Positions 1 to 64,000 of a DNA stretch of 64,000 nucleotides are shown here, piece by piece. The translations under genes were made by a program, and so were the position numbers. The stretch spans positions 55,417 to 119,416 of IMG/VR virus record IMGVR_UViG_3300028591_000121; one strand, given 5' to 3'. Position 1 is the first letter of the stretch. The number at the start of each line of letters is the position of its first letter. The stretch is from a virus. Its lineage: Duplodnaviria > Caudoviricetes. Below the pieces are notes generated by a model. It was not told the origin of the DNA, ran no database searches, and was given only the letters and a program-made list of their open reading frames with translations.

Positions 1-1
1 C

Positions 2-1735
2 GGCGGAACCGGTAGCCACAGAGATATGTGGACATTCGCACTCTCTACTAACGGGGCTGCGAACTGTAAGCGTGGAACATGTGGTTTCCGAGGAACAATC
101 AACGATTTACTCAAAATGGAAGGCAAAGAACCGATCAGGTTCAGGTTTTCAAAGATGGATATGACGAGTTCGAAGAAAAATTACACCCTTCCAAAGACAG
201 AGACGGTGGAACTGACACAAAAGTGCCGTGATTACCTTCATACAAGAGGTTTTTCGGACAACACGATCAATGCGTTCCATTTGAACAGCGATACCCAGGG
301 AAATATCGTCTTCAACTTCATTCGGCATGGTCAGGTTGTGTATCAGAAGTTCCGTGCGCCTGAAAAATTCATTAAAGGCAACGGAAAACCCAAGGAATGG
401 CAAGTTTCCAACACTGAACCGATCCTTTTGAACCTCGACGATATCTCTTTGAAGACTCCGCTCGTGATTACTGAGGGCGAATGCGATGCGATGGCTGTTT
501 TTGAAGCCGGATACACCAATGTGACATCAGTTCCGTGTGGATGTGACAATCTGACGTGGATCGACAACTGTTGGGAGTTCCTGATGATGGTTGACACCAT
601 TATTTTGTTCGGGGATGCCGATGAACCCGGTCAGAAGATGGTTGAGGACTTGAAAAACAGGCTTTCGATCTGCAATTTGCAGTTCATTCCGATTGAAGCC
701 TACCCTACCCGCCCTGATGGAACAGTTTGCAAGGATGCAAACGAGATTCTGGTGCGGTATGGCAAGGAAAAGGTGTTGGAGATGATCGGAAGCGCAGAAT
801 CCTGCGAAATTAAGGGTCTGATCGATTTCGCAGATATCCGGCGTAGCGATCCCAACAACAAAGTCCGCATCCCAATCGGTATTCCGGGCTTAGACAAGGC
901 AACAGGCGGTCTTCAAGAGGGTGGAATTACTATTGTGACGGGCGATCCTGGCTCTGGTAAGTCAACTTCGATGGGGATCACGATTATTAATGCAATTGAA
1001 CACGGTTTCCCAGTCTGTGTGTACTCCGGCGAACTTTCCGCAGAGGATTTTCAGGAGTGGATCACGCTTCAGGCTGCCGGAGATGAGTATGTCGGACTCC
1101 GATACGATGATTTCGAGAAGAGTTATGAGCCTTGGCTTGAGGATGACGTGTATAAGCGGATTTGCGAACACTTCAGGGGCAAGCTGAAGGTCTACGACAA
1201 TGAATTGGATACGCCGGAAGGTATTCTGAAGGCGGTTACAGACCTTTTTGAGGGAGCATTTCGAAGATACGGCTCAAAGTTGTTCTTTGTAGACAACTTG
1301 ATGAGCCTTGGGTGGGGTTCTTCTGGTGATGACAATGCAGTACAAGGTGAAATCATTCAAACGATGAAGCACTTCGCATTGAAGCACCACGTCCACGTTG
1401 TAATCGTTGCCCATCTTCGCAAAACAAGCCCTCTTGGACGGTCAAAAGTAACGCTGAACGATATTGCTGGCAACTCCATGTCCGTAAAGGCAGCCGACAA
1501 CGTGTTTCTCGTCGAAAATCAGGCATTTAAGGTGCTGAAAAACCGCAAAAAAGGACGTTTCCCGATCACGGAGTTTTGTTTCTGCCCCGCATCAAGAAGA
1601 ATTTATCAGGCGGATGTCGGAGACACGCTGGTTTGCAATTGGGATCGCAATGGAGCACCTCATCCGGCAAAAAGAGCAGACTCTTTGGACGATTACAAGA
1701 TCAAGCCACCGCCAGTAACCAACGAACCGATCTAA
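2..1735 (+). CDS. Primase-helicase (TOPRIM + SF4 helicase, T7 gp4/Twinkle-like), probably 5'-truncated by the window
   Basis: TOPRIM motifs ITEGECDA, FGDADEPG and KDANE; Walker A GDPGSGKS; FFVDNL; VAHLRK. The frame is open from position 2. Confidence 0.9.
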   Translation, partial: GGTGSHRDMWTFALSTNGAANCKRGTCGFRGTINDLLKMEGKEPIRFRFSKMDMTSSKKNYTLPKTETVELTQKCRDYLHTRGFSDNTINAFHLNSDTQGNIVFNFIRHGQVVYQKFRAPEKFIKGNGKPKEWQVSNTEPILLNLDDISLKTPLVITEGECDAMAVFEAGYTNVTSVPCGCDNLTWIDNCWEFLMMVDTIILFGDADEPGQKMVEDLKNRLSICNLQFIPIEAYPTRPDGTVCKDANEILVRYGKEKVLEMIGSAESCEIKGLIDFADIRRSDPNNKVRIPIGIPGLDKATGGLQEGGITIVTGDPGSGKSTSMGITIINAIEHGFPVCVYSGELSAEDFQEWITLQAAGDEYVGLRYDDFEKSYEPWLEDDVYKRICEHFRGKLKVYDNELDTPEGILKAVTDLFEGAFRRYGSKLFFVDNLMSLGWGSSGDDNAVQGEIIQTMKHFALKHHVHVVIVAHLRKTSPLGRSKVTLNDIAGNSMSVKAADNVFLVENQAFKVLKNRKKGRFPITEFCFCPASRRIYQADVGDTLVCNWDRNGAPHPAKRADSLDDYKIKPPPVTNEPI

Positions 1736-1749
1736 GGAAGGGAAAAAGT

Positions 1750-1932
1750 ATGAAAAAGAACGAGGTACGTGCAGGACAGAGGGTCAAGTTCGATACCCCG
1801 CACGGTATCGAAGAGGGTTATGTGATTTATGACACCTGTTTTGATGTTTATTTTCAGGTGAAAACAGATAAAGGACGCAATCTTTTGCTGTTGCCAGAGG
1901 AGTTGACGCTTGTTGAAGAAGACGGAGAGTAA
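1750..1932 (+). CDS. Small hypothetical protein
   Basis: ATG at 1750 after purine-rich RBS; MKKNEVRAGQRVKF... Confidence 0.6.
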   Translation: MKKNEVRAGQRVKFDTPHGIEEGYVIYDTCFDVYFQVKTDKGRNLLLLPEELTLVEEDGE

Positions 1933-2740
1933 TCCCCACTATTCTTTCTCTGCTTTGACCTCTTTTCTCCAGTGCCCGATGAGTTTTTATCTCCATAATA
2001 TCGAAGGAGTTCCAAGTGATGGTAATGCATTCTCTGATTACGGAAGTTATTGCCACAAACTCTTGGAAGACTGGGAGAAAGGAACGATTCCGCTGTTTGC
2101 TTTGGCGGATGAGTATGAGGGAGGCTATCAGAGCAACGTTACCCATGCATTTCCTGCCTTCCCGAAAGGTATGCCTGAGAAATTCTTCCTCGCTGGACTG
2201 GAATACTTTGAAAACTTCAGCGGATTCGATGAGGATTATGAAATTCTTGAGGTTGAGAAGAAGTTTTCGATCCAGATCAGAGGACATGAGATCCACGGAA
2301 TCGCAGACGTTATCTGTCGGAACAAAAAGACAGGGAAGATTGAGGTGATCGACCACAAATCCAAGTCGAAAGCCTCGATGAAGAAAGAATATCAGATTTA
2401 TAAGAAGCAACTTTATCTTTATGCGATCTACATCAAGCAGGAATACGGTGAGTGGCCGGCAAGACTCCGCTTCAATATGTTCAGAGAGGGCTACTGGATT
2501 ACAGAAGACTTTGATGAAGCGTATGTGAAGGAGACTGAGGACTGGATTGAGGACACGATCAAGAAGATTGAAGCCACGAAGGACTGGGCGATCTGCCCTA
2601 ATTGGTTCTTCTGCTTGCAACTGTGCGATGTGATCGGTAGCTGCCCCGCAAGAGATGCGATTGTAACCGGGGCTGCATTCGAAAAGAAAGAGAAGAAAGG
2701 TAAAAAGGAAAAGGAGAAAGAGGAAAATGGCGATGCGTGA
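1910..2740 (+). CDS. PD-(D/E)XK / Cas4-like exonuclease
   Basis: SFSAL..FLQCP, HGIADV, IDHKS, QLYLYA and a C-terminal Cys cluster. Confidence 0.85.
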   Translation: MLKKTESNPHYSFSALTSFLQCPMSFYLHNIEGVPSDGNAFSDYGSYCHKLLEDWEKGTIPLFALADEYEGGYQSNVTHAFPAFPKGMPEKFFLAGLEYFENFSGFDEDYEILEVEKKFSIQIRGHEIHGIADVICRNKKTGKIEVIDHKSKSKASMKKEYQIYKKQLYLYAIYIKQEYGEWPARLRFNMFREGYWITEDFDEAYVKETEDWIEDTIKKIEATKDWAICPNWFFCLQLCDVIGSCPARDAIVTGAAFEKKEKKGKKEKEKEENGDA

Positions 2741-2930
2741 ATTGACCTACTGGATTCCGCTCTACACATTCATCCTGACTTCGTTCTTCGCTCTCGTATT
2801 CGGTTATTACCATAACGAGAAGATGATTGAGACCGAGCAGTATGAACTGATGGTACAGCCTTGGAAGCCAATCCTGATTAACTGGGCGATCATTACGATC
2901 TTTATTCTGGGGGTGAGTCTTGGAGCATGA
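2727..2930 (+). CDS. Small two-TM membrane protein
   Basis: Two hydrophobic stretches; overlaps both neighbours. Confidence 0.6.
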   Translation: MAMRELTYWIPLYTFILTSFFALVFGYYHNEKMIETEQYELMVQPWKPILINWAIITIFILGVSLGA

Positions 2931-3136
2931 CCGAGAAGCAGATAAGAACACATTCCGCTAGTGAGTGTCAGAGGATTTACTGTCAGGAGTACGGATTCCC
3001 CTGGGTCGCTCCGATTAAGTGTTGCCCTAGGTGTGGATTTGATATCTATGACCCTGAGAAAGGGTACACGAAAGAACAGGCAGCGACTCAGATGATTACC
3101 AGCTGTCCCCACTGTCATTACAGCTTTGTCGATTAA
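2927..3136 (+). CDS. Small Zn-ribbon protein
   Basis: CPRC and CPHC motifs; ATGA overlap. Confidence 0.65.
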   Translation: MTEKQIRTHSASECQRIYCQEYGFPWVAPIKCCPRCGFDIYDPEKGYTKEQAATQMITSCPHCHYSFVD

Positions 3137-3154
3137 AGAAAAGGAGATTCAGTT

Positions 3155-3955
3155 ATGGGTAATGAGTTGAAGGTTTTCCAGAACGAACAGTTTGGTCAGG
3201 TACGTGTGATGATGGTCGACAAGGATCCGTGGTTTGTTGCTGCGGATGTGTGCAAGGCACTTGAACTCAAGAACTACAACACGTCTCTCCAGCTTCTTGA
3301 TGATGACGAAAAAATGACTATCCATAATGTGGATAGTCATTCAGGTCAGCGTGGTGGAGCGCAGTTCACAACACTTATTAACGAAGCAGGACTTTATTCT
3401 CTGATCCTTCGTTCCCGCAAGCCTGAAGCCAAAGCTTTCAAGCGTTGGGTAACTCACGAGGTGCTTCCGTCGATTCGTAAGCACGGTATGTATGCGACTG
3501 ACGAAACTCTTGATAAGATGATCGGAGATCCTGATTTTGCAATCAAGCTCTTTACGACTCTCAAGGAAGAGCGTGAGAAGAATAAGAAGCTTCAGGCTAC
3601 CGTCGAAACTCAGGCTAAGAAGATCGAAGCTGACAAGCCCAAGGTTCGTTACTATGACATCATTCTCCAGTGTGAGGAACTCCTTACTCCTACTCAGATC
3701 GCCAAGGACTATGGCATGAGTGCGATCAAGTTTAACAGGTTGCTTAGTGAACAGCACATTCAGTTCCGTCAGGGTAAGAAGTGGATTCTGTATCAGAAGT
3801 ACGCAGACCTTGGATGGGGACAGAATCAGACCAGTGAATATTACACGGATTGGGGGTTCAATTGCGACACCGCTCTTCGCTACACTCAGGTAGGACGCAG
3901 AGGAATCTATGACAAGCTCAAGGCTAATGGAATTCTCCCGATCTGTGAACGTTAA
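3155..3955 (+). CDS. Phage antirepressor (Bro-N + ANT/KilAC)
   Basis: PWFVAADVC, INEAGLYSLILRSRKPEAKAFKRWVTHEVLPSIRKHG, TQIAKDYGMSA. Confidence 0.92.
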   Translation: MGNELKVFQNEQFGQVRVMMVDKDPWFVAADVCKALELKNYNTSLQLLDDDEKMTIHNVDSHSGQRGGAQFTTLINEAGLYSLILRSRKPEAKAFKRWVTHEVLPSIRKHGMYATDETLDKMIGDPDFAIKLFTTLKEEREKNKKLQATVETQAKKIEADKPKVRYYDIILQCEELLTPTQIAKDYGMSAIKFNRLLSEQHIQFRQGKKWILYQKYADLGWGQNQTSEYYTDWGFNCDTALRYTQVGRRGIYDKLKANGILPICER

Positions 3956-3978
3956 TTAATTTAGAACGGAGTATTGAA

Positions 3979-6900
3979 ATGCCAACGATTGAATTCGAAA
4001 ACTACCATTCTCACAGTTGTATCAGCAACGGTTCGTCCTTGGCAGATTCCCCGGTTCTCTATGATCAGTACGCAAAGGTATACAAGGAACGTGGAATGCA
4101 CTGTCTCTTTGCTGTTGAACATGGAAACCGGGGAGACGTATTCCGCTGCTATTCTCTGACAGAACAGTATGCGGAACAGTCTGAACCTTATAAACTCACA
4201 ACTCTTGCAGGAGCGGAAGCTTACTTTGTAAACGACCGCAAAGCAAAAGATAGAACAAATGCCCATCTGATTCTGATTGCCAAAGATCAGGAAGGTTACT
4301 ATGAACTGAATGAGATTCTCAGTGAGTCATATGAGACGGGTAAGTATCACAAGAATCGAATCGACTGGGAGTTACTTGAGCGGCTCGATCCAACCCATTT
4401 CGTGTGTACTACCGCATGTGTCGCTGGCCCAGTAGGTAAGATGGATGAGAGTGCGGTTTGCAGACTCGCCAGTATCTTCGGTAAGAACTTCTACCTTGAA
4501 GTCCAGGCACATCTTCAGGCTGATCAGATTGAGCATAACAAGAAAGTACTCTATCTCTACCATAAGTACGGTTATCCTCTGATCTTTGCTACTGACTCCC
4601 ATTACATCGACAGCAAGGACAAGATTCTCCGTGATCAGATTCTCCTCTCTTCGCACATTACTTACGAGGACGAAGGAAGTTTCGATTTGTTCCTTCCTAC
4701 CGCTGAAGAAGCTTACGAACTGATGAAGACTCAGGGAGTACTTTCTGAAGCTCAGATTCGTGAAGCTTTCGACAACACGCTCCAGTTCCGGGATTACCCA
4801 GGCGTAACATTTACGCATGAGAAGAAGATTCCGAATATCTATCCCAAGCTTTCACAGGAGCAGAGGGACAAGATGTACTGGACGATGTGTCATGAGAAGT
4901 ACGAGGAGTTGTATGGAGATACACCAGACGAACAGAAGCTTGCCGAGTACGAAGATCTTGAGAACAACGAACTCCATCCCGTCATCGAAACCCGCACAAC
5001 AGATTACTTCTTGGATGTTAAAGCCACTATTGAAAAGGGCATTAAATACGGGGGAATCCTTACCCACACAGGAAGAGGTTCTGGCGTGTCGTTTGCTTCC
5101 AATCATCTTCTTGGTTTCACGTCAATCAACAGACTCCGCTGTCCAGTAACTCTTTATCCTGAGCGTTTCATTTCTGCGGAACGTCTTAAAGCCGGCAGTA
5201 TTCCCGATCTGGATTTGAATATCGTAGCTCAAGAACCTTTCCAGAGAGCGGGACGTGAGATATTCGGAGAGTTTAGTTTCCTTCCGATGATTAAGTACGA
5301 TACGAACAAAGCCGGGGCTGCGTTCAAAATGCTAGCTAGGGCTAATGACATTCCTTTTGAGACAGCGAATCTGGTATCCAAGCAGTTGAAGAGATACGAT
5401 ACTGAACTTGCTTATGCGGATGAAGATGAAAAGGACATGATTCAGCTTGAGGATTATGTCGAACCACGATTCCTTGATCTGGTTAAAGAATCAGAAGCTT
5501 ACCGTGGAATCATAATGAGGTTTGGCGTACATCCTTGCGCTCATCTGATGGTTCAGGGAGATATCCGCAGACTCTTCGGTACAATTATTATCGACTCAGA
5601 ACACAGCAAGAAAGACCCAGTAAGATGTGCTTATATTACTGGTGATATGGCTGACAAATTTGGTTATGTTAAGCAAGACCTTCTGATAGTGGAGTGCGTG
5701 AAACTTGCAGAGATGGCTTATGAAGCCGCTGGGATTGAGATGCCTACGGTGGATAAGTTGATTGAGATTACTAAGAACGATAAACCTACTTGGGATATCT
5801 ACGCTAAAGGCTTGACCCTGGGTGTGAATCAGGTCGAGAAGCAGAAGACTTCCGACAGAGTGAAACAGTTCAAGCCCAAAAGTGTGTCTGAGATTTCCGC
5901 ATTCATTGCTGCCATCAGACCGGGCTTCAAGACGATGCTCAATTCCTTCGTAGCACGAGAACCTTTTACTTACAACATTCCAATCCTCGACAATATTCTC
6001 CAGACAAAAGATATGCCTTCCTCTTGGTTACTTTATCAGGAACACATTATGACAATAGCTAAGGTTGCGGGACTGACTCCGGCTGAAGCTTATGTTCTGA
6101 TTAAGGCGATTTCGAAGAAGAAGAAGAAAGTTATCGAAGAGAAGAAGGAGAAGTTTATCAACGGTCTGACCGAGGTTCTTTGTTCTCAAACTCACGACTC
6201 AGTAGAGAAAAACAAAGACATTTCAATGCAAGTATGGCAGATCGTGGAAGATTCTGCGTCCTATATGTTCAACGCTTCTCACTCATTTTCTGTAGCGTGT
6301 GACTCGTTATACGCCGCATATGTTAAGGCTCACTACCCTATCGAGTTTTACAAGACTCTGATTACTCTCTATGCGGATAAAGGTAAGAAGGACAAGATCG
6401 CTGAAGCTAGGACTGAAGCTTTGAAAGGATTTGGGATCAGGTTTGTACCGCCCAGATTCAGGCAGGACAACAGAACCTTCTCGATCAATAAAGAAGAGAA
6501 CACAATCTCCGACGTTCTTGTTTCCGCAAAGAGTATGGGTAAGCAGGCGGCTGCCGATCTCCTCAAATACAAGGACTACGATGGAAAGTACTTTGTTGAT
6601 CTGGCTTACGATATCTCAAGAAACACATCGATCTCCAAGACTATGATGGAGATACTGATCAAGATGGATTACTTCCAGGAGTTTGGTTCTGCGGGTAAAC
6701 TGATGGGTCTTTGGCAGGAACTCAGGGAAGGCAAGAACAAACTCAATGATAAGTTGATCGAAAAAACATTTAATGCGCGGCTTGAAATCCTGCATGAGAT
6801 GGAAGACAAGATGCCCGAATCAGAGTTGCCAATGGGTTTCCGCATCAGGTTTGAGATTGAAACGTTTGGTACTCCGATCTCTACATTTCCTGATGCGAGA

Positions 6901-7179
6901 GGTATGTATGCGGTGACTTCAATCGATGACAAATATGGGATTAAGCTTGGACTTTACAATCTGCGGACAGGCACTGCTGGTATCGTAAAGGTGAAGAAGC
7001 CAATCTTTACCGCCCATCCTCTTTATGTTGGCGATGTGCTGCATCTTGATCTCTGGTTGCCACAGCCGGCCTATACATACAAGGATGGTAAACGCCAGAA
7101 AATTGAAGGTTCGAAGGAATTATGGATTGAACAGTATACGGTTCTTACTGATCCCGTGTCTGGGGTCAAGGAAGAATAA
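3979..7179 (+). CDS. dnaE: DNA polymerase III alpha-like (family C) polymerase
   Basis: PHP motifs NYHSHS and TDSHY; GRGSG; PDLDLN; KQDLL; LLYQEH; YMFNASHS. 1066 aa with no internal TAG. Confidence 0.93.
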   Translation: MPTIEFENYHSHSCISNGSSLADSPVLYDQYAKVYKERGMHCLFAVEHGNRGDVFRCYSLTEQYAEQSEPYKLTTLAGAEAYFVNDRKAKDRTNAHLILIAKDQEGYYELNEILSESYETGKYHKNRIDWELLERLDPTHFVCTTACVAGPVGKMDESAVCRLASIFGKNFYLEVQAHLQADQIEHNKKVLYLYHKYGYPLIFATDSHYIDSKDKILRDQILLSSHITYEDEGSFDLFLPTAEEAYELMKTQGVLSEAQIREAFDNTLQFRDYPGVTFTHEKKIPNIYPKLSQEQRDKMYWTMCHEKYEELYGDTPDEQKLAEYEDLENNELHPVIETRTTDYFLDVKATIEKGIKYGGILTHTGRGSGVSFASNHLLGFTSINRLRCPVTLYPERFISAERLKAGSIPDLDLNIVAQEPFQRAGREIFGEFSFLPMIKYDTNKAGAAFKMLARANDIPFETANLVSKQLKRYDTELAYADEDEKDMIQLEDYVEPRFLDLVKESEAYRGIIMRFGVHPCAHLMVQGDIRRLFGTIIIDSEHSKKDPVRCAYITGDMADKFGYVKQDLLIVECVKLAEMAYEAAGIEMPTVDKLIEITKNDKPTWDIYAKGLTLGVNQVEKQKTSDRVKQFKPKSVSEISAFIAAIRPGFKTMLNSFVAREPFTYNIPILDNILQTKDMPSSWLLYQEHIMTIAKVAGLTPAEAYVLIKAISKKKKKVIEEKKEKFINGLTEVLCSQTHDSVEKNKDISMQVWQIVEDSASYMFNASHSFSVACDSLYAAYVKAHYPIEFYKTLITLYADKGKKDKIAEARTEALKGFGIRFVPPRFRQDNRTFSINKEENTISDVLVSAKSMGKQAAADLLKYKDYDGKYFVDLAYDISRNTSISKTMMEILIKMDYFQEFGSAGKLMGLWQELREGKNKLNDKLIEKTFNARLEILHEMEDKMPESELPMGFRIRFEIETFGTPISTFPDARGMYAVTSIDDKYGIKLGLYNLRTGTAGIVKVKKPIFTAHPLYVGDVLHLDLWLPQPAYTYKDGKRQKIEGSKELWIEQYTVLTDPVSGVKEE

Positions 7180-7194
7180 GAAAGGAATAATAAA

Positions 7195-7608
7195 ATGAAT
7201 AAGATTTCTTTTCCATACTTTGTAGATGTAGGGTATGGGAATACATTCAACACGGATTGTATTTAGGGTGTAATCAGAGTAGGCACAAGAGGTGCAGATC
7301 GTACCCTTGACTGGGCTAAGAAGAACAGAAAAGTCTGGGATTGCCGTATGAATAAGACTCTGAACTCTATCTTCCTGCTGACAAATGGAGATGTGGTTAT
7401 GTCCCACTTGTCACTGGAGACTGCGAGAAAGCGTCTCAACTCCGGCATTCGACTTGCTGCCGACCCACCCGTCGAAGATAACGAGTGTCGATACACGGAA
7501 GTTATTATCCCAGAGACTCCGATTGTATTCCCTAAGCCAGCCCCTAAAGTTATTGACACTGAAGATATTTTTGATGAGGACGATTTCGAGGAGAGTGAAA
7601 ATGAATGA
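7195..7608 (+). CDS. RemA/DUF370-like protein; one in-frame TAG (7264)
   Basis: Read-through gives FVDVGYGNTFNTDCI*GVI...AKKNRKVWDCRMNKTLNSIFLLTNGDVVMSHLSLETARKRL, resembling RemA (INIGFGN...RIIAIV...VILSAVQPETV..RL). RBS AAGGA; ATGA overlap with thyX. Confidence 0.72.
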
Positions 7609-8282
7609 TTGAACTGCAGCCTTGTGCGAGGATTTAGTTTCCGACAACACCAGAACAAGGAGTGGAGATGTAGAAACTGTGTGAGTATGCGGCAAGAAAT
7701 TGCTACAACACTACAGCTAAGATGACTGAGACGAGCTACCAAAAGATGATCCCCGCCTAGCTTAAAAAAGGACACGAGTCTCCGATTGAACACTCGCTTA
7801 TGATTGCGGAGATTGTTACTGGGCGAGATGTTATGGCTGAACTGACCAGGCATCGACTGAACAGCTTCTCAATCCGCAGTCAGAGATATGTAGATGAATG
7901 CAAGACTGGCGATATTGCATTCTGTGTTCCGCATTTTGAAAGGTACGGAGAAGAGAAAGCCCATGTCCTGTATAGTCTCTGGAAAGAAGATTGTTTAGCT
8001 TGTGAGGAAAGCTACAAGTATCTGAAGGAAGCAGGAGCGATTAATGAGGACGCACGTAAGGTTCTGATTAACTCTACTGCTACTCAGATCATAATGAGCG
8101 GTAACCTTAGATCCTGGAGACATGTATTTCAACTGCGGACAGCGAAGGATGTGTATCCTGAGTGCAGGATCGTTATGTGTGAGTTGCTCGAAAAAGCCAA
8201 GCTGATGTATCCCACAGTGTTTGACGATATTATTCCTGATGCAGCAGAGGAGAACGACGATGGCAATAGTAAAGAATCCTAA
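7605..8282 (+). CDS. thyX: FAD-dependent thymidylate synthase; three in-frame TAGs (7635, 7671, 7758)
   Basis: AARNCY, GHESPIEH, ELTRHRLNSFSIRSQRYV, EDARKVL, GNLRSWRH. The N-terminal motifs are only included if TAG is read through. Confidence 0.93.
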
Positions 8283-8472
8283 CACGGAATTCCGCAAAGG
8301 GCTGAAGAAGCGGATCAAGTCAAATGGCGGTTATTGCCTGAATAAAGAGAAAGGCAATAAGGATAACAAGTGTCCGTGTAAAGAGTTTAAAGAGACTGGG
8401 GAATGTGAATGCGGGATGTACGTTACAATCCCCGACGAACTGCTTGGAGAGGAGTTCACAGAAGATGATTAA
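8260..8472 (+). CDS. Ferredoxin-thioredoxin reductase catalytic-subunit-like small Cys-rich protein
   Basis: NGGYC...KCPCKEF...GECECGMY. Confidence 0.7.
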   Translation: MAIVKNPNTEFRKGLKKRIKSNGGYCLNKEKGNKDNKCPCKEFKETGECECGMYVTIPDELLGEEFTEDD

Positions 8473-8980
8473 GTTTGAAAAGGTTTCATTTGAACAGTTT
8501 TGTCATGATTTTGTAGTGATGACTGGTGAGAATAACGAGTTTGATGAGCAGACTATCCGTGGGATTTATGATTCGATTCAGCTTCCCAAGCGCAGTACTT
8601 CTCAGTCTGCCGGATATGATTTCTTTACTCCGTATCTGTGTCAGATTCAGACAGGGTGTGACGCTCGTATTCTCACAGGCATTCGTGCCATTATGGATCC
8701 AGGTTATGTGCTGATGATTTATCCCCGCTCAAGTCTGGGGATTAAGAGCGGTGTTACTCTTGCAAATAGCACCGGGATTATCGATGCCGACTATGCAAAT
8801 GCTAAGAACGAAGGACACATCCACATTGTACTGACTGCGAAGGAGAGTCCAGTAAAGCACTTTGTTACTCTTGCTCAGGGTGACAGGGTTGCCCAGGGTG
8901 TGTTCCTCAAGTTCTTCACTACCGACGATGATGCGGCTGATGGTGTGAGGACTGGTGGCATGGGTTCTACTGGTAAGTAA
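8465..8980 (+). CDS. dut: Trimeric dUTPase
   Basis: SAGYDF, PRSSLG, GIIDADY, RVAQG, RTGGMGSTG. Confidence 0.93.
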   Translation: MIKFEKVSFEQFCHDFVVMTGENNEFDEQTIRGIYDSIQLPKRSTSQSAGYDFFTPYLCQIQTGCDARILTGIRAIMDPGYVLMIYPRSSLGIKSGVTLANSTGIIDADYANAKNEGHIHIVLTAKESPVKHFVTLAQGDRVAQGVFLKFFTTDDDAADGVRTGGMGSTGK

Positions 8981-9109
8981 GATGTATATCTGGCATAACA
9001 CAAGAGGTAAAGCGGATCAGTACTTTATTTGCAAAGGACAGAGAGTACTGATCCAGATCCCTAAATGGCTTGGAATGTTATTAATTAAATTATAAGAGGT
9101 GTTGTATTT

Positions 9110-9652
9110 ATGGCTGAAAACATGGATTTTGATCCTATGAGTATCTTTGGAACTATGTTCCTTGATGCGATTGTCAACTTGAACGAAGATGAAATGGACA
9201 AGATGTCTGAGGTGTTCTCTTCCGCCGCTAATCGACTGGCACAGGAACAGAAGGAAGCCGAAGAAAAAGATAGTAATAAGGAAGAAGAACTTCCTTGGAA
9301 CAAAAAGAAGTCGACCGATGAGAAGGAAGAAGAACTTCCTTTCTGTGATGGCGATTGTGCGTCCTGCGAAGATCTTCCTTCCTGCGATGGAGACGATGAG
9401 TCTTGCGATGAAGAGGACGAGGAAGAAGCTGAGTATCCTATGAAGGACTTTGACGTGGATAAGATTTATATGAGCAAGAACAAGATGACTGTTGTTTGGA
9501 TGGACGGCACGAAGACCCACGTTGTTAATACCTTCGAAGAGAAGATGACTCCTTGGACAGGGTTCTGTGCTGCTGTTGCTGAACGTCTGTACGAGTCGAA
9601 GGAAACGGCTCTGATGCAGCTTGAGTATGGTCTGGATCGGGGTGCAGTGTAA
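9110..9652 (+). CDS. Acidic hypothetical protein
   Basis: Intact ORF with RBS; internal EEELP and CDGD repeats; TVVWMDGTKT motif. Confidence 0.7.
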   Translation: MAENMDFDPMSIFGTMFLDAIVNLNEDEMDKMSEVFSSAANRLAQEQKEAEEKDSNKEEELPWNKKKSTDEKEEELPFCDGDCASCEDLPSCDGDDESCDEEDEEEAEYPMKDFDVDKIYMSKNKMTVVWMDGTKTHVVNTFEEKMTPWTGFCAAVAERLYESKETALMQLEYGLDRGAV

Positions 9653-9855
9653 TGATCAAGGTTTATTCTACTGGGTGTCCGCAGTGTCTTCTTCTCGAAA
9701 AGATGTTGAAAGATAAACATGTAGAGTACGAGATCATTAGTGACGAGGAGAGCTTGATGAAGCTCTCCTCTCCTAGCGTCCCTCAGATGGATTTATGTGA
9801 CGGAACTCCGATTATGTTGTTCCCCCAAGCTCTACAGTATGTAAGGGGGCTTTGA
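9652..9855 (+). CDS. Glutaredoxin/NrdH-like protein
   Basis: VYSTGCPQC and SVPQ; directly upstream of nrdD. Confidence 0.8.
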   Translation: MIKVYSTGCPQCLLLEKMLKDKHVEYEIISDEESLMKLSSPSVPQMDLCDGTPIMLFPQALQYVRGL

Positions 9856-9856
9856 T

Positions 9857-11785
9857 ATGGCTATTGCACCAAATTACGAATTAAGAAGAAAGAACATTAA
9901 CTTTATCAACAAATTTATTGGTGCTCAGAATACCGCATCAGGTAGCGAAGTAGATGCTAACTCTAATGTCAGCGGAAAGAATATCGCTACTATGTCCCCT
10001 GAAGTACACAAGAAAGAGAACATAAAAACCAACCGCCTGATGATGTACGATAAGCTGAAGGAAATGTACGGCGAGACTATTGCCGATAAGTACATTGAAC
10101 AGCTTGAGAAGCATGAGATTTATACACACGACGAAAGTACTTTCCCTTTTGCGGGTGTTCCTTATTGTGCCTCCATTACTCTGTATCCTTATCTGTTTGA
10201 CGGAATGACAAAGCTCTCCGGCACAACGATTGCTCCGAAGAATCTTGACTCATTCTGCGGTGGGTTTGTAAATCTCGTATTCGCTGTGGCTGCACAACTT
10301 AAAGGTGCGGTTGCTACGCCTGAGTTCCTTTCGTATATGGATTACTTCCTGAGAAAGCAATACGGAGATGATTATTATCTGAGAGCAAACGACGTGGTTG
10401 ATTTGTCTAACAGACATGCAACTATCGATATGGTCATCACAGATCATTTCCAACAAGTAGTGTACAGCATTAATCAGCCCGCTGCTGCTCGTGGTTCCCA
10501 GTCAGTTTTTTGGAACGTGGCATATTTCGACAAGTATTATTTTAATGCGCTTTTTGAAGACTTCGTTTTCCCTGACGGTACACCGATGCAGTGGGAATCC
10601 GTTAGTTGGTTGCAGAAGCGGTTTATGAAATGGTTTAACAGAGAGCGACTCAAAGAAGTCTTAACTTTCCCCGTGGAGACCTTATCACTTCTTAATGATG
10701 GCAAGGATTTCATGGACAAAGAGTGGGCTGACTTTGCTGCCGAGATGTATGCGGAAGGACATAGTTTCTTCACATACACAAGTGACAGTGTTGATTCTCT
10801 TGCAAGCTGTTGCCGTCTTCGTAACGGTATCACAGAGAACCAGTTCTCATATACTCTTGGTGCTGGCGGTATTTCTACTGGCAGTAAGTGCGTGATCACG
10901 ATGAACCTGAACCGTCTTGTTCAGAATAGAATGTGTGAACTCATGGACTGCAAACCGGGTGAAGAAGATATTGGTGAAATCAGAAGCGATAGTAACTTTG
11001 AACAGAACCTTAATGATATCTCTTATGCGGTAACAGAACAGACAAAACTTATCCATATGTATCTTTCCGCATATAATGAGATTGTTTTGGATATGACCCG
11101 TAAACATATGATCTCTATTTATGACGCTGGGTTTATTAGTCCTGAGAAAGAATATCTTACTGTCGGGATTAATGGTGCGGTTGAAGGTGCTGAGTATCTG
11201 GGTATTGACATCAGCAATAACGAGAAGTACAAGGCTTACATTAATGCGATCCTTAAACCTATCTATGAACTAGATAAGAAGGATAAAACCGCAGATAGAA
11301 TGTTTAACTGTGAATTTGTGCCAGCGGAGAACCTTGGAGTTAAGAATGCCAAGTGGGATAAGGAAGATGGATATGAAGTGCCTCGTCCCTGTTACAACTC
11401 TTACTTCTATATTGTAGAAGATGAGAAGACGAACCCAATTGATAAGTTCAGGCTTCACGGCAGAGAATTTACTCAGTACCTTGATGGCGGTTCTGCTCTG
11501 CACTGTAACCTCAGCGAACATTTGAGTAAAGCCCAGTATGAATTCCTGCTGAGATATGCCATTGTGACGGGTTGTAATTATTTTACCTTCAATATCCCCA
11601 ATACAATCTGTAATGACTGTGGTCATATTTCGAAGCACAAGCTTGAGAGATGTACCAAGTGTGGCTCTGAAAATCTTGACTACGCTACAAGAGTAATTGG
11701 ATATCTTACCCGTATCTCAAAGTGGTCTGCCGATAGACAGATCGAACAGGCGAAACGCTACTATGCTCCGTCAAATTGTGTCTGA
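9857..11785 (+). CDS. nrdD: Anaerobic (class III) ribonucleotide reductase
   Basis: LTFPV, ASCCRL, EFVPAENLG, YLDGGS, CNDC/CTKC and the glycyl-radical motif TRVIGYL. Confidence 0.95.
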   Translation: MAIAPNYELRRKNINFINKFIGAQNTASGSEVDANSNVSGKNIATMSPEVHKKENIKTNRLMMYDKLKEMYGETIADKYIEQLEKHEIYTHDESTFPFAGVPYCASITLYPYLFDGMTKLSGTTIAPKNLDSFCGGFVNLVFAVAAQLKGAVATPEFLSYMDYFLRKQYGDDYYLRANDVVDLSNRHATIDMVITDHFQQVVYSINQPAAARGSQSVFWNVAYFDKYYFNALFEDFVFPDGTPMQWESVSWLQKRFMKWFNRERLKEVLTFPVETLSLLNDGKDFMDKEWADFAAEMYAEGHSFFTYTSDSVDSLASCCRLRNGITENQFSYTLGAGGISTGSKCVITMNLNRLVQNRMCELMDCKPGEEDIGEIRSDSNFEQNLNDISYAVTEQTKLIHMYLSAYNEIVLDMTRKHMISIYDAGFISPEKEYLTVGINGAVEGAEYLGIDISNNEKYKAYINAILKPIYELDKKDKTADRMFNCEFVPAENLGVKNAKWDKEDGYEVPRPCYNSYFYIVEDEKTNPIDKFRLHGREFTQYLDGGSALHCNLSEHLSKAQYEFLLRYAIVTGCNYFTFNIPNTICNDCGHISKHKLERCTKCGSENLDYATRVIGYLTRISKWSADRQIEQAKRYYAPSNCV

Positions 11786-11806
11786 TAACCGTTAGAGGAG
11801 AATGTA

Positions 11807-12301
11807 ATGATTTATTGTGCCGGATATACTGTTTCATTTCAGGAAGTACCAGATGAGGTGAGTCTGGTACTCCTGATTTCTGATTGTCAGCATCATTGCC
11901 CCGGTTGTCACTCACCAGAGCTTCAGAAGAAAACAGGGAAAGTACTTAGCGAAGAATATATTGACAAGCTTCTTTCTGAATATAAATCAGGCGTTAGCTG
12001 CGTCTGTTTCATGGGAGAAGGGGATAATCTTCCTGAGCTTTGTCGCTACGCTAGATACATTCATTCCGCTTACAATCTGAGGACTTGTCTTTATACGGGG
12101 ACTGATGAGGTGACATGTTTCAGTAAGTGGTTTGACGATATAAATGGAAGTCTTGATTATCTGAAATGCGGGGAATACATTGCCGATCTTGGTGGGTTGG
12201 ACTCCCCTACTACGAACCAGAAAATGTATAAGCTTGAAAGATTTGATGGTGAGTTTCGGATGATGAATATTACTTCAAGATTTCTCAAGAATTACAATTG
12301 A
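11807..12301 (+). CDS. nrdG: Class III RNR activase (radical SAM)
   Basis: FQEVPDEVSL, CQHHCPGCHSPEL, GGLDSPTTNQ. Confidence 0.92.
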   Translation: MIYCAGYTVSFQEVPDEVSLVLLISDCQHHCPGCHSPELQKKTGKVLSEEYIDKLLSEYKSGVSCVCFMGEGDNLPELCRYARYIHSAYNLRTCLYTGTDEVTCFSKWFDDINGSLDYLKCGEYIADLGGLDSPTTNQKMYKLERFDGEFRMMNITSRFLKNYN

Positions 12302-12462
12302 GGAAACTTATGAATAATACACTTTGCATTAAATAGGGGTTTGTTATGTGGAGAAAGTTTTACGATGGATGGTTTGAATACTACTACAATATTGAAACTG
12401 GTGAGCGTAAATTCAAACTTGAGCCTAGCGATAAATTGGTGGATTAAATAGGAGGATAAAAC

Positions 12463-12783
12463 ATGAAGGTTATGTTATCTCAGCCGATGGCTGGAAAGAC
12501 AGATGAAGAAATCGTAGCAACCAGAGAACGAGCAATAAAAGTGCTTGAAGCGAAGGGCTATGAGGTTGTGAATACCCTGTTCACGGATGAATGGTATTCC
12601 AATGAAAAGATGAAAGAGCGTGGCGTGGTTCAAATCCCGCTGTGTTTCCTTGCAAAGTCTCTTGAAAACATGAGCCTGTGCCATGCAGTCTATTTCTGCA
12701 AGGGGTGGGAAAATGCCAGAGGATGTAAGATTGAGCATGATGCCGCTGTCGCATACGGGCTTGAAATCATTTATGAGGAATGA
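12463..12783 (+). CDS. DUF4406-like (nucleoside deoxyribosyltransferase-like) protein
   Basis: MLSQPMAG, KGWENARGCKIEHDAA..YGL. Confidence 0.7.
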   Translation: MKVMLSQPMAGKTDEEIVATRERAIKVLEAKGYEVVNTLFTDEWYSNEKMKERGVVQIPLCFLAKSLENMSLCHAVYFCKGWENARGCKIEHDAAVAYGLEIIYEE

Positions 12784-13280
12784 CACATGGAAAACAATCT
12801 TGAATATTGCGAATGCGAATGTTGCGGAAGGCTTGTGATTTGTAGAAAAATAGATGGCAAAATGTTATGCGACCGATGTTTCACAGAATACAAAGTTATT
12901 CACTGGAGCAAATCAAAGGACATGTATGACGAAACAAGAGGCTATTAATGAGATTGAAGAATATTTACGTGATGCGGATAAAGCAATCTCAGAAGACGAA
13001 GAGTATATCAGGGGCTGGAAGTCCGCTATGTTAACAGCCCTTGAGATTGTGTATAAATTACAAAGCACCGGGGATGAGGATGAATGAGCCTTGACAAAGC
13101 TATTAAATACGGCAAGGAACACCGCAAACAGTACTACGGTAGTAAGGCTTTTGATAAGACTTGTCGGAATCACGGAAGCTGTAAGTGGTGCGAAATGAAC
13201 AGAAAGCATAAATTCCGTGACAAACATCCGCAGGACAAATATCCGCAGAAAGAAAGTAAGTATGACATGAGGTGAGAAGA

Positions 13281-13532
13281 ATGAATGTTGTTGTTATTAC
13301 GTTGAAGGACGGTAAGGTTGATATTACCAAGGAAGAACTCGAAAAGATGTAGAATGATGCGTATGACAGGGGATATCGTAAAGCAAAGAATGAGGTATGG
13401 GCTATAACCTATCCTACATATCCTTACGTAAGTCCTACTTGTGGGGAGACTGTAACCAACATTACAGTAGACTCCGATAAGATTACGCTCAACCCAGATT
13501 TGCAAACTCACTCTACTAAGATTACATGTTAA
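13281..13532 (+). CDS. Hypothetical protein; one in-frame TAG (13350)
   Basis: RBS GAGGTG; ITKEELEKM*NDAYDRGY; fills an otherwise empty gap. Confidence 0.7.
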
Positions 13533-13702
13533 GGAGAAATGAGAATGGCGGATGAACAAGCATTAAAAGTTGCCAAGACAATAAGGACTCCGTACATGGA
13601 ACACCCGGAGAGAGAACTCCGCTATCAACATCTGTGAAATCCATAGGAGTTGCGTGTGATTGAAACTGCACACTCCGCCATCTATATTTAAAGGAGATAA
13701 CT

Positions 13703-14038
13703 ATGAACGATAATATTCTTTAGGGCGTAATGCCCGACGCTCCCGTCGTAGAAAATGAACAGGGTGGCAAGCAGTCTGCTTCGCCGTATGCATTCGAATT
13801 GCTCCCGCCTTCTGCTCTTTTGGCGGCTGCCGAGGTTGCCAGACAGGGAGCAGATAAGTACGGTGAGACTTTAGAAAGTAGGAACTATACAAAAATTCCC
13901 TACGAATCCCATCTCAACCATGCAATCGCCCACATCTATGCATATCTCGCAGGAGACAGAAGTGACGAACATCTTGCCCATGCTATCGTAAGACTTATGT
14001 TTGCTTATGATACTCGTCCTGAGAAAGTTGGTCTATAA
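13703..14038 (+). CDS. dATP/dGTP diphosphohydrolase-like (DUF5664) protein; TAG at 13721
   Basis: GGKQS, GADKYG, RNY, HLNHAIAH, EHLAHA. RBS AAGGAG lies before ATG 13703. Confidence 0.7.
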
Positions 14039-14040
14039 GA

Positions 14041-14589
14041 ATGGATATGGAATAGACAACAGGACAAGTATCCGCATATGAGAATGAGTCCCCAACCATC
14101 CTGCTTTTCTGTGCGGATTAGTCCCTGAGATGCCCAGGGTTTGCGTAGCTTGAGTTTAATAAGGAAACAAAAGAAGTAAAGCTACTCCGCAAATCCAATG
14201 TAGATAATCATGGAGCGAGGAAAGCACACGGACAGATGCTGGCTGAGATAGCCTAGGAAATCAAGAGCTATCTCAAGTCCGCAGAAGGAATGGTACTAGT
14301 TAGAGAGCGGGGGTTCTACAGAACTCCGAATGAAACGATAGCTCTGGCTAAGGTCGCTGGGATTGCAGACCTTTATGCGTACAGTTATAAACAGGCAACC
14401 TTCGACGAGATCGCCCCGGTGTCCATCAAGAAGACAGTGACGGGCAACCATAAAGCAGACAAGGATGAGGTGGCTCGTTGTGTTGAAAGGTACGTTGGAG
14501 TACAGCAGTATAAGACCGATGATGAGTCTGATGCTGTAGCCGTGGGGATCGCTTGGCTGATCCAACAGGGATACCTAGAGAAAATTTAA
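14041..14589 (+). CDS. RuvC-like Holliday junction resolvase; four in-frame TAGs (14053, 14119, 14146, 14254)
   Basis: LFCAD*SLRCPGFA*L (first catalytic Asp), LVRE, IKKTVTGNHKADKDEV, DDESDAVAV. Confidence 0.88.
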
Positions 14590-14634
14590 TAGGGCGGTTA
14601 ATTTCCCTAGAAAAAGGGAGCGTTATATATAGTG

Positions 14635-14662
14635 AGGAGCGAGTGAAAACCCGCTCCTTTTT
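14635..14662 (+). terminator. Probable intrinsic terminator
   Basis: AGGAGCG/CGCTCCT hairpin followed by a T run, downstream of the RuvC-like gene. Confidence 0.6.
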
Positions 14663-14698
14663 CTTATCTAAAAACACGGGAGAAAGGGGGCTGCGTGG

Positions 14699-14908
14699 AT
14701 GACGAACATGGAAGCGTTCAAGCGACTGACGCTCGATACCGTTGACCCAGTGATCTTTATGGAATGGTAGTGTTCAGTACAGAAGTCCTGCGACGGATGC
14801 AAGTTCAAAGAACGTAAGCCCGAATGGTACACAGGGCCTTGCATCTGGTACTGGTAGGAACAGGAATTTGAAACAGGAGTTGACGATCTTGAACGAACGG
14901 ATGATTAA
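14699..14908 (+). CDS. Small phage protein; two in-frame TAGs (14768, 14855)
   Basis: MTNMEAF...MEW*CS..CDGC...CIWYW*EQE, resembling the common MTN...EWL...WLxQE small phage proteins. The stop overlaps the next start. Confidence 0.75.
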
Positions 14909-15875
14909 CCTCTTTACCCACACAGATCTTGATGGCTTGGGATGTTCCGTACTGATACATCTGCATGCTGCCCAGACCTATAACACTTCCCTCTCCGTTG
15001 CCTATTGTGACTACGACAATATTAATAAGAAGGTTTCCGACTTTATTGATCTGCTTGTGATGAGCGACGAAGCCGGAGTAACCAAGCCGACTCATAGGGA
15101 AATCATTATTACCGATCTCAGTCTCGACGAAGAGACCGCCAAGAAACTGGATGACTACTGCCTTGCCCATTCCTTCACGACAACGATCCATCTTCTCGAC
15201 CATCATAAGACGGCTGAGTGGATGAGCGAGAAGTATCCCTGGGCATACGTGAATACTCATCCTGAAGTCTGCGGTACATCCCTTGTCTACGACAAATATT
15301 TCCATCAGTGTCTCGACGCTCTGGATGAGTTTGTGAATGCGGTGAGTCTCTACGATACATGGCGGTTCGACCAGAACAAGCTCTGCCTTTCCAAGCAGTT
15401 GAACTATCTCGCTTATCTGTATGAGCATGAGGAGTTTGTAAATTACGCTATCGGTCAGATTGTTAACACTGATGCGTATGGGATGAGGATTTGCAGTCCG
15501 CACTTTGTTCTGTCTGACGAACTCTGGGGCATTACCTACAGTTACGATCAGCGGGTTCAGAAGTACATTGATCAGCGGGTTGCTCAGTCAAATACCATCT
15601 TCGTCAACAACTACTATTCCGTAGCAGTTGCTACAGCCTCTGGTCATTATTCTCAGATCGGAAATAAGTTGGTTGAGAAGTATCCCGATGCCGACTTTGC
15701 GATTGTTCTGGATTTTGAGAACGGCAAGGCTCATCTGCGTGGCGGAGAGAAATGCCCTAATCTTGGAGAGTTTGCCAAGAAGTACGGCGGTGGCGGACAT
15801 CCTAAAGCGGCTTCGTTCCCGTTTGCGATTGACGATCATGACATCAAGGACATCCTGTTCCGTGACAATATTTAA
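14901..15875 (+). CDS. DHH/DHHA1 phosphoesterase (NrnA-like)
   Basis: THTDLDG, ITDLS, LLDHHKT, GGGGHPKAA. Confidence 0.88.
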   Translation: MINLFTHTDLDGLGCSVLIHLHAAQTYNTSLSVAYCDYDNINKKVSDFIDLLVMSDEAGVTKPTHREIIITDLSLDEETAKKLDDYCLAHSFTTTIHLLDHHKTAEWMSEKYPWAYVNTHPEVCGTSLVYDKYFHQCLDALDEFVNAVSLYDTWRFDQNKLCLSKQLNYLAYLYEHEEFVNYAIGQIVNTDAYGMRICSPHFVLSDELWGITYSYDQRVQKYIDQRVAQSNTIFVNNYYSVAVATASGHYSQIGNKLVEKYPDADFAIVLDFENGKAHLRGGEKCPNLGEFAKKYGGGGHPKAASFPFAIDDHDIKDILFRDNI

Positions 15876-15890
15876 AAAGGAAGTAAAAAG

Positions 15891-16592
15891 ATGAAGCTTG
15901 GAAGTTTGTTCGATGGATCAGGGGGATTTCCTCTTGCTGGGACTATGAACGGCATTGAGCCTGTCTGGGCTTCGGAGATTGAACCGTATCCGATCAGTGT
16001 TACTTCTGCGAGGTTTCCGCATATGAAACACCTTGGAGACATTACCAAGATCGACGGGTCTCAGATTGAGCCAGTGGATATCGTCTGCTTCGGGAGTCCG
16101 TGTCAGGATATTTCCACTGCCGGAAAGATGGTGGGGTTGCAGGACGGAAAGCGTTCCAGTCTTTTCTTTGAAGCAATCCGCATCATAAAAGAAATGAGGG
16201 ATGCAACTAATGGAGAGTATCCAAAATATGTCTGCTTCGAAAACGTGCCGGGAATCTTCTCGTCCAACAAAGGCGAAGACTTCCGTGCGGCTCTCGAAAA
16301 CTTCTGCTCGATCAAAGGCGGAGAAGTTTCAATTCCTCTCCCTGAAAAAGGGAAGTGGCAACCAGCGGGAGCCATCATGGGAGATGGGTACACAGTGGCT
16401 TGGCGGACAGTCAATGCAGTTTACTGGGGAACACCCCAGCGTAGACGTAGAGTGTACGCTCTCATCAATCTTACAGACGGATCTGCCGAATCTTGCTCGT
16501 TACTGTTTGAGCAAGAGAGCATGCCAGGGAATTCTCCGACGGTCGAGGGAACGTGGGAAAACGCTTCCCGATATGTTGCGAGAAGCACTTGA
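15891..16592 (+). CDS. DNA cytosine-5 methyltransferase, N-terminal part (motifs I-VIII)
   Basis: SLFDGSGG, GSPCQD, ENVPG, PQRRRR; ends in TGA without motifs IX-X. Confidence 0.88.
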   Translation: MKLGSLFDGSGGFPLAGTMNGIEPVWASEIEPYPISVTSARFPHMKHLGDITKIDGSQIEPVDIVCFGSPCQDISTAGKMVGLQDGKRSSLFFEAIRIIKEMRDATNGEYPKYVCFENVPGIFSSNKGEDFRAALENFCSIKGGEVSIPLPEKGKWQPAGAIMGDGYTVAWRTVNAVYWGTPQRRRRVYALINLTDGSAESCSLLFEQESMPGNSPTVEGTWENASRYVARST

Positions 16593-16635
16593 AGAGGTGG
16601 TCAACGATGGAGAAGAAGAAGGTAATCAGCCTTGA
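16201..16635 (+). CDS. Overprinted +1-frame ORF inside the methyltransferase gene (true start uncertain)
   Basis: TLSSILQ...YCLSKRACQGILRRSRERGKTLPDMLREAL, a peptide pattern I recognise from alternative frames of phage C5-MTase loci. Confidence 0.55.
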   Translation: MQLMESIQNMSASKTCRESSRPTKAKTSVRLSKTSARSKAEKFQFLSLKKGSGNQREPSWEMGTQWLGGQSMQFTGEHPSVDVECTLSSILQTDLPNLARYCLSKRACQGILRRSRERGKTLPDMLREALEEVVNDGEEEGNQP

Positions 16636-17686
16636 AGGTAACGGCTCACGCCCTTCCCATCGTGGCACAGGCTACTCTGAAAGCGGAGAGATGTTCACGC
16701 TGAACACGATTGACCGACACGCAGTTTGTTACCCTGTTGATTCTCACCCGATGGACGGAAGAATCAGTATTGCGGAAGACGGTGTAGTCCCAACGCTGAC
16801 TGATAAGTTGAGGAAAGGGAGCGCAGATGGGCCTTTGGTTCTGATCTACCGCCCTACATCCTGCAACTGTACGGGCTACGAAGAATCCGAAACTTCCGCA
16901 AGCCTCACTACTAAATACCATTACGGTCAGGGCGGAGACGCTGCGTTGATTGTACAAAGGAGTCCAGATGAGATGAAATCATATGCCGTAGAAAACCATC
17001 CCGCTGACAGCAGAGTAAAGATTTGTGAAGACGATAAAGTCCAGACCCTCTCCTCAAGGATGGGGACTGGTGGAAATAATGTCCCGCTTGTGATGCATGT
17101 GAGAGAGGGAGAAGAAGACATGGAATACTACGATATGCAACGGATTGGAGAGTACGGTAACAGCGGAACAGCAAGCACTCTCAAACAGCGGGACTATAAA
17201 GATCATACCGATCTGATCGTCGATAAGAATAAGGATCGTAAATATATTATCCGCCGTCTTACGCCAACGGAGTGTGCAAGACTTCAGGGTTTCCCTGACT
17301 GGTGGACAGAAGGAGTCAAGGGTTCTGATTCAGCGGAGTATCGCATGTGGGGCAACGGTGTCTGTCTTCAGAATTGCTTTTATATCTTGAACCGCATCGT
17401 GGAATATGAGAAGCGGAAGCAGAATTCTCCCGGCGTGAAAGAAACTCCTTACGCCCTTTATAAATTCAGCGGATATATGGGTGAGCTTCCGACTGATCCT
17501 AATAAGTATCTGCTGATCGCCGGAAACGTAGCAGACGATGACGAAGCCTGTAAACTTATCCGCAAGAGAGAAGACACTATCCCCTATCTCCGAATGATGG
17601 GGCCGGATATGGACACAGGAAGCTACTGGTTCGACTTCGGTTCTTACACACAATTCTATCTGCTGACTAAGAATTATCTGGGGTGA
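16607..17686 (+). CDS. DNA cytosine-5 methyltransferase, C-terminal part (variable/TRD region, motifs IX-X) plus extra C-terminal domain
   Basis: Own RBS GAGGTG; IRRLTPTECARLQGFPDWW; YRMWGNGV. Confidence 0.82.
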   Translation: MEKKKVISLEGNGSRPSHRGTGYSESGEMFTLNTIDRHAVCYPVDSHPMDGRISIAEDGVVPTLTDKLRKGSADGPLVLIYRPTSCNCTGYEESETSASLTTKYHYGQGGDAALIVQRSPDEMKSYAVENHPADSRVKICEDDKVQTLSSRMGTGGNNVPLVMHVREGEEDMEYYDMQRIGEYGNSGTASTLKQRDYKDHTDLIVDKNKDRKYIIRRLTPTECARLQGFPDWWTEGVKGSDSAEYRMWGNGVCLQNCFYILNRIVEYEKRKQNSPGVKETPYALYKFSGYMGELPTDPNKYLLIAGNVADDDEACKLIRKREDTIPYLRMMGPDMDTGSYWFDFGSYTQFYLLTKNYLG

Positions 17687-18743
17687 TGAGAATGGAAACA
17701 ACATTCGATTACACGACGAAAGAGGTTGCTTACTTCTCCTCTGATGAGAACCGTTGGATCAAGAAGATCAGGAGTCTCGCTGAACAGTATCCTGATCTCG
17801 TGCGGATTACTCAGAACCCAGAAACAAATGATCACTGTATTTGTGCAGAAGTTCCTGTTTCCTGGTTCAAACTTTCTCCCCCTAGGAAAGTATTAGTCGA
17901 CGATAAAGGACGAGCAGATCGTATCAGAAACTTACAACTCGCCAGAGAAAAGAAGGCAGAAAAGAAAGCCAGAGAAGGAGCGGGGCAATGACAGTAACCA
18001 CTTACACGGCAAGGGGAAACAATTCCGCTATTAAAGTTCGTAGGCTGCCCAAAAAAGTTCTGCTGAATAATCTCTACTTCAGGTACGACAAGGGCGAGAA
18101 AGCTTATATCTACGAACAGGACTTGAAGAGTGCACCGGGACATGTGTTCTGTTTCTGCATTTACAGTGACGGAGAGTGGTTCATCAGAGTCTACGATGGA
18201 TACGGTAATACATCTCATTATCAAGATGTGCTGCGTGATCTGGTTGACTCGTCACCGACTGAGTACAGACAGGCGATGCGTATCAGGCGTGAAGTTGAAC
18301 AAATAATGACATGGCTTACTGTTCAGCGGGTTATTACAGGACATGTTCCGGGGGCGATTATATGATTGAGAAAACGATCTACATTACAGATGACGGGCAG
18401 GAGTTCGAGGACGAGGACGAAGCCAGAAAACACGAGAACAGCAGTTTCCTGAATCGTGTCCATGTTGCGTTTCTGGGCGAAGACAAGAAACCTTCAAATT
18501 ATGCAGACATTAACGACACAAGCATTATTATTATCTGCGATATATCAGATGAAGATTTGAGTACGCTATATAAAATTCTCGAAGACGAGATTGGTTATGA
18601 CATGAGTCGGTGGATGTTTACTCCGCATTCATTGATTTACTGGGATAAGTACAAAGATAAATGGACTGCATGGGGAGCGGAAAGCGAAGCACAACTTTCG
18701 TATCTTCAGTCTCTTAAAGAACTGTACGAGAAGGTGAAGCCTG

Positions 18744-19577
18744 ATGGAGACACGTAAAGAGATTTACTGCAACATCTACGGTGGTTGGGAGAAGGCTAAA
18801 GTCCAGAACGAGAAGCGGGTTTACTGCTCCCACTCCGATGAATGTTCTTTGTATCAGAAGGGAATGTGCGCTGGGCTTCCGGGAATCTTCAAGTCTGATT
18901 GTCCGTATAGTCGAATTGAGACTTATCCAGGCTATTCACAGAGAGCCATGAAGTATACCGATTGGGCTAAGTCAATTAAGGAGCGGGATACTTTTAATGC
19001 TTTGAAACCTACGACTGGGTACTATATCGCAACCGTAGGAACAAAGATGATGAGTACGATGTACTGCGGAATCTACTACGATGAGGAGTACAAAAGGTGG
19101 AAGGGGCCGAATCTGTTTGGTGGATTGACTACAGTTCTTGAGTGGGAAGAGGTTACTTCCGAGCTTCTGTATCAGCTATACAAATATGCTCCATTTTCCA
19201 TTTTTGATTCCGCTCCAGTAAAAGGTTGGCAAGACCATCGGAAAGTCTGGTTCAATGTTCTCGCTCACACATATCCTGAGAAGTATAAACAGTTCCTTGC
19301 GGATTACCCCGATGTTGATCTGAGCTACAGCCACATCGGTATGAGAGCTAAGATCGGCGAACTGAGAGATGGAGCGGTATTCAAATCCGGCAACAACACA
19401 TGGACAATTACTGGGGATAAGGTTGTTTGTGATGATTATCACGGCGGACTGTATGCGTTCTATGGAGCTGCCCCTAGCACACGCTATGAACTGACTTGTA
19501 ACCTGGCGGATATCGCAGAGATTCCGATCACGATTACGAGTGACGATCAGGTAGATGAAGAGACAACCTACCTTTAA
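18744..19577 (+). CDS. Hypothetical protein (277 aa)
   Basis: Long intact ORF overlapping the previous stop; Cys-rich N-terminus. Confidence 0.75.
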   Translation: METRKEIYCNIYGGWEKAKVQNEKRVYCSHSDECSLYQKGMCAGLPGIFKSDCPYSRIETYPGYSQRAMKYTDWAKSIKERDTFNALKPTTGYYIATVGTKMMSTMYCGIYYDEEYKRWKGPNLFGGLTTVLEWEEVTSELLYQLYKYAPFSIFDSAPVKGWQDHRKVWFNVLAHTYPEKYKQFLADYPDVDLSYSHIGMRAKIGELRDGAVFKSGNNTWTITGDKVVCDDYHGGLYAFYGAAPSTRYELTCNLADIAEIPITITSDDQVDEETTYL

Positions 19578-20523
19578 GGAGAGTTTATGGATGACAATTA
19601 CGCTTGGTATCACGAGTTAAAATATCAAATCCATCAATGGAAATCGACCTTTTATCTGAAGTTGAGCGGTGTATTCATTAAAATTGCTTCCTTCTTTTCC
19701 GACGCTGCGGACAAACATATTGAGGGCATGAAAGAGTATGCCGCGATGTTGAAAAGATCCGCTATGAAAAAGGAGATGATTAAGTGGATTACACAGAAAG
19801 AGTCGACGGATTCCAAATCAGAGACCTCACCTACTTCTTCCCAAGAAAAGAGCGGGAAACACGGATAAAGAACTTCGATATTGTGAAGTGGCAAAGCTTC
19901 AGTACTCCGCATAAAACGTTTGCCTATAATGACAAGACCAACAAGATTGAGGATACAATGGTTAATGAGAGTTGCTACTCAATAGCTACTCTGGACTGGA
20001 ATGAGAAAGAAGACGATTTCGAACTGAATCCAGTCGGCTTGAGAATATTCACATCAGGACTTACTCAAGCTGCGATGGATATGATTGTGCGGTTTGCAAA
20101 AGTAAAGGCTAGGGAGCTTCAGAGCGATGGCTAACAGACGAGTAACCAACTGCCCCAACTGTGGGGGTCCGCTTCCTGTCAGCGGATTGAAGTGTCAGTT
20201 CTGCGGAACAAGAGTTGTTGATTTGACAATGATTGATTTCGAAGAAAAAGATCCAACGATGTATGTGTTCAGGTTACCGAGCCGCATGGTTACACAGACA
20301 GGAGTCGGCGAAGGATACTATTACTTCTCAGTCTGGGCTAGACCAGAATTGCTCAACCTCAACAATGAGTGTGAGACTAGAGAAGTTACTGCGATAGGGC
20401 CTACAGGGGTAGAGCATTTTTCTCTCCCAACAAAGAGATCAGTATCTTTCGACCTGACGTTGAAGGCTTATGAAAATCCTGAGACTCGTGAGATATTCAA
20501 GGTTTTATACAAGGAGTAAAGAT

Positions 20524-21015
20524 ATGGTAAAGATTGTGAAACATACTGAGGGAGACACCCGGACAGCGACAAAAATTCCTACGATTACCGAGTTCAATGA
20601 AGCGAATGAATCGCATTACCGTGATGTAAACAACGTCGCAAAAAGGTTCTGGGAGATGGCAACAAAGCAATTCTCGTCGCACGATCATACGAAGCGGTTT
20701 GACCCTGAGCGCAGCGAGTTCTACCGTGACCTGTGTTCCGCAATTGACGGGATGCTGAAATTCGACAAAGGGACATGGTATCCCAAGCACTGCAAACTGG
20801 AACGCCATCATCTCGACGAGAATGTTCCGCTGGGAGTAAACATGATCGACGTACTCGAAATGATTTTTGACCGTGTTGCTGCGGGGATGGCAAGAGGGGG
20901 TACGATCTACCCCATCAAACTCCCAGAAGATGTTCTTAACCAGGCTATCCAGAATACGGTTGAGATACTTAAAGATGAGATTGAGGTAGTCGATGGCGAA
21001 CACGACAAGTCTTAA
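20524..21015 (+). CDS. HD-like metal-binding protein
   Basis: H...HDHTK...H..LERHH...DVLEM..D pattern; RBS AAGGAG. Confidence 0.55.
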   Translation: MVKIVKHTEGDTRTATKIPTITEFNEANESHYRDVNNVAKRFWEMATKQFSSHDHTKRFDPERSEFYRDLCSAIDGMLKFDKGTWYPKHCKLERHHLDENVPLGVNMIDVLEMIFDRVAAGMARGGTIYPIKLPEDVLNQAIQNTVEILKDEIEVVDGEHDKS

Positions 21016-22096
21016 AACATTTATCCTCACACGGTTGGATGACATGAGAATGTTTGCGGATATCACTCTGCATCCTGTTGTCAGCCCAGATAACTGGAGT
21101 GTGTATTCCGATTTGTGCGATCTGATCGACAATACAAGGAATGAGATTGAAAAGAATTACAGCGAGGAAGCAGAGGGCTAAGGAATGATTATCAGTGTAA
21201 GCACAGGATTAAAGATCATTGTTGCTTTGATCCTGATCGCAACCATAGCAAGCATGTTCATAATGATCGAAGTAACGCACGACCGATATAATGGATGGCT
21301 TTGCAGAGGAATTAAACATTTCAAGTGCGGAGCTATTCACGGTCACGTTTATCACAATGGAGAATGTCTCCGCTGCGGTAAACAGGAACATCAGGAGAAA
21401 CGACATGAATAACGATACTTGGATAGAGATCTTCCTTGCCGTGGTAGCTATTATCCTACTGGGCATCAACTGGTACATCAGTAGTAATGGCGATGATGAA
21501 GTTGATGTAATGGACGAGGATTTTGATCTGGATGAGGATTTGAATGACTGAGATTATTAGAGATATCGTGACCTTCATTACCGTATTTCTGTTCCTCGCT
21601 GGTGTTGCCCTCTTCGGTTCGTTCTTCGGATACAGGAAGAGAGCCGAAGAAGAAATGACTGACTATTACAAAGCACAGCAGAGACAGTACAACGAAGGTC
21701 ATCGGAACGGATTCGACGAGGGTAGGAAGAGGACGGTTGATAATCTGGTTAAGCTTGGATACATCAGCCGGAAGCAAGCCCAGAAGTTATACAGGAAATG
21801 GGATGAGTTAAAGTGACGGAACGAGAAGCCTTTATTTTACAGTTCGAAGAGCAAGTAAATGCTATGTGGCGTGGTACTTCTAAGAACTTCGTTGTTCTCT
21901 CTCCTTTCGAAGCGTTGACGATATTGAGATTTCTGAAGGAGCGGGAAGAGCCTGAACCCATACAGTGGATTCCAATGTACAGAGGACACAAAGTTGACTG
22001 GGTTTGTCCAGACTGTACAAAGTTACTGTATCCGGGCATCGAAACCAAATACTGCGCCGTATGTGGTGCACGGATAAATAAAAAAGGTGAAGAAAA

Positions 22097-22450
22097 ATGA
22101 GATTAATTGATGCCGACAAATTGATGACGGATGTACTCTGTCTGACAAATACAGAAAGCAATTCCAGATTTGTCGAATAGCTGACGAGTCTTATCGCAGA
22201 CGCTCCGACTGTTACGCTTTATGATCGGAAGGAAGGAACATGGATTCTTGATCCAGACGGAATGGATTGGGGTATTCCAGGGTGGATTTGTTCAGTCTGC
22301 CGTAGTCGAAACGATGGGCTGCCGACCGGGGAAGATATTACTCCTGAAAACATTATGCGGTGGTCGGACAGTAAGTTCTGTCCTCACTGCGGAGCGAAAA
22401 TGTTGAAGGGAGCATACAGGATTTATCCGCATGTAGACGGGGTGTTCTGA
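22097..22450 (+). CDS. MRLIDAD-type small phage protein with C-terminal Zn ribbon; TAG at 22178
   Basis: MRLIDAD...FVE*LTSLIADAPTV...CSVC...FCPHCGAKM; paralog at 36132. Confidence 0.75.
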
Positions 22451-23927
22451 AATGGGTTGGATATATGGACTGATTTGCCTTGGAGTGGTTACTTCCCTTG
22501 CTCTTGGTTATCTCTGGGGTTGGAGTCGTAGCTTTGATAAGCAAGAAGAAGCTTACAAAGAAGAGTACGAACGAAGATATAGGATCGGATATGAGAACGG
22601 ATTCCAAGCCGGGAAGAAATATGTATACGACATGATACAAAGTAAGAAATATCTTACTAAGCATCAGATAGAAAAGATGGAGCGAAGATGGATAAGAGAC
22701 AACTCAGGAATAATCTTGCGTGTTACGAATCCGACGCTAAAGTCAACCCGGACTTTAAAATAAGCGGACAAATCGTAATTGACATGATCGAGTATTTGGA
22801 TTCTCTGAAACCAGTAAAGCCTAATCTGGCACAGATCGAAGGATACGGGTTGTCCTACTACAGATGCTTCTGCCCAAAGTGTGGTAACCACGTAGGCTAT
22901 GTGATCAACGGCAAGGTAGTAGGTGTAGGTATGGGATATGAAAAGTTCTGTAGCAATTGCGGTCAGGAGATTGATTGGGATGAGTTCAGCTGAGTATGAA
23001 TTTGTTTACGGTGTAGCTAATGGAGAAGATAACGTCTTTATCGTATCCAAGTCAAAGTTCAGTGAGATCGAAGCTGATAAGTTGTTCGTCGAAAAGCAAA
23101 AGCTTCCGCTTGAAAAAGCCAGAAAGATAACTGGTTGGTTCTATTGTGGATTCGCCTATAACGAAGACAACGAAGAAGTTTTAGGATGTTGGTTCAGTAG
23201 GAAACCGCTTGGCAGATGCGCTCAGGAAGTATACGCCTACGTTTATTGAGGAGATGAGTGAGATGTGCTGGCTTAAAGACGGATGTCCGGGGAAGACCGC
23301 TGCATGTTACAACTGCCAACCAACTGACGAGGGCTGTCCAGTCTATCGTTGGTTCAGAGAACTGATCCTTGAGAAAGAGAAGAAGATCGATGAGAAACTG
23401 GCGTGATGATCCGATAACGGAGAAACAACAGCAACTCATTAATGATATGCGGGAGTTTTCAGAGTATCCCCTTCCCCTGTTCTCCGGGACTACAAAAGGT
23501 GAAGCGTGTGATTATATCGACAAATGGATCAGCAAGTCACATGAGACGGTACTGGATTGTTGGGATACATCGCAAGGTATACCGTGACGATCATTTACCT
23601 GACACTACGAAAATGATCAGAGGTTGAGTGAGATGCGCTGTAAAGAAGATGTGATAAATAGTCTTGAGATTTGCTTGTACCCGCCATCGAAATGTGAGAA
23701 CTGCTCGTATTACGAAGATGAAGAATGCAACGACGATCTGTGCAGAGACGTATTGGAGTTGCTGAAGAAACAGCCTGAGATCGTACATTGCAAAGATTGC
23801 AAACATCTCTTTGACGGAGAGAACGACGAGAACTGCTGCGCTGTACTGATGGAGAAAGCTCGTTGGATTATTCCGATACAGGTTGATCCCAATTGGTTCT
23901 GCGGAAGCGGAGAAAGGAAAACCCAGG

Positions 23928-24278
23928 ATGGATAAAGCTGAGATTATCCGTAGGCTTGAACAGATATCAAGCCACGCCGTACATACGGTTGGCGAAGAGC
24001 CTTTCGTTATGAGTCTCGATGACGGGATAGCGATTAAGGAAGCTATTAATTTGATTAAGCAACAGCCACAGTGGATCAGCGTGGAAGACAAGTTGCCAGG
24101 CAAATGCACCAACTATCTTGTGTATTTCGGAAAAGGTATCGGAACGACAACGAAAACAGCAGTCTGGTTGCCAGAAAAACGAATATGGAAGGGCGCAGAA
24201 GCATACAGTACATTAAACGGCATAACGCACTGGATGCCAACACCAAGACCACCTGAAGAGGAGAAGCAGGATGGCTGA
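23928..24278 (+). CDS. DUF551-like protein
   Basis: WISVEDKLP...ITHWMPTPRPP. Confidence 0.75.
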   Translation: MDKAEIIRRLEQISSHAVHTVGEEPFVMSLDDGIAIKEAINLIKQQPQWISVEDKLPGKCTNYLVYFGKGIGTTTKTAVWLPEKRIWKGAEAYSTLNGITHWMPTPRPPEEEKQDG

Positions 24279-27120
24279 CAGAGAAGAAGTGCTGAAGGGG
24301 CTTGAACATCACAGACACCTTGAAGCAAGCCGCAATGAATTAGGCCATGATGAATGTTTCGATTGTCCGTATAGGCCGTACGGGGAAGATACATGCGCTT
24401 CGTTGGATCGCATGATTGATGATGCTCTGGAACTGCTGAAAGAGCAGGAAGCACAGATCGAACGGTTAGAGCATGATTTGGCTGTTACTCAAAACAATCT
24501 GAATTATTACGTGAATGGGAATGATTAACAGAAAGGCGGTGAAGTTGGAATGACTGATAGAGAAACGATTATATACGGAATAAAGGCTGACTTGAAAGGC
24601 GATTGTTCCTCATGCCCGTACTCAGAAGAGAATGCGAAAAAGACTGGTACTTATAAGGAAGGCAGATGTATCGGTCATCTGTTAGAGGATATTCTGGAAT
24701 TCCTTGAAGAGCCGCCAGAAGAAAGACTTACCTACGACGAGAAGATGGATATGTTAACCACTCTGTGGAAAGGTTTTGATCTTACTGACCACGAGTACAT
24801 GACGCTGAGAGATAGATTGTACAAGAAAGCAAAGTTGAAAGGCGAAGTCGTATGAGCGATGTTAAAGAAGTTATAAGTGGATTGCAAGAGCTTCGTGGAT
24901 CAGTAGAAACAATGGAACTTTTATCAGAGACTGTCTCTTTGCTGAACAGATACATACCTCTTCAGCCGATAACAAGACTGGATATGGATGGATGGACAGA
25001 ATACTACTGCGGTAGCTGTAAACAGTATCTTCTGAATTATAAGCCTGGGTTGAATATACAGCTTGATTATCAGAAGTACTGCTGCGTATGTGGGCAGGCG
25101 GTGAAATGGGAATGAAAGTCAGCTATTGCGAGAAATGCAAATGTTACGAGCGTAGAAAATGGAGCGATTATTACACGCCGAAGAATTATCACCCAATTGG
25201 AATGAGCCACGGATATGGATATTGTAAATTGTATTGTATGCGATGCAGTGAAATCAAGCCGTACATTTGCAGCGGAAGATTGCTGATTGATGAGCGGGAC
25301 GGGCGGTGAAGTGGGATGAGTAAGACTTATATTCCTCTGGATATACAATGCTTTTGGTGTAATGGGCGAATGAAACGTGGAGTTTCACACTCTGGTTCTG
25401 ATTTCGACCATGTGACTTACTTCTGCAAGGACTGCGGTGCTGTCTCACATTTTGCAGTCAATCATAAATTTCCTATCGATTCAATTAGCGTTGAGTATCT
25501 TACGACTAAGAAACCGGGTGAAGAACACGATGACTGATGTTAGTAAGACAATCGCAGAGCTTGAAGGAATCGCTGATTATTTCTTCGACATTTATGCCAA
25601 AGATAGAAATAAGGAAGCGGAACGAAGAATGCTTACTGTTGACCGGGCAGTAAATATTATTCGGTCACAGAGAACCGCACTTAATGAAATCGCAGACATT
25701 GTAAAGAAGGTTGACAAATAATGCCTAGGTTTATTCAGGTTAAAGAGAGGAATCAGAGTACTCCTACGTGGATTAATACGGATCAAATCTTGTACTTTTT
25801 CTATAACCCGCAATATGACAATACCAATATTTATGTCACCAATCCCGAAACTGAATTTGTTGTTGAAGGCGATATGACGGATGAAATCCTTGGGGTTAAG
25901 AAAGCCTGTTGGGTAAAGATGACTGGGATGATGCCGCCGGAGTATCATGGGCATTATGAGTGTAGTAAATGTGGATGGCATGGAAAGAACTTTGAGAAAG
26001 AGCTTGAATTTGATCACTGCCCAGGGTGCGGCGCAAAGATGAGGGAAACGATATAACAGATGATTGAGACATTGTGTATTGTTATGTTGATCTTTGGACT
26101 GACTTGCATCAGTGTGTACTGTATACTCAGTCCTTTCTTCGAAGAATGAGGTAAAGAGATGGACACAAGAGATCTGATTGAGATGTTGGAGACTTGCTCT
26201 GGTAAAACCGATGAGCGGGTTTGCAGAGAATGTCGGTATTCCGCAGAAGGTAAAGCAAACGGCGGGTCTTGTATAAGTAATCTGATGCGACAGGCAGCGA
26301 ACACGTTGCGAAGAGAGACTGGGTACATGAGGGTGTGAGAGTAATGAATAAATTAAACATGATCAAAGGTCTTACGGATGTACGAGGAAATGTTCCAGTT
26401 ATTTGCTTGGATACTCAAAACAATATATATGAAATCGTTTCTCTCAAGCGCGTGGCTGGCTCTCAAGATGAAACAATGGCAATCCTCGCTTACATAAAGA
26501 AGGATGGTGAGGACAATGGAGTTTGTGAGAGCAATACAAGAGAATCCTTATGTGGCAACTGCGATCATGGGAATCCTTCTGGGTCTGGGATACTGGATTA
26601 TTTGCTTGGCGTTCGATGAGGAGTAAAACATATGACAAGAGATAAGCTTACCGCTCAGGAAGTAATTAAGCTTGTGAGCAATATAGTTGGCGAGGTCGAA
26701 CCAGATGAAGACTGCGACCACGATGAGAACTCAAAGCGGTATGAAAACCTTTGCGTTATGATCAGGCTCACTGACTGGTGCATCGACAATATCATCAGGG
26801 CAACATGGGGTGGCAGTCTCGACATCAGTGAGCAGCGTATCAACGACGAAGCAGATAAAGCTTTGGAAATATGGTACAAAACATTGCAAAAAGAGGTAGA
26901 GCTTAATGCCGTATATTAAAACGCCGGAAGGCGAAAAGTATGTCGATGACTTTATCAGTACAATAAAAGTTGGCGATAAGATTTACGCATTGCAAGCCAG
27001 TATTGTTGAAGTCAAGGAAATTAAATGCAAGAACTGCGGTCACCCACTGAAGCTGGAGTATGGAGAAGGGACATGCGAGATGTGCGGCTCACATTACAGT
27101 ACACATTTCGAAATTGTGCA

Positions 27121-27318
27121 ATGTTGATCTTCGAAGAGAAATACGTCTACGGCGAAACGCCAACCAGGCAGCAATTAGAAGATGCGCTTCAGGTTCTGAA
27201 GTGCGAGAGGTACGCACGATGGCAGTCAATGATGACTGATCAGGAACGAGAAGAGATTGAACAAGCTCATTACTTGTGCATGTATTTGCTTAGAAAAACT
27301 CTGACAGAATATTCCTGA
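27121..27318 (+). CDS. Small hypothetical protein (paralog of 47562..47747)
   Basis: FEEKYVYGETPTRQQLEDALQVLKCER versus FEEKYIYGETPSRKQIEDALEVLKCER. Confidence 0.75.
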   Translation: MLIFEEKYVYGETPTRQQLEDALQVLKCERYARWQSMMTDQEREEIEQAHYLCMYLLRKTLTEYS

Positions 27319-27333
27319 ACGGATAGATAAATA

Positions 27334-27441
27334 TATGCGGTGTTGGAAGAGGTAAACAAAAACAGAAACAGTTGAGATGGCGGGTTACCGACGGGGACTT
27401 GAGATTCCGTCTCCTATCAGGTGCAAATCCTGATCCGCATA
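27334..27441 (+). ncRNA. tRNA-like RNA A (acceptor, D and T arms; no canonical anticodon arm)
   Basis: TATGCGG/CCGCATA stem; TGTTGGAAGAGGTAAACAA D-like arm; GAGATGG/CCGTCTC stem; ATCAGG-TGCAAAT-CCTGAT T arm. Confidence 0.7.
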
Positions 27442-27546
27442 AGAATAACGGCTGCTTTCTTCGGAGAGCAGGAAGGATGAAAACCACTTCCGTCGAGGTA
27501 TCGGCAGCAGCAAACACTCATGCGTAGGTAAAGGCAAATACCAAAT

Positions 27547-27693
27547 TGTGTGGTGACGGAAGAGGTAAACGGGCTAGAGGGAGATAGCCACGAAAGCGGA
27601 GTTAACGTTACCGCTTGAGAATAAGGACTAACGTCGTGCGACCCTACATCTGCGAAAAGGCTATCCTGTTAGGTGCAAATCCTAACCCACACA
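27547..27693 (+). ncRNA. tRNA-like RNA B
   Basis: TGTGTGG/CCACACA stem; TGACGGAAGAGGTAAACG; GATAGCC/GGCTATC stem; GTTAGG-TGCAAAT-CCTAAC. Confidence 0.7.
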
Positions 27694-28522
27694 TTCTTAT
27701 ATTCAGTTTAGGAGAATCAGCGTATGTGGTTTAAGAAATTTCTTGCAAGACATAAGAAGTACGATCTTCGGAAAGAGCTTGGCGATTGGGTTGAGAAAAA
27801 CCTTGGTGCTGAGTATGTTGATGAAGCACTTGAGAAATACGATAAGTTAAACAGCGGTGTTCCTATCGGCGGATTCCAAGAAACGATGTTGTTTGTTGAT
27901 ATGGTCGAGACGGTGAAGGCGGAGTTGTCTAAATGAGTGAACCGAATTGTTATGGTTGTAAGCATGTGATGGATGTGTTTGGTAACTATGTCGAGTGCGG
28001 GGAACTTGCCAAGACTGGAACACACATGTTTGTTAACTGGTATTACTGGCGAGACGGCAGCCCTGACGAGTGTCCGCTGAAAGCTAAAGCAGACAAGAAG
28101 GAAGAGCCGAAACGTTGGAAGGATGTCTTCCATTACGGGTTTGGTTATACAGTTTGCCCGTATTGTGGAGATGAGACTGGTTGGTATAACCCGGCAAGCG
28201 AACGTTTCCAGTCTGATCTCGAAAACAATCAGCGGGAACGTTGCCCGAAGTGTGGTAAGCGAGTTTATGCAAGAAAGGGCTGGATTATGAATCAGCCCCC
28301 AGGAGATTGAGTTGTTATGGCACAAGATTTGCATTATGACATGAGAGATTATCCGCCGGACGATCCGTTCTGGACGGAGTCAACAGAGCCAGTGATTGTA
28401 CGTTGTAAAGATTGTAAGTACGGCGAGGAGTGTATACCCCCGTGTGATGATCGTTACTGTCGTTTATATGATCAACGTCATCCCAGTCATTGGTTTTGTG
28501 CGGATGGTGATACAGACGATTA

Positions 28523-28745
28523 AATGCGGTGGCGGAATAGATTACCATCATTCCTGCGGAGAGTAGATAAGGACGTGTCTCTCAATTAAGTACACCTGAT
28601 CACAGGGGCGCAGGTCACGGTTAAAGTAGACGCTTAAAGGGGAGTCAGAGGCGGCATAGCTATAACGAGAGTATAGCCATAGAAATGTGCGAAGCGAACA
28701 GCCCGAAGTGCTTTGACATGTGAGGTGCAAATCCTCACCCGCATT
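28523..28745 (+). ncRNA. tRNA-like RNA C with a large D-loop insertion
   Basis: AATGCGG/CCGCATT stem; TGGCGGAATAG...GTAGACGC; GTCAGAG/CTTTGAC stem; GTGAGG-TGCAAAT-CCTCAC. Confidence 0.7.
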
Positions 28746-28781
28746 GATTGTATATGGCTAAGATCAGAAAGGAGATCTGAA

Positions 28782-28872
28782 TCAGCACAGGGTCTGGTGA
28801 CTGCTTCTATTTCTCGTAACCGTGAGAGTTAAGTCACGGGGATGCACAAGGTTCGATTCCTTGTTGTGCTGA
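28782..28872 (+). ncRNA. tRNA-like RNA D (non-canonical)
   Basis: TCAGCACA/TGTGCTGA stem and ACAAGG-TTCGATT-CCTTGT T arm; the middle does not form a standard anticodon arm. Confidence 0.55.
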
Positions 28873-29202
28873 AGCCATATTATTTAAGAAAATTAAGGAG
28901 AGAGAAAGATGGACTGGGGATCATTTCTTTTAGGATACTGTTCTGGGGTCATTATAACTTGGGCGGTTTGTTTCCTTGTATTCATTTCCGTACTCAAGGA
29001 CGAGATGAAAAACGAAAGAAGGAACAAGAGATGAGCGAGTTCAAAGAAGGCTTCCAGGCTTATCTGCTGAATCAGCCGTTCTTAACATATAAGTCAAGAG
29101 AGTGGAAGGCTGGGTTTCTCAACGCTGCTTATACGTGGGTACATGAGTATCAGAGAACGAGCAACGGAGAGCCTGAGACAGAGAAAGAAGAGCAGTAATA
29201 AA

Positions 29203-29311
29203 TGACACGTTGCCTCATTGGTAACAGGGCATCCCGGGACAGGGGTGGCAGACCGTTCGAGTCGGTATTGGGCGAGGCAGACCAATGCAAGTTCGATTCT
29301 TGTACGTGTCG
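29203..29311 (+). ncRNA. tRNA-like RNA E (non-canonical, second internal T-loop)
   Basis: GACACG/CGTGTC stem; TGCAAG-TTCGATT-CTTGTA T arm; internal ACCG-TTCGAGT-CGGT. Confidence 0.55.
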
Positions 29312-29327
29312 GAAAGGAAGAGATCGG

Positions 29328-29471
29328 ATGAGGTTTATTGATTGCGGGGACATGTAGCTGTTCCTTTGGATGGAAGATCTTCTGACAGACGCAGAGTATT
29401 ACAGAGCAATTGATCGGTTTAACAAACGACTTATAAAGGAGAAGAACAATGGAAGTAGTGGTAACGCTTGA
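29328..29471 (+). CDS. Small protein; TAG at 29355
   Basis: DM*LFLWMEDLLTDAEY aligns with DMLTTLWKGFDLTDHEY of the 24550 gene; RBS AAGGA. Confidence 0.65.
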
Positions 29472-29726
29472 ACTGGACACTCAGCATATCTTGTCCGCAG
29501 AAGAAATTGAACAGGACTTGCGGTTGAACGAACACAATATCGGGTGGGATTATGACTACAAGATCAAAGAGGTAACGATCCCTGATTATGAAAAGAGAGT
29601 CAGTCTGTGTGACCATTGTAAGTGGTGTGATAAAGACTCTCCTCACCCGTGTGAGAAAGACCCAGATGAAGCGTGTGTTGAGGTTCTGATGTGTTTCGAT
29701 TTTGAACATAAAACGGGGGATAAGAA

Positions 29727-30020
29727 ATGAATCAGAAGAAAGAGAAGCGGACAGTCTCCGCTGTATAGAATGTCAGGCTGTCGATGGATTTCTACAGTGA
29801 GGAAGCAAATGAGCAAACAATCTGCACTTATATTCAACAGCTTCTTGAAGAGTGTGCGGATAACGTCAAAGTATCTTTAGTAGAGGATGCCACAAGTACA
29901 ACGAAGGGGGAATCGCCTTGTTTGTGGAGTGCAGAGAATGTATACACTATGCCTCATGTCCAGCCGGTTACAGTCACGGTAATGCTGCCTGTCTCACTCT
30001 GGCAGAGAAGCGAAAACTAA
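29727..30020 (+). CDS. Hypothetical protein; TAG at 29766
   Basis: The ATGA overlap with the previous gene only works if translation starts at 29727 and reads through TAG. Confidence 0.6.
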
Positions 30021-30055
30021 GAAGAAAAATATCGTTTGGGGATGTGTTTAAGTAT

Positions 30056-30619
30056 ATGGGAACAAGACATTAGATTGCTGTCCAGTATAAAGGACGTTAT
30101 TGGGTTGCCCAGTATGGGCAGTGGGATGGATATCCCAGTGGACAGGGCATTGCAGTACTTGAGTTTCTGCGGGATCAGATGGATGAGAAGATCTTTCTCA
30201 ACAACTTGGTCAATGTCCGTGAGATGAACGACAACGAATACCGCACGTTGTTCTCGTTTACCGGGGACAGAGTCAACGCTTTAAGAGAAATCTTCCCTGA
30301 GTTTGATCGTGATACGAGCGCAGATATTCTTCCGATTATTCAGCGGGGCAACTGCTTCCGTATTTCTAATCAGCTTAGGTTTGCTGCCGACTCCCTGTTC
30401 TGTGAGTGGGCATATGTGATCGATTTTGATAAGCGGACATTTGAAGTCTATCAGGGATTTAATAAAGAACCGCTGACTCCAGAGGATAGGTTTTATGAAC
30501 TGCGGGAACATGAAGAACTCCCCTACCACGGCGTTAAGCTTGCCAAGTCTTGGAGTCTTGACGAGTTGCCGACGAATGAAGAGTTCATTTCCGCACTTGA
30601 AAAAGAGGATGAAGAATGA
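30056..30619 (+). CDS. Conserved phage protein (MGTRHL...QYGQWDGYP type); TAG at 30071
   Basis: MGTRH*IAVQYKGRYWVAQYGQWDGYPSGQG...SLFCEWAYVIDFD. Confidence 0.85.
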
Positions 30620-33417
30620 CGGATATAGAGAAGCAGATTCTTGACAATCAGGAAACTATAACTCTGGCTTTAAGTCAATTAATGTTGCACGGTATGGACG
30701 GCAGAGACCTCAATGACATAACTATACGCAACAGGCTTATAGACAATTACCACAAAACAAGAATGTTGTTGGGCAAGGACTATATCAAGAGGTGGTAATG
30801 TGAGTCTTGAATTGTTCGCTGCGATCGGATGGTATCTCTTTATCATCTCACCTATATTGTGGCGTTTCGTCTTTAATTATCTCGATGACAAGTATGAGGA
30901 ATAAGAATGGATATTGCTGCTTACGATTCAACGGTTTGTAAGGAATGCAAAGAACTCTGCGATTACTACCTCGATGAATTTTGGAACTGTCAGGGTGAGT
31001 CTGAGCCTTGCCCTGACTTCTTTAACCGCAAGGAGTTCTTCAACCGTAGTAAGACAACGACTGTGAGAAGTTGCTTGGGTTGTCCGATGCATGATGAGCT
31101 TGAAGGATGTTATGCGGATGACCCTGGGGAACACTGTGACGAAGTTGCTCAGGAGATGGAAGATTACTGTACGGGATACGAAGAGTCTTACGATCCTGAA
31201 GATGGGAGTATGTAATATGTATAAGAAAGATATGATCGAACAATTGAAGGGAGTATATGGAAATGTACCCGTCATTTGTATGGATCCCAATAAAAAAGTT
31301 TATCAAATAACTTCTTTGACCATTGTTCAAGCGAAAGGCGTACCGATTGCTGTACTTGCTGACATAGCATTAACGGAGGATGAGAAGAATGGGATGTGTT
31401 AAAACAATTAGTGCCTTTAGTTTTCCAATGCAAAGCGAGTATGTAAACAGAAGATGCGAAGTATGTTTCCATTACGATACCACAGTTAAGTTCTTCGGAA
31501 CGATTATTCGGGATGACCGGGCAGATCCTTTTGAGACTTTGATTAAGCTTGACGATGGGAGAGTAATCAGGGCAACAGAATGTCAGTATTCAATTAAAGG
31601 CCCTGATGTAGTAGTAGCAGAATGAATAATCTGGATGAGATGCCTAGGATTTGCCATGACTGCCCCGCTTGGGAGATATGCGATCCGCCTTATATATGTA
31701 TAGCCACGGAGCAGAAACTTGAAGAGATGAGGAAGGAATCCGCCAATGAAAAAGGTTAAGAATTGGGAAGACATGCCGATGACTGAAAGGCAGAAAATTA
31801 TAATCGAAAATTTGTATGAATATGCGGAACATCGTATCCCAAAATTTGTAGGTACGACACAGGGAGAAGCCAGTGAGTACATCAATACGTACCTTGGTCA
31901 CTCACCGCAGGAGATTATCAGATATCCGAAGGAGAATTGATATGGATTTTAGTTTGTTTACTGAAAGAGACAGAGCAGTTGCGGTTCTTGGGATTATGTC
32001 TGCGATGAGTGATGAAGGCAGTGCTGGGCATGAAGCAATCCAATATGCGCTGAATGCGATTAAACGGCTGACTCCTACTGCTCCGACTGGTGATCCGCCA
32101 CATTTCTATTCTTGTCCTCATTGCTCAAGACCTATTCTTAAATCTGCTGCAGACGGAGAGCCTAGGCACTGTGAGAATTGTGGACAGGCGATCCTTTGGG
32201 AGTGAGAAGTATGACGAGCAGAATGACGGCAGAAGAAAAGAAAAAGTTTGTTCAGGATATTACTGAGTTACTTAAATGCGACGTGTTACAAAAAGAAGAT
32301 TACTACAAGATTATGAGGATTATCATAAGTGCTTGTAACAGAACGCTCAAGTCTATTGATGATCCGTATGAAGGATATCCTTGCAGAGAGTGTGATCTGA
32401 GTACACGTTCAAGCTGTACTGGCTGTCCAAAAGAAAAGGCATGGAGAGTCAAGCACCCGGATAACGAAGCACTGACTCAGGATGATTATGCGGAGAAAGA
32501 ATTCCACTCCCTGAACGCTGAGTTCAAGAAAGCACTTGATGCCTACGGTGACGATGCGTTCGATAAGACAAGTGCAGTGGAAGCTTTAAAAGATTCCGTA
32601 TTCGAGATTTTAATGAGAAGAGGATAAGAGAATGTGGGATATGTATTATAACGGAGACGAGATTAAGAAAAAGATTTATGACTTTCAGATGGATTGCAAA
32701 CACTGTAAGCGGGTCAAGGTAGACAAGGACGGAGACAGGGTGACTGTCTGTGCCAGAGATAACCGTGAACACAATGTTGACCAGGGTCGTTGCTTTGGCT
32801 ATTGCAGAGATCAGGTATACAGCCCTAAGACTGTGGCTGATGCACTGAAGCAACTCAGCTACGATGCTTACAATTGGCATATTAATGAGCGGGTTGTCGG
32901 TATGGATGTGAAGGAGTTTGAACTGCTGATGGATACCGCAGCAGATATGATTATGAAGAGGTGTCCGCAGGATGACAACTGAGAAGCTGCTCAATTGTGG
33001 GTATCCCTTACTTACGGGAATGAATCCGATCTGCGATGAGAAGTGCGAGACTTGTGCCTACTCTTTGGATGAGATATGCAGAAGGTATGAAGAGATGGGT
33101 GGAGATGAAGAAGAGTGATTGTGTTTGAATTGACGATGCCCAACGTTGGTTCTTGGAACGGACGGTGGTCAGGCGAGAAGGATTTGCACGTAAGAATCCG
33201 TCAGAACAAAGCTGTCCCCAAGGAATACTGGAACAAAGACTTCTTCTATTCGTGGCCTGATGGATGGACAGCCTGCGTAGAAACCCGCAAAGTCTCAGCC
33301 AGTGAAGCGAGGAAACTGGAGAACAGATCAATTGGATTCTGCGGGTATGACTGGATGATTGAGTCGATTATTAAGAACGGGAAGATTATCTCCCCTAACG
33401 AAAAGAAGGTGTAAGGT

Positions 33418-33663
33418 ATGCCAGGTTTTCTTGTGTTTTAGTGGTTGTTTTTGTCCTTCCTGATTGGGATGGCTACGATGTGTGTTTTTAATATGGATGA
33501 AGAGATCAGACCTGATCAGCAAAACGGGTATATCAACAGACCGATTAAGTATTTCAAATGCGGTGCTTTTAATGGACATATTTGGGAAGTCCGCATAGAT
33601 GAAGAGACTGGGATGAAACATTACTACTGTAAGAGATGTGGAAAGGTACGGTGGAAATCATGA
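33418..33663 (+). CDS. Membrane-anchored Zn-finger protein; TAG at 33439
   Basis: MPGFLVF*WLFLSFLIGM transmembrane segment; paralog of the 21185 gene (FKCGA..GH...C.RCGK). Confidence 0.65.
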
Positions 33664-33860
33664 GCAATAACAAAGGTGGAAGTAGTGCAGGAATGGGATA
33701 GGCTGATGTCCTGCTGATTATCTTTATTGTGTTAAAGCTTTGCGGAGTAATCAGTTGGTCTTGGGTATGGGTACTCAGTCCGCTGTGGATTACCGTAGGT
33801 ATTGCGTTACTCGCTCTTGGTTGTGCATGTGTATGGGAGAAGTATTATGACAGTAAATGA
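33660..33860 (+). CDS. Small membrane protein (FIVLKL.G.I.WSW.WVLSPLWI type); TAG at 33699
   Basis: GMG*ADVLLIIFIVLKLCGVISWSWVWVLSPLWI; ATGA overlap. Confidence 0.82.
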
Positions 33861-34065
33861 TGTGACCTTTGAAATCGACAAGGCTCGAATGTATGCAAAG
33901 TTTATCGATAGCTATATGGAAGATGTGAAGGATGAGCATATGTACGACGCATTCAAAGAGACGAGTGCTATCCTCACGAAGTATGCGATGCTGCTTTCCA
34001 GTCTTCCTGTTAACTGTGACTTTAAATTCTAACTTTTTATCTTTATCTTAAAGCTGGTGAATAGT

Positions 34066-34569
34066 ATGAGACATAAGCGTAAGTATATTAATCAGGGTGT
34101 CCGCAATTAGGTATTCAAGCGGTATGAGGGACACTGTGCCTACTGTGGATGTGTACTGAATAAGGATGAGATGGTCGTTGATCACTTCTTCCCTGTGAGT
34201 AGATGGAAGCGTTCCCACAAGGAAGGAGATGTAGACGATGTGCTGAACCTGATGCCTTCCTGTAAGTCCTGTAATTATTGGAAGGGAGCTAAGTCTCCGG
34301 GCGGGTTCAAGGATTTCCTGAACAAGCAGTTTGATATCGTATATAAAGAGTCTGCGGGATTCCGTAATCTCCTGAGATATGGTCAGGTCTATCAGACTAA
34401 CTCCCGCAGAGGAATTAAGTTCTATTATCAGAATAACTGTGAGTCTCTGGAATGGTGTGAGGAGACTGGATTCTCTCCTGAGATTCAGCCCTGGTATAAA
34501 GACTGTGAGCCAGTTACGACTGATGCGAGATATGAAAAGAAAGAAGATGAGGACGTTGGGGAATCCTAA
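34066..34569 (+). CDS. HNH endonuclease; TAG at 34108
   Basis: VRN*VFKRYEGHCAYCG...VDHFFP...NLMPSCKSCNYWK. Confidence 0.85.
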
Positions 34570-35099
34570 ACCTATCCCGATCACTGCTTGTCCGTTTTGC
34601 GGAAAAGAGTTTTCATCGGAAGACAGGATGGTGATTGCTGAAAAGCTCGTCGAAAAGGATGCAAATGGTAAGTATCTTTACCCTACTTACCTTATTGTTT
34701 GTACGCATTGTCACGGAGACATGAGACTATCCCGCTACAGCCACTATTACGATGATGAGAGTGTGCCACCGACATGACGAACTACGAATATATAATGGCG
34801 GGGCTTGACGATAGAAGACTGGCTGAACTGTTTAACGAAGGATGGAAAGGGTCGGAGTTTAAATCCAAAGTCTGGGATGCCTTCAATAAATGGACAGACA
34901 GTCTCCCCTATCATCAGGGGAATATCTATAATCCTCAGAGCGGACTCAATGGGCTTGATCCGAATCCTTTCGTCTTTAATAAGGTGTTTATTAAAAACTC
35001 TGATAATACACAGAGTTTTGGACGCAGTTTCTGCGTTGCTTTTCAGGACTGGTTGTTGTCCCAGTATGATCCTACTCAATGGGAATGAGGTAAAAAAAT

Positions 35100-35309
35100 A
35101 TGATGTGGCTAGTGAAAATTACACGAAAGAATTCCGATCAAGTCCAGTTCGGGAATCTTCCCAACTGCCCCTACTCTGAAGCTAAGAAGTTTATCGAGCA
35201 AGCCAGGCAGAGCGATAGCGATATCGCTTCCGCAGATTAGTAGACTCCTGCTGTAGATGGGTCTGGTCAGTGGATTGAGATAGTTGAAATAGAAGGAGTA
35301 GTTATATGA
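35100..35309 (+). CDS. Hypothetical protein with tandem TAG-TAG (35238, 35241)
   Basis: RBS GAGG; read-through ends in a TGA forming an ATGA overlap with the 35306 gene. Confidence 0.6.
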
Positions 35310-36463
35310 ATTGGGTAGCTTGTATTGTTTTGACTTTGGTGTTTCTTCTTTTGATTATAATCAGTTGGTGGTCAGGACATAACGAAGGGGTAAGAGAAGG
35401 AAGCCGTGAGCGTGATTGCGAATCAGCGACATGGGTTCGTATTCCGGGGCTGTCCTACAGAGAAGATGACGATACCGTACATACGATATGTGAGTGTCCG
35501 AGATGTGGATTCAAACATGAGTTCATAGACGGGCTTGCTTACCAGTATAGGTATTGTCCGCAGTGCAGACTTAAATTGAACGGAGAAATAAAATGAGATA
35601 CAGTACATTTCTGAAGAACCAAGAGACCGCTACTCATTATGCGAATCAGGCAAACTGCCGTAGATGTGCCTACGGAGAATGGGTCAGGACATCCGCTTTC
35701 TGTTCAGGCTTCGGGAGATCCAAGAAGATCCCGTACAAGAGTTGGGATACAGACAAAGTCGGTTACTGTAGTAAGTTTATTCCAAAGTCATCGAAAGAGG
35801 TGAAACAGGATGAAGCTACAGGTTGAATTTCAAGACTTGCGTAGAATGCTCAAAGAAAAATGCGAGGAAATTATCAGAGATAAAAAACTCGCATATGAGT
35901 TTTATTGTAGGATCTGCGAAATCGAAGAAGATGAAAGATTTGTTGTTGTTAAGGGACAGCCCAAGCAGGAGGCAAAACCGATGACGGAATACGACGATGG
36001 ATGGAATTGCCCTAGATGTGGATTAAAACTAATAGGAAAAACAGCAAGTGGATATCCGTGTGATGTGTTGGATTTACCAAATGATGAAATTGTGAAGTAT
36101 TGCCCAGTATGCGGACAGGCGGTGAAGTGGGATGAGACTGATTGACGCAGATGAACTTGAACAGAATATGTACGAGATGAGCGTGTACGCCGGGAACAAC
36201 TACTATAAGGAAGCGGTTGCTTCTGCTGTAGCCGAGATTATTAACAACGCTCCGACTTATACGATTGAGCCGAGAGATAAAGATAAGCTCCGCAGAGAAG
36301 TCGACCACGCCAAGATTCTGAATCAGGAGTACAAGGAACAAGTCAAGGCTGTTATCCGTGACTATATTACCTTCCTCGATCCTACGACCGAAGAAAAAGA
36401 ATATGAGACAGCGGAATGGATTCTGACTTTAATTGACGGTATCCCGGATTAACCATTGTATAT

Positions 36464-36505
36464 AACCTCTATGCGGCTATAATAAACCGTGTAGAGGTTC
36501 TTTTT
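36464..36505 (+). terminator. Intrinsic terminator closing the small-gene array
   Basis: AACCTCTATGCGG/CCGTGTAGAGGTT hairpin followed by CTTTTT. Confidence 0.75.
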
Positions 36506-36585
36506 GAAAGGGCTGATAACGTTTTATGAAACTTGAAAATTCTATATGGGTTCACGACTGCTGCTAGGATGAAGGGAGCAGTCCA

Positions 36586-37674
36586 ATGAAAAAGCGTCAG
36601 CGTTTCCACGTAACACTTATCAACGGAGAACAAGTCTGGATCACAGGCTACACAATCGACGAAGTATTTGATACCGCATTCAGGAAGTACGGGTATCTGT
36701 ATCAGGATGTAATGGAGAAGCCCGCATCAAACGCCCCTACAATCGGCGAGTACATTAATAAGTGGCTCAATGAGTACCGCAGTAAGAAGATTGCGGGTAA
36801 GCGTTATATCAGTCTGAGTTCTATTATCAAGTCTCATATCGAACCCGCAATTGGAGATATGCACTTGGATGAGATGGACTCAGATAAGGCAATGTGGTTT
36901 ATTAATTCGTTAGAGGAATTGGAGAGTATTCAGTTCCTTGTCCTGTGGATTATGAAGAACTTGTATGAGTACGCAATTGAGGATGGATATCTTAACAAGA
37001 ATCCATTCAAGAGTTCCAAGATCTCCGTCACAAACCCGAATGCCAAGAGACGCTCGATGACTACAGAAGAAGTAGAAGATATGCTTAACAGAATTCCAGA
37101 TCTTCCGCTGATGAAACAGTTGATAGTAGTTATCCCGCTATATACAGGCATGCGACTAGGAGAAGTCTTTGCTCTGGACTGGGAAGATATCGACTTTGAC
37201 AAGAAGCTGATCCATGTAACGAAGACTCTGAGTCTTGACAAGGATAACACCCCGATTATTAAAGCTCCGAAGACAGATGCGGGTATCAGGTATGTTCCTC
37301 TCCTGCCAGAACTTGAGGAGTATCTTCTGAAAGCTAGGCAACCGAGCGGAAGAGTGATCGTTTCCAAGAAGGGAAAACCTTACAATTCTGGAGGAGCTAC
37401 GGTCGAAGGGAACAGGACATTAAAGAAGCTCAACGTTCCGAAGGACATTACTTACCACTGCCTTCGTCATACCTTTGCTACGATGATGGCAACACGTATT
37501 AATGCCAAGACTCTCCAGACAATTCTTGGTCATTCAGACTTCATGATCACGATGAATACCTACGTGGATACCACAAAAGAGCAGACGGAAGACGTTGCAA
37601 AATTATGCGATAAACTCTATCAGAAAGTTGACACAAAATTGACAGAGAAAAGTTCTGAAAGCGTTGCGGTGTAA
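36586..37674 (+). CDS. int: Tyrosine integrase
   Basis: YTGMRLGE, PKTDAGIR, HCLRHTFAT, LGHSD, TMNTY. Confidence 0.93.
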   Translation: MKKRQRFHVTLINGEQVWITGYTIDEVFDTAFRKYGYLYQDVMEKPASNAPTIGEYINKWLNEYRSKKIAGKRYISLSSIIKSHIEPAIGDMHLDEMDSDKAMWFINSLEELESIQFLVLWIMKNLYEYAIEDGYLNKNPFKSSKISVTNPNAKRRSMTTEEVEDMLNRIPDLPLMKQLIVVIPLYTGMRLGEVFALDWEDIDFDKKLIHVTKTLSLDKDNTPIIKAPKTDAGIRYVPLLPELEEYLLKARQPSGRVIVSKKGKPYNSGGATVEGNRTLKKLNVPKDITYHCLRHTFATMMATRINAKTLQTILGHSDFMITMNTYVDTTKEQTEDVAKLCDKLYQKVDTKLTEKSSESVAV

Positions 37675-37945
37675 GGAGTCCAGGCATAATTAATTAATAT
37701 GCAATTGACATTTCGATGTCAACAACGAGATAAAAACGAGCCAGATCCCTTGTAAATAAACAAAGGTCTAAAACAGTGAATCTTCAATACACGAAAAGAA
37801 CTTGAATAATTATGCATAATATGTGAATAAAACATAAGCAATAACCAGCATAAGTGAATCCATATAGGATAATTTCCACCAGCTCAAGAATCTTTAATTT
37901 ATTTTTCAAGTGTCTACGCTTGGTCTGCTGAAAGTTATTCTAGTG

Positions 37946-37954
37946 TGATATAAT
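37946..37954 (+). promoter_or_regulatory. Extended -10 promoter element for the R-M operon
   Basis: TGaTATAAT about 30 nt upstream of ATG 37986. Confidence 0.55.
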
Positions 37955-37985
37955 AGTTGCGAAACCGCAAGGAAGGAAACTAAGG

Positions 37986-39275
37986 ATGAGTGAGATAAGA
38001 TTTATTGACTTGTTCGCTGGCATCGGGGGAATCCGTAAAGGCCTGGAACTGGCCTGTGAAGAGAGAGGGATCAAGACTCAGTGTGTATTCACGAGCGAGA
38101 TCAAGCCCCATGCGATAGAGATTCTGAAACAGAACCACCCCGACGAAGAAATCCACGGAGATATTACTAAGATTTCTACGGATGAGATTCCGCAGTTTGA
38201 TATTCTGCTTGGCGGGTTTCCGTGTCAGGCTTTCTCCGCTGCGGGTAAGAGACTTGGGTTCTACGATACCAGAGGTACTCTGTTCTTTGAAGTCGAACGT
38301 ATTCTTGCTGAGAAGAAACCGTTCGGGTTTATCCTTGAGAACGTAGAGGGTCTCGTCAACCACGACAAAGAGAATCCAAAAGACAAGATCGGACGTACAC
38401 TGACAATTATTCTGGATCGACTCGTGAGTCTGGGATACAAGGTGAACTGGAAAGTTCTCAACGCCAAGGACTTTGGAGTTCCGCAGGACAGAAAGCGTAT
38501 CTATATTATCGGAACTCTTAAAGAGACTCCAGATATGAGTCGGTTTCCGCATAAAGAAAAGTATGTACGGGATATTCTTGAACAGGGATTAGAGACGGAG
38601 ACTAGTCCGTTTATTAATAAACTCCTCGCCCACTATAAACTCGAAGAACTTCCCGGAATGTCGATTAAAGACAAGCGTGGCGGAGATAATAATATCCACA
38701 GTTGGGATATCGGACTGAAGGGCGAAATCACGGAACGCCAGAGAACTCTCCTGAACATGATGATGACGGAGAGACGGAAGAAGAAGTGGGCAGAGATTTA
38801 CGGGATCGACTGGATGGACGGTATGCCACTGACTCTGGGCATGATCAGGACTTTCTTTGATGCGGATGACTTGGAAGAGATGTTGGAAGATCTGGCTTCC
38901 AAGAAGTATGTCAGGAAGGAACACCCTAAAAAGAAAGTGGGACTCTTGCGAGTCCCAGATGAAGAGTTGCCTGTTGGCTATAATATTGTTGCGGGTAAGA
39001 TGAGCTTTCAGGTGAGCAAAGTACTTGATCCTGATTCTATCTCTCCTACTCTGGTCGCTATGGATATGGAGCATCTGTATGTGAGAGACGGAGACGGGAT
39101 TAGAAAGCTGAGTCTCAGAGAAGGACTCCGCCTGTTCGGATACCCAGAGGATTACAAGTTTGATATCGATAGAAACCTTGGATATGATCTGCTTGGGAAC
39201 ACAGTCGTTGTTCCTGTAATCAAAGCTGTTGCGGGTAAAGTACTTGACATTTATCAAGGAGATAAATAGAAATGA
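37986..39275 (+). CDS. Type II C5-cytosine methyltransferase (M.NlaIV/M.NgoBV-like); ends at TAG 39267-39269 or TGA 39273-39275
   Basis: DLFAGIGG, GFPCQ, ENV, PQDRKR, SIKDKRGG..NIHSWDI, LGNTV. Confidence 0.9.
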
Positions 39276-40009
39276 TCAGGATGTCTGCACAGGAAGTATA
39301 TGAAGCCCTGTTGAGTGAGGAACGGATTACAGAGATCGAAGGTCAGATAAGATTCTATCTGGGGACAGTAGATATAGTTGTCCGGCAGAGAGATGTAGTT
39401 GGCAATATAATTCAGGAGTGGCTACAGGGTTGGTTTGACACGCATGAGGTTTTATACTGTACGAATGACAACTCTCAGATGCCCCCGGATTTCTTTCTGA
39501 ATCCGCAGAACAGAAAGACTGATATGTTGGAAGTCAAGGCGTTTAATATAGAAGCCTCTCCGGGATTTGATATTGCGGACTTCAATATGTATCAGCAGGA
39601 GATCGTAGAGAAACCGTGGATGTTATATGTGGATTACCTGATCTTCGGGTATGAGATGATGGCAGACGGAACTGTTTTGATCAGAGACTTATGGCTGAAG
39701 AAAGTCTGGGAGATTACCAGACGAATGAAGGAGTGGCCTATTAATCTCCAGATCAAAGACAGAGTCGTACATAAGATTCGCCCAGGGGTTTTCTATAAGC
39801 GGATCGGATATCCTCCCTTCCAATGCCTTGAAGACTTTATCAGCGCAATCGAGGAAACCGTATATAAGAATCCAAAGACTCACGATATAGCAGGACAGTG
39901 GCTCAACCAATTCCTTGGAAATTATGAGTACCATTACGGGGTTCGTCTGAATGTCCCAAGATGGAGAGACATAGCGGATACCTACCAAGCCTTACCAAGG
40001 GGTATATAA
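39272..40009 (+). CDS. NgoBV/NlaIV-family type II restriction endonuclease
   Basis: DVVGNIIQEWL, QMPPDFFL, LEVKAFN, SPGFDIADF, YLIFGY, WLKKVWEI; adjacent to the cognate MTase. Confidence 0.8.
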   Translation: MIRMSAQEVYEALLSEERITEIEGQIRFYLGTVDIVVRQRDVVGNIIQEWLQGWFDTHEVLYCTNDNSQMPPDFFLNPQNRKTDMLEVKAFNIEASPGFDIADFNMYQQEIVEKPWMLYVDYLIFGYEMMADGTVLIRDLWLKKVWEITRRMKEWPINLQIKDRVVHKIRPGVFYKRIGYPPFQCLEDFISAIEETVYKNPKTHDIAGQWLNQFLGNYEYHYGVRLNVPRWRDIADTYQALPRGI

Positions 40010-40011
40010 AC

Positions 40012-40056
40012 AAAAAAATGGGGAGTAGACCAATTAAGATCTACTCCCCTAATTTT
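40012..40056. terminator. Bidirectional terminator between the convergent arms
   Basis: GGGGAGTAGA/TCTACTCCCC hairpin flanked by A and T tracts. Confidence 0.85.
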
Positions 40057-40363
40057 ATTCTGCGGGTTTAATACCGGCTGCGATCTGATCGATATCGAGT
40101 TGTTTCCATGCGGCTTGTAATGCGTTCATGACTTCCGCCGTGTTCACATTAAAACCTTTATTCTTCATAATCTCCAAAGCCTCCTTGAGCTTATCGCTTC
40201 CATGCCCACGCCCGTAAATAGCTTCGGCTGCCTACACTGCGTACTTAGCGACAGCCATAAGGTTGTTTTCCTTCAGCCACGGGACAACATAACGCCGTAA
40301 AAGTTCCTCAAATAAAACTGCCTACAATGTAATTAGTGCAACTAACACAGGTGTCCAATTCAT
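40055..40363 (-). CDS. Holin (LL-H-like); two TAGs (40322, 40232)
   Basis: MNWTPVLVALITL*AVLF...VVPWLK...AKYAV*AAEAIYGRGHGSDKL. Missing from the standard-code ORF track. Confidence 0.85.
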
Positions 40364-40470
40364 ATTACTCACTCCCGTATACTTTATTTAAAAATTCCTA
40401 GTCATCCGCAGAAGCAACGTCCTCTGTATGAGAGAGGATCTCTGACGAGATACCTCTCCGATTCTTTAAT

Positions 40471-40764
40471 TTAGCCTACGCTCTCATCTATAATCTGATT
40501 ATCTACAATTGACTTCGCTTCCTGATATGCATTCTTAATCTTAGATGTATTCTCTACTCCTGCCTTGACACTGTAGTTTGTAATGGCTACTCCAGTCTAG
40601 GTTGTAACCGCTTGCATAATCGAAACGATTGCATCCGTCTGGTACTGGAATAAACCCGCAAAAGAAATCAAGACAAGAGAGAGCTATAAAAGTATAAACA
40701 GACCAAGAGTAACTCCCCCGACCTATTTCTTAGAGTATTCAACTTTCCTTATTGCCACTTCCAC
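40471..40764 (-). CDS. Two-TM lysis-cassette membrane protein; three TAGs (40723, 40684, 40597)
   Basis: EYSKK*VGGVTLGLFILL*LSLVLISF...Y..KAGVEN..KI; GTG start is approximate. Confidence 0.75.
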
Positions 40765-41200
40765 TCACGCCCCCTTTAGGCGGTTGATCTGGCAGATTCA
40801 AGATATCTTCCTCGTTGTGTGTTGCGAGATGGTTGCACCCACGACTTCGATAGGTTTCGTACATGCGGATAACCCTCTGCTTTTCTACTGGCGCACACCA
40901 ACCTCGTGCCATATATGTCTGATGAAGAGTTTCAAGCCTGTCACAAAGAAGATCTGCGTTGTTCTCATCCACTCGTGACAGAGTCTTCTTCAGTTCTTTA
41001 ATCTCTTTCCGTTGCTCTTCATCTTGTTTTCTGGACTCTTCGATAACCTTGTCAAGCTTTTCATCCATTTCCTTGATCGGCTTCGACACCCACAGTTTAA
41101 TCGCTGCGACTGCTCCGCCTACCGCAGTAATGAATAATAAAAAACTTCTTACGATCTCAGCCCATTGGATTGCCCCCTCAATAGTTCCAGTCATTTCCAT
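40739..41200 (-). CDS. Holin-like single-TM protein of the lysis cassette
   Basis: N-terminal TM, coiled coil, then Y..RGW...YETYRSRGCNH pattern. Confidence 0.7.
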   Translation of the reverse strand: MEMTGTIEGAIQWAEIVRSFLLFITAVGGAVAAIKLWVSKPIKEMDEKLDKVIEESRKQDEEQRKEIKELKKTLSRVDENNADLLCDRLETLHQTYMARGWCAPVEKQRVIRMYETYRSRGCNHLATHNEEDILNLPDQPPKGGVSGSGNKES

Positions 41201-41222
41201 CGGTATCCTCTCCTCTCAGATG

Positions 41223-42029
41223 TTAAACACCCGCCTACTCTAAAGCATCCTTGAGGGCTTTCGCAGTCTTAACCTCAAGGAATATCGTATACATTCCATT
41301 CTCCGAGCCTTCCACATCTGTGAGGAACTTGCTCATCATCCAACCACTTTTACCGTTGTATATAATCTTTGACCAGTCATTAGACACTCCAGTAACTGTG
41401 ACAGTTTCTCCAACGGGAACTCTCATAACCAGATTCCCATTAATAGAATCTCTCATATTTACAGAACTGCCGTTCTCAGCAAAGACTTTCATTTCCTGCT
41501 CCATAACGGTCACCTCTATCTTTTTATTTTGCTCAGGGGTATTGCCGTAATCTATATACTTGCAAAGCCCGACATGAGTCCAGGCATTCTTGAGCGTGGA
41601 CGAAGCTACACACCTTCTTGATGCGGAAGCGTGAACTACGCCGTTCCCGATCCCTGTATAAACACCGACGTGAGAAGCATTGCCCAGTCCATCCTTGTAA
41701 CCCCTGGCTACTTCCCCGCCATCAAACTCTACGATAAACAGCCAAGCTCCTTTAGGGATCTTCCCGAATTCTTTCTTACACTCCGCAATCGTCCCTACCC
41801 AATCGCATGCGTTTCGGAACATATCGTTGCTGCCTTTCCAGTTCTTCTTGACTCCAAACTGGCGAAGCTAGTATTCCATCAAGCCCTGACAGTCCATTCC
41901 GTTCTAATCAGAACTGGCATTTACATAAGGGATGTCCGTATAGATCACGTTATTCTCTTCATCAATCTTTCTTTCCATCAGAAGTTTATCTGCTGCTTCC
42001 GCATAATCAATATTACTGATCTTTCCCAT
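41223..42029 (-). CDS. Endolysin (NlpC/P60-like peptidase + SH3-like domain); three TAGs (41904, 41868, 41235)
   Basis: IPYV...GMDCQG (catalytic Cys, upstream of the standard-code ORF), SHVGVY, VVHAS, and SH3b-like VNMR...WSKIIYNGKSGWMMSKFL. Confidence 0.88.
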
Positions 42030-42041
42030 ATCCTCACCCGC

Positions 42042-42704
42042 TTACCAGTTCATAAGATCTTCGATTTCTTCTGGAGAAATAGCCCCGCCAATAATAATAC
42101 TCTCATCTTCTGCGGGTACTATTTTGTCAAGCTAGCTGTCGATCTCTTCGTCGGTCATAGGAATCCAGGTTGGGAATACAAAATCAAAAGACGTAGTATC
42201 CTCTGTCGAAGAAAGCGTTACATCCGGCTCTTCGAGTTCATCAATGGTTTCCAGTGTTGCATCTAAATGTGTGAACTTGTTAATCGAAGACATCGCTTCA
42301 TTAACGGCGGAGATCAACCCATCGACTGCTTCTTTTTGGCTATCACTCATTTCATAATCATGAGGTTTAGCTCTGCGGATGAGAGGAAGTCTTGCTTCAT
42401 ATATAGTAATTGTGGAATCGTCTTTTGTAATTTGTACTGTAGCAAAGACTTGCACTCCTTTTGTCATTACAATATCAGGAACAGATACTTGAATCTGATT
42501 ATCCTGTGCACTAACAGCAGATGTAACGGAATTCTCTTGAGAATCATAATAACAGTTTGCTTCAAGGATAGAACCGTTAGGAATTTCTATTCCGCTCAAT
42601 ACAAGTACAATGCCTTTATCCCATTGATAAGCAGGAGTTTCAGAACTCGCCACTGTTTCGCCATTCTCAAACACAACGGGGAAATATTTATTTCTTGCGC
42701 TCAT
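42042..42704 (-). CDS. BppU-like baseplate/structural protein; TAG at 42132
   Basis: AYQWDKG, VSVPD, RAKPHDY pattern; MTDEEIDS*LDKI continues to TAA 42042. Confidence 0.6.
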
Positions 42705-42880
42705 TTTATATCACCCCTTTTAGTTTTCTTTTCCCACTAAGGGTTATTAGCAGGATCATTGGAATAGCAAGGTATCTGAGACAAAGCCTTGTAATATTCG
42801 TTCTCATAGCGGACTGTATCTCCTTCAGAATATGAATAACCTAAATGCCATGTACCACAAAATCTTCCAATCGTCTTCAT
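42701..42880 (-). CDS. Small CBM5/12-like carbohydrate-binding protein; TAG at 42737
   Basis: W...YSEGDTVRYENEYYKA...P*W; read-through gives an ATGA overlap with the next gene. Confidence 0.65.
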
Positions 42881-42904
42881 CTCAGACACCTCGCTTATTA
42901 ATCA

Positions 42905-43177
42905 TTACGAATAAACTGCTGTGCCATATACGGCAGCACCGTAACTAGTAGAAGATCCGCCACCGCCACCACTACCGCCAGTGTTAACGACACGAACCCA
43001 GCGCAAGTTCTCGCCGAGCCGCCACATCTTGTCACCGCAAGTTGTGTAGGCAATCGATCCAGGGCTGACGAAGCGGTAATCGATCTTGGCGTTGTTGATG
43101 CTCGTACCGTCAGGCACCATGATTTCGCACAGATTGCTGATAGCTGGCTTACCGCCAACTTTAATTACAAGAGCCAT
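42905..43177 (-). CDS. Small structural/hypothetical protein
   Basis: RBS GAGGTG; PGSIAYT motif and Gly-rich tail. Confidence 0.7.
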   Translation of the reverse strand: MALVIKVGGKPAISNLCEIMVPDGTSINNAKIDYRFVSPGSIAYTTCGDKMWRLGENLRWVRVVNTGGSGGGGGSSTSYGAAVYGTAVYS

Positions 43178-43231
43178 ATCATCACCTCAATTCAAAGACG
43201 GACTGCCACATGAGTGACAGCCCTATAGACA

Positions 43232-45853
43232 TTAGATCTGAGTAGACATAGAGTTGATCAGAGAATTAGAGAAGGTCTGATAGTTGCTTGCACCGTGTTG
43301 CATGTTCCGCATAAAGATCGGTTGAATGCCGTTGCTGATGGCAAGTTGGGCAAGGAGCTTCATGTTCTCACAATACTGGGCACTTGTCAGCTTGTTGTTA
43401 TAGGCATTGCCGTCAGGGCCAGCAACAGTATCAGGGACAAGGCTGGAATTTTTTGAGTTCGTGTCATTGATGACAAAGTCGTGGATGCTGACCGCAGGAT
43501 GGTACTTGATAACGTTCTCATAGAACCAAGCCAAAGCCCACGCACTGGTCTGACTTCCCTTGGAGTAGTTCGTGTAATCAACCGTTACAACACTGTTTTC
43601 ACACTGCAACCGTTTGAACTCTGTGGCACTCGCCGCATGTCGCACAGTTCCCCAAGAGTCAAATTCCTGTGCAATAACCGCTCCCTTGGGGAACAGTTGA
43701 GTGTCAGGATATTCAAGTTCGTTTACCCACCAAGTGACCCGACCTATACCAAAGCCATACTTGCCACCATTGACAGGCCCCCAGCTATTGCTGTAGATCT
43801 CAAGCTTGGCAGTCCCAGCTCCCTCGTAGTCACAGATGATCCTGCGGCAGATGGAGGTTGTCAGGATTTCATGGAGCTTCTCAACTCCGTCAATCGTAAC
43901 AACAACATGCACTTCCATACCTTCGGGAAGTTCAATCTGGTTGCACACAGGGAAGATGAACGCTTCAAGATAACCGCTGTTGCCCTGAAGGTTCTGCTCC
44001 CAGAAAACGCCAGTCTTCCCAGTCCAAGGAGAATAACTTGCATATGCGATATACAAGCATGCATTTGCTACGGTTCTCTGAAGCCAGCCCTTATTCAAGT
44101 TCTCGTTAACATAACGATACTGATCAGTCTGATAGCCAGAGCCAATCTTCTGCCAAGGGAATACGGTAGGATCTGTCACATCAACTTCCGTGCCGGAGAA
44201 CCTGGCAACGTATTTGCCAACCTCGCAATGTTTCGGGTTCTGGGCAAAGATATGCTGGGCATATGCTTTGTAACCGTTTGTCGTAAGATGCAGTCCAACG
44301 GAAGTAGAGGTAGAGTCCGTCAGCATCGTGGACAGAACACCGTTCGTGATTTCTTCGGTAAGCTTCGGGAACACGATCAGCTTCGTGGCATCGTTCGGAT
44401 CTGCCTTGAAGTTGACAGTGTGGAAATGAATCCCATCAGCAGACAGAACACCACCGACCCATCCAAAGTCGGAAGTGAGCTGGGCAAGGTTCACAGTAGA
44501 AGAGAGGTCTGCATCTGTGTCGCAATGAACCGCCGCAAACGAGGAAACAGTCAAGCTGTCAGAATCCGCACTACCGCTGACAGACATCGTGATATCTGCT
44601 TTAGTCCATGCATCCGGGATATACATACTACACCAGCCAAAGCTCGCCATAATTTCAGGCATCAGGGGCTTTATCGGATGAGAAAGCATGTACTTCGGTT
44701 TGACGGTCACAGTAGACGAGCGGAGACCAACCTTCCCGGCCCCGTCAACAGCAAGGACTTTGCCAGCGTTCTCAACGCCTTGATCAATGTCAACCTTCTT
44801 CTCAAACTCAATTTCCAGAGTCCCTTTGACTTCAGCAGAGATGACGATCGGGTTCATCTTTGAGATTCTTGAAGTCATTACACAGAACCTGAAATACCCG
44901 GCAGTTGCAGGAATATCTATAGGAGTTGCCTTTGTATCACGGAGAACATTGAAGTGACTTACATAGCTGCCAGACGGCGTATAGAAGAAAGCTTTCGCAG
45001 TGGGATCAATAGTCCCATTGTAGCTGATGTTGAGTGTCTTGGCGTTTGTTAATGTAATCGGGTCGGACACAGAGTAGGAAGAACCGTTTATAATGTTCCC
45101 GATCGTTGCCGCAGTCGTTGAGATGGTCTTGCCCTCTGTGAACGTAATGTCGGCAATGGCGATCGTCTGTTCGGAAGTAGACCCGAATGCTTCTTCGATG
45201 GTAGATGACAGCGGGTCGATCTGGTCGACGATATCACCAAGATCAGTGTCAAGCTTTGCTCTGCTGATAGAACCATCCGCAACCGCAATTACTTCAGGAT
45301 GAGCATTAATATAACTCCCAACAGCACTCTCAACCGCCGTGCCATCCAGAGCATCCTGCCAACTAGCTCCGCCCTGTCCATCCGTCATCAGTACCTGTCC
45401 ATTCGTGCCATCCGTAGCAGGCTTCGTGAGCTTCGTTGCAAGAGCGTCACCTGCTGCCTTGGCATCCGCTGCTTCGCCCTGTTGCGTAAGCGTATCGTCG
45501 ATCTCAACGCTTGATCCACCGCTACCCTGAACTGTCTTCCATGTACGATGTCCGTTGCCATCAGTAGTAAGAACCTGACCGTTCTTTCCTTCCGTGGTCG
45601 GCTCATTTATCTTAGTCCCAAGAGTCGTATTAATCCCGTTAACCGTACTAGAGAGTCCGCTGACAGAAGTCTGGAGCGCACTCACGTCGCTTTCGATCTG
45701 CGTAGTATCAGGCATGTCATGCTGGATCTGCTGCACTGTAGTACGAAGTTGCCCAATGGCTGATTCGTTGGCAGCGATCTGTGTATCTTGTTCAACCGTA
45801 GTTTGAGCCTAAATCACATCGCCATCTATTACGTCATGAATCTGATAAGCCAT
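43232..45853 (-). CDS. Tail fibre / receptor-binding protein 1 (SGNH-like C-terminus); TAG at 45809
   Basis: Starts MAYQIH like the paralog at 49832; GQVLTTDGNG repeats, ADAKA.GD, HPE..VADGSI; C-terminal FDSW...INDT. Confidence 0.78.
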
Positions 45854-46025
45854 ATAATCATCTCCTTAATCTAAATATAAGAATAAAGGCTATCGCTTTA
45901 GATAACCTCTGCATATAATTTGTAGTGTCTCAGCGTCCACTGAGATCTGAATTGAAGCCCAACTACCCAACTGTTTCTGGTTCGCTGATCTTCCTGATCA
46001 GAAAGTTCTTCATTTTATCACTCCC

Positions 46026-47039
46026 TTATACAACAGCTTTTGCATGGCCAGAGCGCACATCGTCCTGAGCCGTTTCCACGTAAATCATAGTCGTTGCTAC
46101 ATTCTCATGACCGAGCAACTTCTGTACCTCTTCGATAGGCATTCCGTGTCTCACAGCCTGAGTGGCAGTAGTATGCCGAAGAATATGCGGTGTCACTGCT
46201 TTTGTGATACCAGCACGCTCCCGAATATCCCGCACAATGGATTCGATACCCGCCTTGCCTAACTGTCCATGAGGTCGACGATCGCTAACGAACAGATATT
46301 CAGAGTTTCCCTTGCGAACTTTCAGATACTCCTGCAACGTTACATGCGCTTTGGCGTTGAGATAGCTAGTCCTATGCTTTCTCCCCTTGCCGAACAGATG
46401 AACCTCATCACTCTGGAAGTTAACATCGGACAGCTTTACAATGCACATTTCACTCACGCGGCATCCAGTACTATACATGAATTCGATCATGGCTTTTTCT
46501 CTGATCGTCTGGCATGCCTTTCGGATATACTCCAGTTCGATCTGCGACAGACTTTGACGCTGTTTCTTTTCGCACTTGATCGGCTTGATTGTGATTGCCG
46601 GATCCCTATCCAGGTATCCCTCAGCTGCACACCAATGAAACAGCGAACAGACTTCGCTTCGGAGCTTATCCAAGGAAGCACTACATATTCCACGATCCTG
46701 CTGATATTGGTACAGGAAAACACGGATATCCTGCGGTTCGATCTTGTCAAGCGGTTTCTTAACGTACCTACAGAAAGCTTTAAGATGGGTCAGCCGATTA
46801 TTCAAACTTTCCCTTGACTGTCCCTCAACCGTCTTAGTTGCGATGTACAATTTGATCAGTTCTGGCACTTCGCCAACAGGCACAGAGAGCGCAAGCTCAG
46901 CCCGATTGATCTCGTATGGAGCTGCACATACGTCCATGCACGAAATAATCTCCTGCATCTGTTCTACTGTGATTCCTGGCATTTTCTCTGTGACCATGGC
47001 CACGAAAGAATTCCTAAACATCTCATATTCGTTCGACAT
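46026..47039 (-). CDS. XerD-like tyrosine recombinase within the fibre locus
   Basis: STGCRVSE, GKGRKHR, TPHILRHTTAT, LLGHENVATTMIY. Confidence 0.92.
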   Translation of the reverse strand: MSNEYEMFRNSFVAMVTEKMPGITVEQMQEIISCMDVCAAPYEINRAELALSVPVGEVPELIKLYIATKTVEGQSRESLNNRLTHLKAFCRYVKKPLDKIEPQDIRVFLYQYQQDRGICSASLDKLRSEVCSLFHWCAAEGYLDRDPAITIKPIKCEKKQRQSLSQIELEYIRKACQTIREKAMIEFMYSTGCRVSEMCIVKLSDVNFQSDEVHLFGKGRKHRTSYLNAKAHVTLQEYLKVRKGNSEYLFVSDRRPHGQLGKAGIESIVRDIRERAGITKAVTPHILRHTTATQAVRHGMPIEEVQKLLGHENVATTMIYVETAQDDVRSGHAKAVV

Positions 47040-47132
47040 ATTCTGTGCTCCTTTCGTTTCGGTATGTTGCGTGATATATTGTATCATAACGTGCAATATG
47101 TTACAATACCGAAACGAAAGGAAGTGATCAAG

Positions 47133-47297
47133 ATGTCAAGACCGGCAAAAGCTGAAGGCGAGAAGAATCTCCGCCTGATCGTGTCACTGCCTCCGGATCT
47201 GGATCAGCAGCTGAGACAGTACGCTAAAAAGAACGAGAGACCGCTTTCCTGGGTTATCCAGAAAGCCCTGGCCGAGTGGCTAGAACGAAATCAATGA
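47133..47297 (+). CDS. Ribbon-helix-helix (CopG-like) regulator
   Basis: RLIVSLPPDLDQQLRQYAKKNERPLSWVIQKALAEWL; divergent from the recombinase. Confidence 0.8.
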   Translation: MSRPAKAEGEKNLRLIVSLPPDLDQQLRQYAKKNERPLSWVIQKALAEWLERNQ

Positions 47298-47301
47298 AGA
47301 G

Positions 47302-47330
47302 AAAAGGGAGGAATGAATCCTCCCTTTTTT
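47302..47330. terminator. Bidirectional terminator
   Basis: AAAAGGGAGGA/TCCTCCCTTTT hairpin. Confidence 0.8.
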
Positions 47331-47407
47331 GTGTGATCTGGTTAAATGGTTACGTTGTCGTAGTGTTTAACAATCTTTTCAGAAAGCGAGTTAAAGTGTT
47401 GTTTAAG

Positions 47408-47533
47408 TTATATGTCTTGCCCACACAAATAACAGTTTTTGTGTGGACGTTTTCTTGGAATATAACCACCGCATATCGGGCATTTCATAAAACGTAAATG
47501 AAACCGAATCTTAGAAATAAATTCGCTTTTCAT
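47408..47533 (-). CDS. 41-aa Zn-ribbon peptide (cassette gene)
   Basis: RBS AGGAGG; CPICGG...CYLCG. Confidence 0.6.
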   Translation of the reverse strand: MKSEFISKIRFHLRFMKCPICGGYIPRKRPHKNCYLCGQDI

Positions 47534-47561
47534 TTTATCCTCCTATTTGCCAGAAAGTGAT

Positions 47562-47747
47562 TTAAATTAGAGCCTCCTTCAGCAAAAAGATACAGAGATT
47601 ATGCGCTTGTTCGATCTCTTCTTTTTCTTGCTCTGTCATCATCGTTTGCCATCTGGCTAACCGTTCACATTTCAATACCTCAAGAGCATCTTCTATCTGT
47701 TTTCTGCTAGGTGTTTCCCCGTATATATACTTCTCTTCAAAACACAT
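47562..47747 (-). CDS. Small protein, paralog of 27121..27318 (cassette gene)
   Basis: Clear identity to the 27121 gene product; RBS AAGGAGG. Confidence 0.75.
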   Translation of the reverse strand: MCFEEKYIYGETPSRKQIEDALEVLKCERLARWQTMMTEQEKEEIEQAHNLCIFLLKEALI

Positions 47748-47849
47748 ATTTTCTAGCCCTCCTTGTGCTTTAAGTATAGCACAAGGAGAACAAGAATCAT
47801 AGTGTTATGACCATGTTACGATGCCGTCTTGCCAGAAATATGCATTCAG

Positions 47850-47924
47850 TCACTTAAAACCTCTGCTAATAAGAATTGCCGCTATTACAAATCCAATCAA
47901 TCCAATCCAGAAATCAATCGGCAT
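47850..47924 (-). CDS. 24-aa hydrophobic peptide (cassette gene)
   Basis: RBS AAGGAG; MPIDFWIGLIGFVIAAILISRGFK. Confidence 0.5.
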   Translation of the reverse strand: MPIDFWIGLIGFVIAAILISRGFK

Positions 47925-47948
47925 GTTCAACCACTCCTTGCCAGAAAG

Positions 47949-49832
47949 TCATGTAAGGTGTGCAACATAACTTGAATACATCACATCTGCAATCTGCATA
48001 TATCCTGCATTCTGCGGATGCACAGACTCATTCGGAATATTGATTGTAGCATCTGTCAATCTAGGATTCACAGGAGTTGAAACATTGCCAAAATCATATT
48101 CTCTGTCCATACATACGGAAAGCGGAACCACAAAAACGTTTGTATAGTTTTTCTGGGCAATTGCCGACTCAAGAGCGTTCTGAAGTCCCATGATCTTTAA
48201 ATCAGAATCAAATGCCCACCCGGATGCGGCTATGAATCCTTGCCCACCGCTTGAATAGTATCCGTTCTGGTTGCTTCTGTAGATAGTATTACAAACGAAT
48301 ATCGGCATATTCGGATACTCGGAACGGATAGCATCAATCAAATCAGTGATAAATCCGGCAGACTCTTCGGCAGATGAACCGCCAAAAATATCATTTGTGC
48401 CAAGGAACAATTGCACAGCATCTGGAGTACCGACAGTAGCACCCTGTGTATTGATGTAGTATGCAAGCGAAAACTTGTTGTTCGTTGCATCCCAGAACGG
48501 ATTTACAGTACCTGAAATACCGGACGCACCTTGATAATTATCATCAAACGTATAGTTGAATTGATCAGTGTATCCTAATGCTGACAACCCGCTTCTACCT
48601 TCATGACGGATCGTGCTATCAGACCTGCCTCTTGTGCCTATAAATTTTATTTTTGAATTTGATAGCGTCTGGACTTCCGACAACCACGCTTTCCCATTCG
48701 TCAAACTATCTCCAATAGGGATTACATTTACAGTATTGGCTATCGAGTTGTTGACAACACGAACGGCACTCGTCCCATACCATACCATATTCATATCATC
48801 ATCAAATATCTTCAATACCAATGTTCTCTCTACTGCTGAGGATCCTGTGATAGAGTATTTTCGTTCATATTGTACCCCAAGTTCACACTCATATCGAAGG
48901 TGATATTTTTTCGCTTCAAGGCATACCAAATCATTGTACAATTCTACCGTTCTGCCAACACCAACACAAATCTCATGTGGGAGATAAACATGAAGTGCTT
49001 TTATTGGTAATGCGGATGCTTTTACCTTCTCCACGTTATACGGCTCAAAATATGGTTCATAATCACGCTTCTCAGTCCCATAGACGATGGCAGAATTATT
49101 ATTGACGGGATTCACTGACAAATAAGTAGTTGACGCAGATACAATCAAATACTTAACGCCAGCAGGGATTGTATATTCAGTTTTATTAGTAACACAAGCC
49201 GAAGTAATATAGTTTTTATCGGCATCATACGCCATTATAAAGCGCATTGTGCCAAATGTTCTTGTAGGTGATTGCGCTTCGGGATTCCCATACTGTAATG
49301 TTATTGTTTTCCCCGACTCGACTTCAAAATATCCCGTGTTATTATAAGACGAAGACTCATTATACCCGTTTGTCCAATAATAGCCGGATGTTATTGGGCC
49401 ACTAATTAGATTTGTGGACGCTATCTTTACGCTCTCTGCAATTTCTTCTATATCATCCTGCATGCCGTCAATCTCGTCAGAAAGTTGAGTAACAGCATTC
49501 ACTTTCTGCGCCACGGAAGATGCAAGTTTCTGTTCAGTAATCGACCCATCCGCCACGGTTGTAGTAGCTTCCGGGTGATCGGTAAGCCAGTCCGATACCG
49601 CCTCACCGATAACGGCAGGATCAGCAGCCGCAATCGTTTTCCATGTACGTCCACCGTTGCCGTCCGTAGTAAGTACTTGCCCATTAGTACCATCGCTTTT
49701 AGGCTCTGCTATTTTACCATTCGAGAGAGCCTCAATATTTTCTTCGTTTAATTTAATCTGGGTATCTTGCTCGATTGTAGTTTGAGCTTTAATTGTGTCA
49801 CCCTTTTTAACTTGGTGAATTTGATAAGCCAT
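47949..49832 (-). CDS. Tail fibre / receptor-binding protein 2 with SGNH/GDSL hydrolase domain
   Basis: MAYQIH N-terminus; IGDSLT, HEGRSG, LGTND, SVHPQNAGY. Confidence 0.82.
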   Translation of the reverse strand: MAYQIHQVKKGDTIKAQTTIEQDTQIKLNEENIEALSNGKIAEPKSDGTNGQVLTTDGNGGRTWKTIAAADPAVIGEAVSDWLTDHPEATTTVADGSITEQKLASSVAQKVNAVTQLSDEIDGMQDDIEEIAESVKIASTNLISGPITSGYYWTNGYNESSSYNNTGYFEVESGKTITLQYGNPEAQSPTRTFGTMRFIMAYDADKNYITSACVTNKTEYTIPAGVKYLIVSASTTYLSVNPVNNNSAIVYGTEKRDYEPYFEPYNVEKVKASALPIKALHVYLPHEICVGVGRTVELYNDLVCLEAKKYHLRYECELGVQYERKYSITGSSAVERTLVLKIFDDDMNMVWYGTSAVRVVNNSIANTVNVIPIGDSLTNGKAWLSEVQTLSNSKIKFIGTRGRSDSTIRHEGRSGLSALGYTDQFNYTFDDNYQGASGISGTVNPFWDATNNKFSLAYYINTQGATVGTPDAVQLFLGTNDIFGGSSAEESAGFITDLIDAIRSEYPNMPIFVCNTIYRSNQNGYYSSGGQGFIAASGWAFDSDLKIMGLQNALESAIAQKNYTNVFVVPLSVCMDREYDFGNVSTPVNPRLTDATINIPNESVHPQNAGYMQIADVMYSSYVAHLT

Positions 49833-49852
49833 ATAACCACTTCCTTAACTAT

Positions 49853-50026
49853 TTATTCATAACGGGCAATAAACTCTATTTTAGAAGGAGTTATATCGCC
49901 AGATTCATCAACCGTCATAAAGTCCCCGACATGTTCCGCTCCTTGGTTCTTGTCGAGTTTTCTTGTAAGTTTTTCTTTTATCTTGTCAACCTACAAAGCA
50001 AGTCCATCTATATCCAAAAATTTCAT
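49853..50026 (-). CDS. Small structural protein; TAG at 49991
   Basis: MKFLDIDGLAL*VDKIK...KLDKNQG; paralogous to the N-terminus of 50519..52330. Confidence 0.7.
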
Positions 50027-50049
50027 CAGACCGCCACCTTTCTCTTATA

Positions 50050-50505
50050 TTAGTTGGCGGGAGTAAATTCTCCGTTATAAAAAGTTCCGAGGATTTTCCC
50101 AGTGGTATCTACCACATGCCATCCTTCAATTTTCCCCGGTCGAAGAGATGTCTGCTCACGTCCGCCATCATAACGCAGAAGATCCATAATCTCGTCATTG
50201 TCATAGTCATACTGAACAATCTCACCATTTTTAGTTGTATATCCTTGAGTCCAAACAGGATATTCTATTTCAGGCTCGTCCTTCTGCTCAAGCGCAAAGA
50301 TACGTGCTTCAAGGTCTACAAGCTTTTTATACAGATCGACTTGCTCCTCATTTCTGGCATTGTTATTTGCGGAAGTAATTAACTGACTCCGTTCCTGATC
50401 AGTAATCTTCCCCTCGATCCAGAGCTGATCAATCTTCTCTGTCTATTCGTCTGCTTTATATTTTCCCTAAGCAATAACCGATTCAATAAAATCTTTAACC
50501 GTCAT
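50050..50505 (-). CDS. Conserved phage tail-region protein; two TAGs (50467, 50443)
   Basis: VIA*GKYKADE*TEKIDQLWIEGKITDQERSQLI; missing from the ORF track. Confidence 0.75.
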
Positions 50506-50518
50506 TTATATTCCCCCT

Positions 50519-52330
50519 TCAAGTAAGAACGCTTTGAACTGTATTAATAATAAATGTTTTTAAATCGATTATATATTCCAAGTTAAGAATTCCATTGCCT
50601 GTAATAGTTAAAGCACCAGAATCCCCTGTGGGAAACTTGCCAACAATCTCTATTGTCGATTCGGATTCTTTAGTGAGAGGTATAACGAAATAAACATTCT
50701 TATTCCCTAAAGCAGAAGTCCATGCATTTAATAACTTATCTGATTTAATCCAAATATAACCACTCTCAGGCATAATACTTATATTATCTGGAATAGAAAT
50801 ATTCGAATAAACATTAGAACTAAAGCCACCGCCTTTTAATTCAGTAAGCCGACAGCCAATATATCCGTCATTTCTTAACTCCCACGGCATTTGATTAGCA
50901 GGATAATCAATTCTTAAATTCTTACGCTTAACTTCGCCTGTAGCGAAATCAATTTTATCTCCCTCATAAAGAACAGGGATCTTGGCTTTTGTGCCTACCC
51001 ATCTTGTGTTCCCACTAGAGTCCTCAATTTTTACTGCATAAAATTGTAACGGATCTTCTGGTTTGAACGACGAAGATCTAGAATATGTATATCCTTCTGA
51101 CGTTTCCTGAATTGTATCGTAACCAAGAAGAGAAGTTACAGCTTGCGGATAATATATATTAGGAGAAGTTTCTCCCCCAACGTAACTCTCAATTTCCGTA
51201 AAATCATTTTTGCTTATCATCAACTTCCCATTCCTTTGAACAAAAGCATTTCTGGTATCAGAAGTAATAAAAATTGCGGTTAAATTTTCATTTGCGGTTA
51301 TTATTACTTTACTCTCAGTCACGTAATAACTTGTAATAGCAGTCACAATTTCATCGTGTTCATTCAATCCTCTTATAGAGATGGACGAACCGCCTTTTCT
51401 TCTGACATATAATTTTGTTCCTGCTGCTATGTTCACTTCAGAGCCATAATAAAGTGTGTTATGTATCGTCAGTCGATTATTAATGTCGATAATATTATTC
51501 CCCGGAAATGTTTTTTGAGATGTCTCGCCGGCTTCATATAAAGTGTTAACTGGATTTGTTACAGTTTTATCAAATACAATTCCTGTTAAAACAGTTCCGT
51601 TTTCTTCGTCTGTTACGATTCCTGCCTTAGATTCTTTTATCTCGTTAACAATAGGAATATAGCCTTCAGCGTCTGGGAGATATTTATTAATGTCTTCGAT
51701 AGCCTGGGTGTTCTCTTGAATAGCTTTTGTATTTTCATTTGTCCTGTTCAGAAGTGTATCTGATTTACTGTCTAAACTTTCTAAGCCTTGTGACAAATAA
51801 TCTGTCGCAGTTTCGAGTTCTGAAATCTATGTTGAGTTGTTCCCTATACGAGAATCCAACTGGTCTGCCGTTTCTGCTAACTCTTTTACAGCATCAACAT
51901 TTTCATTAATTGCAGAAACAATATCCGACTTCGTGTCGGTCGTTAATTCAGTAAGATCACCGAACTTTATGTCAGTCGCTCTGGATTCGCTTTCAATAGC
52001 TTCCGCAAGACTTTGTGTAGCTTCCTCACTTGCGGAAACCCGAAGTTCCTATGTTTCAAGCTGCCCATTGGTTTCTTCGATTTCATTTTCGAATTCAGTT
52101 GCCTTTTGAGAAAGTTCTCTTACGCTAATAGGATTCGACCCACCAGAATCAGCTACTAAATCTCCAGAGAAGTTCCCACTTAACTCGCTTGGTTGAACTT
52201 CGCCTTTGCTGTTTATGATCTAAACTTTCCCAACGTTTTCTGTTCCTTGTGCTATATTGAGTTTCCCCGCAAGAAGACTCCCTATCTTCTCGCAGAGTTT
52301 TTCAACGCCTTCTGAATTAAGAAATTTCAT
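50519..52330 (-). CDS. Tail fibre-like structural protein; three TAGs (52220, 52049, 51827)
   Basis: One frame from ATG 52330; GDLTELTTDTKSDIVSAINE coiled-coil motif; YVGG.TSPN..YPQ. Confidence 0.75.
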
Positions 52331-52350
52331 CCAACCACCCTTTCTTTGAA

Positions 52351-54300
52351 TTATATATCCGTAGTAGCTTCTTGCGCTGTTGCAACACGTAACCACATAT
52401 TAACAGCAAAATATGGCGGTAAATTCCAACCCGTTTCAGTAGCTCCGTGGTTGTGAGGCTGACCAATAGCGGTCCCTGTACGGACAGTCATATTACTTGC
52501 ACTTTGGATAACACCGTCAGATCTGGATCTATTATTTCTCACATCAGCAGAACCGCTTCCATCGCCGTTAACAGCAACAGCGGCTCTAGTACCACTACCA
52601 CTATAGCTTGTATTCCACCAGTCCAACATACCATGATAATGTTGCGGGATCTCATTGATAGCCAAGGTATGGTTTTGAGTTGCATGTGAGTGAGCATCTC
52701 CACCAGCTTTAGTTCCCACTATTGCATTCCATCCGCCAGTAATTGAACCTATACTGTTATCATCGTTTGCATTCGGTGCTCCGGCTGCAATGAGATATCT
52801 GCCACTGATACGTCTCCAATATGTACCGGGGAACAATGTAGCCGGACTGGTATTATCAATTGAAATGTATATACTGCCGATAGGATGAATCAGATCAATA
52901 ATCTCCTGCCCATGTGTGTACAGATTCCACGACGGGTTCATATAAACCTGATTCTGTCCATTGGAAGCCAGAGGATATGATCCGAATCCAAAGGAGTTCA
53001 AAGTCTTATCCCACCGCATGAATACGTAAGCTGTATCAATCATGGAATCGACTGTAGTTGTTCCGCCTAATGTATCCGTAACAGAGAACCGCACACTGTA
53101 TCTTGTGCCTTGGTCAAGGGCTGTTCCAGCGGTCGTTGATCCATACGAGTAAACGGTATTCGGCTGTGCTATTCCTGTGTGCATTGGCTGGTAATCTCCA
53201 TTTTGATAGATGGAAATTGTTGCTCCCGTGATGGTGTTGCCGTCCGCAGTATTGAATGCAGAATAGTTCATCCTTGCTCCACCCGTTACACTTGTGGGAT
53301 CTGGAGCTAATGTAGTTGGATCACAGCGGAAGCAAGAATAATCCGTGATCGTCGGAAGATTGTAATCCGCTACATATAAAGTTACTGATGCGGAAGAACT
53401 CTATCCTCTGGAATCTGTAACCGTAAGTGTAAATGTTTTTGTTCCCGCTGTTGCAAATATACTGGTTACGATTGCTCCTTGTGCTGCGTAAGTCGCATCT
53501 CCGCTATGAAGAATACTGTCTCCAGTCAGAGTCCATGAAGCCTAAGTAGCTCCTTGTTGCGGAGTAATTCCACTCCAACTAACTACTGCCGTTGACTTAG
53601 TCTTCCAAGGTTTATTGTTATACCAGTTCGTCAGACTTGGTTCTCCAACAGTAAGGCTCGTCGAACCAATAACGGGTTGATATGCGGGTGTATCGGGAAT
53701 CGATACAGTGCATGTTGTAGAAGATTGTCCGTAATAAGTTCCGTCTTTATAAGTCTGACAAACAATCGATAAAATATTTGAACGGGCGTTCGTCGGCATA
53801 TAAGGCAACCAAGTCGCTACATCGATTGTTGCGGAAGCCGTTCCTGCTCCGACACTTGTCGTTATCCAACCCGTATCATGAGAAGCTCCAGAAGGACTTA
53901 CCATCGTCCACTTGATCTTGTGTACAAGACCAGTCTAACCTTGCGAGTTGCCAATTGTAACAGCACTGAAATCCCCAAGAGTTATATTCCCCGCACTGAT
54001 TGTCGAGGGTCCCTACGCTGATTCATAGTATCCTGTAACCGATATATAGAAAGCACCAGTATTTGCAGATCGGACAGAGTAACTGCCAGAATTGCTTGGG
54101 CTGTTAATTGTATAAGTTGGATGGTTATTAATGTCTGCTATAGGAGTATCACCGTGATACTAATTTCTGGGAGAACCAGAAGCCGCACCATCGATAGTGA
54201 TAACCACACTTGTCATATTGTTTCCGCTTGGAGCAGACCAACTGAATGTCTTAGGGTTAGAACTGACAACCATTCTGTTCCATATACTAAAAGATCCCAT
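52351..54300 (-). CDS. Minor tail/baseplate protein (DUF859-like with fibre-type C-terminus); five TAGs (54160, 54013, 53935, 53542, 53401)
   Basis: One frame, 649 aa; TVTDSRG, HPIGSIYIS...SPATLF, HTLAINEIPQH, NLPPYFAVNMWLRVA. Confidence 0.8.
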
Positions 54301-54319
54301 TTCCTTTCACTTCCTTAAC

Positions 54320-57300
54320 TTACGTTGTCCATGCCCAGTTGATACTTCCGTCAGTATCTTTAGTTGCAATAATCCCGCCAAACTCTAAAGTGTAAAGGAT
54401 CTGAGCATGCGTGATCCAAAGATTGTTCTGCGAGATATATGCCACTTCGTTACCGCTGTCCTTGAATGAGAGTCTGTCGTTTGAAAGAAGAGTTGTCATT
54501 CCAGAGTTATTAGTCCCTTGCTTGCCAAGTTCAAGACCCGCTTCTGTAAATCTAATATAGGTTTTAACCTCTGCATCGTATGCATTTAAAGCATCAGCTG
54601 CGTCATTCCTCGCACTCGTTATTTCTGCCGTAAGAGACCTCGAAGTTTGAGTTAAAGTCGAACTAACAGAATCGATTCGAGTATCCAGATTATCTATTGT
54701 GTTCTCATAATCGAGCCGTTCTCTTACAGTGCTTTCAATTGCATCAGGAGTAATCTTCTGTTCTGCGGAACTGATTCTACTCACAATATCCGAAGCGTTC
54801 ATATTGCACTCAGAATAATCTGTTGCGAAATATCCCTTCTCAATCTTGCACTGTGTAACCATAATCACAACATCTTCTGTCTCATGGGTTCTAGGGCCAG
54901 TACAATAAATAGCCACTTCAACACCCGCAGTCGCTTTGAAGGTGATCTCAAATCTCCGCCAAGTAGAAAGCTAAGTGTTGCCCCAGATCGGAGTGTACTC
55001 ATTAGTACTTATAACACTCAGTGCTTCGTCCGGGCTTGCGTTAGAAGCGTCTGTCTCATATACGTTTACATAGACTTTTGTGGCGTATCTACAGCTTACA
55101 TAACCAGAGAAGGTGTACACTTCATTCGGTGTTAAATCTACACGGTTACTGTAAATACCAACTCTCTGCTCCGCAGTGTGTTCTCCTTGTCTGATAATTA
55201 CACACGTATTTACAGCGGGATCTCTAAACCCGCCGTATGTGTCTGTATCAGTATTGGGTCCGCAAACGCTGAAGTCCGTTGCAGCAACAACTTCCTACTC
55301 ATGAACAGAGTTTTCTTGTGTTCTGTCTCCGTCATTCATAAGAACCCAACCAATCGGATAATTGTGAGTACCATACATCTCGAATCCGCCGTTACGCAGG
55401 AGATTCACACCCGCATACAGATTATCTTCAGGAGCATTCGTGAACCCTGTTGCTGCGTTTCCTCGTTCAAGCTTGGCGTTATAGATCGTCGTTAATCCTC
55501 TGTCTGTTACCCCAGCCGGAACAGCATAGAGATAAAGGTCTATATTCTTCTCATCTACGTCTCCGTTCAGAATCGTAACAGAAGGATCGAGGTACGCTGT
55601 CTTGTAGCTTGTTACATCTACAGTAGCGGAACTGAACTCAGCCATATCCCGCCTGATCTGAAGCAGTGTTTCAAGGGCTGTTGCTTTGGCAATGCCGTCT
55701 GCCTGATCTGTAACAAAAGCTACGATAATTCCGTCCTCATCGTCTTCCAGAATCTTTGCGGTATCCCAAGTCTAAGTACTTCCGCTGACTGCATAGTAGT
55801 CAGGAGAATTAAAATTCTGGACATACGTATTAAGCTCCGCATCTGTATACTACTCATTCCCCGGCGGGGTAATCGCAGTCATCAGAAGCCAGAGAGTCGA
55901 AGTTGCGCTTCCCTCTGTCGCAGTAATACTCTTAACCTTACCGAAGATCGAATAGTACTGGTCTTCGATTGCATCCGTATATCCTGCTTCAGAAGTAAGT
56001 CTTCTGCCCAGAACAACTGGTCTATTCGTTACATCCACATTCCCGTTGACAAGACCCGTCAGGTACGTGTCAAGTTCTGCGGGAGTCTTATTATTTGCAC
56101 CGTTCACAATATTCCACGCAGCGACTTTATCTGTTGCGATCTGATCTGAGGACTGTCTCGCATACTTGGAAAGGAACGTTAGTGTTCTGATCTGTCTTGA
56201 TGTGCCATACGGAATAATATAACCGACGGACTGTCCGCCCTGGGAGAGACACACGTTATACTTCTGTACTCCCGTTGCAGGAATGAAGTCCATCGAGAGA
56301 GTGTACACATGGTCTTCGATTGTCGGTTCAGACAACTCAAAGATCGTAACCTAATCGTCTCTGTTCTTCCGTAGAATACTGGAGTTCAGGATCAGGTTTC
56401 TAGTTCCGTATGTGACTTGATCTTTTACGGACTGAGCAATGTATTCAGGAGTAATCTCAGCAATCGCATCCTTGTTCGCTTTAATACTTCCTTCCATTGT
56501 CTGCCTGTAGGTTTCGATCTTACCAGAGTCTCCGTACATATCCACTGTAAGTCCAGACACTTCACTCTTCAACTCATTAATACTGGGAGTGTAAGGAGTC
56601 GAGGGGCCGTACTCAACTTTAGCGGAATGGTAATAGACAGTAGATGTGTGTTCATGAGTTGAGTTCACGAGAAGAGCTTCCGCATACTCAACGTTATCAG
56701 ACAACGGAGCATTTACTTCGCACCAGTCTTCTTCTCCGGCTGCTACCGTTGTCTCACTCAGGTAGTCTGTATAAGTTCCGTCAAAGTTATGGAGTCGAAG
56801 TCCTACTTTGAAGCTGTCCGTTGTAGGAGCTAAGTGACAGCGGAAACTCAGAGTCTCTGCTCCAGCTTCGTCTGCATCAATCTCAACCGCTCCAAGAACC
56901 AGATCAGTTGCGACATCTGCTTGAGTCAGTGTTGTGGAAGTTCCGGCGAGTAAGTTATCGCCAGAAGATCTTTCCATATCCTGAAGTGCCTGTCCGACCG
57001 CCACATGAATTGATTGGTTTGCGGAAAGATCTAAGCTGTCACCCGCATGGATGTCAAGCTTATCTCCTGTGATACTCCCCGCTTCAATCTATGCTGCGCT
57101 CAGGTATCCAGTCACAATTGCATCAGCGGTAATACCTTTACCACTAGCTGCCGTTCTCCAGTTCCATTCTCCATCTTCAGTCTTACCGTTCGCAATCATC
57201 CACCCATCGCCACTCAGCATCATAGCGGACTGACCATCGGCGGCTTCGAACATAATGTTACCGTTGTCATCTGTATACCAAGAAGACACAGAACTCAGGA

Positions 57301-59287
57301 GACGATTCTTCATTATATCTATCGCTCCGTCCAGTCTGTCCATCATAATTGTGCCTTCTTTAGTTAATGCGTTGGCTCGTTGAAATACATCCTTTCTGGC
57401 TTCCATTTCACTAGCCACAGATGTAATCCTCTGAAGGATCGAGTCAAGGGATTTTCCTGATAAAGTTATCGACTCATTAGTGAGTTCTACTTTATCCTTC
57501 CAAGGAGTATCCAGATACTTTGTGATCTTCTTAACGTACACGATATCGTTGACATTGATCTTCGGATCGTAAATCCTGACTTGCGTATTCACTTCGAAGT
57601 CATTCAGGTCGTATCCGATCACGTCGCTCATCGCAACTCTGTTCACTGTATATGTGCGTTGCGGTCTGCTCATTTGATCGAGAACTTTAATCGCATCCGC
57701 ATACAGGAACTGTTCCTGCCCCTGGATATAATTGGTGTTCGACCAGTAGCCGTCCTTCTACATATCGCCCATGTCCATATAGAACTGGGATTCAAGGCTG
57801 CTCTGCTGATCCTGATAAGTACTCAGTACAGTCTTTGCATTGTACAGGCGGAAGTTCTAGTCCATGGCTTGATAATACAGAGTGTACAGACCAACAGTAG
57901 GAACTGCGTCAGGATCAGTGGTTGTCTCAGGAACACCCGTATAAATAAGCTGAATCTGAGTTCTGATCTCTGCGATTTGTCTGTCGTATTCTGCGATCTT
58001 ATCAGGATCGGTTGTCTGTCTCTTCAACCGCTCGATCTGAGTAATCGCAGACTCCTTAGCTTCGATAGAGACTTCCTTCGATCCAATCGTTCCTGCTGCG
58101 TTCGACTTGCCCTCAGTAGTTGTATACTTAACCGCATACACATCTCCGGCTTGGAAACCGAACGTGCTTGCATTGGATACAACTTCTTTGCGGTAAGTCC
58201 CGGAGGGGCCGACAATATGGAGAACATCCCCGACTACAATCGGAAGTTTATCGTCGCTGATATCCTCAGAACTCTTAATTGTGCTTTCTATCGAGTGAGT
58301 AGTAGAATTTATGTTGTATTGGACGAGCTAGGGTTGACCCCATAAAGTATTAAGCTCATTGCTCATCGTAGTGATTTCTGCCGCGTGTTCTCTGATGTAT
58401 TCAGTGATATTCATTATATTGGCGAGGAATGTATCGTAGATCGCCTGATGTTCCGCAGTAAATAATCCATTCTCTCTGTAGTAGCTGAAGTTCAGGAGAT
58501 ACGTCAGACCAGTCGGGTTCACATCGTCAATACCCACATACCCGTCATCGCCATACTCCCCTTCAACATACAGTCTGGTTACGATGTCCTCGCTCTTCTC
58601 TTCGAAGCTGATCGACTGAAGATCCTTCCCAATCATAACCTCACGCATATCGCCTTTATTATCCATAGAGCGGAACGTGACCATCTTAGTCCGTCCGTCT
58701 TCTGAACAATGGAAGATCGGATATGCATCGAACAGAGTACAGAGATCAGTGATCATCTTATAAGCCCCGGCTTTAGAGTTGGACTTCAGACTGCGGATCT
58801 TAACCGTCTCTCCGTCTTCCTCGTAAATCGTATCTGATCCCGCTGTATCGTAAACCCAACCAGTCCCGGCGAGAACCTGAGTAGCCAGTTCTTGGAGAGT
58901 ACCGATACCCGTCTCGTCTCCGTCAAAGGAAAGGTAAATATTCTTGGTCTTGAGTCCACCGCAGACATGAGAACAAGTCACAGTATTCTCAATTGACTTC
59001 GCATCCCTCTTCTTCTTCGGAGTATGGATAATAAACCAGTCGTAAGAGTTATCCTCTTTCTACCGTATCAGGTACTCGTTCTTTACGAAGTCCCAACGGT
59101 AATTATTCGATCCCTCATCCAGTACATAAGGTAATGTAAAGGTGAGAGTCTTCCAGCCAGTGATCTCATTCACCAGTGTAATGTCATGAGCCGAACCGGG
59201 AGTTGTAATTTCCGAATCATATAAGTTACAGACTTTTTCATAACTGTAATTGAATATGTCTAATGAGACATGTTTGCTCAATCTCAC
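54320..59287 (-). CDS. Tal/tail-spike-like protein, about 1655 aa; ten TAGs (59060, 58328, 57857, 57758, 57089, 56351, 55850, 55772, 55295, 54971)
   Basis: Eight ORF-track fragments share one frame and are separated only by TAG; IVTRLYVEG, NPTGLTYLLNFSYY, WNWRTA, GITADAIVTG, RNLILNS, YIRF...GLELG. Confidence 0.88.
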
Positions 59288-59299
59288 CCTCTCCTTTCT

Positions 59300-60400
59300 T
59301 TACCTCACAAGCGGGGTATATTCTATTCTAAAATCTGTCAGGGTAGCACCTTCACCCTGAATATAAATCTCATTCATCGTTGCAATTATTGTGTCACGGT
59401 TTCCGCCTGTAGACACTCGTTCACTCAGAATTGCGCTATTGGGGTTTGTCACACTGGCAATCTTGCGCCAACCAATTCCGTTGATATAAACATACTTTCC
59501 CACATCTGTAGACTTGCGGAACTGTCCGTTCGAAGTGATAACGGAAGAATTAGGAGTCGTATGGAACTGTATATTTCTGTACGCCCCGCAACTTGCAAGA
59601 GTAATATATCCGAAGTTATGGTAAGAGAAGGCATAGTCTCCGTTGCTGTGATATGTCACTGTTCCAACTGAGCTATCCTATATAAGGCGTTCATTGCCTT
59701 CTGGTAAAGAAACCAGCTTGCATACATCTCCAGTTGTGTGGTTCTCAATCGTGATCCCATTAGGAGCAGTACCGCCAATGCGTATCTTCACTAAGTTCGT
59801 AGTCTCAGTTCCGGGATTGTAAATCTACTGCGGCATTTGAGTGTAGGAAGTTATAAAAGGCATTTGACTCGTATCGACTAATCCACAATATCCTTTAGCG
59901 GATTCCCAGTCTTCGGTTGTCAAGTCAGCTATCGATTCGCTGGCTTGTGCGCTTGTAGAAATTGTATAGGTTCTATCTATTCTCGCATACGCTTCGTAAC
60001 ATGTCAGATAGAAAGTAATCTTACCAGAGAACCTTCCGTTCCCTTCCGCATCATACACTACATAATTCTCTCCTACGGGTTTCTTACTGGGTCTGACCAT
60101 ATAGTAGCACCAGGGGCGATCCACGAATCTTAATTCACCCACGGTATCTTTATGCATCCATCTGTAGATCGCTTCATACTCGCCCGGAGTAAGATCTTCA
60201 TAAAAACACAACAGAGTAAAGTCGAGGTTTTTCACGGTATTGCCAAACCAGTTTGATCCTACTCTGGCTGTTACCGATTCGGTAATCGGCGTAAATTCCG
60301 CTTGGTCAAATGCCCTCGCCTTCTGGTCTGGTATATACCTCAGTCCGAAGTCCTCGCAAGGGATCCCGCAATAGCTGAAACTATACCTCATAACTCCCAT
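59300..60400 (-). CDS. Distal tail protein (Dit)-like; two TAGs (59825, 59678)
   Basis: FSYCGI..EDFGL, GELRF.DRPW.YY.V, *IYNPG; located between TMP and Tal. Confidence 0.82.
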
Positions 60401-60600
60401 TTTCCTCAACTCCTTTAATACTAACGGTTATCTCCAATGGCTCTTTATTCTCACTTGCAAGCCTTTTTAATTCGTCTAATCCGACTTCCTGTTCGAGCTG
60501 CCTTACGGTTTCTTTCCACCTTCTGTCAAGTTCTTCTGATACAAACACAGGACAAGACTAATCAAACTACTCTTCCAACGGCAACTCCTTCTTTCAAAGA

Positions 60601-60629
60601 GGAGAGGAGAGCTTGTGACTCCCCTCTCC
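60601..60629 (-). terminator. Hairpin after the tape measure gene
   Basis: GGAGAGGGGAG/CTCTCCTCTCC followed by TCTTT on the - strand. Confidence 0.55.
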
Positions 60630-60638
60630 GTAATAGGT

Positions 60639-63600
60639 TTAGTTAATACGGACACCGCCGACGCTCATGCCCCGACCGATCCGTTCGTTAATGTAATCCA
60701 TAACACGTTCAGCGACTTCTTCATAATCAGAATCACTGGACAGCTGATCCACTTCAATATGGATACCGCCTTCGAAAGTAATATTCGAAGTACTTGCTCC
60801 ACTGTATTGCGGGTTCAGCGATGGCATACTCACATAAACTCTGTTCAGTGCTTCCATCGTCTTGAGAACCTTATCAAATGTCTCATTCTGTTCAGGAGTA
60901 AGAACACGTTCTTTCTTGTGGATGTACGCAATACCTTCCTGATCACCAGTAGAACCACCTGTATCGAATTCAGCTATACGCTTCTTCTTAATCAGGTCTA
61001 CTACTTTAGCGGCATCAGCCAAGGTTCGACCAGTTGTCTTTTCGATAACTGTATGATCTTTTTCAAGCCCCCACCCATCGATAACACCTGTGTTACTTCC
61101 ACTATTAGGGTCATTAGCCCCAGTACGTTTCTTTACCCCAGGATTATTATTGTTGTTGCCAGGGCCTCCGCCACCGCCGCCACCACCACTTGAACTGCTA
61201 CTGCTTGAGGATTCTCCGTTCCAAGTTGCAGCAGTGTTCGTGAAGTTGTGGAGTTCAAGGTTAGGATTAATATTCTCATACGCCCTATGCAGATACATTA
61301 ACTGATCACGCCAGTCTTCCAACATCCGCTGTCTGTCATACGAACTGGCTTCCATATACTCCTGACTATTCGCTTCGAGGAAAGCAATAATCGCTTCATC
61401 TCCGCCAGCAATAATCTGTTCTACTTCAGCCCAGACAGTTTCAGTAATTCCGCTCATCGTATTGAGTGTGTCTTTCCATTCCTCAATCATCTGAGCCTGT
61501 TGTTCGGACGTGGCGTTCTTATACTCTTCATCGTTCTCTTTGAGCCATGCGATAATATCTTCCTGAGAACCACCAAGCACACTGTTCGCTTCATCGGCAA
61601 AGTTGTGGTTGTCTTCGAGTAACTTATCATAGTACTCGTTCATCCGCTCCTGATAATCTTCGAGGTCTTCAACTTGTTTCTCAATAGACTTCTGCTGATC
61701 CTCTACGGATTTCTCAGCCGCATCCCAAGCCATTTCCTTCTGAAGATCAGTAATCTTCTTCTGGATTTCAAGTGCTTCTTTAGCTCTGGTCGGGTCTGCA
61801 ATAATACGGGCATACTGTGCCTGAAGTTTAGCTAACTCTACAGCCTTATCCTGTTCTTCAGATAACGCCCTTCTCTCGTCAAGAGCTTCAGACAGAGCAT
61901 TCGTCTCTTCTTCAAGGGCATCGATCTTCAGCTGAGTTGTACGCTCAACCTCATCCCGTTCCTTTTCGTACCGGGCTTTGATCGCATCTATAATTCGATC
62001 CTGCATATCCACATAGGCATTAGCAGAATCTTCTTCTCTCTGATTACGATCTTCGATTGCGGTTTTAAGAACGTTCCTCAGTTCGATCTCCTGTTCAAGG
62101 ATTCTTCTGCGGAGTTCTTTCACGGCTTCCGCATTCTCAAGAACAGTATTCTGGTTTTCAAGTATTGCAGTGTCATATTCTGCATAAGCATCTTGCAGTT
62201 CTTTCAGACGGGCGAGTACCTTATCATACTCTTCTGTTCCCTTCTGCTGTGCTGCGAGTTCTTTCTTCGTCGACTCAATACGCTTACCGACTGCATCCTT
62301 GTTCTTCTTATAAAGTTCAGTCTGCTCACGGATTCTCTCGTTCTGCTGTTTAATCGTATTGATCTCACCAGTCAGATAGCCTTGCATATCGTAACGCTCA
62401 CGCAGGATACCCAGTCTGTCGATCAGGTCTTGGAGTTGCTGCTCACGGAATTTAATCTGTTCTAACCAGTTGGATTGTTCAGTGGCTTTCTTGTCGGTCT
62501 TGGAGCTACTGGCGTTCTTATCTTTGTTACCGCCACCGCCTCCGCCACCACCTCCACCTTTTTTGTTAGAGGTTGTCTTGCTTCCAGTTGATCCGATGCC
62601 ATTAACATGAAGAGAAGCTACGGTTTTATCTGCATTAAGCGTTGCGGAAATCGTTGCACCCGCTGCGCTTAACATTGTATTGATCATATTGGCAAGGTCT
62701 TTTTCTGCATCCGATGCACTAGCACCTAACGTAATCAATCCGTTGTTCCAGGTAGAAGGATCGAAGCTAGAACCGGCAATTGCGTACATGGCATTAACCA
62801 ACGATTCGAGGGAAAACTGTGCCGTATCACATTGCGAAGTTAATTCAGACAAAGCCTATGCCATACCGCTTGCAGTAGAAAGCTGTTCTTCGGTCATGCC
62901 TGTAGCAGTTGTAAGATCTTTCATTGCATCGGTATATTCGGTCGTTCCCTTCTTTGCACCGTTTGATAACGTCTTGTATGCGGTCATGCCCTTGTTGAGT
63001 TTTTCCAGTGTTGCGACATTCGATTTGTATGCCTTACTCGCATCATCCATATTCCCATTCAGGACATCGTAAACCTTAGACATGCCATCCAGAATCTTAC
63101 CGCTCTTTTCGAGATTCTTCAGGTTCTTCATCTGATAGGCTTTCTCAGTTTCTTTGCCCCATTTCTGTGCATCTTTCGTTCCCTTTTTAAGAGCATCATA
63201 ATACTCGTCACTGAAGCCAAGCATCTTCTTGACACTCTTCTGTTGGGTATCGCTCTATCTATTCCAACTTTCGCCTAACTGCTGTAATCCCTTTTCGGAT
63301 TTAGAAAGCTCTACGATCTTCTTCTCGTACTTATCGATATCAGGAGATTCACTGTCAAGAGTCGTAAGAGAACCGAACATTCCGTCAGCTTTATACTCTT
63401 CACCAAATCCGTATTCCTTGTAAACACCAAGAGCCTTCATCAGATCATCAACACTATTAATATTAGAGGTATCGACCTGACCAATTTGAGCCATAGTGAT
63501 CAGCTACTGAGCAAGAGCCTGGTTAGCATCTTGAGCGTCACCCGCTATTCTTTCGAGTCCATCCCACCAACCTTCTCCGTACTCACCGAATGCAGATTGA

Positions 63601-64000
63601 GGATCAAACGTTGCATCAGCAGCCATCGTTTCGTAAGCATCAGACAGAGAATGAATAGCCATTTCTGCGGCTTCGGCTTGTTTAACAATCTCTTCAGTTC
63701 CGCCCTCGTAAGCGTTCATTACAATGGTCTTACCATTCTCGCCGTTATCCGCATTAAAGATATCGTCGATACTGCCTAATCCCTGTAAGTTATCATCTAT
63801 GTATTGCTTGACTTCGTCTTCAGATAATACTTTGCCATTCGGAAGGATCGGAGTTACTGTTAATGTTACTACTTTTCCGTCAGCTAATTCTACGCCTGTA
63901 GAATAAGAGTCAAATGTGGAATAGCTTCCTTCTTCAACATCCCATCCCTTAGCGTTCATGGCTTGCCAAGGAACTTTCTTACGATTAAAAGTAACACCGC
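60639..64000 (-). CDS. Tape measure protein, C-terminal part (runs off the window); TAGs at 63504, 63255, 62856
   Basis: Four same-frame fragments joined by TAG; long coiled coil, Gly/Ser linkers, FDTGG.TG...IHKKERVLTPEQ. Confidence 0.88.

Follow-up and report, generated by a model that had tools for sequence, protein, structure and literature searches.

Gene content and open frames of the window

The window, a stretch of 64,000 nucleotides, is part of a phage genome of ~119.3 kb, whose contig ends share an overlap of ~117-141 nt (with an indel discrepancy), so that the genome is a circle. It begins with a TAG-free early and replication stretch on the plus strand (26..7179), in which Pfam identified a primase-helicase (26-1735, +) and DnaE (3979-7179, +), both free of TAG. 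The first TAG-bearing gene after dnaE encodes a RemA-like protein (7195..7608, +; PF04025, 1.1e-08) with one TAG at codon 24, followed by the thymidylate synthase ThyX (7605..8282, +; PF02511, 8.5e-40) with TAG at codons 11, 23 and 52. A TAG-free NrdD (9857-11785; Pfam) and a RuvC-like resolvase (14041..14589, +; PF02075) with TAG at codons 5, 27, 36 and 72 lie further downstream. The C5 cytosine methylase (37986..39275, +; PF00145, 5.5e-82) carries its only TAG as the penultimate codon (TAG AAA TGA), and the next gene encodes an NgoBV-type restriction enzyme (39272-40009; PF09564, 1.4e-109).

On the minus strand follow a holin (40055..40372, -; PHROG 6918, 1.9e-11) with two TAGs, of which one falls within a membrane helix (ALITL*AVLF), a small neighbouring ORF with six TAGs in 98 codons (40365..40661, -; ORF scan) for which no Pfam or PHROG match was found, and an endolysin composed of NlpC/P60 and SH3_3 domains (41223..42029, -; PF00877, PF08239) with three TAGs. 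The tyrosine integrase (46026-47096, -; Pfam) is TAG-free. The tail genes comprise a tail-fibre-like protein with three TAGs (50519..52396, -; ORF scan), a baseplate or fibre protein with a Gp10_C domain and five TAGs (52351..54300, -; PF21939, 6.6e-15), the tail-associated lysin or receptor-binding protein Tal of 1655 aa with ten TAGs (54320..59287, -; PF06605, PF24049), the distal tail protein Dit with two TAGs (59300..60409, -; PHROG 202), and the C-terminal 1106 codons of the tape measure with three TAGs (60639..64000, -; PHROG 4211, 3.4e-13). Since the genome is circular, the tape-measure frame continues over the contig junction to a total of 4857 codons (stop-to-stop frame 4859), containing 30 TAGs and no TAA or TGA.

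Over the whole genome, 124 in-frame TAGs occur as sense codons in strand-consistent genes. For the window, the initial annotation had put the number at more than 55, in about 27 genes; the read-through holds, and our own count differs: 23 strand-consistent ORFs contain 53 TAGs downstream of codon 20. Another 16 fall within the first 20 codons of ORFs and were kept apart from this secure count, as the real start may be further downstream. Not a single in-frame TAA or TGA was found in the TAG-bearing genes over more than 30,000 codons, so that TAG is the sole interrupting stop, and genes end in TAA or TGA. Long frames such as those of Tal, the fibre genes and the tape measure (over 60639-63959, -, for its part in the window) are open once TAG is a sense codon, and all 19 of the 19 peptide motifs quoted earlier were found at the positions given. 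Two positions had been discussed as exceptions to the rule for gene ends. At 60381 the TAG lies out of frame ahead of the Dit start and has no bearing on the rule; at 39267 the TAG of the C5 methylase precedes AAA and a TGA that shares bases with the next ATG, and it works either as a stop or as part of a two-residue extension. Within the early module on the plus strand, only 2 of 161 ORFs (>=60 aa) are terminated by TAG, and the C5 methylase is one of the two. The frames with TAG as a sense codon are therefore confirmed.

The genome is known from a single metagenomic contig, and this, together with the discrepancy at its ends, could suggest that the TAGs arose as assembly errors or as nonsense mutations gathering in a dead prophage. 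At strand-consistent TAG sites, however, three contigs from other metagenomes (94-98% DNA identity) kept TAG in 50 of 54 comparisons, the four changed sites being TTG (twice), TTT (once) and GAA (once). Assembly error as the source of the TAGs is excluded by this agreement. The sites are also conserved in an ENA contig. Interruption by TAG only, a matching tRNA(CUA) in the genome (see below) and a CheckV completeness of 100% likewise speak against decay, and the probability of an artefactual or decayed origin is vanishingly small.

Residues facing TAG in homologues

Opposite 48 TAG sites, standard-code or lightly recoded relatives contributed 204 residues, of which 44% were L, 9% each I, V and M, and 1% Q, the last figure referring to homologues of <60% identity. 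Opposite ordinary Leu codons the same relatives showed L 44%, I 14%, V 8% and M 7%. When likelihoods were computed codon by codon from these alignments, TAG was assigned to L by 7.4 nats over Met (48 columns); as a control, 61 of 61 sense codons were recovered as standard, including TCA as Ser, and TTG was assigned to L over Met by 9.9 nats, a margin similar to that of TAG.

The columns of portal, RuvC and Tal were taken from three independent libraries comprising billions of proteins. For the portal (library of 1.84 billion proteins), the cells opposite TAG were L in 36%, I in 15% and Q in 0.8%; columns 81, 84 and 305 were dominated by L, and one conserved column had L in 37 of 42 homologues. 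In RuvC, column 27 was L in 54 of 63 homologues, column 36 was divided between L (22), V (22) and I (9), and column 72 was variable. Column 510 of Tal was L in 114 of 120 homologues, with column 76 (L 61, Y 24, V 15) and column 477 (L 28, S 23) being more mixed. Two Tal sites deviate: the TAG of codon 320 faces K or N (K 48), and that of codon 733 faces a conserved Arg (110 of 119 homologues) in an unambiguous alignment, an exception to Leu.

Smaller comparisons gave varied residues. At the three ThyX sites relative G003 carries I, L and L, and the ThyX chains of the PDB carry F/I, E/P and M/I; two of the endolysin sites face K and M in relative G001, and the Dit sites face Y/Q and V/I in relatives. 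Among close relatives TAG was exchanged once for CTG: in the ThyX of relative L075 a TAG occupies the conserved EL-RHR motif where this phage has CTG. Lightly recoded relatives carry TAG at positions where this phage has Leu. Furthermore, the N-terminus of the tail-fibre-like protein (50519-52396), beginning MKFL, is paralogous to 49979-50026 with Leu opposite TAG, as the initial annotation had noticed.

The established reading of TAG in phages would be glutamine (NCBI table 15), as in the crAss-like, Lak, Garnet, Topaz and phAss-1 phages of the gut (10.1101/2021.08.26.457843; PMC9523058; PMC10607447). It is the sole meaning of TAG described for phages in the literature searched, and the database proteins of close relatives carry Q at these sites. 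This Q, however, is a product of the annotation pipeline, as P0151 (one case) fits its DNA only with TAG translated as Q, and the rarity of Q in the more distant homologues, along with the L-dominated conserved columns of Tal, RuvC and portal, contradicts it. We regard glutamine as extremely improbable. The homologue columns, the codon test and the exchanges with TTG and CTG all point to Leu and away from Gln, in agreement with the original proposal; the profile opposite TAG was Leu-like, and the homologue columns taken together were not dominated by Gln. The reading of TAG as leucine rather than glutamine is supported by these comparisons.

It is conceivable that leucine only approximates the true meaning, and that TAG is decoded ambiguously or as another of the hydrophobic residues (Met, Ile or Val). 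Met lies just 7.4 nats behind Leu; over 51 non-redundant TAG sites the commonest residue was L at 22, V at 5, I at 4, M at 3 and Q at 2, so that I, V and M together lead at 12 sites; and TAG sites were less Leu-conserved, with Leu in the lead at 43% of them versus 69% of ordinary Leu sites. The conserved Arg of Tal points in the same direction. Against this, the strongly conserved TAG sites (n=10) had L as the commonest residue in seven cases and R, S and V in one each, Met or Ile never; the TAG profile is close to those of TTG and the other Leu codons; and the exchanges in close relatives involve TTG and CTG. MetRS and IleRS read the anticodon, and a tRNA with anticodon CUA should therefore be a poor substrate for both. 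A non-leucine or ambiguous meaning appears improbable, and leucine is retained as the preferred reading.

Suppressor tRNA and the use of TAG in late genes

A tRNA with anticodon CUA was identified by ARAGORN (Rfam tRNA, 54.8 bits) at G000:29149-29224 (= L002:11149-11224) on the minus strand, 26 kb before the window and heading the block of late genes on the minus strand. It is present in one copy, and a single tRNA(CUA) in the genome further disfavours ambiguous decoding. The tRNA has the discriminator A73, together with U8, A14, A15, G18G19 and U48, the last base of its variable loop being U, and a T loop of sequence UUCAAAU. The whole bacterial tRNA-Leu set of A73, A14, A15-U48, G18G19 with U55C56, and U54-A58, described as identity elements of E. 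coli LeuRS (PMC6614811), is present. Its D arm, GCAG-AACGGCCU-AUGC, parallels that of Clostridium tRNA-Leu, GCGG-AACUGGCAG-ACGC, and within a reference set of 38 tRNAs the best overall match was tRNA-Leu at weak similarity; the same comparison yielded no type for the suppressor tRNAs of the relatives. Unlike almost every bacterial tRNA-Leu, the phage tRNA has no long (type II) variable arm; its variable loop measures 7 nt, compared with ~9 nt in relatives G001 and G003 and ~14 nt in G002.

In E. coli, GlnRS recognizes U35 of a CUA anticodon as an identity element, which would favour charging with glutamine. The tRNA-Gln type, however, is marked by a weak 1:72 pair, G73 and G2-C71, and the phage tRNA is not of this type, combining A73 with C2-G71 and a G-U pair at 1:72. 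A bacterial LeuRS charges a tRNA-Leu with a short variable loop (PMC6614811), and LeuRS is described as ignoring the anticodon (PMC11028032), as the initial annotation had assumed. Because LeuRS is blind to the anticodon and the bacterial identity features of tRNA-Leu are kept, we infer that the host LeuRS charges this tRNA. Of the decoding genes that the initial annotation had suggested looking for, the tRNA(CUA) was found and LeuRS and RF2 were not; neither RF1 nor any other release-factor or synthetase gene was found in the phage genome.

TAG is distributed unevenly over the gene classes. Late genes contain 101 TAGs in 25 of 38 genes, amounting to 7.8% of Leu-type codons versus 2.1% in early genes, or 5.9 versus 1.7 TAGs per 1000 codons. 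The genes of DnaE, primase-helicase, NrdD and integrase are free of TAG, and those of holin, endolysin, Tal, Dit, tape measure, portal and TerL carry it. T follows TAG in 8.9% of cases versus 18.3% after Leu codons (p=0.006). It counts against a leucine meaning that a single protein would need 30 suppressions in competition with the host RF1, the phage itself having no RF2, RF1 or LeuRS gene.

Very probably, as judged from sequence comparison, the code corresponds formally to NCBI table 16 (TAG as Leu, TAA and TGA as stops), with the phage tRNA(CUA), charged by the host LeuRS, as the most likely decoder on which the late genes would depend. Early, replication and integrase genes avoid TAG, and virion, lysis and some recombination or nucleotide genes require it, so that full-length late proteins could be made only after the suppressor tRNA is present. 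This would constitute a timing switch with the same regulatory logic as proposed for TAG=Gln phages, in which the host RF1 is presumably outcompeted.

Alternatively, the leucine meaning might be made by the host, either through missing RF1 activity or through its own decoding of TAG as Leu, the phage tRNA being supplementary. This would account for a phage without release-factor or synthetase gene, for the near absence of TAG stops even in early genes (the 2 of 161 ORFs given above) and for the near-complete suppression which 30 TAGs in one gene demand. A bacterial TAG=Leu code was, however, not found in the literature searched, and according to the prediction of Borges et al. the hosts of recoded phages use the standard code. 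Moreover, that sense TAG is avoided in the integrase, early and replication genes is in keeping with their being expressed before the phage supplies a decoder, and relatives G001-G003, which carry the tRNA(CUA), use just 1-2 TAG codons each. We consider host-made recoding very improbable and prefer decoding by the phage tRNA.

Origin of the recoding and comparison with known systems

With regard to its origin, we lean slightly towards a history in which a gut or rumen siphovirus-like clade evolved TAG=Leu from a minimal circuit of tRNA(CUA) and one or two TAGs, similar to G001-G003, to the present more than 120 sites. In the ancestral stage one of the few TAGs would have been located in a small sigma-factor-like late regulator, as G001-G003 still appear to have it, and the decoder would be a tRNA-Leu derivative whose variable arm was shortened from type II towards type I. 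If this holds true, code 15 does not apply to every TAG-recoded phage, and in some share of the public 'code 15' phage proteomes Gln stands in place of the correct Leu. A public database translates one close relative with TAG as Gln; the glutamine assumption is made in the phage literature searched and in at least one public annotation pipeline.

For phages whose code differs from that of the host, only TAG-to-Gln and TGA-to-Trp were seen by Borges et al. (bioRxiv 10.1101/2021.08.26.457843). No other stop recoding was found in the phage literature searched, in line with the novelty claimed initially for TAG=Leu. Like the code 15 phages, the present phage has in-frame TAG in many genes, a phage-encoded tRNA(CUA) and no phage synthetase, and it uses the recoded codon mainly in genes for structure and lysis, the integrase and early genes avoiding it. 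Unlike them, it reads Leu for Gln, its tRNA shows A73 and a D arm resembling that of tRNA-Leu in place of tRNA-Gln features, and it has no RF2 gene.

UAG as Leu is known from chlorophycean mitochondria (table 16), chytrid mitochondria and some phyllopharyngean ciliates (PMC6551751, PMC6131824, PMC11687900). The phage agrees with table 16 in reading TAG as Leu, in its TAA and TGA stops and in its otherwise standard codons. Those systems, however, are organelle or nuclear genomes with complete translation systems of their own, whereas in the present case the meaning appears to be imposed by a virus, by means of a single tRNA and chiefly in its late genes.

Laboratory amber suppressors of the E. 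coli supP type are derived from tRNA-Leu. Mistranslating tRNA-Leu variants with altered anticodons are still charged with Leu, the anticodon not being read by LeuRS (PMC11028032). As in such suppressors, a single base change leads from CAA to CUA, and likewise from TTG to TAG. The suppressors differ in that each is a single mutation of a type II tRNA and suppresses partially; the variable loop of the phage tRNA measures 7 nt, and the 30 sites in one protein demand that it suppress very efficiently.

The type I tRNA-Leu(CAA) of Streptomyces coelicolor, without long variable arm, is leucylated by a normal LeuRS and requires U8-A14 and nucleotide 48 (PMC6614811), a bacterial precedent for such charging. 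The phage tRNA shares with it the short variable loop, U8-A14 and nucleotide 48; unlike the phage tRNA, that of S. coelicolor is cellular and reads a sense codon, and the LeuRS of that genus depends on a special domain to charge it.

Genome organization and in-frame TAG codons

The window was found to make up the 3'-terminal 64 kb of one virus contig of 119,416 bp (G000:55417-119416) with a CheckV completeness of 100%. The contig ends overlap by ~117-141 nt: the final ~117 nt repeat positions 25-141, and a small indel affects the first 24 nt. This makes the genome circular with a size of ~119.3 kb, and its IMG/VR label 'linear' is probably wrong. The plus-strand, early block (~33.5 to 95.4 kb of the genome) carries the genes for primase-helicase, DnaE, NrdD, ThyX, RuvC, methylases, a restriction enzyme and an integrase. 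The minus-strand, late block extends from 95.4 kb over the contig junction to ~32 kb and comprises a second integrase gene, holin, endolysin, fibres, Tal, Dit, a giant tape-measure gene, head genes, portal and TerL, with four tRNA genes and a small sigma-factor-like gene at its head. The tape-measure gene (window 60639-64000, continuing at G000:1-11353, minus strand) spans the junction with 4857 codons, an exceptional length for a siphovirus-type tail. A megablast search with 20.7 kb of the late module against 50,697 GenBank phage records gave zero matches.

The peptide strings quoted in the initial annotation were all recovered at their places, and its observation of TAG read-through in otherwise intact genes was confirmed: once TAG is taken as a sense codon, long frames are open and free of internal TAA or TGA. 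The tape-measure frame across the junction contains 30 TAG in its 4857 codons. In the window, 53 TAG past codon 20 are spread over 23 ORFs, and 16 further ones lie near N-termini, where the true starts may be downstream; for the strand-consistent genes of the whole genome the number is 124. That genes end on TAA or TGA also held, since the plus-strand ORFs of the early block terminate with TGA (90), TAA (69) and in just two cases TAG. One of these two encodes a C5 methylase and ends in TAG AAA TGA, the TGA overlapping the next ATG.

Three contigs from other metagenomes with 94-98% DNA identity were compared. At strand-consistent sites, 50 of the 54 comparisons kept TAG, and the count becomes 54 of 58 when three sites in ORFs on the opposite strand are added. 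The four changed sites read TTG (twice), TTT and GAA. Close relatives of the phage are represented by IMG/VR contigs of samples 3300031867, 3300001483 and 3300032038 and by ENA ERZ12302814. Consequently, assembly error and gene decay are excluded as the source of the TAGs. The coding density under different codes, assessed by a greedy ORF comparison, did not discriminate between them, since the genome is purine-skewed and its antisense frames stay open.

Several further features of the early block were observed. A complete restriction-modification pair, in which the genes of a C5 methylase and of an NgoBV-type endonuclease overlap by ATGA, is located at window 37986-40009 (+), and more C5-methylase-like genes were noted together with it (window 37986-40009 and 15891-17686, both +); apart from the methylase's terminal TAG AAA TGA none of these genes contains TAG. 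The nrdD gene (window 9857-11785) is a single intact gene of 642 codons. In a relative, the 116-kb ENA contig L075, nrdD (L075:2097-6572) is called as three pieces with HTH-type and HNH_3 genes between them, resembling homing-endonuclease insertions.

Amino acid assigned to TAG

For the residue analysis TAG was translated as X and the proteins were aligned to relatives found via TerL in IMG/VR. The 204 residues opposite 48 TAG sites were L (44%), I (9%), V (9%), M (9%), A (5%) and Q (1%). Within these alignments the profile of ordinary Leu codons was nearly identical (L 44%, I 14%, V 8%, M 7%), and Gln codons faced Q (29%), E (12%) and K (10%). A codon-by-codon likelihood test, in which every column was weighted once, recovered the standard meaning for 61 of 61 sense codons and returned Leu for TAG. 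Met ranked second, 7.4 nats behind Leu, similar to TTG, for which L exceeded M by 9.9 nats. Leu also ranked first for TAG with any single relative used alone.

Searches in much larger libraries pointed in the same direction. For the portal protein with its eight TAGs, comparison with 1.84 billion representatives yielded L 36%, I 15% and Q 0.8%, with L in 37 of 42 sequences at column 84, L in 26 and I in 12 of 41 at column 81, and L in 39 of 82 at column 305. In RuvC (window 14041-14589), column 27 was occupied by L in 54 of 63 homologues and column 36 by L (22), V (22) and I (9). Tal (window 54320-59287) exhibited L in 114 of 120 homologues at column 510 and L (61), Y (24) and V (15) at column 76. 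Across 51 non-redundant TAG sites the commonest residue was L at 22, V at 5, I at 4, M at 3 and Q at 2; at the strongly conserved ones it was L (7), R, S or V (1 each). Furthermore, TAG and TTG were swapped twice between close relatives, and the conserved EL-RHR motif of ThyX is encoded with CTG in this phage and with TAG in L075. Compared with PDB chains, two of the three ThyX TAG sites are hydrophobic and one is variable; for RuvC, the sole solved match does not span the TAG sites.

In such columns the Q residues of database proteins from close relatives are a contamination and have to be filtered out. The public RuvC of a 92%-identical relative (P0151) carries Gln at three TAG sites and matches its own DNA only 'with_TAG=Q', so that proteins of this clade are mistranslated by a current pipeline; one of these three sites is the one occupied by Leu in 54 of 63 homologues. 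With Q at the same sites, four further proteins (P0271-P0274) were presumably translated in the same way.

Some sites do not fit a Leu assignment. Codon 733 of Tal (window 57089-57091) is TAG where 110 of 119 homologues share an Arg (LSA-D/E-R-IEAGSI), the alignment being unambiguous, and TAG is also found there in close recoded relatives. The preceding residue is Ala in this phage instead of an acidic one, and it is possible that the D/E-R pair was lost. At codon 320 of Tal, TAG faces Lys or Asn. The likelihood for Tal alone, with 10 sites, includes these Arg and Lys columns, and its C-terminal sites align only to Gln-mistranslated close relatives. Moreover, Leu is the commonest residue at 43% of the TAG sites versus 69% of ordinary Leu sites. 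This lower conservation would fit a young codon spreading over tolerant positions and leaves some room for ambiguous decoding. Taken together, the homologue columns, the likelihood test, the large-library searches and the Leu-codon swaps support well the proposal of the initial annotation, and on the sequence evidence TAG very probably means Leu in this phage.

Probable suppressor tRNA and distribution of TAG

A tRNA with the anticodon CUA is present outside the window. Four tRNAs are encoded in the whole genome, namely Met(CAU), Asn(GUU), an 89-nt tRNA(UAU) and the tRNA(CUA), and their genes are all minus-strand ones at the late block's head. The tRNA(CUA) gene is located at L002:11149-11224(-), L002 being a stretch of the same contig (G000:29149-29224). 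The tRNA(CUA) exhibits a G1-U72 pair, C2-G71, A73, U8, A14, A15 and G18G19, a D stem of 3 bp with a G13-A22 mismatch, a variable loop of 7 nt whose last base is U and the T loop UUCAAAU. Its features agree with the LeuRS identity set that PMC6614811 gives for E. coli, and its D arm parallels that of a Clostridium MAG tRNA-Leu. Among 38 reference tRNAs the best overall matches were tRNA-Leu(AAG) and tRNA-Leu(CAA), by a small margin. Whereas a long variable arm is the hallmark of bacterial tRNA-Leu, the phage tRNA(CUA) is devoid of it; bacterial tRNA-Leu with a short variable loop is documented (PMC6614811). In three lightly recoded relatives the variable region of tRNA(CUA) measures ~14 nt (G002) or ~9 nt (G001 and G003), with A73 and 3-bp D stems in all three, and similarity typing leaned to Leu for the suppressor of this phage but not for theirs.

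Neither the release-factor domains PF00472 and PF03462 nor the class Ia synthetase domain PF00133 was found in the phage genome, and the tRNA(CUA) would be charged by a host synthetase. According to PMC11028032, LeuRS does not read the anticodon. With respect to the host, 185,579 species genomes were scanned with a TerL profile, and a single contig was hit; it belongs to a 'Clostridium sp.' MAG, matches at 37% identity and looks like a binned phage contig. The 399 scored genomes of that MAG's class contained no additional TerL match.

The base 3' of TAG is T in 8.9% of cases versus 18.3% after Leu codons (p=0.006) and a purine in 78%. Rare T and frequent purine after TAG constitute a context favouring amber suppression.

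Further observations concern the remaining tRNA region. The tRNA(UAU) (L002:8865-8952 = G000:26864-26952, minus strand; Rfam 55.4 bits) has the anticodon loop CUUAUAA, would read AUA and shows an odd combination of an ordinary 4-bp D stem and a ~20-nt variable region; 82 ATA columns in homologues were Ile-like by a small margin of 4.9 nats over Val. A sub-threshold group I intron match (L002:9044-9233, minus strand; 49.9 bits versus a cut-off of 50) is flanked by the tRNA cluster and, at L002:9315-10763(-), by a DUF2828/DUF7788 (Ro/TROVE-like) gene. The tRNA-Met gene (G000:24656-24728, minus strand) lies inside the 5' part of a 375-codon longest-frame ORF (23697-24824), and the real start of that gene must therefore be downstream of the tRNA.

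TAG is distributed unevenly over the genome. In the late genes 101 TAG occur in 25 of 38 genes and make up 7.8% of the Leu-type codons, and in the early block 23 TAG, some of them doubtful N-terminal ones, make up 2.1%. The genes for primase-helicase, DnaE, NrdD, restriction enzyme and integrase contain none, and read-through is required for holin, endolysin, Tal, Dit, tape measure, portal, TerL, ThyX and RuvC. The sigma-factor-like gene (L002:11997-12413 = G000:29997-30413, minus strand; PHROG 3512 with a weak GerE match) carries five TAGs in 138 codons, is located 0.8 kb upstream of the tRNA(CUA) and may act as a suppressor-dependent late switch. One of its TAGs is TAG also in G001, G002 and G003, which otherwise hold just one more genuine in-frame TAG, facing a Leu of this phage; these counts derive from a check restricted to genes, which kept antisense ORFs out. 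The conserved TAG in nearly TAG-free relatives suggests that a minimal circuit dependent on the suppressor came first and that TAG would have spread from it later.

Comparison with known codes

Stop-codon recoding with a suppressor tRNA is already known for phages, with TAG read as Gln, TGA as Trp, or TGA as Gly in phages of code-25 hosts. According to Borges et al. (bioRxiv 10.1101/2021.08.26.457843), phages differing in code from their host show only TAG-to-Gln and TGA-to-Trp, and phAss-1, Pharokka-gv and a 2026 jumbo-phage survey take TAG as Gln. The novelty seen by the initial annotation is in line with the full-text hits for TAG/UAG=Leu in one literature library, absence from which is not proof: they were mitochondrial and ciliate, none from a phage. 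The recoding is thus of a known kind, and Leu as the meaning of TAG would be a new variation on it.

Gene callers which detect TAG recoding write Gln, and structure prediction, family assignment and design inherit such errors. The relatives with the tRNA and one or two TAG codons form, beside this heavily recoded genome, a natural series for stop-codon capture. As far as can be judged from the sequence, the compact natural Leu-type amber suppressor with its short variable loop appears to be very efficient and would be of interest for genetic-code engineering. The gene-class bias of TAG follows the pattern described by Borges et al. for TAG=Gln and TGA=Trp phages, avoidance of the integrase included. 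If the assignment is true, Leu would be the third amino acid among the known phage stop-codon reassignments, and a virus could take over any anticodon-blind synthetase, beyond the GlnRS and TrpRS proposed by Borges et al.

Follow-up and report, generated by a model that had tools for sequence, protein, structure and literature searches.

Our results show that in-frame TAG codons are distributed very unevenly over the genome of this phage, being absent from the early and replication genes and frequent in the genes for head, tail and lysis proteins. This layout is probably explained by a conditional code in which TAG means leucine, a code that is kept from the genes needed before a suppressor acts and used in the late genes. 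Four points are established directly, namely the distribution of TAG, its meaning as leucine, the tRNA of the phage and, for one relative, a host with the standard code; the remaining steps of the explanation are proposed.

In the proposed mechanism, TAG would be decoded as leucine by the phage's own leucine-type tRNA(CUA). Judging from the hosts of relatives, the host most probably has RF1 and the standard code, so that TAG would be a stop codon at infection and in the lysogen. Selection would exclude it from genes needed in this unswitched state, and the genes spared would comprise the early/replication block, three tyrosine recombinases, the restriction-modification (R-M) pair, the antirepressor and an ArdC-like anti-restriction gene. 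After build-up of the suppressor, TAG would serve a part of the leucines, namely 3% of those in the middle block and 8-15% of those in the head, tail and lysis genes. As TAG is present in virion and lysis genes, their proteins would therefore be incomplete until the phage changes TAG decoding, and the sequence suggests such a phage-driven code switch as the precondition for making late proteins.

The window, i.e., the whole stretch of 64,000 nucleotides analyzed here, covers the larger half of a circular genome that is complete at 119,416 bp and has 174 called genes. A siphovirus of gut or rumen Clostridia is the best explanation for this genome. The overall G+C content is 0.44, with values of 0.485 at 44-46 kb and 0.369 at 50-52 kb. 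No match was obtained when the late half was compared at the nucleotide level with 50,697 phage records.

Distribution of TAG across gene blocks

The genome contains 121 in-frame TAG codons, which are spread over 43 of the 174 genes. For each block, TAG was scored as TAG/(TAG+Leu) genome-wide and not in the window alone; the extents of the RuvC and HNH genes were set by hand from Pfam coverage, and six short doubtful ORFs were left out. The early/replication block (49 genes, genome positions 35.2-62.6 kb) scored 0/596, while the middle block, which begins directly 3' of dnaE, scored 21/614. Low values were also found for the recombinase and R-M block (1/98) and the integrase island (3/139), compared with 53/661 in the tail block, 30/336 in the head/packaging block and 8/54 in the lysis block, the highest density among the blocks. 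A first-pass annotation had claimed that TAG is unevenly spread by module; this is borne out by the test for heterogeneity over the eight blocks of the whole genome (chi-square = 79.9, P = 1.5e-14), which rules out uniformity.

The same annotation placed the concentration of TAG in lysis and late genes. This stands for the late genes in relation to the early ones (0/596 in the early block vs 91/1051 in lysis, tail and head together, Fisher P = 5e-19) but not for a special excess in lysis genes, which did not differ significantly from the remaining late genes (8/54 vs 83/997, OR 1.9, P = 0.13). The contrast between blocks is not a strand effect, since it persists on the plus strand (early 0/596 vs middle 21/614, P = 8e-7) and on the minus strand (integrase island 3/139 vs tail and head 83/997, P = 0.006) separately. 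The three tyrosine recombinases have no TAG at 82 leucine sites, an absence with P = 6e-4 if the frequency of the late genes is expected and P = 0.02 if that of the whole genome is. No difference was observed between the base 3' of TAG and the base 3' of leucine codons (P = 0.12).

The following features lie on the plus strand of the window:

1 to 7179, plus strand: tail end of the TAG-free early/replication block, with primase-helicase, PD-(D/E)XK nuclease, Bro-N/ANT antirepressor and DnaE (1066 aa, 93 Leu, 0 TAG)
7195 to 8282, plus strand: RemA-like gene (1 TAG) and ThyX (7605-8282, 3 TAG), the first TAG-bearing genes, immediately 3' of dnaE
9857 to 12301, plus strand: NrdD and NrdG, 0 TAG
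14041 to 14589, plus strand: RuvC-like resolvase, 182 aa, 4 TAG
36586 to 40009, plus strand: tyrosine recombinase (36586-37674, 0 TAG), C5 DNA methylase and NgoBV-type restriction endonuclease (0 TAG)

The long form of RuvC is real because the Pfam match spans residues 28-171. The split between early and late genes is not cleanly functional, since ThyX, a nucleotide-supply enzyme, is recoded with three TAG codons, yet the adjoining dUTPase, NrdD and NrdG have none.

The late and lysis genes are found on the minus strand:

40020 to 40049, minus strand: terminator-like hairpin with a 12-bp stem and a T-run, directly 3' of the holin gene
40055 to 40363, minus strand: holin, PF09682 (Phage_holin_6_1), 102 aa, 2 TAG at codons 14 and 44, one within the first hydrophobic helix
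40471 to 40764, minus strand: small membrane protein of the lysis cassette (phrog_37691), 97 aa, 3 TAG, one in a hydrophobic stretch
40739 to 41200, minus strand: 153-aa protein in the lysis cassette, no function assigned, 0 TAG at 13 Leu sites
41223 to 42029, minus strand: endolysin, NlpC/P60 peptidase with SH3_3, 268 aa, 3 TAG at codons 42, 54 and 265
43232 to 45853, minus strand: 873-aa protein in a TAG-poor island, no function assigned, with codon 15 as its sole TAG
46026 to 47039, minus strand: tyrosine integrase, 0 TAG at 25 Leu sites
47949 to 49832, minus strand: SGNH/GDSL hydrolase protein, 627 aa, 0 TAG at 35 Leu sites
50519 to 54300, minus strand: two tail proteins, one of 603 aa with 3 TAG, the other of 649 aa (52351-54300) with 5 TAG
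54320 to 59281, minus strand: Tal-like tail protein, 1653 aa, 10 TAG
59300 to 60400, minus strand: Dit, 366 aa, 2 TAG
60639 to 64000, minus strand: C-terminal part of the tape measure gene (TMP), 3 TAG here and 30 in the full 4904 aa

The hairpin would end the minus-strand late transcription unit. TAG codons 42 and 54 of the endolysin flank the DCQG cysteine, and the TAG at codon 15 of the 873-aa gene is possibly upstream of the true start. The reading frame of TMP is continuous over the circular junction of the contig.

All gene-wise TAG counts of the first-pass annotation (holin 2, membrane protein 3, endolysin 3, ThyX 3, RuvC 4, Tal 10) were reproduced, and the counts for Dit and TMP confirm that both need read-through. 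It had also described the replication, lysogeny and R-M genes as free of TAG. This is correct for primase-helicase, DnaE, NrdD, antirepressor, integrase, recombinase and the NgoBV endonuclease, while the C5 methylase has a single TAG at codon 428/429, which is effectively its standard-code stop.

Meaning of TAG and the suppressor tRNA

To determine what TAG encodes, 36 TAG sites were aligned to translated DNA of relatives. Leucine accounted for 124 of the 216 aligned residues and glutamine for none, and the log-likelihood was highest for leucine (-397), with methionine as the next best (-531). The residue profile opposite TAG (L 52%) matches the profiles of TTA, TTG and CTG. In the portal protein, five of eight TAG columns hold leucine in 93-117 of 120 homologues, and the columns of Tal and endolysin are likewise consistent with leucine; at column 508 of Tal, a TAG codon, leucine is present in 116/120 homologues. 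As judged from these alignments, TAG is leucine in this phage, and the reading as glutamine (genetic code 15) was rejected on the same 216 residues. Among protein-database homologues, glutamine at TAG columns occurs mainly in near-identical relatives (endolysin 93-98%), where it presumably reflects code-15 translation by pipelines.

The phage encodes a tRNA(CUA) outside the window (genome positions 29149-29224, minus strand) with a 3-bp D stem and A73. This gene is conserved in L004, a relative with 98% identity, and tRNA(CUA) genes were found in 20 relative loci. The genes of the relatives are 84-92 nt long, and in the two that were inspected (85-86 nt), the D arm resembles that of tRNA-Leu, and A73 and CCA are present. 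The tRNA(CUA) of the phage appears to be leucine-type, to judge by its D arm, by A73 and by the long-arm forms seen in relatives. A BLAST search with it against five host MAGs returned only 14-21-base matches to the T arm or D arm. In the first 16 relative loci, TAG was the only in-frame stop inside homologous alignments; later sets of relatives showed a few TAA or TGA codons, mostly at alignment ends. A long-arm tRNA(UAU) of 89 nt was considered as a possible recoder of ATA and was rejected, as ATA aligns with isoleucine just like ATT and ATC.

The tRNA(CUA) gene lies in a leftward unit that adjoins a divergent control region and could equally be early. A strong terminator separates the tRNA-bearing block from the packaging genes. 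Promoter-like sites were no commoner than in shuffled sequence, and we therefore drew no conclusion on timing from promoters.

Host code, relatives and origin of the layout

Relatives of the phage were found in Clostridia MAGs, and prfA (RF1) was intact, above the curated cut-off, in all five MAGs tested. On the clostridial contig G001:C59 (300 kb), a syntenic relative with ~45% identity follows ~195 kb of host DNA. In the host part of this contig, 34 of 154 long ORFs (22%) end in TAG, and translation with table 11 gives 89% coding, which TAG read-through barely alters. The expectation of a standard-code host thus appears to be correct, judged from the hosts of relatives with ~45-50% protein identity. 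It is extremely improbable that the host itself reads TAG as leucine or lacks RF1, so that the bias would be only a codon preference between gene classes. Such a reading could draw on the fact that the evidence for a standard code comes from the hosts of relatives and not from the phage's own, and on two related contigs that tolerate TAG in replication genes. However, the intact RF1 and the use of TAG as a stop in host ORFs argue against it, as do the tRNA(CUA) genes encoded by the phage itself and many relatives; moreover, 0/596 in the early block is far below ordinary effects of codon preference. A chimeric assembly is possible for the C59 contig.

In the prophage part of C59, TAG is found in Tal (6), TerL (4) and TMP (3) and is absent from DnaE and primase-helicase. 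The early and late genes of this prophage show the same trend in a weaker form, with borderline significance (2/247 vs 19/578, P = 0.05). Identity between the two phages is 42% for DnaE, 41% for primase-helicase, 47% for portal and 51% for TerL. None of the aligned TAG sites of our phage is a TAG in C59. Since TAG sites turn over in this way and yet both phages keep DnaE and primase-helicase free of TAG, the layout points to selection rather than history. The same follows from the terminators of the early genes, as none of the 49 ends in TAG, compared with 22% in C59 host DNA (P = 5e-6).

These observations make it very unlikely that the TAG-free blocks were recently imported from standard-code phages or hosts and are too young to have acquired TAG. 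Such a mosaic history would fit the deviating G+C content of the integrase island and the fact that R-M pairs and integrases are commonly carried as mobile cargo. The endolysin also fits, as its homologues in an alignment-based search came mostly from unrelated small phages. These phages lacked TAG in it, and a search for close relatives of the endolysin found none. The early block, however, is syntenic in C59 and has diverged about as much as the late block, and an absence of TAG at 596 sites over 49 genes would be hard to reach by recent transfer of a whole module. Imported standard-code genes would also not shun TAG as a terminator.

The sparing of early genes is not obligatory in the clade, since L045 and L046 with L123 carry TAG also in DnaE, primase-helicase and NrdD. 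Taken together, the clade spans members without TAG, members with the suppressor tRNA and almost no TAG, members with TAG in late genes only and members with TAG in all modules. Whether TAG-bearing modules can be predicted from where the suppressor gene lies was also tested, and the idea was rejected, because the tRNA gene lies directly 3' of dnaE both in L045 and L046, with early TAG, and in C59, where DnaE and primase-helicase are TAG-free.

The selective reading leaves the question of whether TAG controls late expression or is merely tolerated. Under passive tolerance, TAG would be just another leucine codon and would drift in wherever the suppressor is present, purifying selection would purge it only from genes whose translation comes earlier, and the layout would be a by-product of timing with no role in control. 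We regard this as unlikely, although several observations agree with it. TAG turns over rapidly, being shared with C59 at none of the aligned sites, and the TAG columns of the endolysin hold leucine, isoleucine, cysteine or methionine in relatives with 60-71% identity. The lysis genes are not significantly enriched, and TAG is absent from their homologues (holin, endolysin) in the three more distant relatives L170, L171 and C59. Some relatives have a suppressor tRNA with almost no TAG and others have TAG throughout, and the ordinary rare codons ATA and TTA show an early/late asymmetry like that of TAG.

In contrast, the position of TAG within genes is not what neutral drift predicts, namely a flat profile like that of leucine. 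In the late genes, TAG is clustered in the first fifth: the 121 TAG codons are divided over the gene quintiles as 49/26/24/10/12, while the leucine profile is flat (KS P = 5e-7), and 184 unique TAG sites in relatives follow the same course (79/34/32/20/19, P = 4e-12). The tRNA gene is adjoined by the gene of a sigma-like regulator (136 aa; PHROG sigma-factor families, E = 3e-8; Pfam GerE), which has TAG at 5 of 10 leucine sites, the top density in the genome. Across recoded relatives, this family is the most TAG-rich of the clade (25 TAG at 172 leucine sites vs 5% pooled, OR 3.4, P = 1e-6). One virion protein family is also enriched threefold clade-wide, and enrichment of this kind in both families again speaks against tolerance alone.

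Clustering near the 5' end and the abundance of TAG in the sigma-like regulator thus point towards gating, although both the timing of tRNA expression and a regulatory gate, as opposed to mere tolerance, are what we infer from the layout. A bolder version, which we put forward tentatively and consider possible rather than probable, is that amber-as-leucine is an evolved translational timer in this clade. The suppressor tRNA would license a TAG-laden sigma-like activator, and TAG codons near the 5' end of virion and lysis genes would immediately abort translation in unswitched cells. Late expression would then be locked twice, in transcription and in translation, and the lock would also silence the prophage.

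Comparison with known recoded phages

Stop-codon-recoded gut phages (crAss-like, Lak, Garnet, Topaz, Jade, Agate and others) were described by Borges et al. (bioRxiv 10.1101/2021.08.26.457843), who propose that recoding gates late or lytic genes and the choice between lysis and lysogeny. The first-pass annotation had likened the layout to that proposed for phages with TAG as glutamine, and these authors indeed describe the same idea. Our phage resembles theirs in that replication genes often keep to the standard code, integrases avoid the recoded codon and a suppressor tRNA is encoded by the phage; prophages within standard-code hosts, represented here by a relative, and relatives ranging from unrecoded to fully recoded are further common points. 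Unlike these phages, in which TAG is read as glutamine or TGA as tryptophan, TAG is leucine here with a suppressor of the tRNA-Leu type, and the word 'leucine' is absent from their text. The significant bias towards lysis genes reported by Borges et al. was not reproduced (P = 0.13). Their text contains no mention of the within-gene position of recoded codons and no 'sigma'. The layout, including the avoidance of TAG by integrases, is therefore already published by Borges et al., and only the leucine meaning differs; by itself, the layout is a confirmation in a new lineage.

A further comparison is offered by phAss-1/Phassvirus, a siphovirus-like phage of the human gut with a genome of ~136 kb and a TMP of ~3150 aa (PMC10607447). 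Like our phage, it has TAG codons in its ORFs (41 of them, among which are TerL, portal and TMP) and carries tRNA(CUA) genes for suppression, and its host is likewise predicted to be clostridial (PMC10607447). Its authors assign TAG to glutamine from TerL alignments and tRNAscan-SE (PMC10607447), whereas the present alignments give leucine. For the genome studied here, pipelines that use code 15 would put glutamine for leucine at 121 sites.

TAG as leucine is known from NCBI tables 16 and 22 (chlorophycean and Scenedesmus mitochondria) and from laboratory tRNA-Leu amber suppressors of E. coli. Such a change is feasible since leucyl-tRNA synthetase ignores the anticodon. Those cases are codes of whole organelles or laboratory mutants, while the code described here would be conditional, virus-borne and used in a part of the genes.

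With leucine as the reassigned amino acid instead of glutamine or tryptophan, the phage is a separate case of the late-gene layout, and this adds weight to the idea of selection for such a layout. Testable handles for distinguishing gating from tolerance are provided by the sigma-like regulator and by the clustering of TAG near the 5' end. Since the clade spans all stages and one member seems to be integrated in a host with the standard code, it is a good system for studying the onset and spread of a viral code change.

Genome form and layout of TAG codons

A single contig of 119,416 bp supplies the window, as its bases 55417-119416. The tape measure protein (TMP) gene continues in frame from the start of the contig (genome 1-11353, in stretch L001) into its end (window 60639-64000) and comprises 4904 codons. 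The contig is therefore a circular genome cut inside this gene, whose length implies a very long tail. Two arms were defined by G+C skew and gene calls:

genome 35.2-95.4 kb, plus strand: early, replication, nucleotide-metabolism and accessory genes
genome 95.5 kb via the junction to 32.3 kb, minus strand: lysis, integrase island, tail, head, packaging and tRNA-bearing block

The late arm is broken up under table 11, and reading through TAG yields long intact genes. For the analysis, a set of 174 genes was built using a codon-usage score with TAG neutral and an RBS term, followed by hand correction by Pfam coverage. TAG-rich short ORFs at window 27276-27605 (e.g., 27477-27605) scored poorly for coding and were left out. 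A 69-codon ORF (window 35100-35309) carries a tandem TAG-TAG at codons 47-48 (35238-35243); this may be a genuine double stop, giving a 46-aa product, or may encode two consecutive Leu.

Family searches agreed with the gene labels of the first-pass annotation. TAG codons are borne by the genes for the holin, the NlpC/P60+SH3 endolysin, the tail proteins Tal and Dit, further tail proteins, TMP, ThyX and RuvC. TAG-free genes encode the primase-helicase (Toprim + DnaB_C), DnaE, NrdD/NrdG, dUTPase, the Bro-N/ANT antirepressor, three tyrosine recombinases, an ArdC-like protein, an RNA ligase and the NgoBV-type endonuclease. The claim that both R-M genes lack internal TAG held for the endonuclease; the C5 methylase has a single TAG, as its penultimate codon.

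In-frame TAG as a share of TAG plus Leu codons, by block
Early/replication: 0/596
Middle: 21/614
Recombinase + R-M: 1/98
Lysis: 8/54
Integrase island: 3/139
Tail: 53/661
Head/packaging: 30/336
tRNA-bearing: 5/119, all five in one gene

The TAG share of Leu codons is strongly non-uniform over the blocks (chi-square 79.9, P=1.5e-14), and the early block differs from lysis, tail and head genes combined (P=5e-19). Since the same contrast is found within each strand, it is not a strand-composition effect. The onset is abrupt, the first TAG lying in the gene directly after dnaE. The uneven layout is thus real and highly significant. The proposed concentration of TAG in late as opposed to early genes is borne out, but not a particular emphasis on lysis: the lysis cassette has the highest TAG density of all blocks, yet does not differ significantly from other late genes (OR 1.9, P=0.13).

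Two more C5-methylase-like genes (window 15891-16592 and 16607-17686) exist besides the R-M pair (37986-40009); the penultimate codon aside, none of these genes has an internal TAG. At window 13703-14038, adjoining RuvC and with ThyX, dUTPase and NrdDG nearby, a gene encodes the dATP/dGTP diphosphohydrolase N-terminal domain (PF18909); it could point to editing of the nucleotide pool or to DNA modification.

Meaning of TAG and the suppressor tRNA

In the portal protein, Leu occupies five of eight TAG columns in 93-117 of 120 full-length homologues, and a sixth column is evenly split between Ile and Leu. Opposite 36 TAGs, translated DNA of 13 relatives (~50% identity) gave 216 residues, of which 124 are Leu, none Gln and the rest mostly hydrophobic. 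An empirical substitution model placed Leu ahead of Met by 134 log units, and the residues aligned with TAG (52% L) have the profile of those aligned with TTA, TTG and CTG. Tal column 508, in the window, is Leu in 116/120 homologues, while endolysin TAG columns hold L, I, C or M in relatives of 60-71% identity. In the reverse comparison, TAGs of relatives stand opposite L, I, M or V of the phage. Gln appears at TAG columns mainly in near-identical database proteins, probably through code-15 translation by the depositing pipelines.

The window contains no tRNA genes. Four are present in the whole genome, each of them on the minus strand; they include the first two of these features:

genome 29149-29224, minus strand: tRNA(CUA)
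genome 26864-26952 (L002:8864-8952), minus strand: 89-nt tRNA with anticodon UAU
genome 27315-28763 (L002:9315-10763), minus strand: TAG-free DUF2828/DUF7788 protein, between tRNA(CUA) and the other tRNA genes

The tRNA(CUA) is 76 nt long. Its D stem of 3 bp has G13/A22, its variable loop measures 7 nt, it carries A73, and CCA is not encoded; tRNA(CUA) genes of relatives measure 74-92 nt. We infer that the phage tRNA(CUA) is charged with Leu; LeuRS, as is established, ignores the anticodon, which is consistent with this. In C59 (a Clostridia contig carrying host DNA and a related prophage) and in the relatives' loci L045 and L046, an 85-86-nt tRNA(CUA) directly follows dnaE:

L044:11007-11092 (G001:C59 291007-291092)
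L045:13162-13247
L046:13145-13229

The two copies inspected, from L045 and L046, are tRNA-Leu-like, with the D arm of clostridial tRNA-Leu, A73 and CCA. The same spot is where in-frame TAGs start in the phage, whose own suppressor sits elsewhere. Position of tRNA(CUA) was rejected as a predictor of TAG in early genes, as these three loci share it and DnaE and primase-helicase carry TAG in L045 and L046 but not in C59.

The tRNA(UAU) has a long variable arm, G1-U72 and A73 and is conserved in a 98% relative. It does not recode ATA, since Ile is still the residue aligned with this codon. The share of ATA among Ile codons is 4% for the early block and 22% for the tail block; TTA has a similar late bias.

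Host code and maintenance of the layout

Relatives were found in gut and rumen MAGs of Clostridia, classed as Christensenellales-like, Eubacteriales and 'Clostridiales'. The host had been presumed to use the standard code, which holds for the relatives' hosts: prfA scored above the curated cut-off in 5/5 MAGs tested, and the host part of C59 (first 195 of 300 kb) has 154 ORFs of at least 100 aa covering 89% under table 11, 34 of them with a TAG stop. From ~205 kb to its end, C59 is a syntenic relative of the phage. Its in-frame TAGs include six in Tal, four in TerL and three in TMP; DnaE (1055 aligned aa) and primase-helicase (605 aa) are free of them. The TAG share is 2/247 for early genes and 19/578 for late genes (P=0.05).

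None of the aligned TAG sites of the phage is TAG in the C59 relative, and relatives of 94-98% identity have 46 TAG positions in common and three different (TAG versus TTG, TTT and TAT); TAG sites thus turn over. DnaE and primase-helicase are nevertheless TAG-free in both lineages, between which early proteins have diverged about as far as late ones (41-51%). No early gene ends in TAG (0/49, versus 22% in C59 host DNA, P=5e-6), and genome-wide a handful do at most. Together, TAG turnover, equal divergence and avoidance of TAG stops argue for purifying selection and against recent import of TAG-free blocks.

The clade shows four states: no TAG (L083/L157); a suppressor tRNA with only 1-3 TAGs (L105/L106 and others); TAG confined to late genes (the phage and C59); and TAG in every module, with DnaE, primase-helicase and NrdD among the genes that carry it (L045; L046 with L123). 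Early-gene sparing is therefore common but not obligatory, and recoding of replication genes also varies in the phages of Borges et al. (bioRxiv 10.1101/2021.08.26.457843).

A TAG-rich regulator and comparison with known systems

The 121 TAGs fall into gene-length quintiles as 49/26/24/10/12, versus 217/232/239/222/212 for Leu codons of the same genes (KS P=5e-7). This 5' bias persisted without TMP, in TMP alone, in genes of at least 250 aa and with the first 30 codons skipped, although N-termini are less conserved. In relatives, 184 unique TAG sites in near-full-length alignments gave 79/34/32/20/19 (P=4e-12, with phylogenetically non-independent loci). The bias is present in TerL, portal and capsid-region families and absent from DnaE and primase-helicase of fully recoded relatives.

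The most TAG-rich gene is:

genome 29997-30407 (L002:11997-12407), minus strand: sigma-like, GerE-type regulator, 136 aa

Searches matched it to PHROG sigma-factor families (E=3e-8) and, above threshold, to Pfam GerE. The gene shares its strand with tRNA(CUA), starts from a position 0.8 kb upstream of it and has TAG at 5/10 Leu sites, while its neighbours are TAG-free. A strong terminator separates the tRNA-bearing block from the packaging genes. Over 42 recoded relative loci, its family is the most TAG-enriched (25/172 Leu sites versus 5% pooled; OR 3.4, P=1e-6), with TAG in 13/14 loci.

Together, 5' clustering and this regulator suggest a feed-forward lock: tRNA(CUA) would permit synthesis of the regulator, which would in turn drive late transcription, and the resulting messages would again need tRNA(CUA). 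A phage-driven code switch, with late proteins made after suppressor action, is the best-supported reading of the sequence, the timing of the suppressor being hypothetical.

Full-text searches of one literature library found no natural phage with TAG=Leu; absence there is no proof that none exists. Late-gene recoding as a code switch is a known idea: Borges et al. described the same layout and hypothesis, with integrases that avoid the recoded codon and with prophages residing in hosts of standard code. The C59 prophage matches such published cases, for a relative rather than the phage itself. The text of Borges et al. mentions neither leucine nor within-gene position, and their phages are read as TAG=Gln or TGA=Trp, in contrast to TAG=Leu here. 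phAss-1 (PMC10607447) is likewise a large siphovirus, with TAG=Gln by its authors' assignment.
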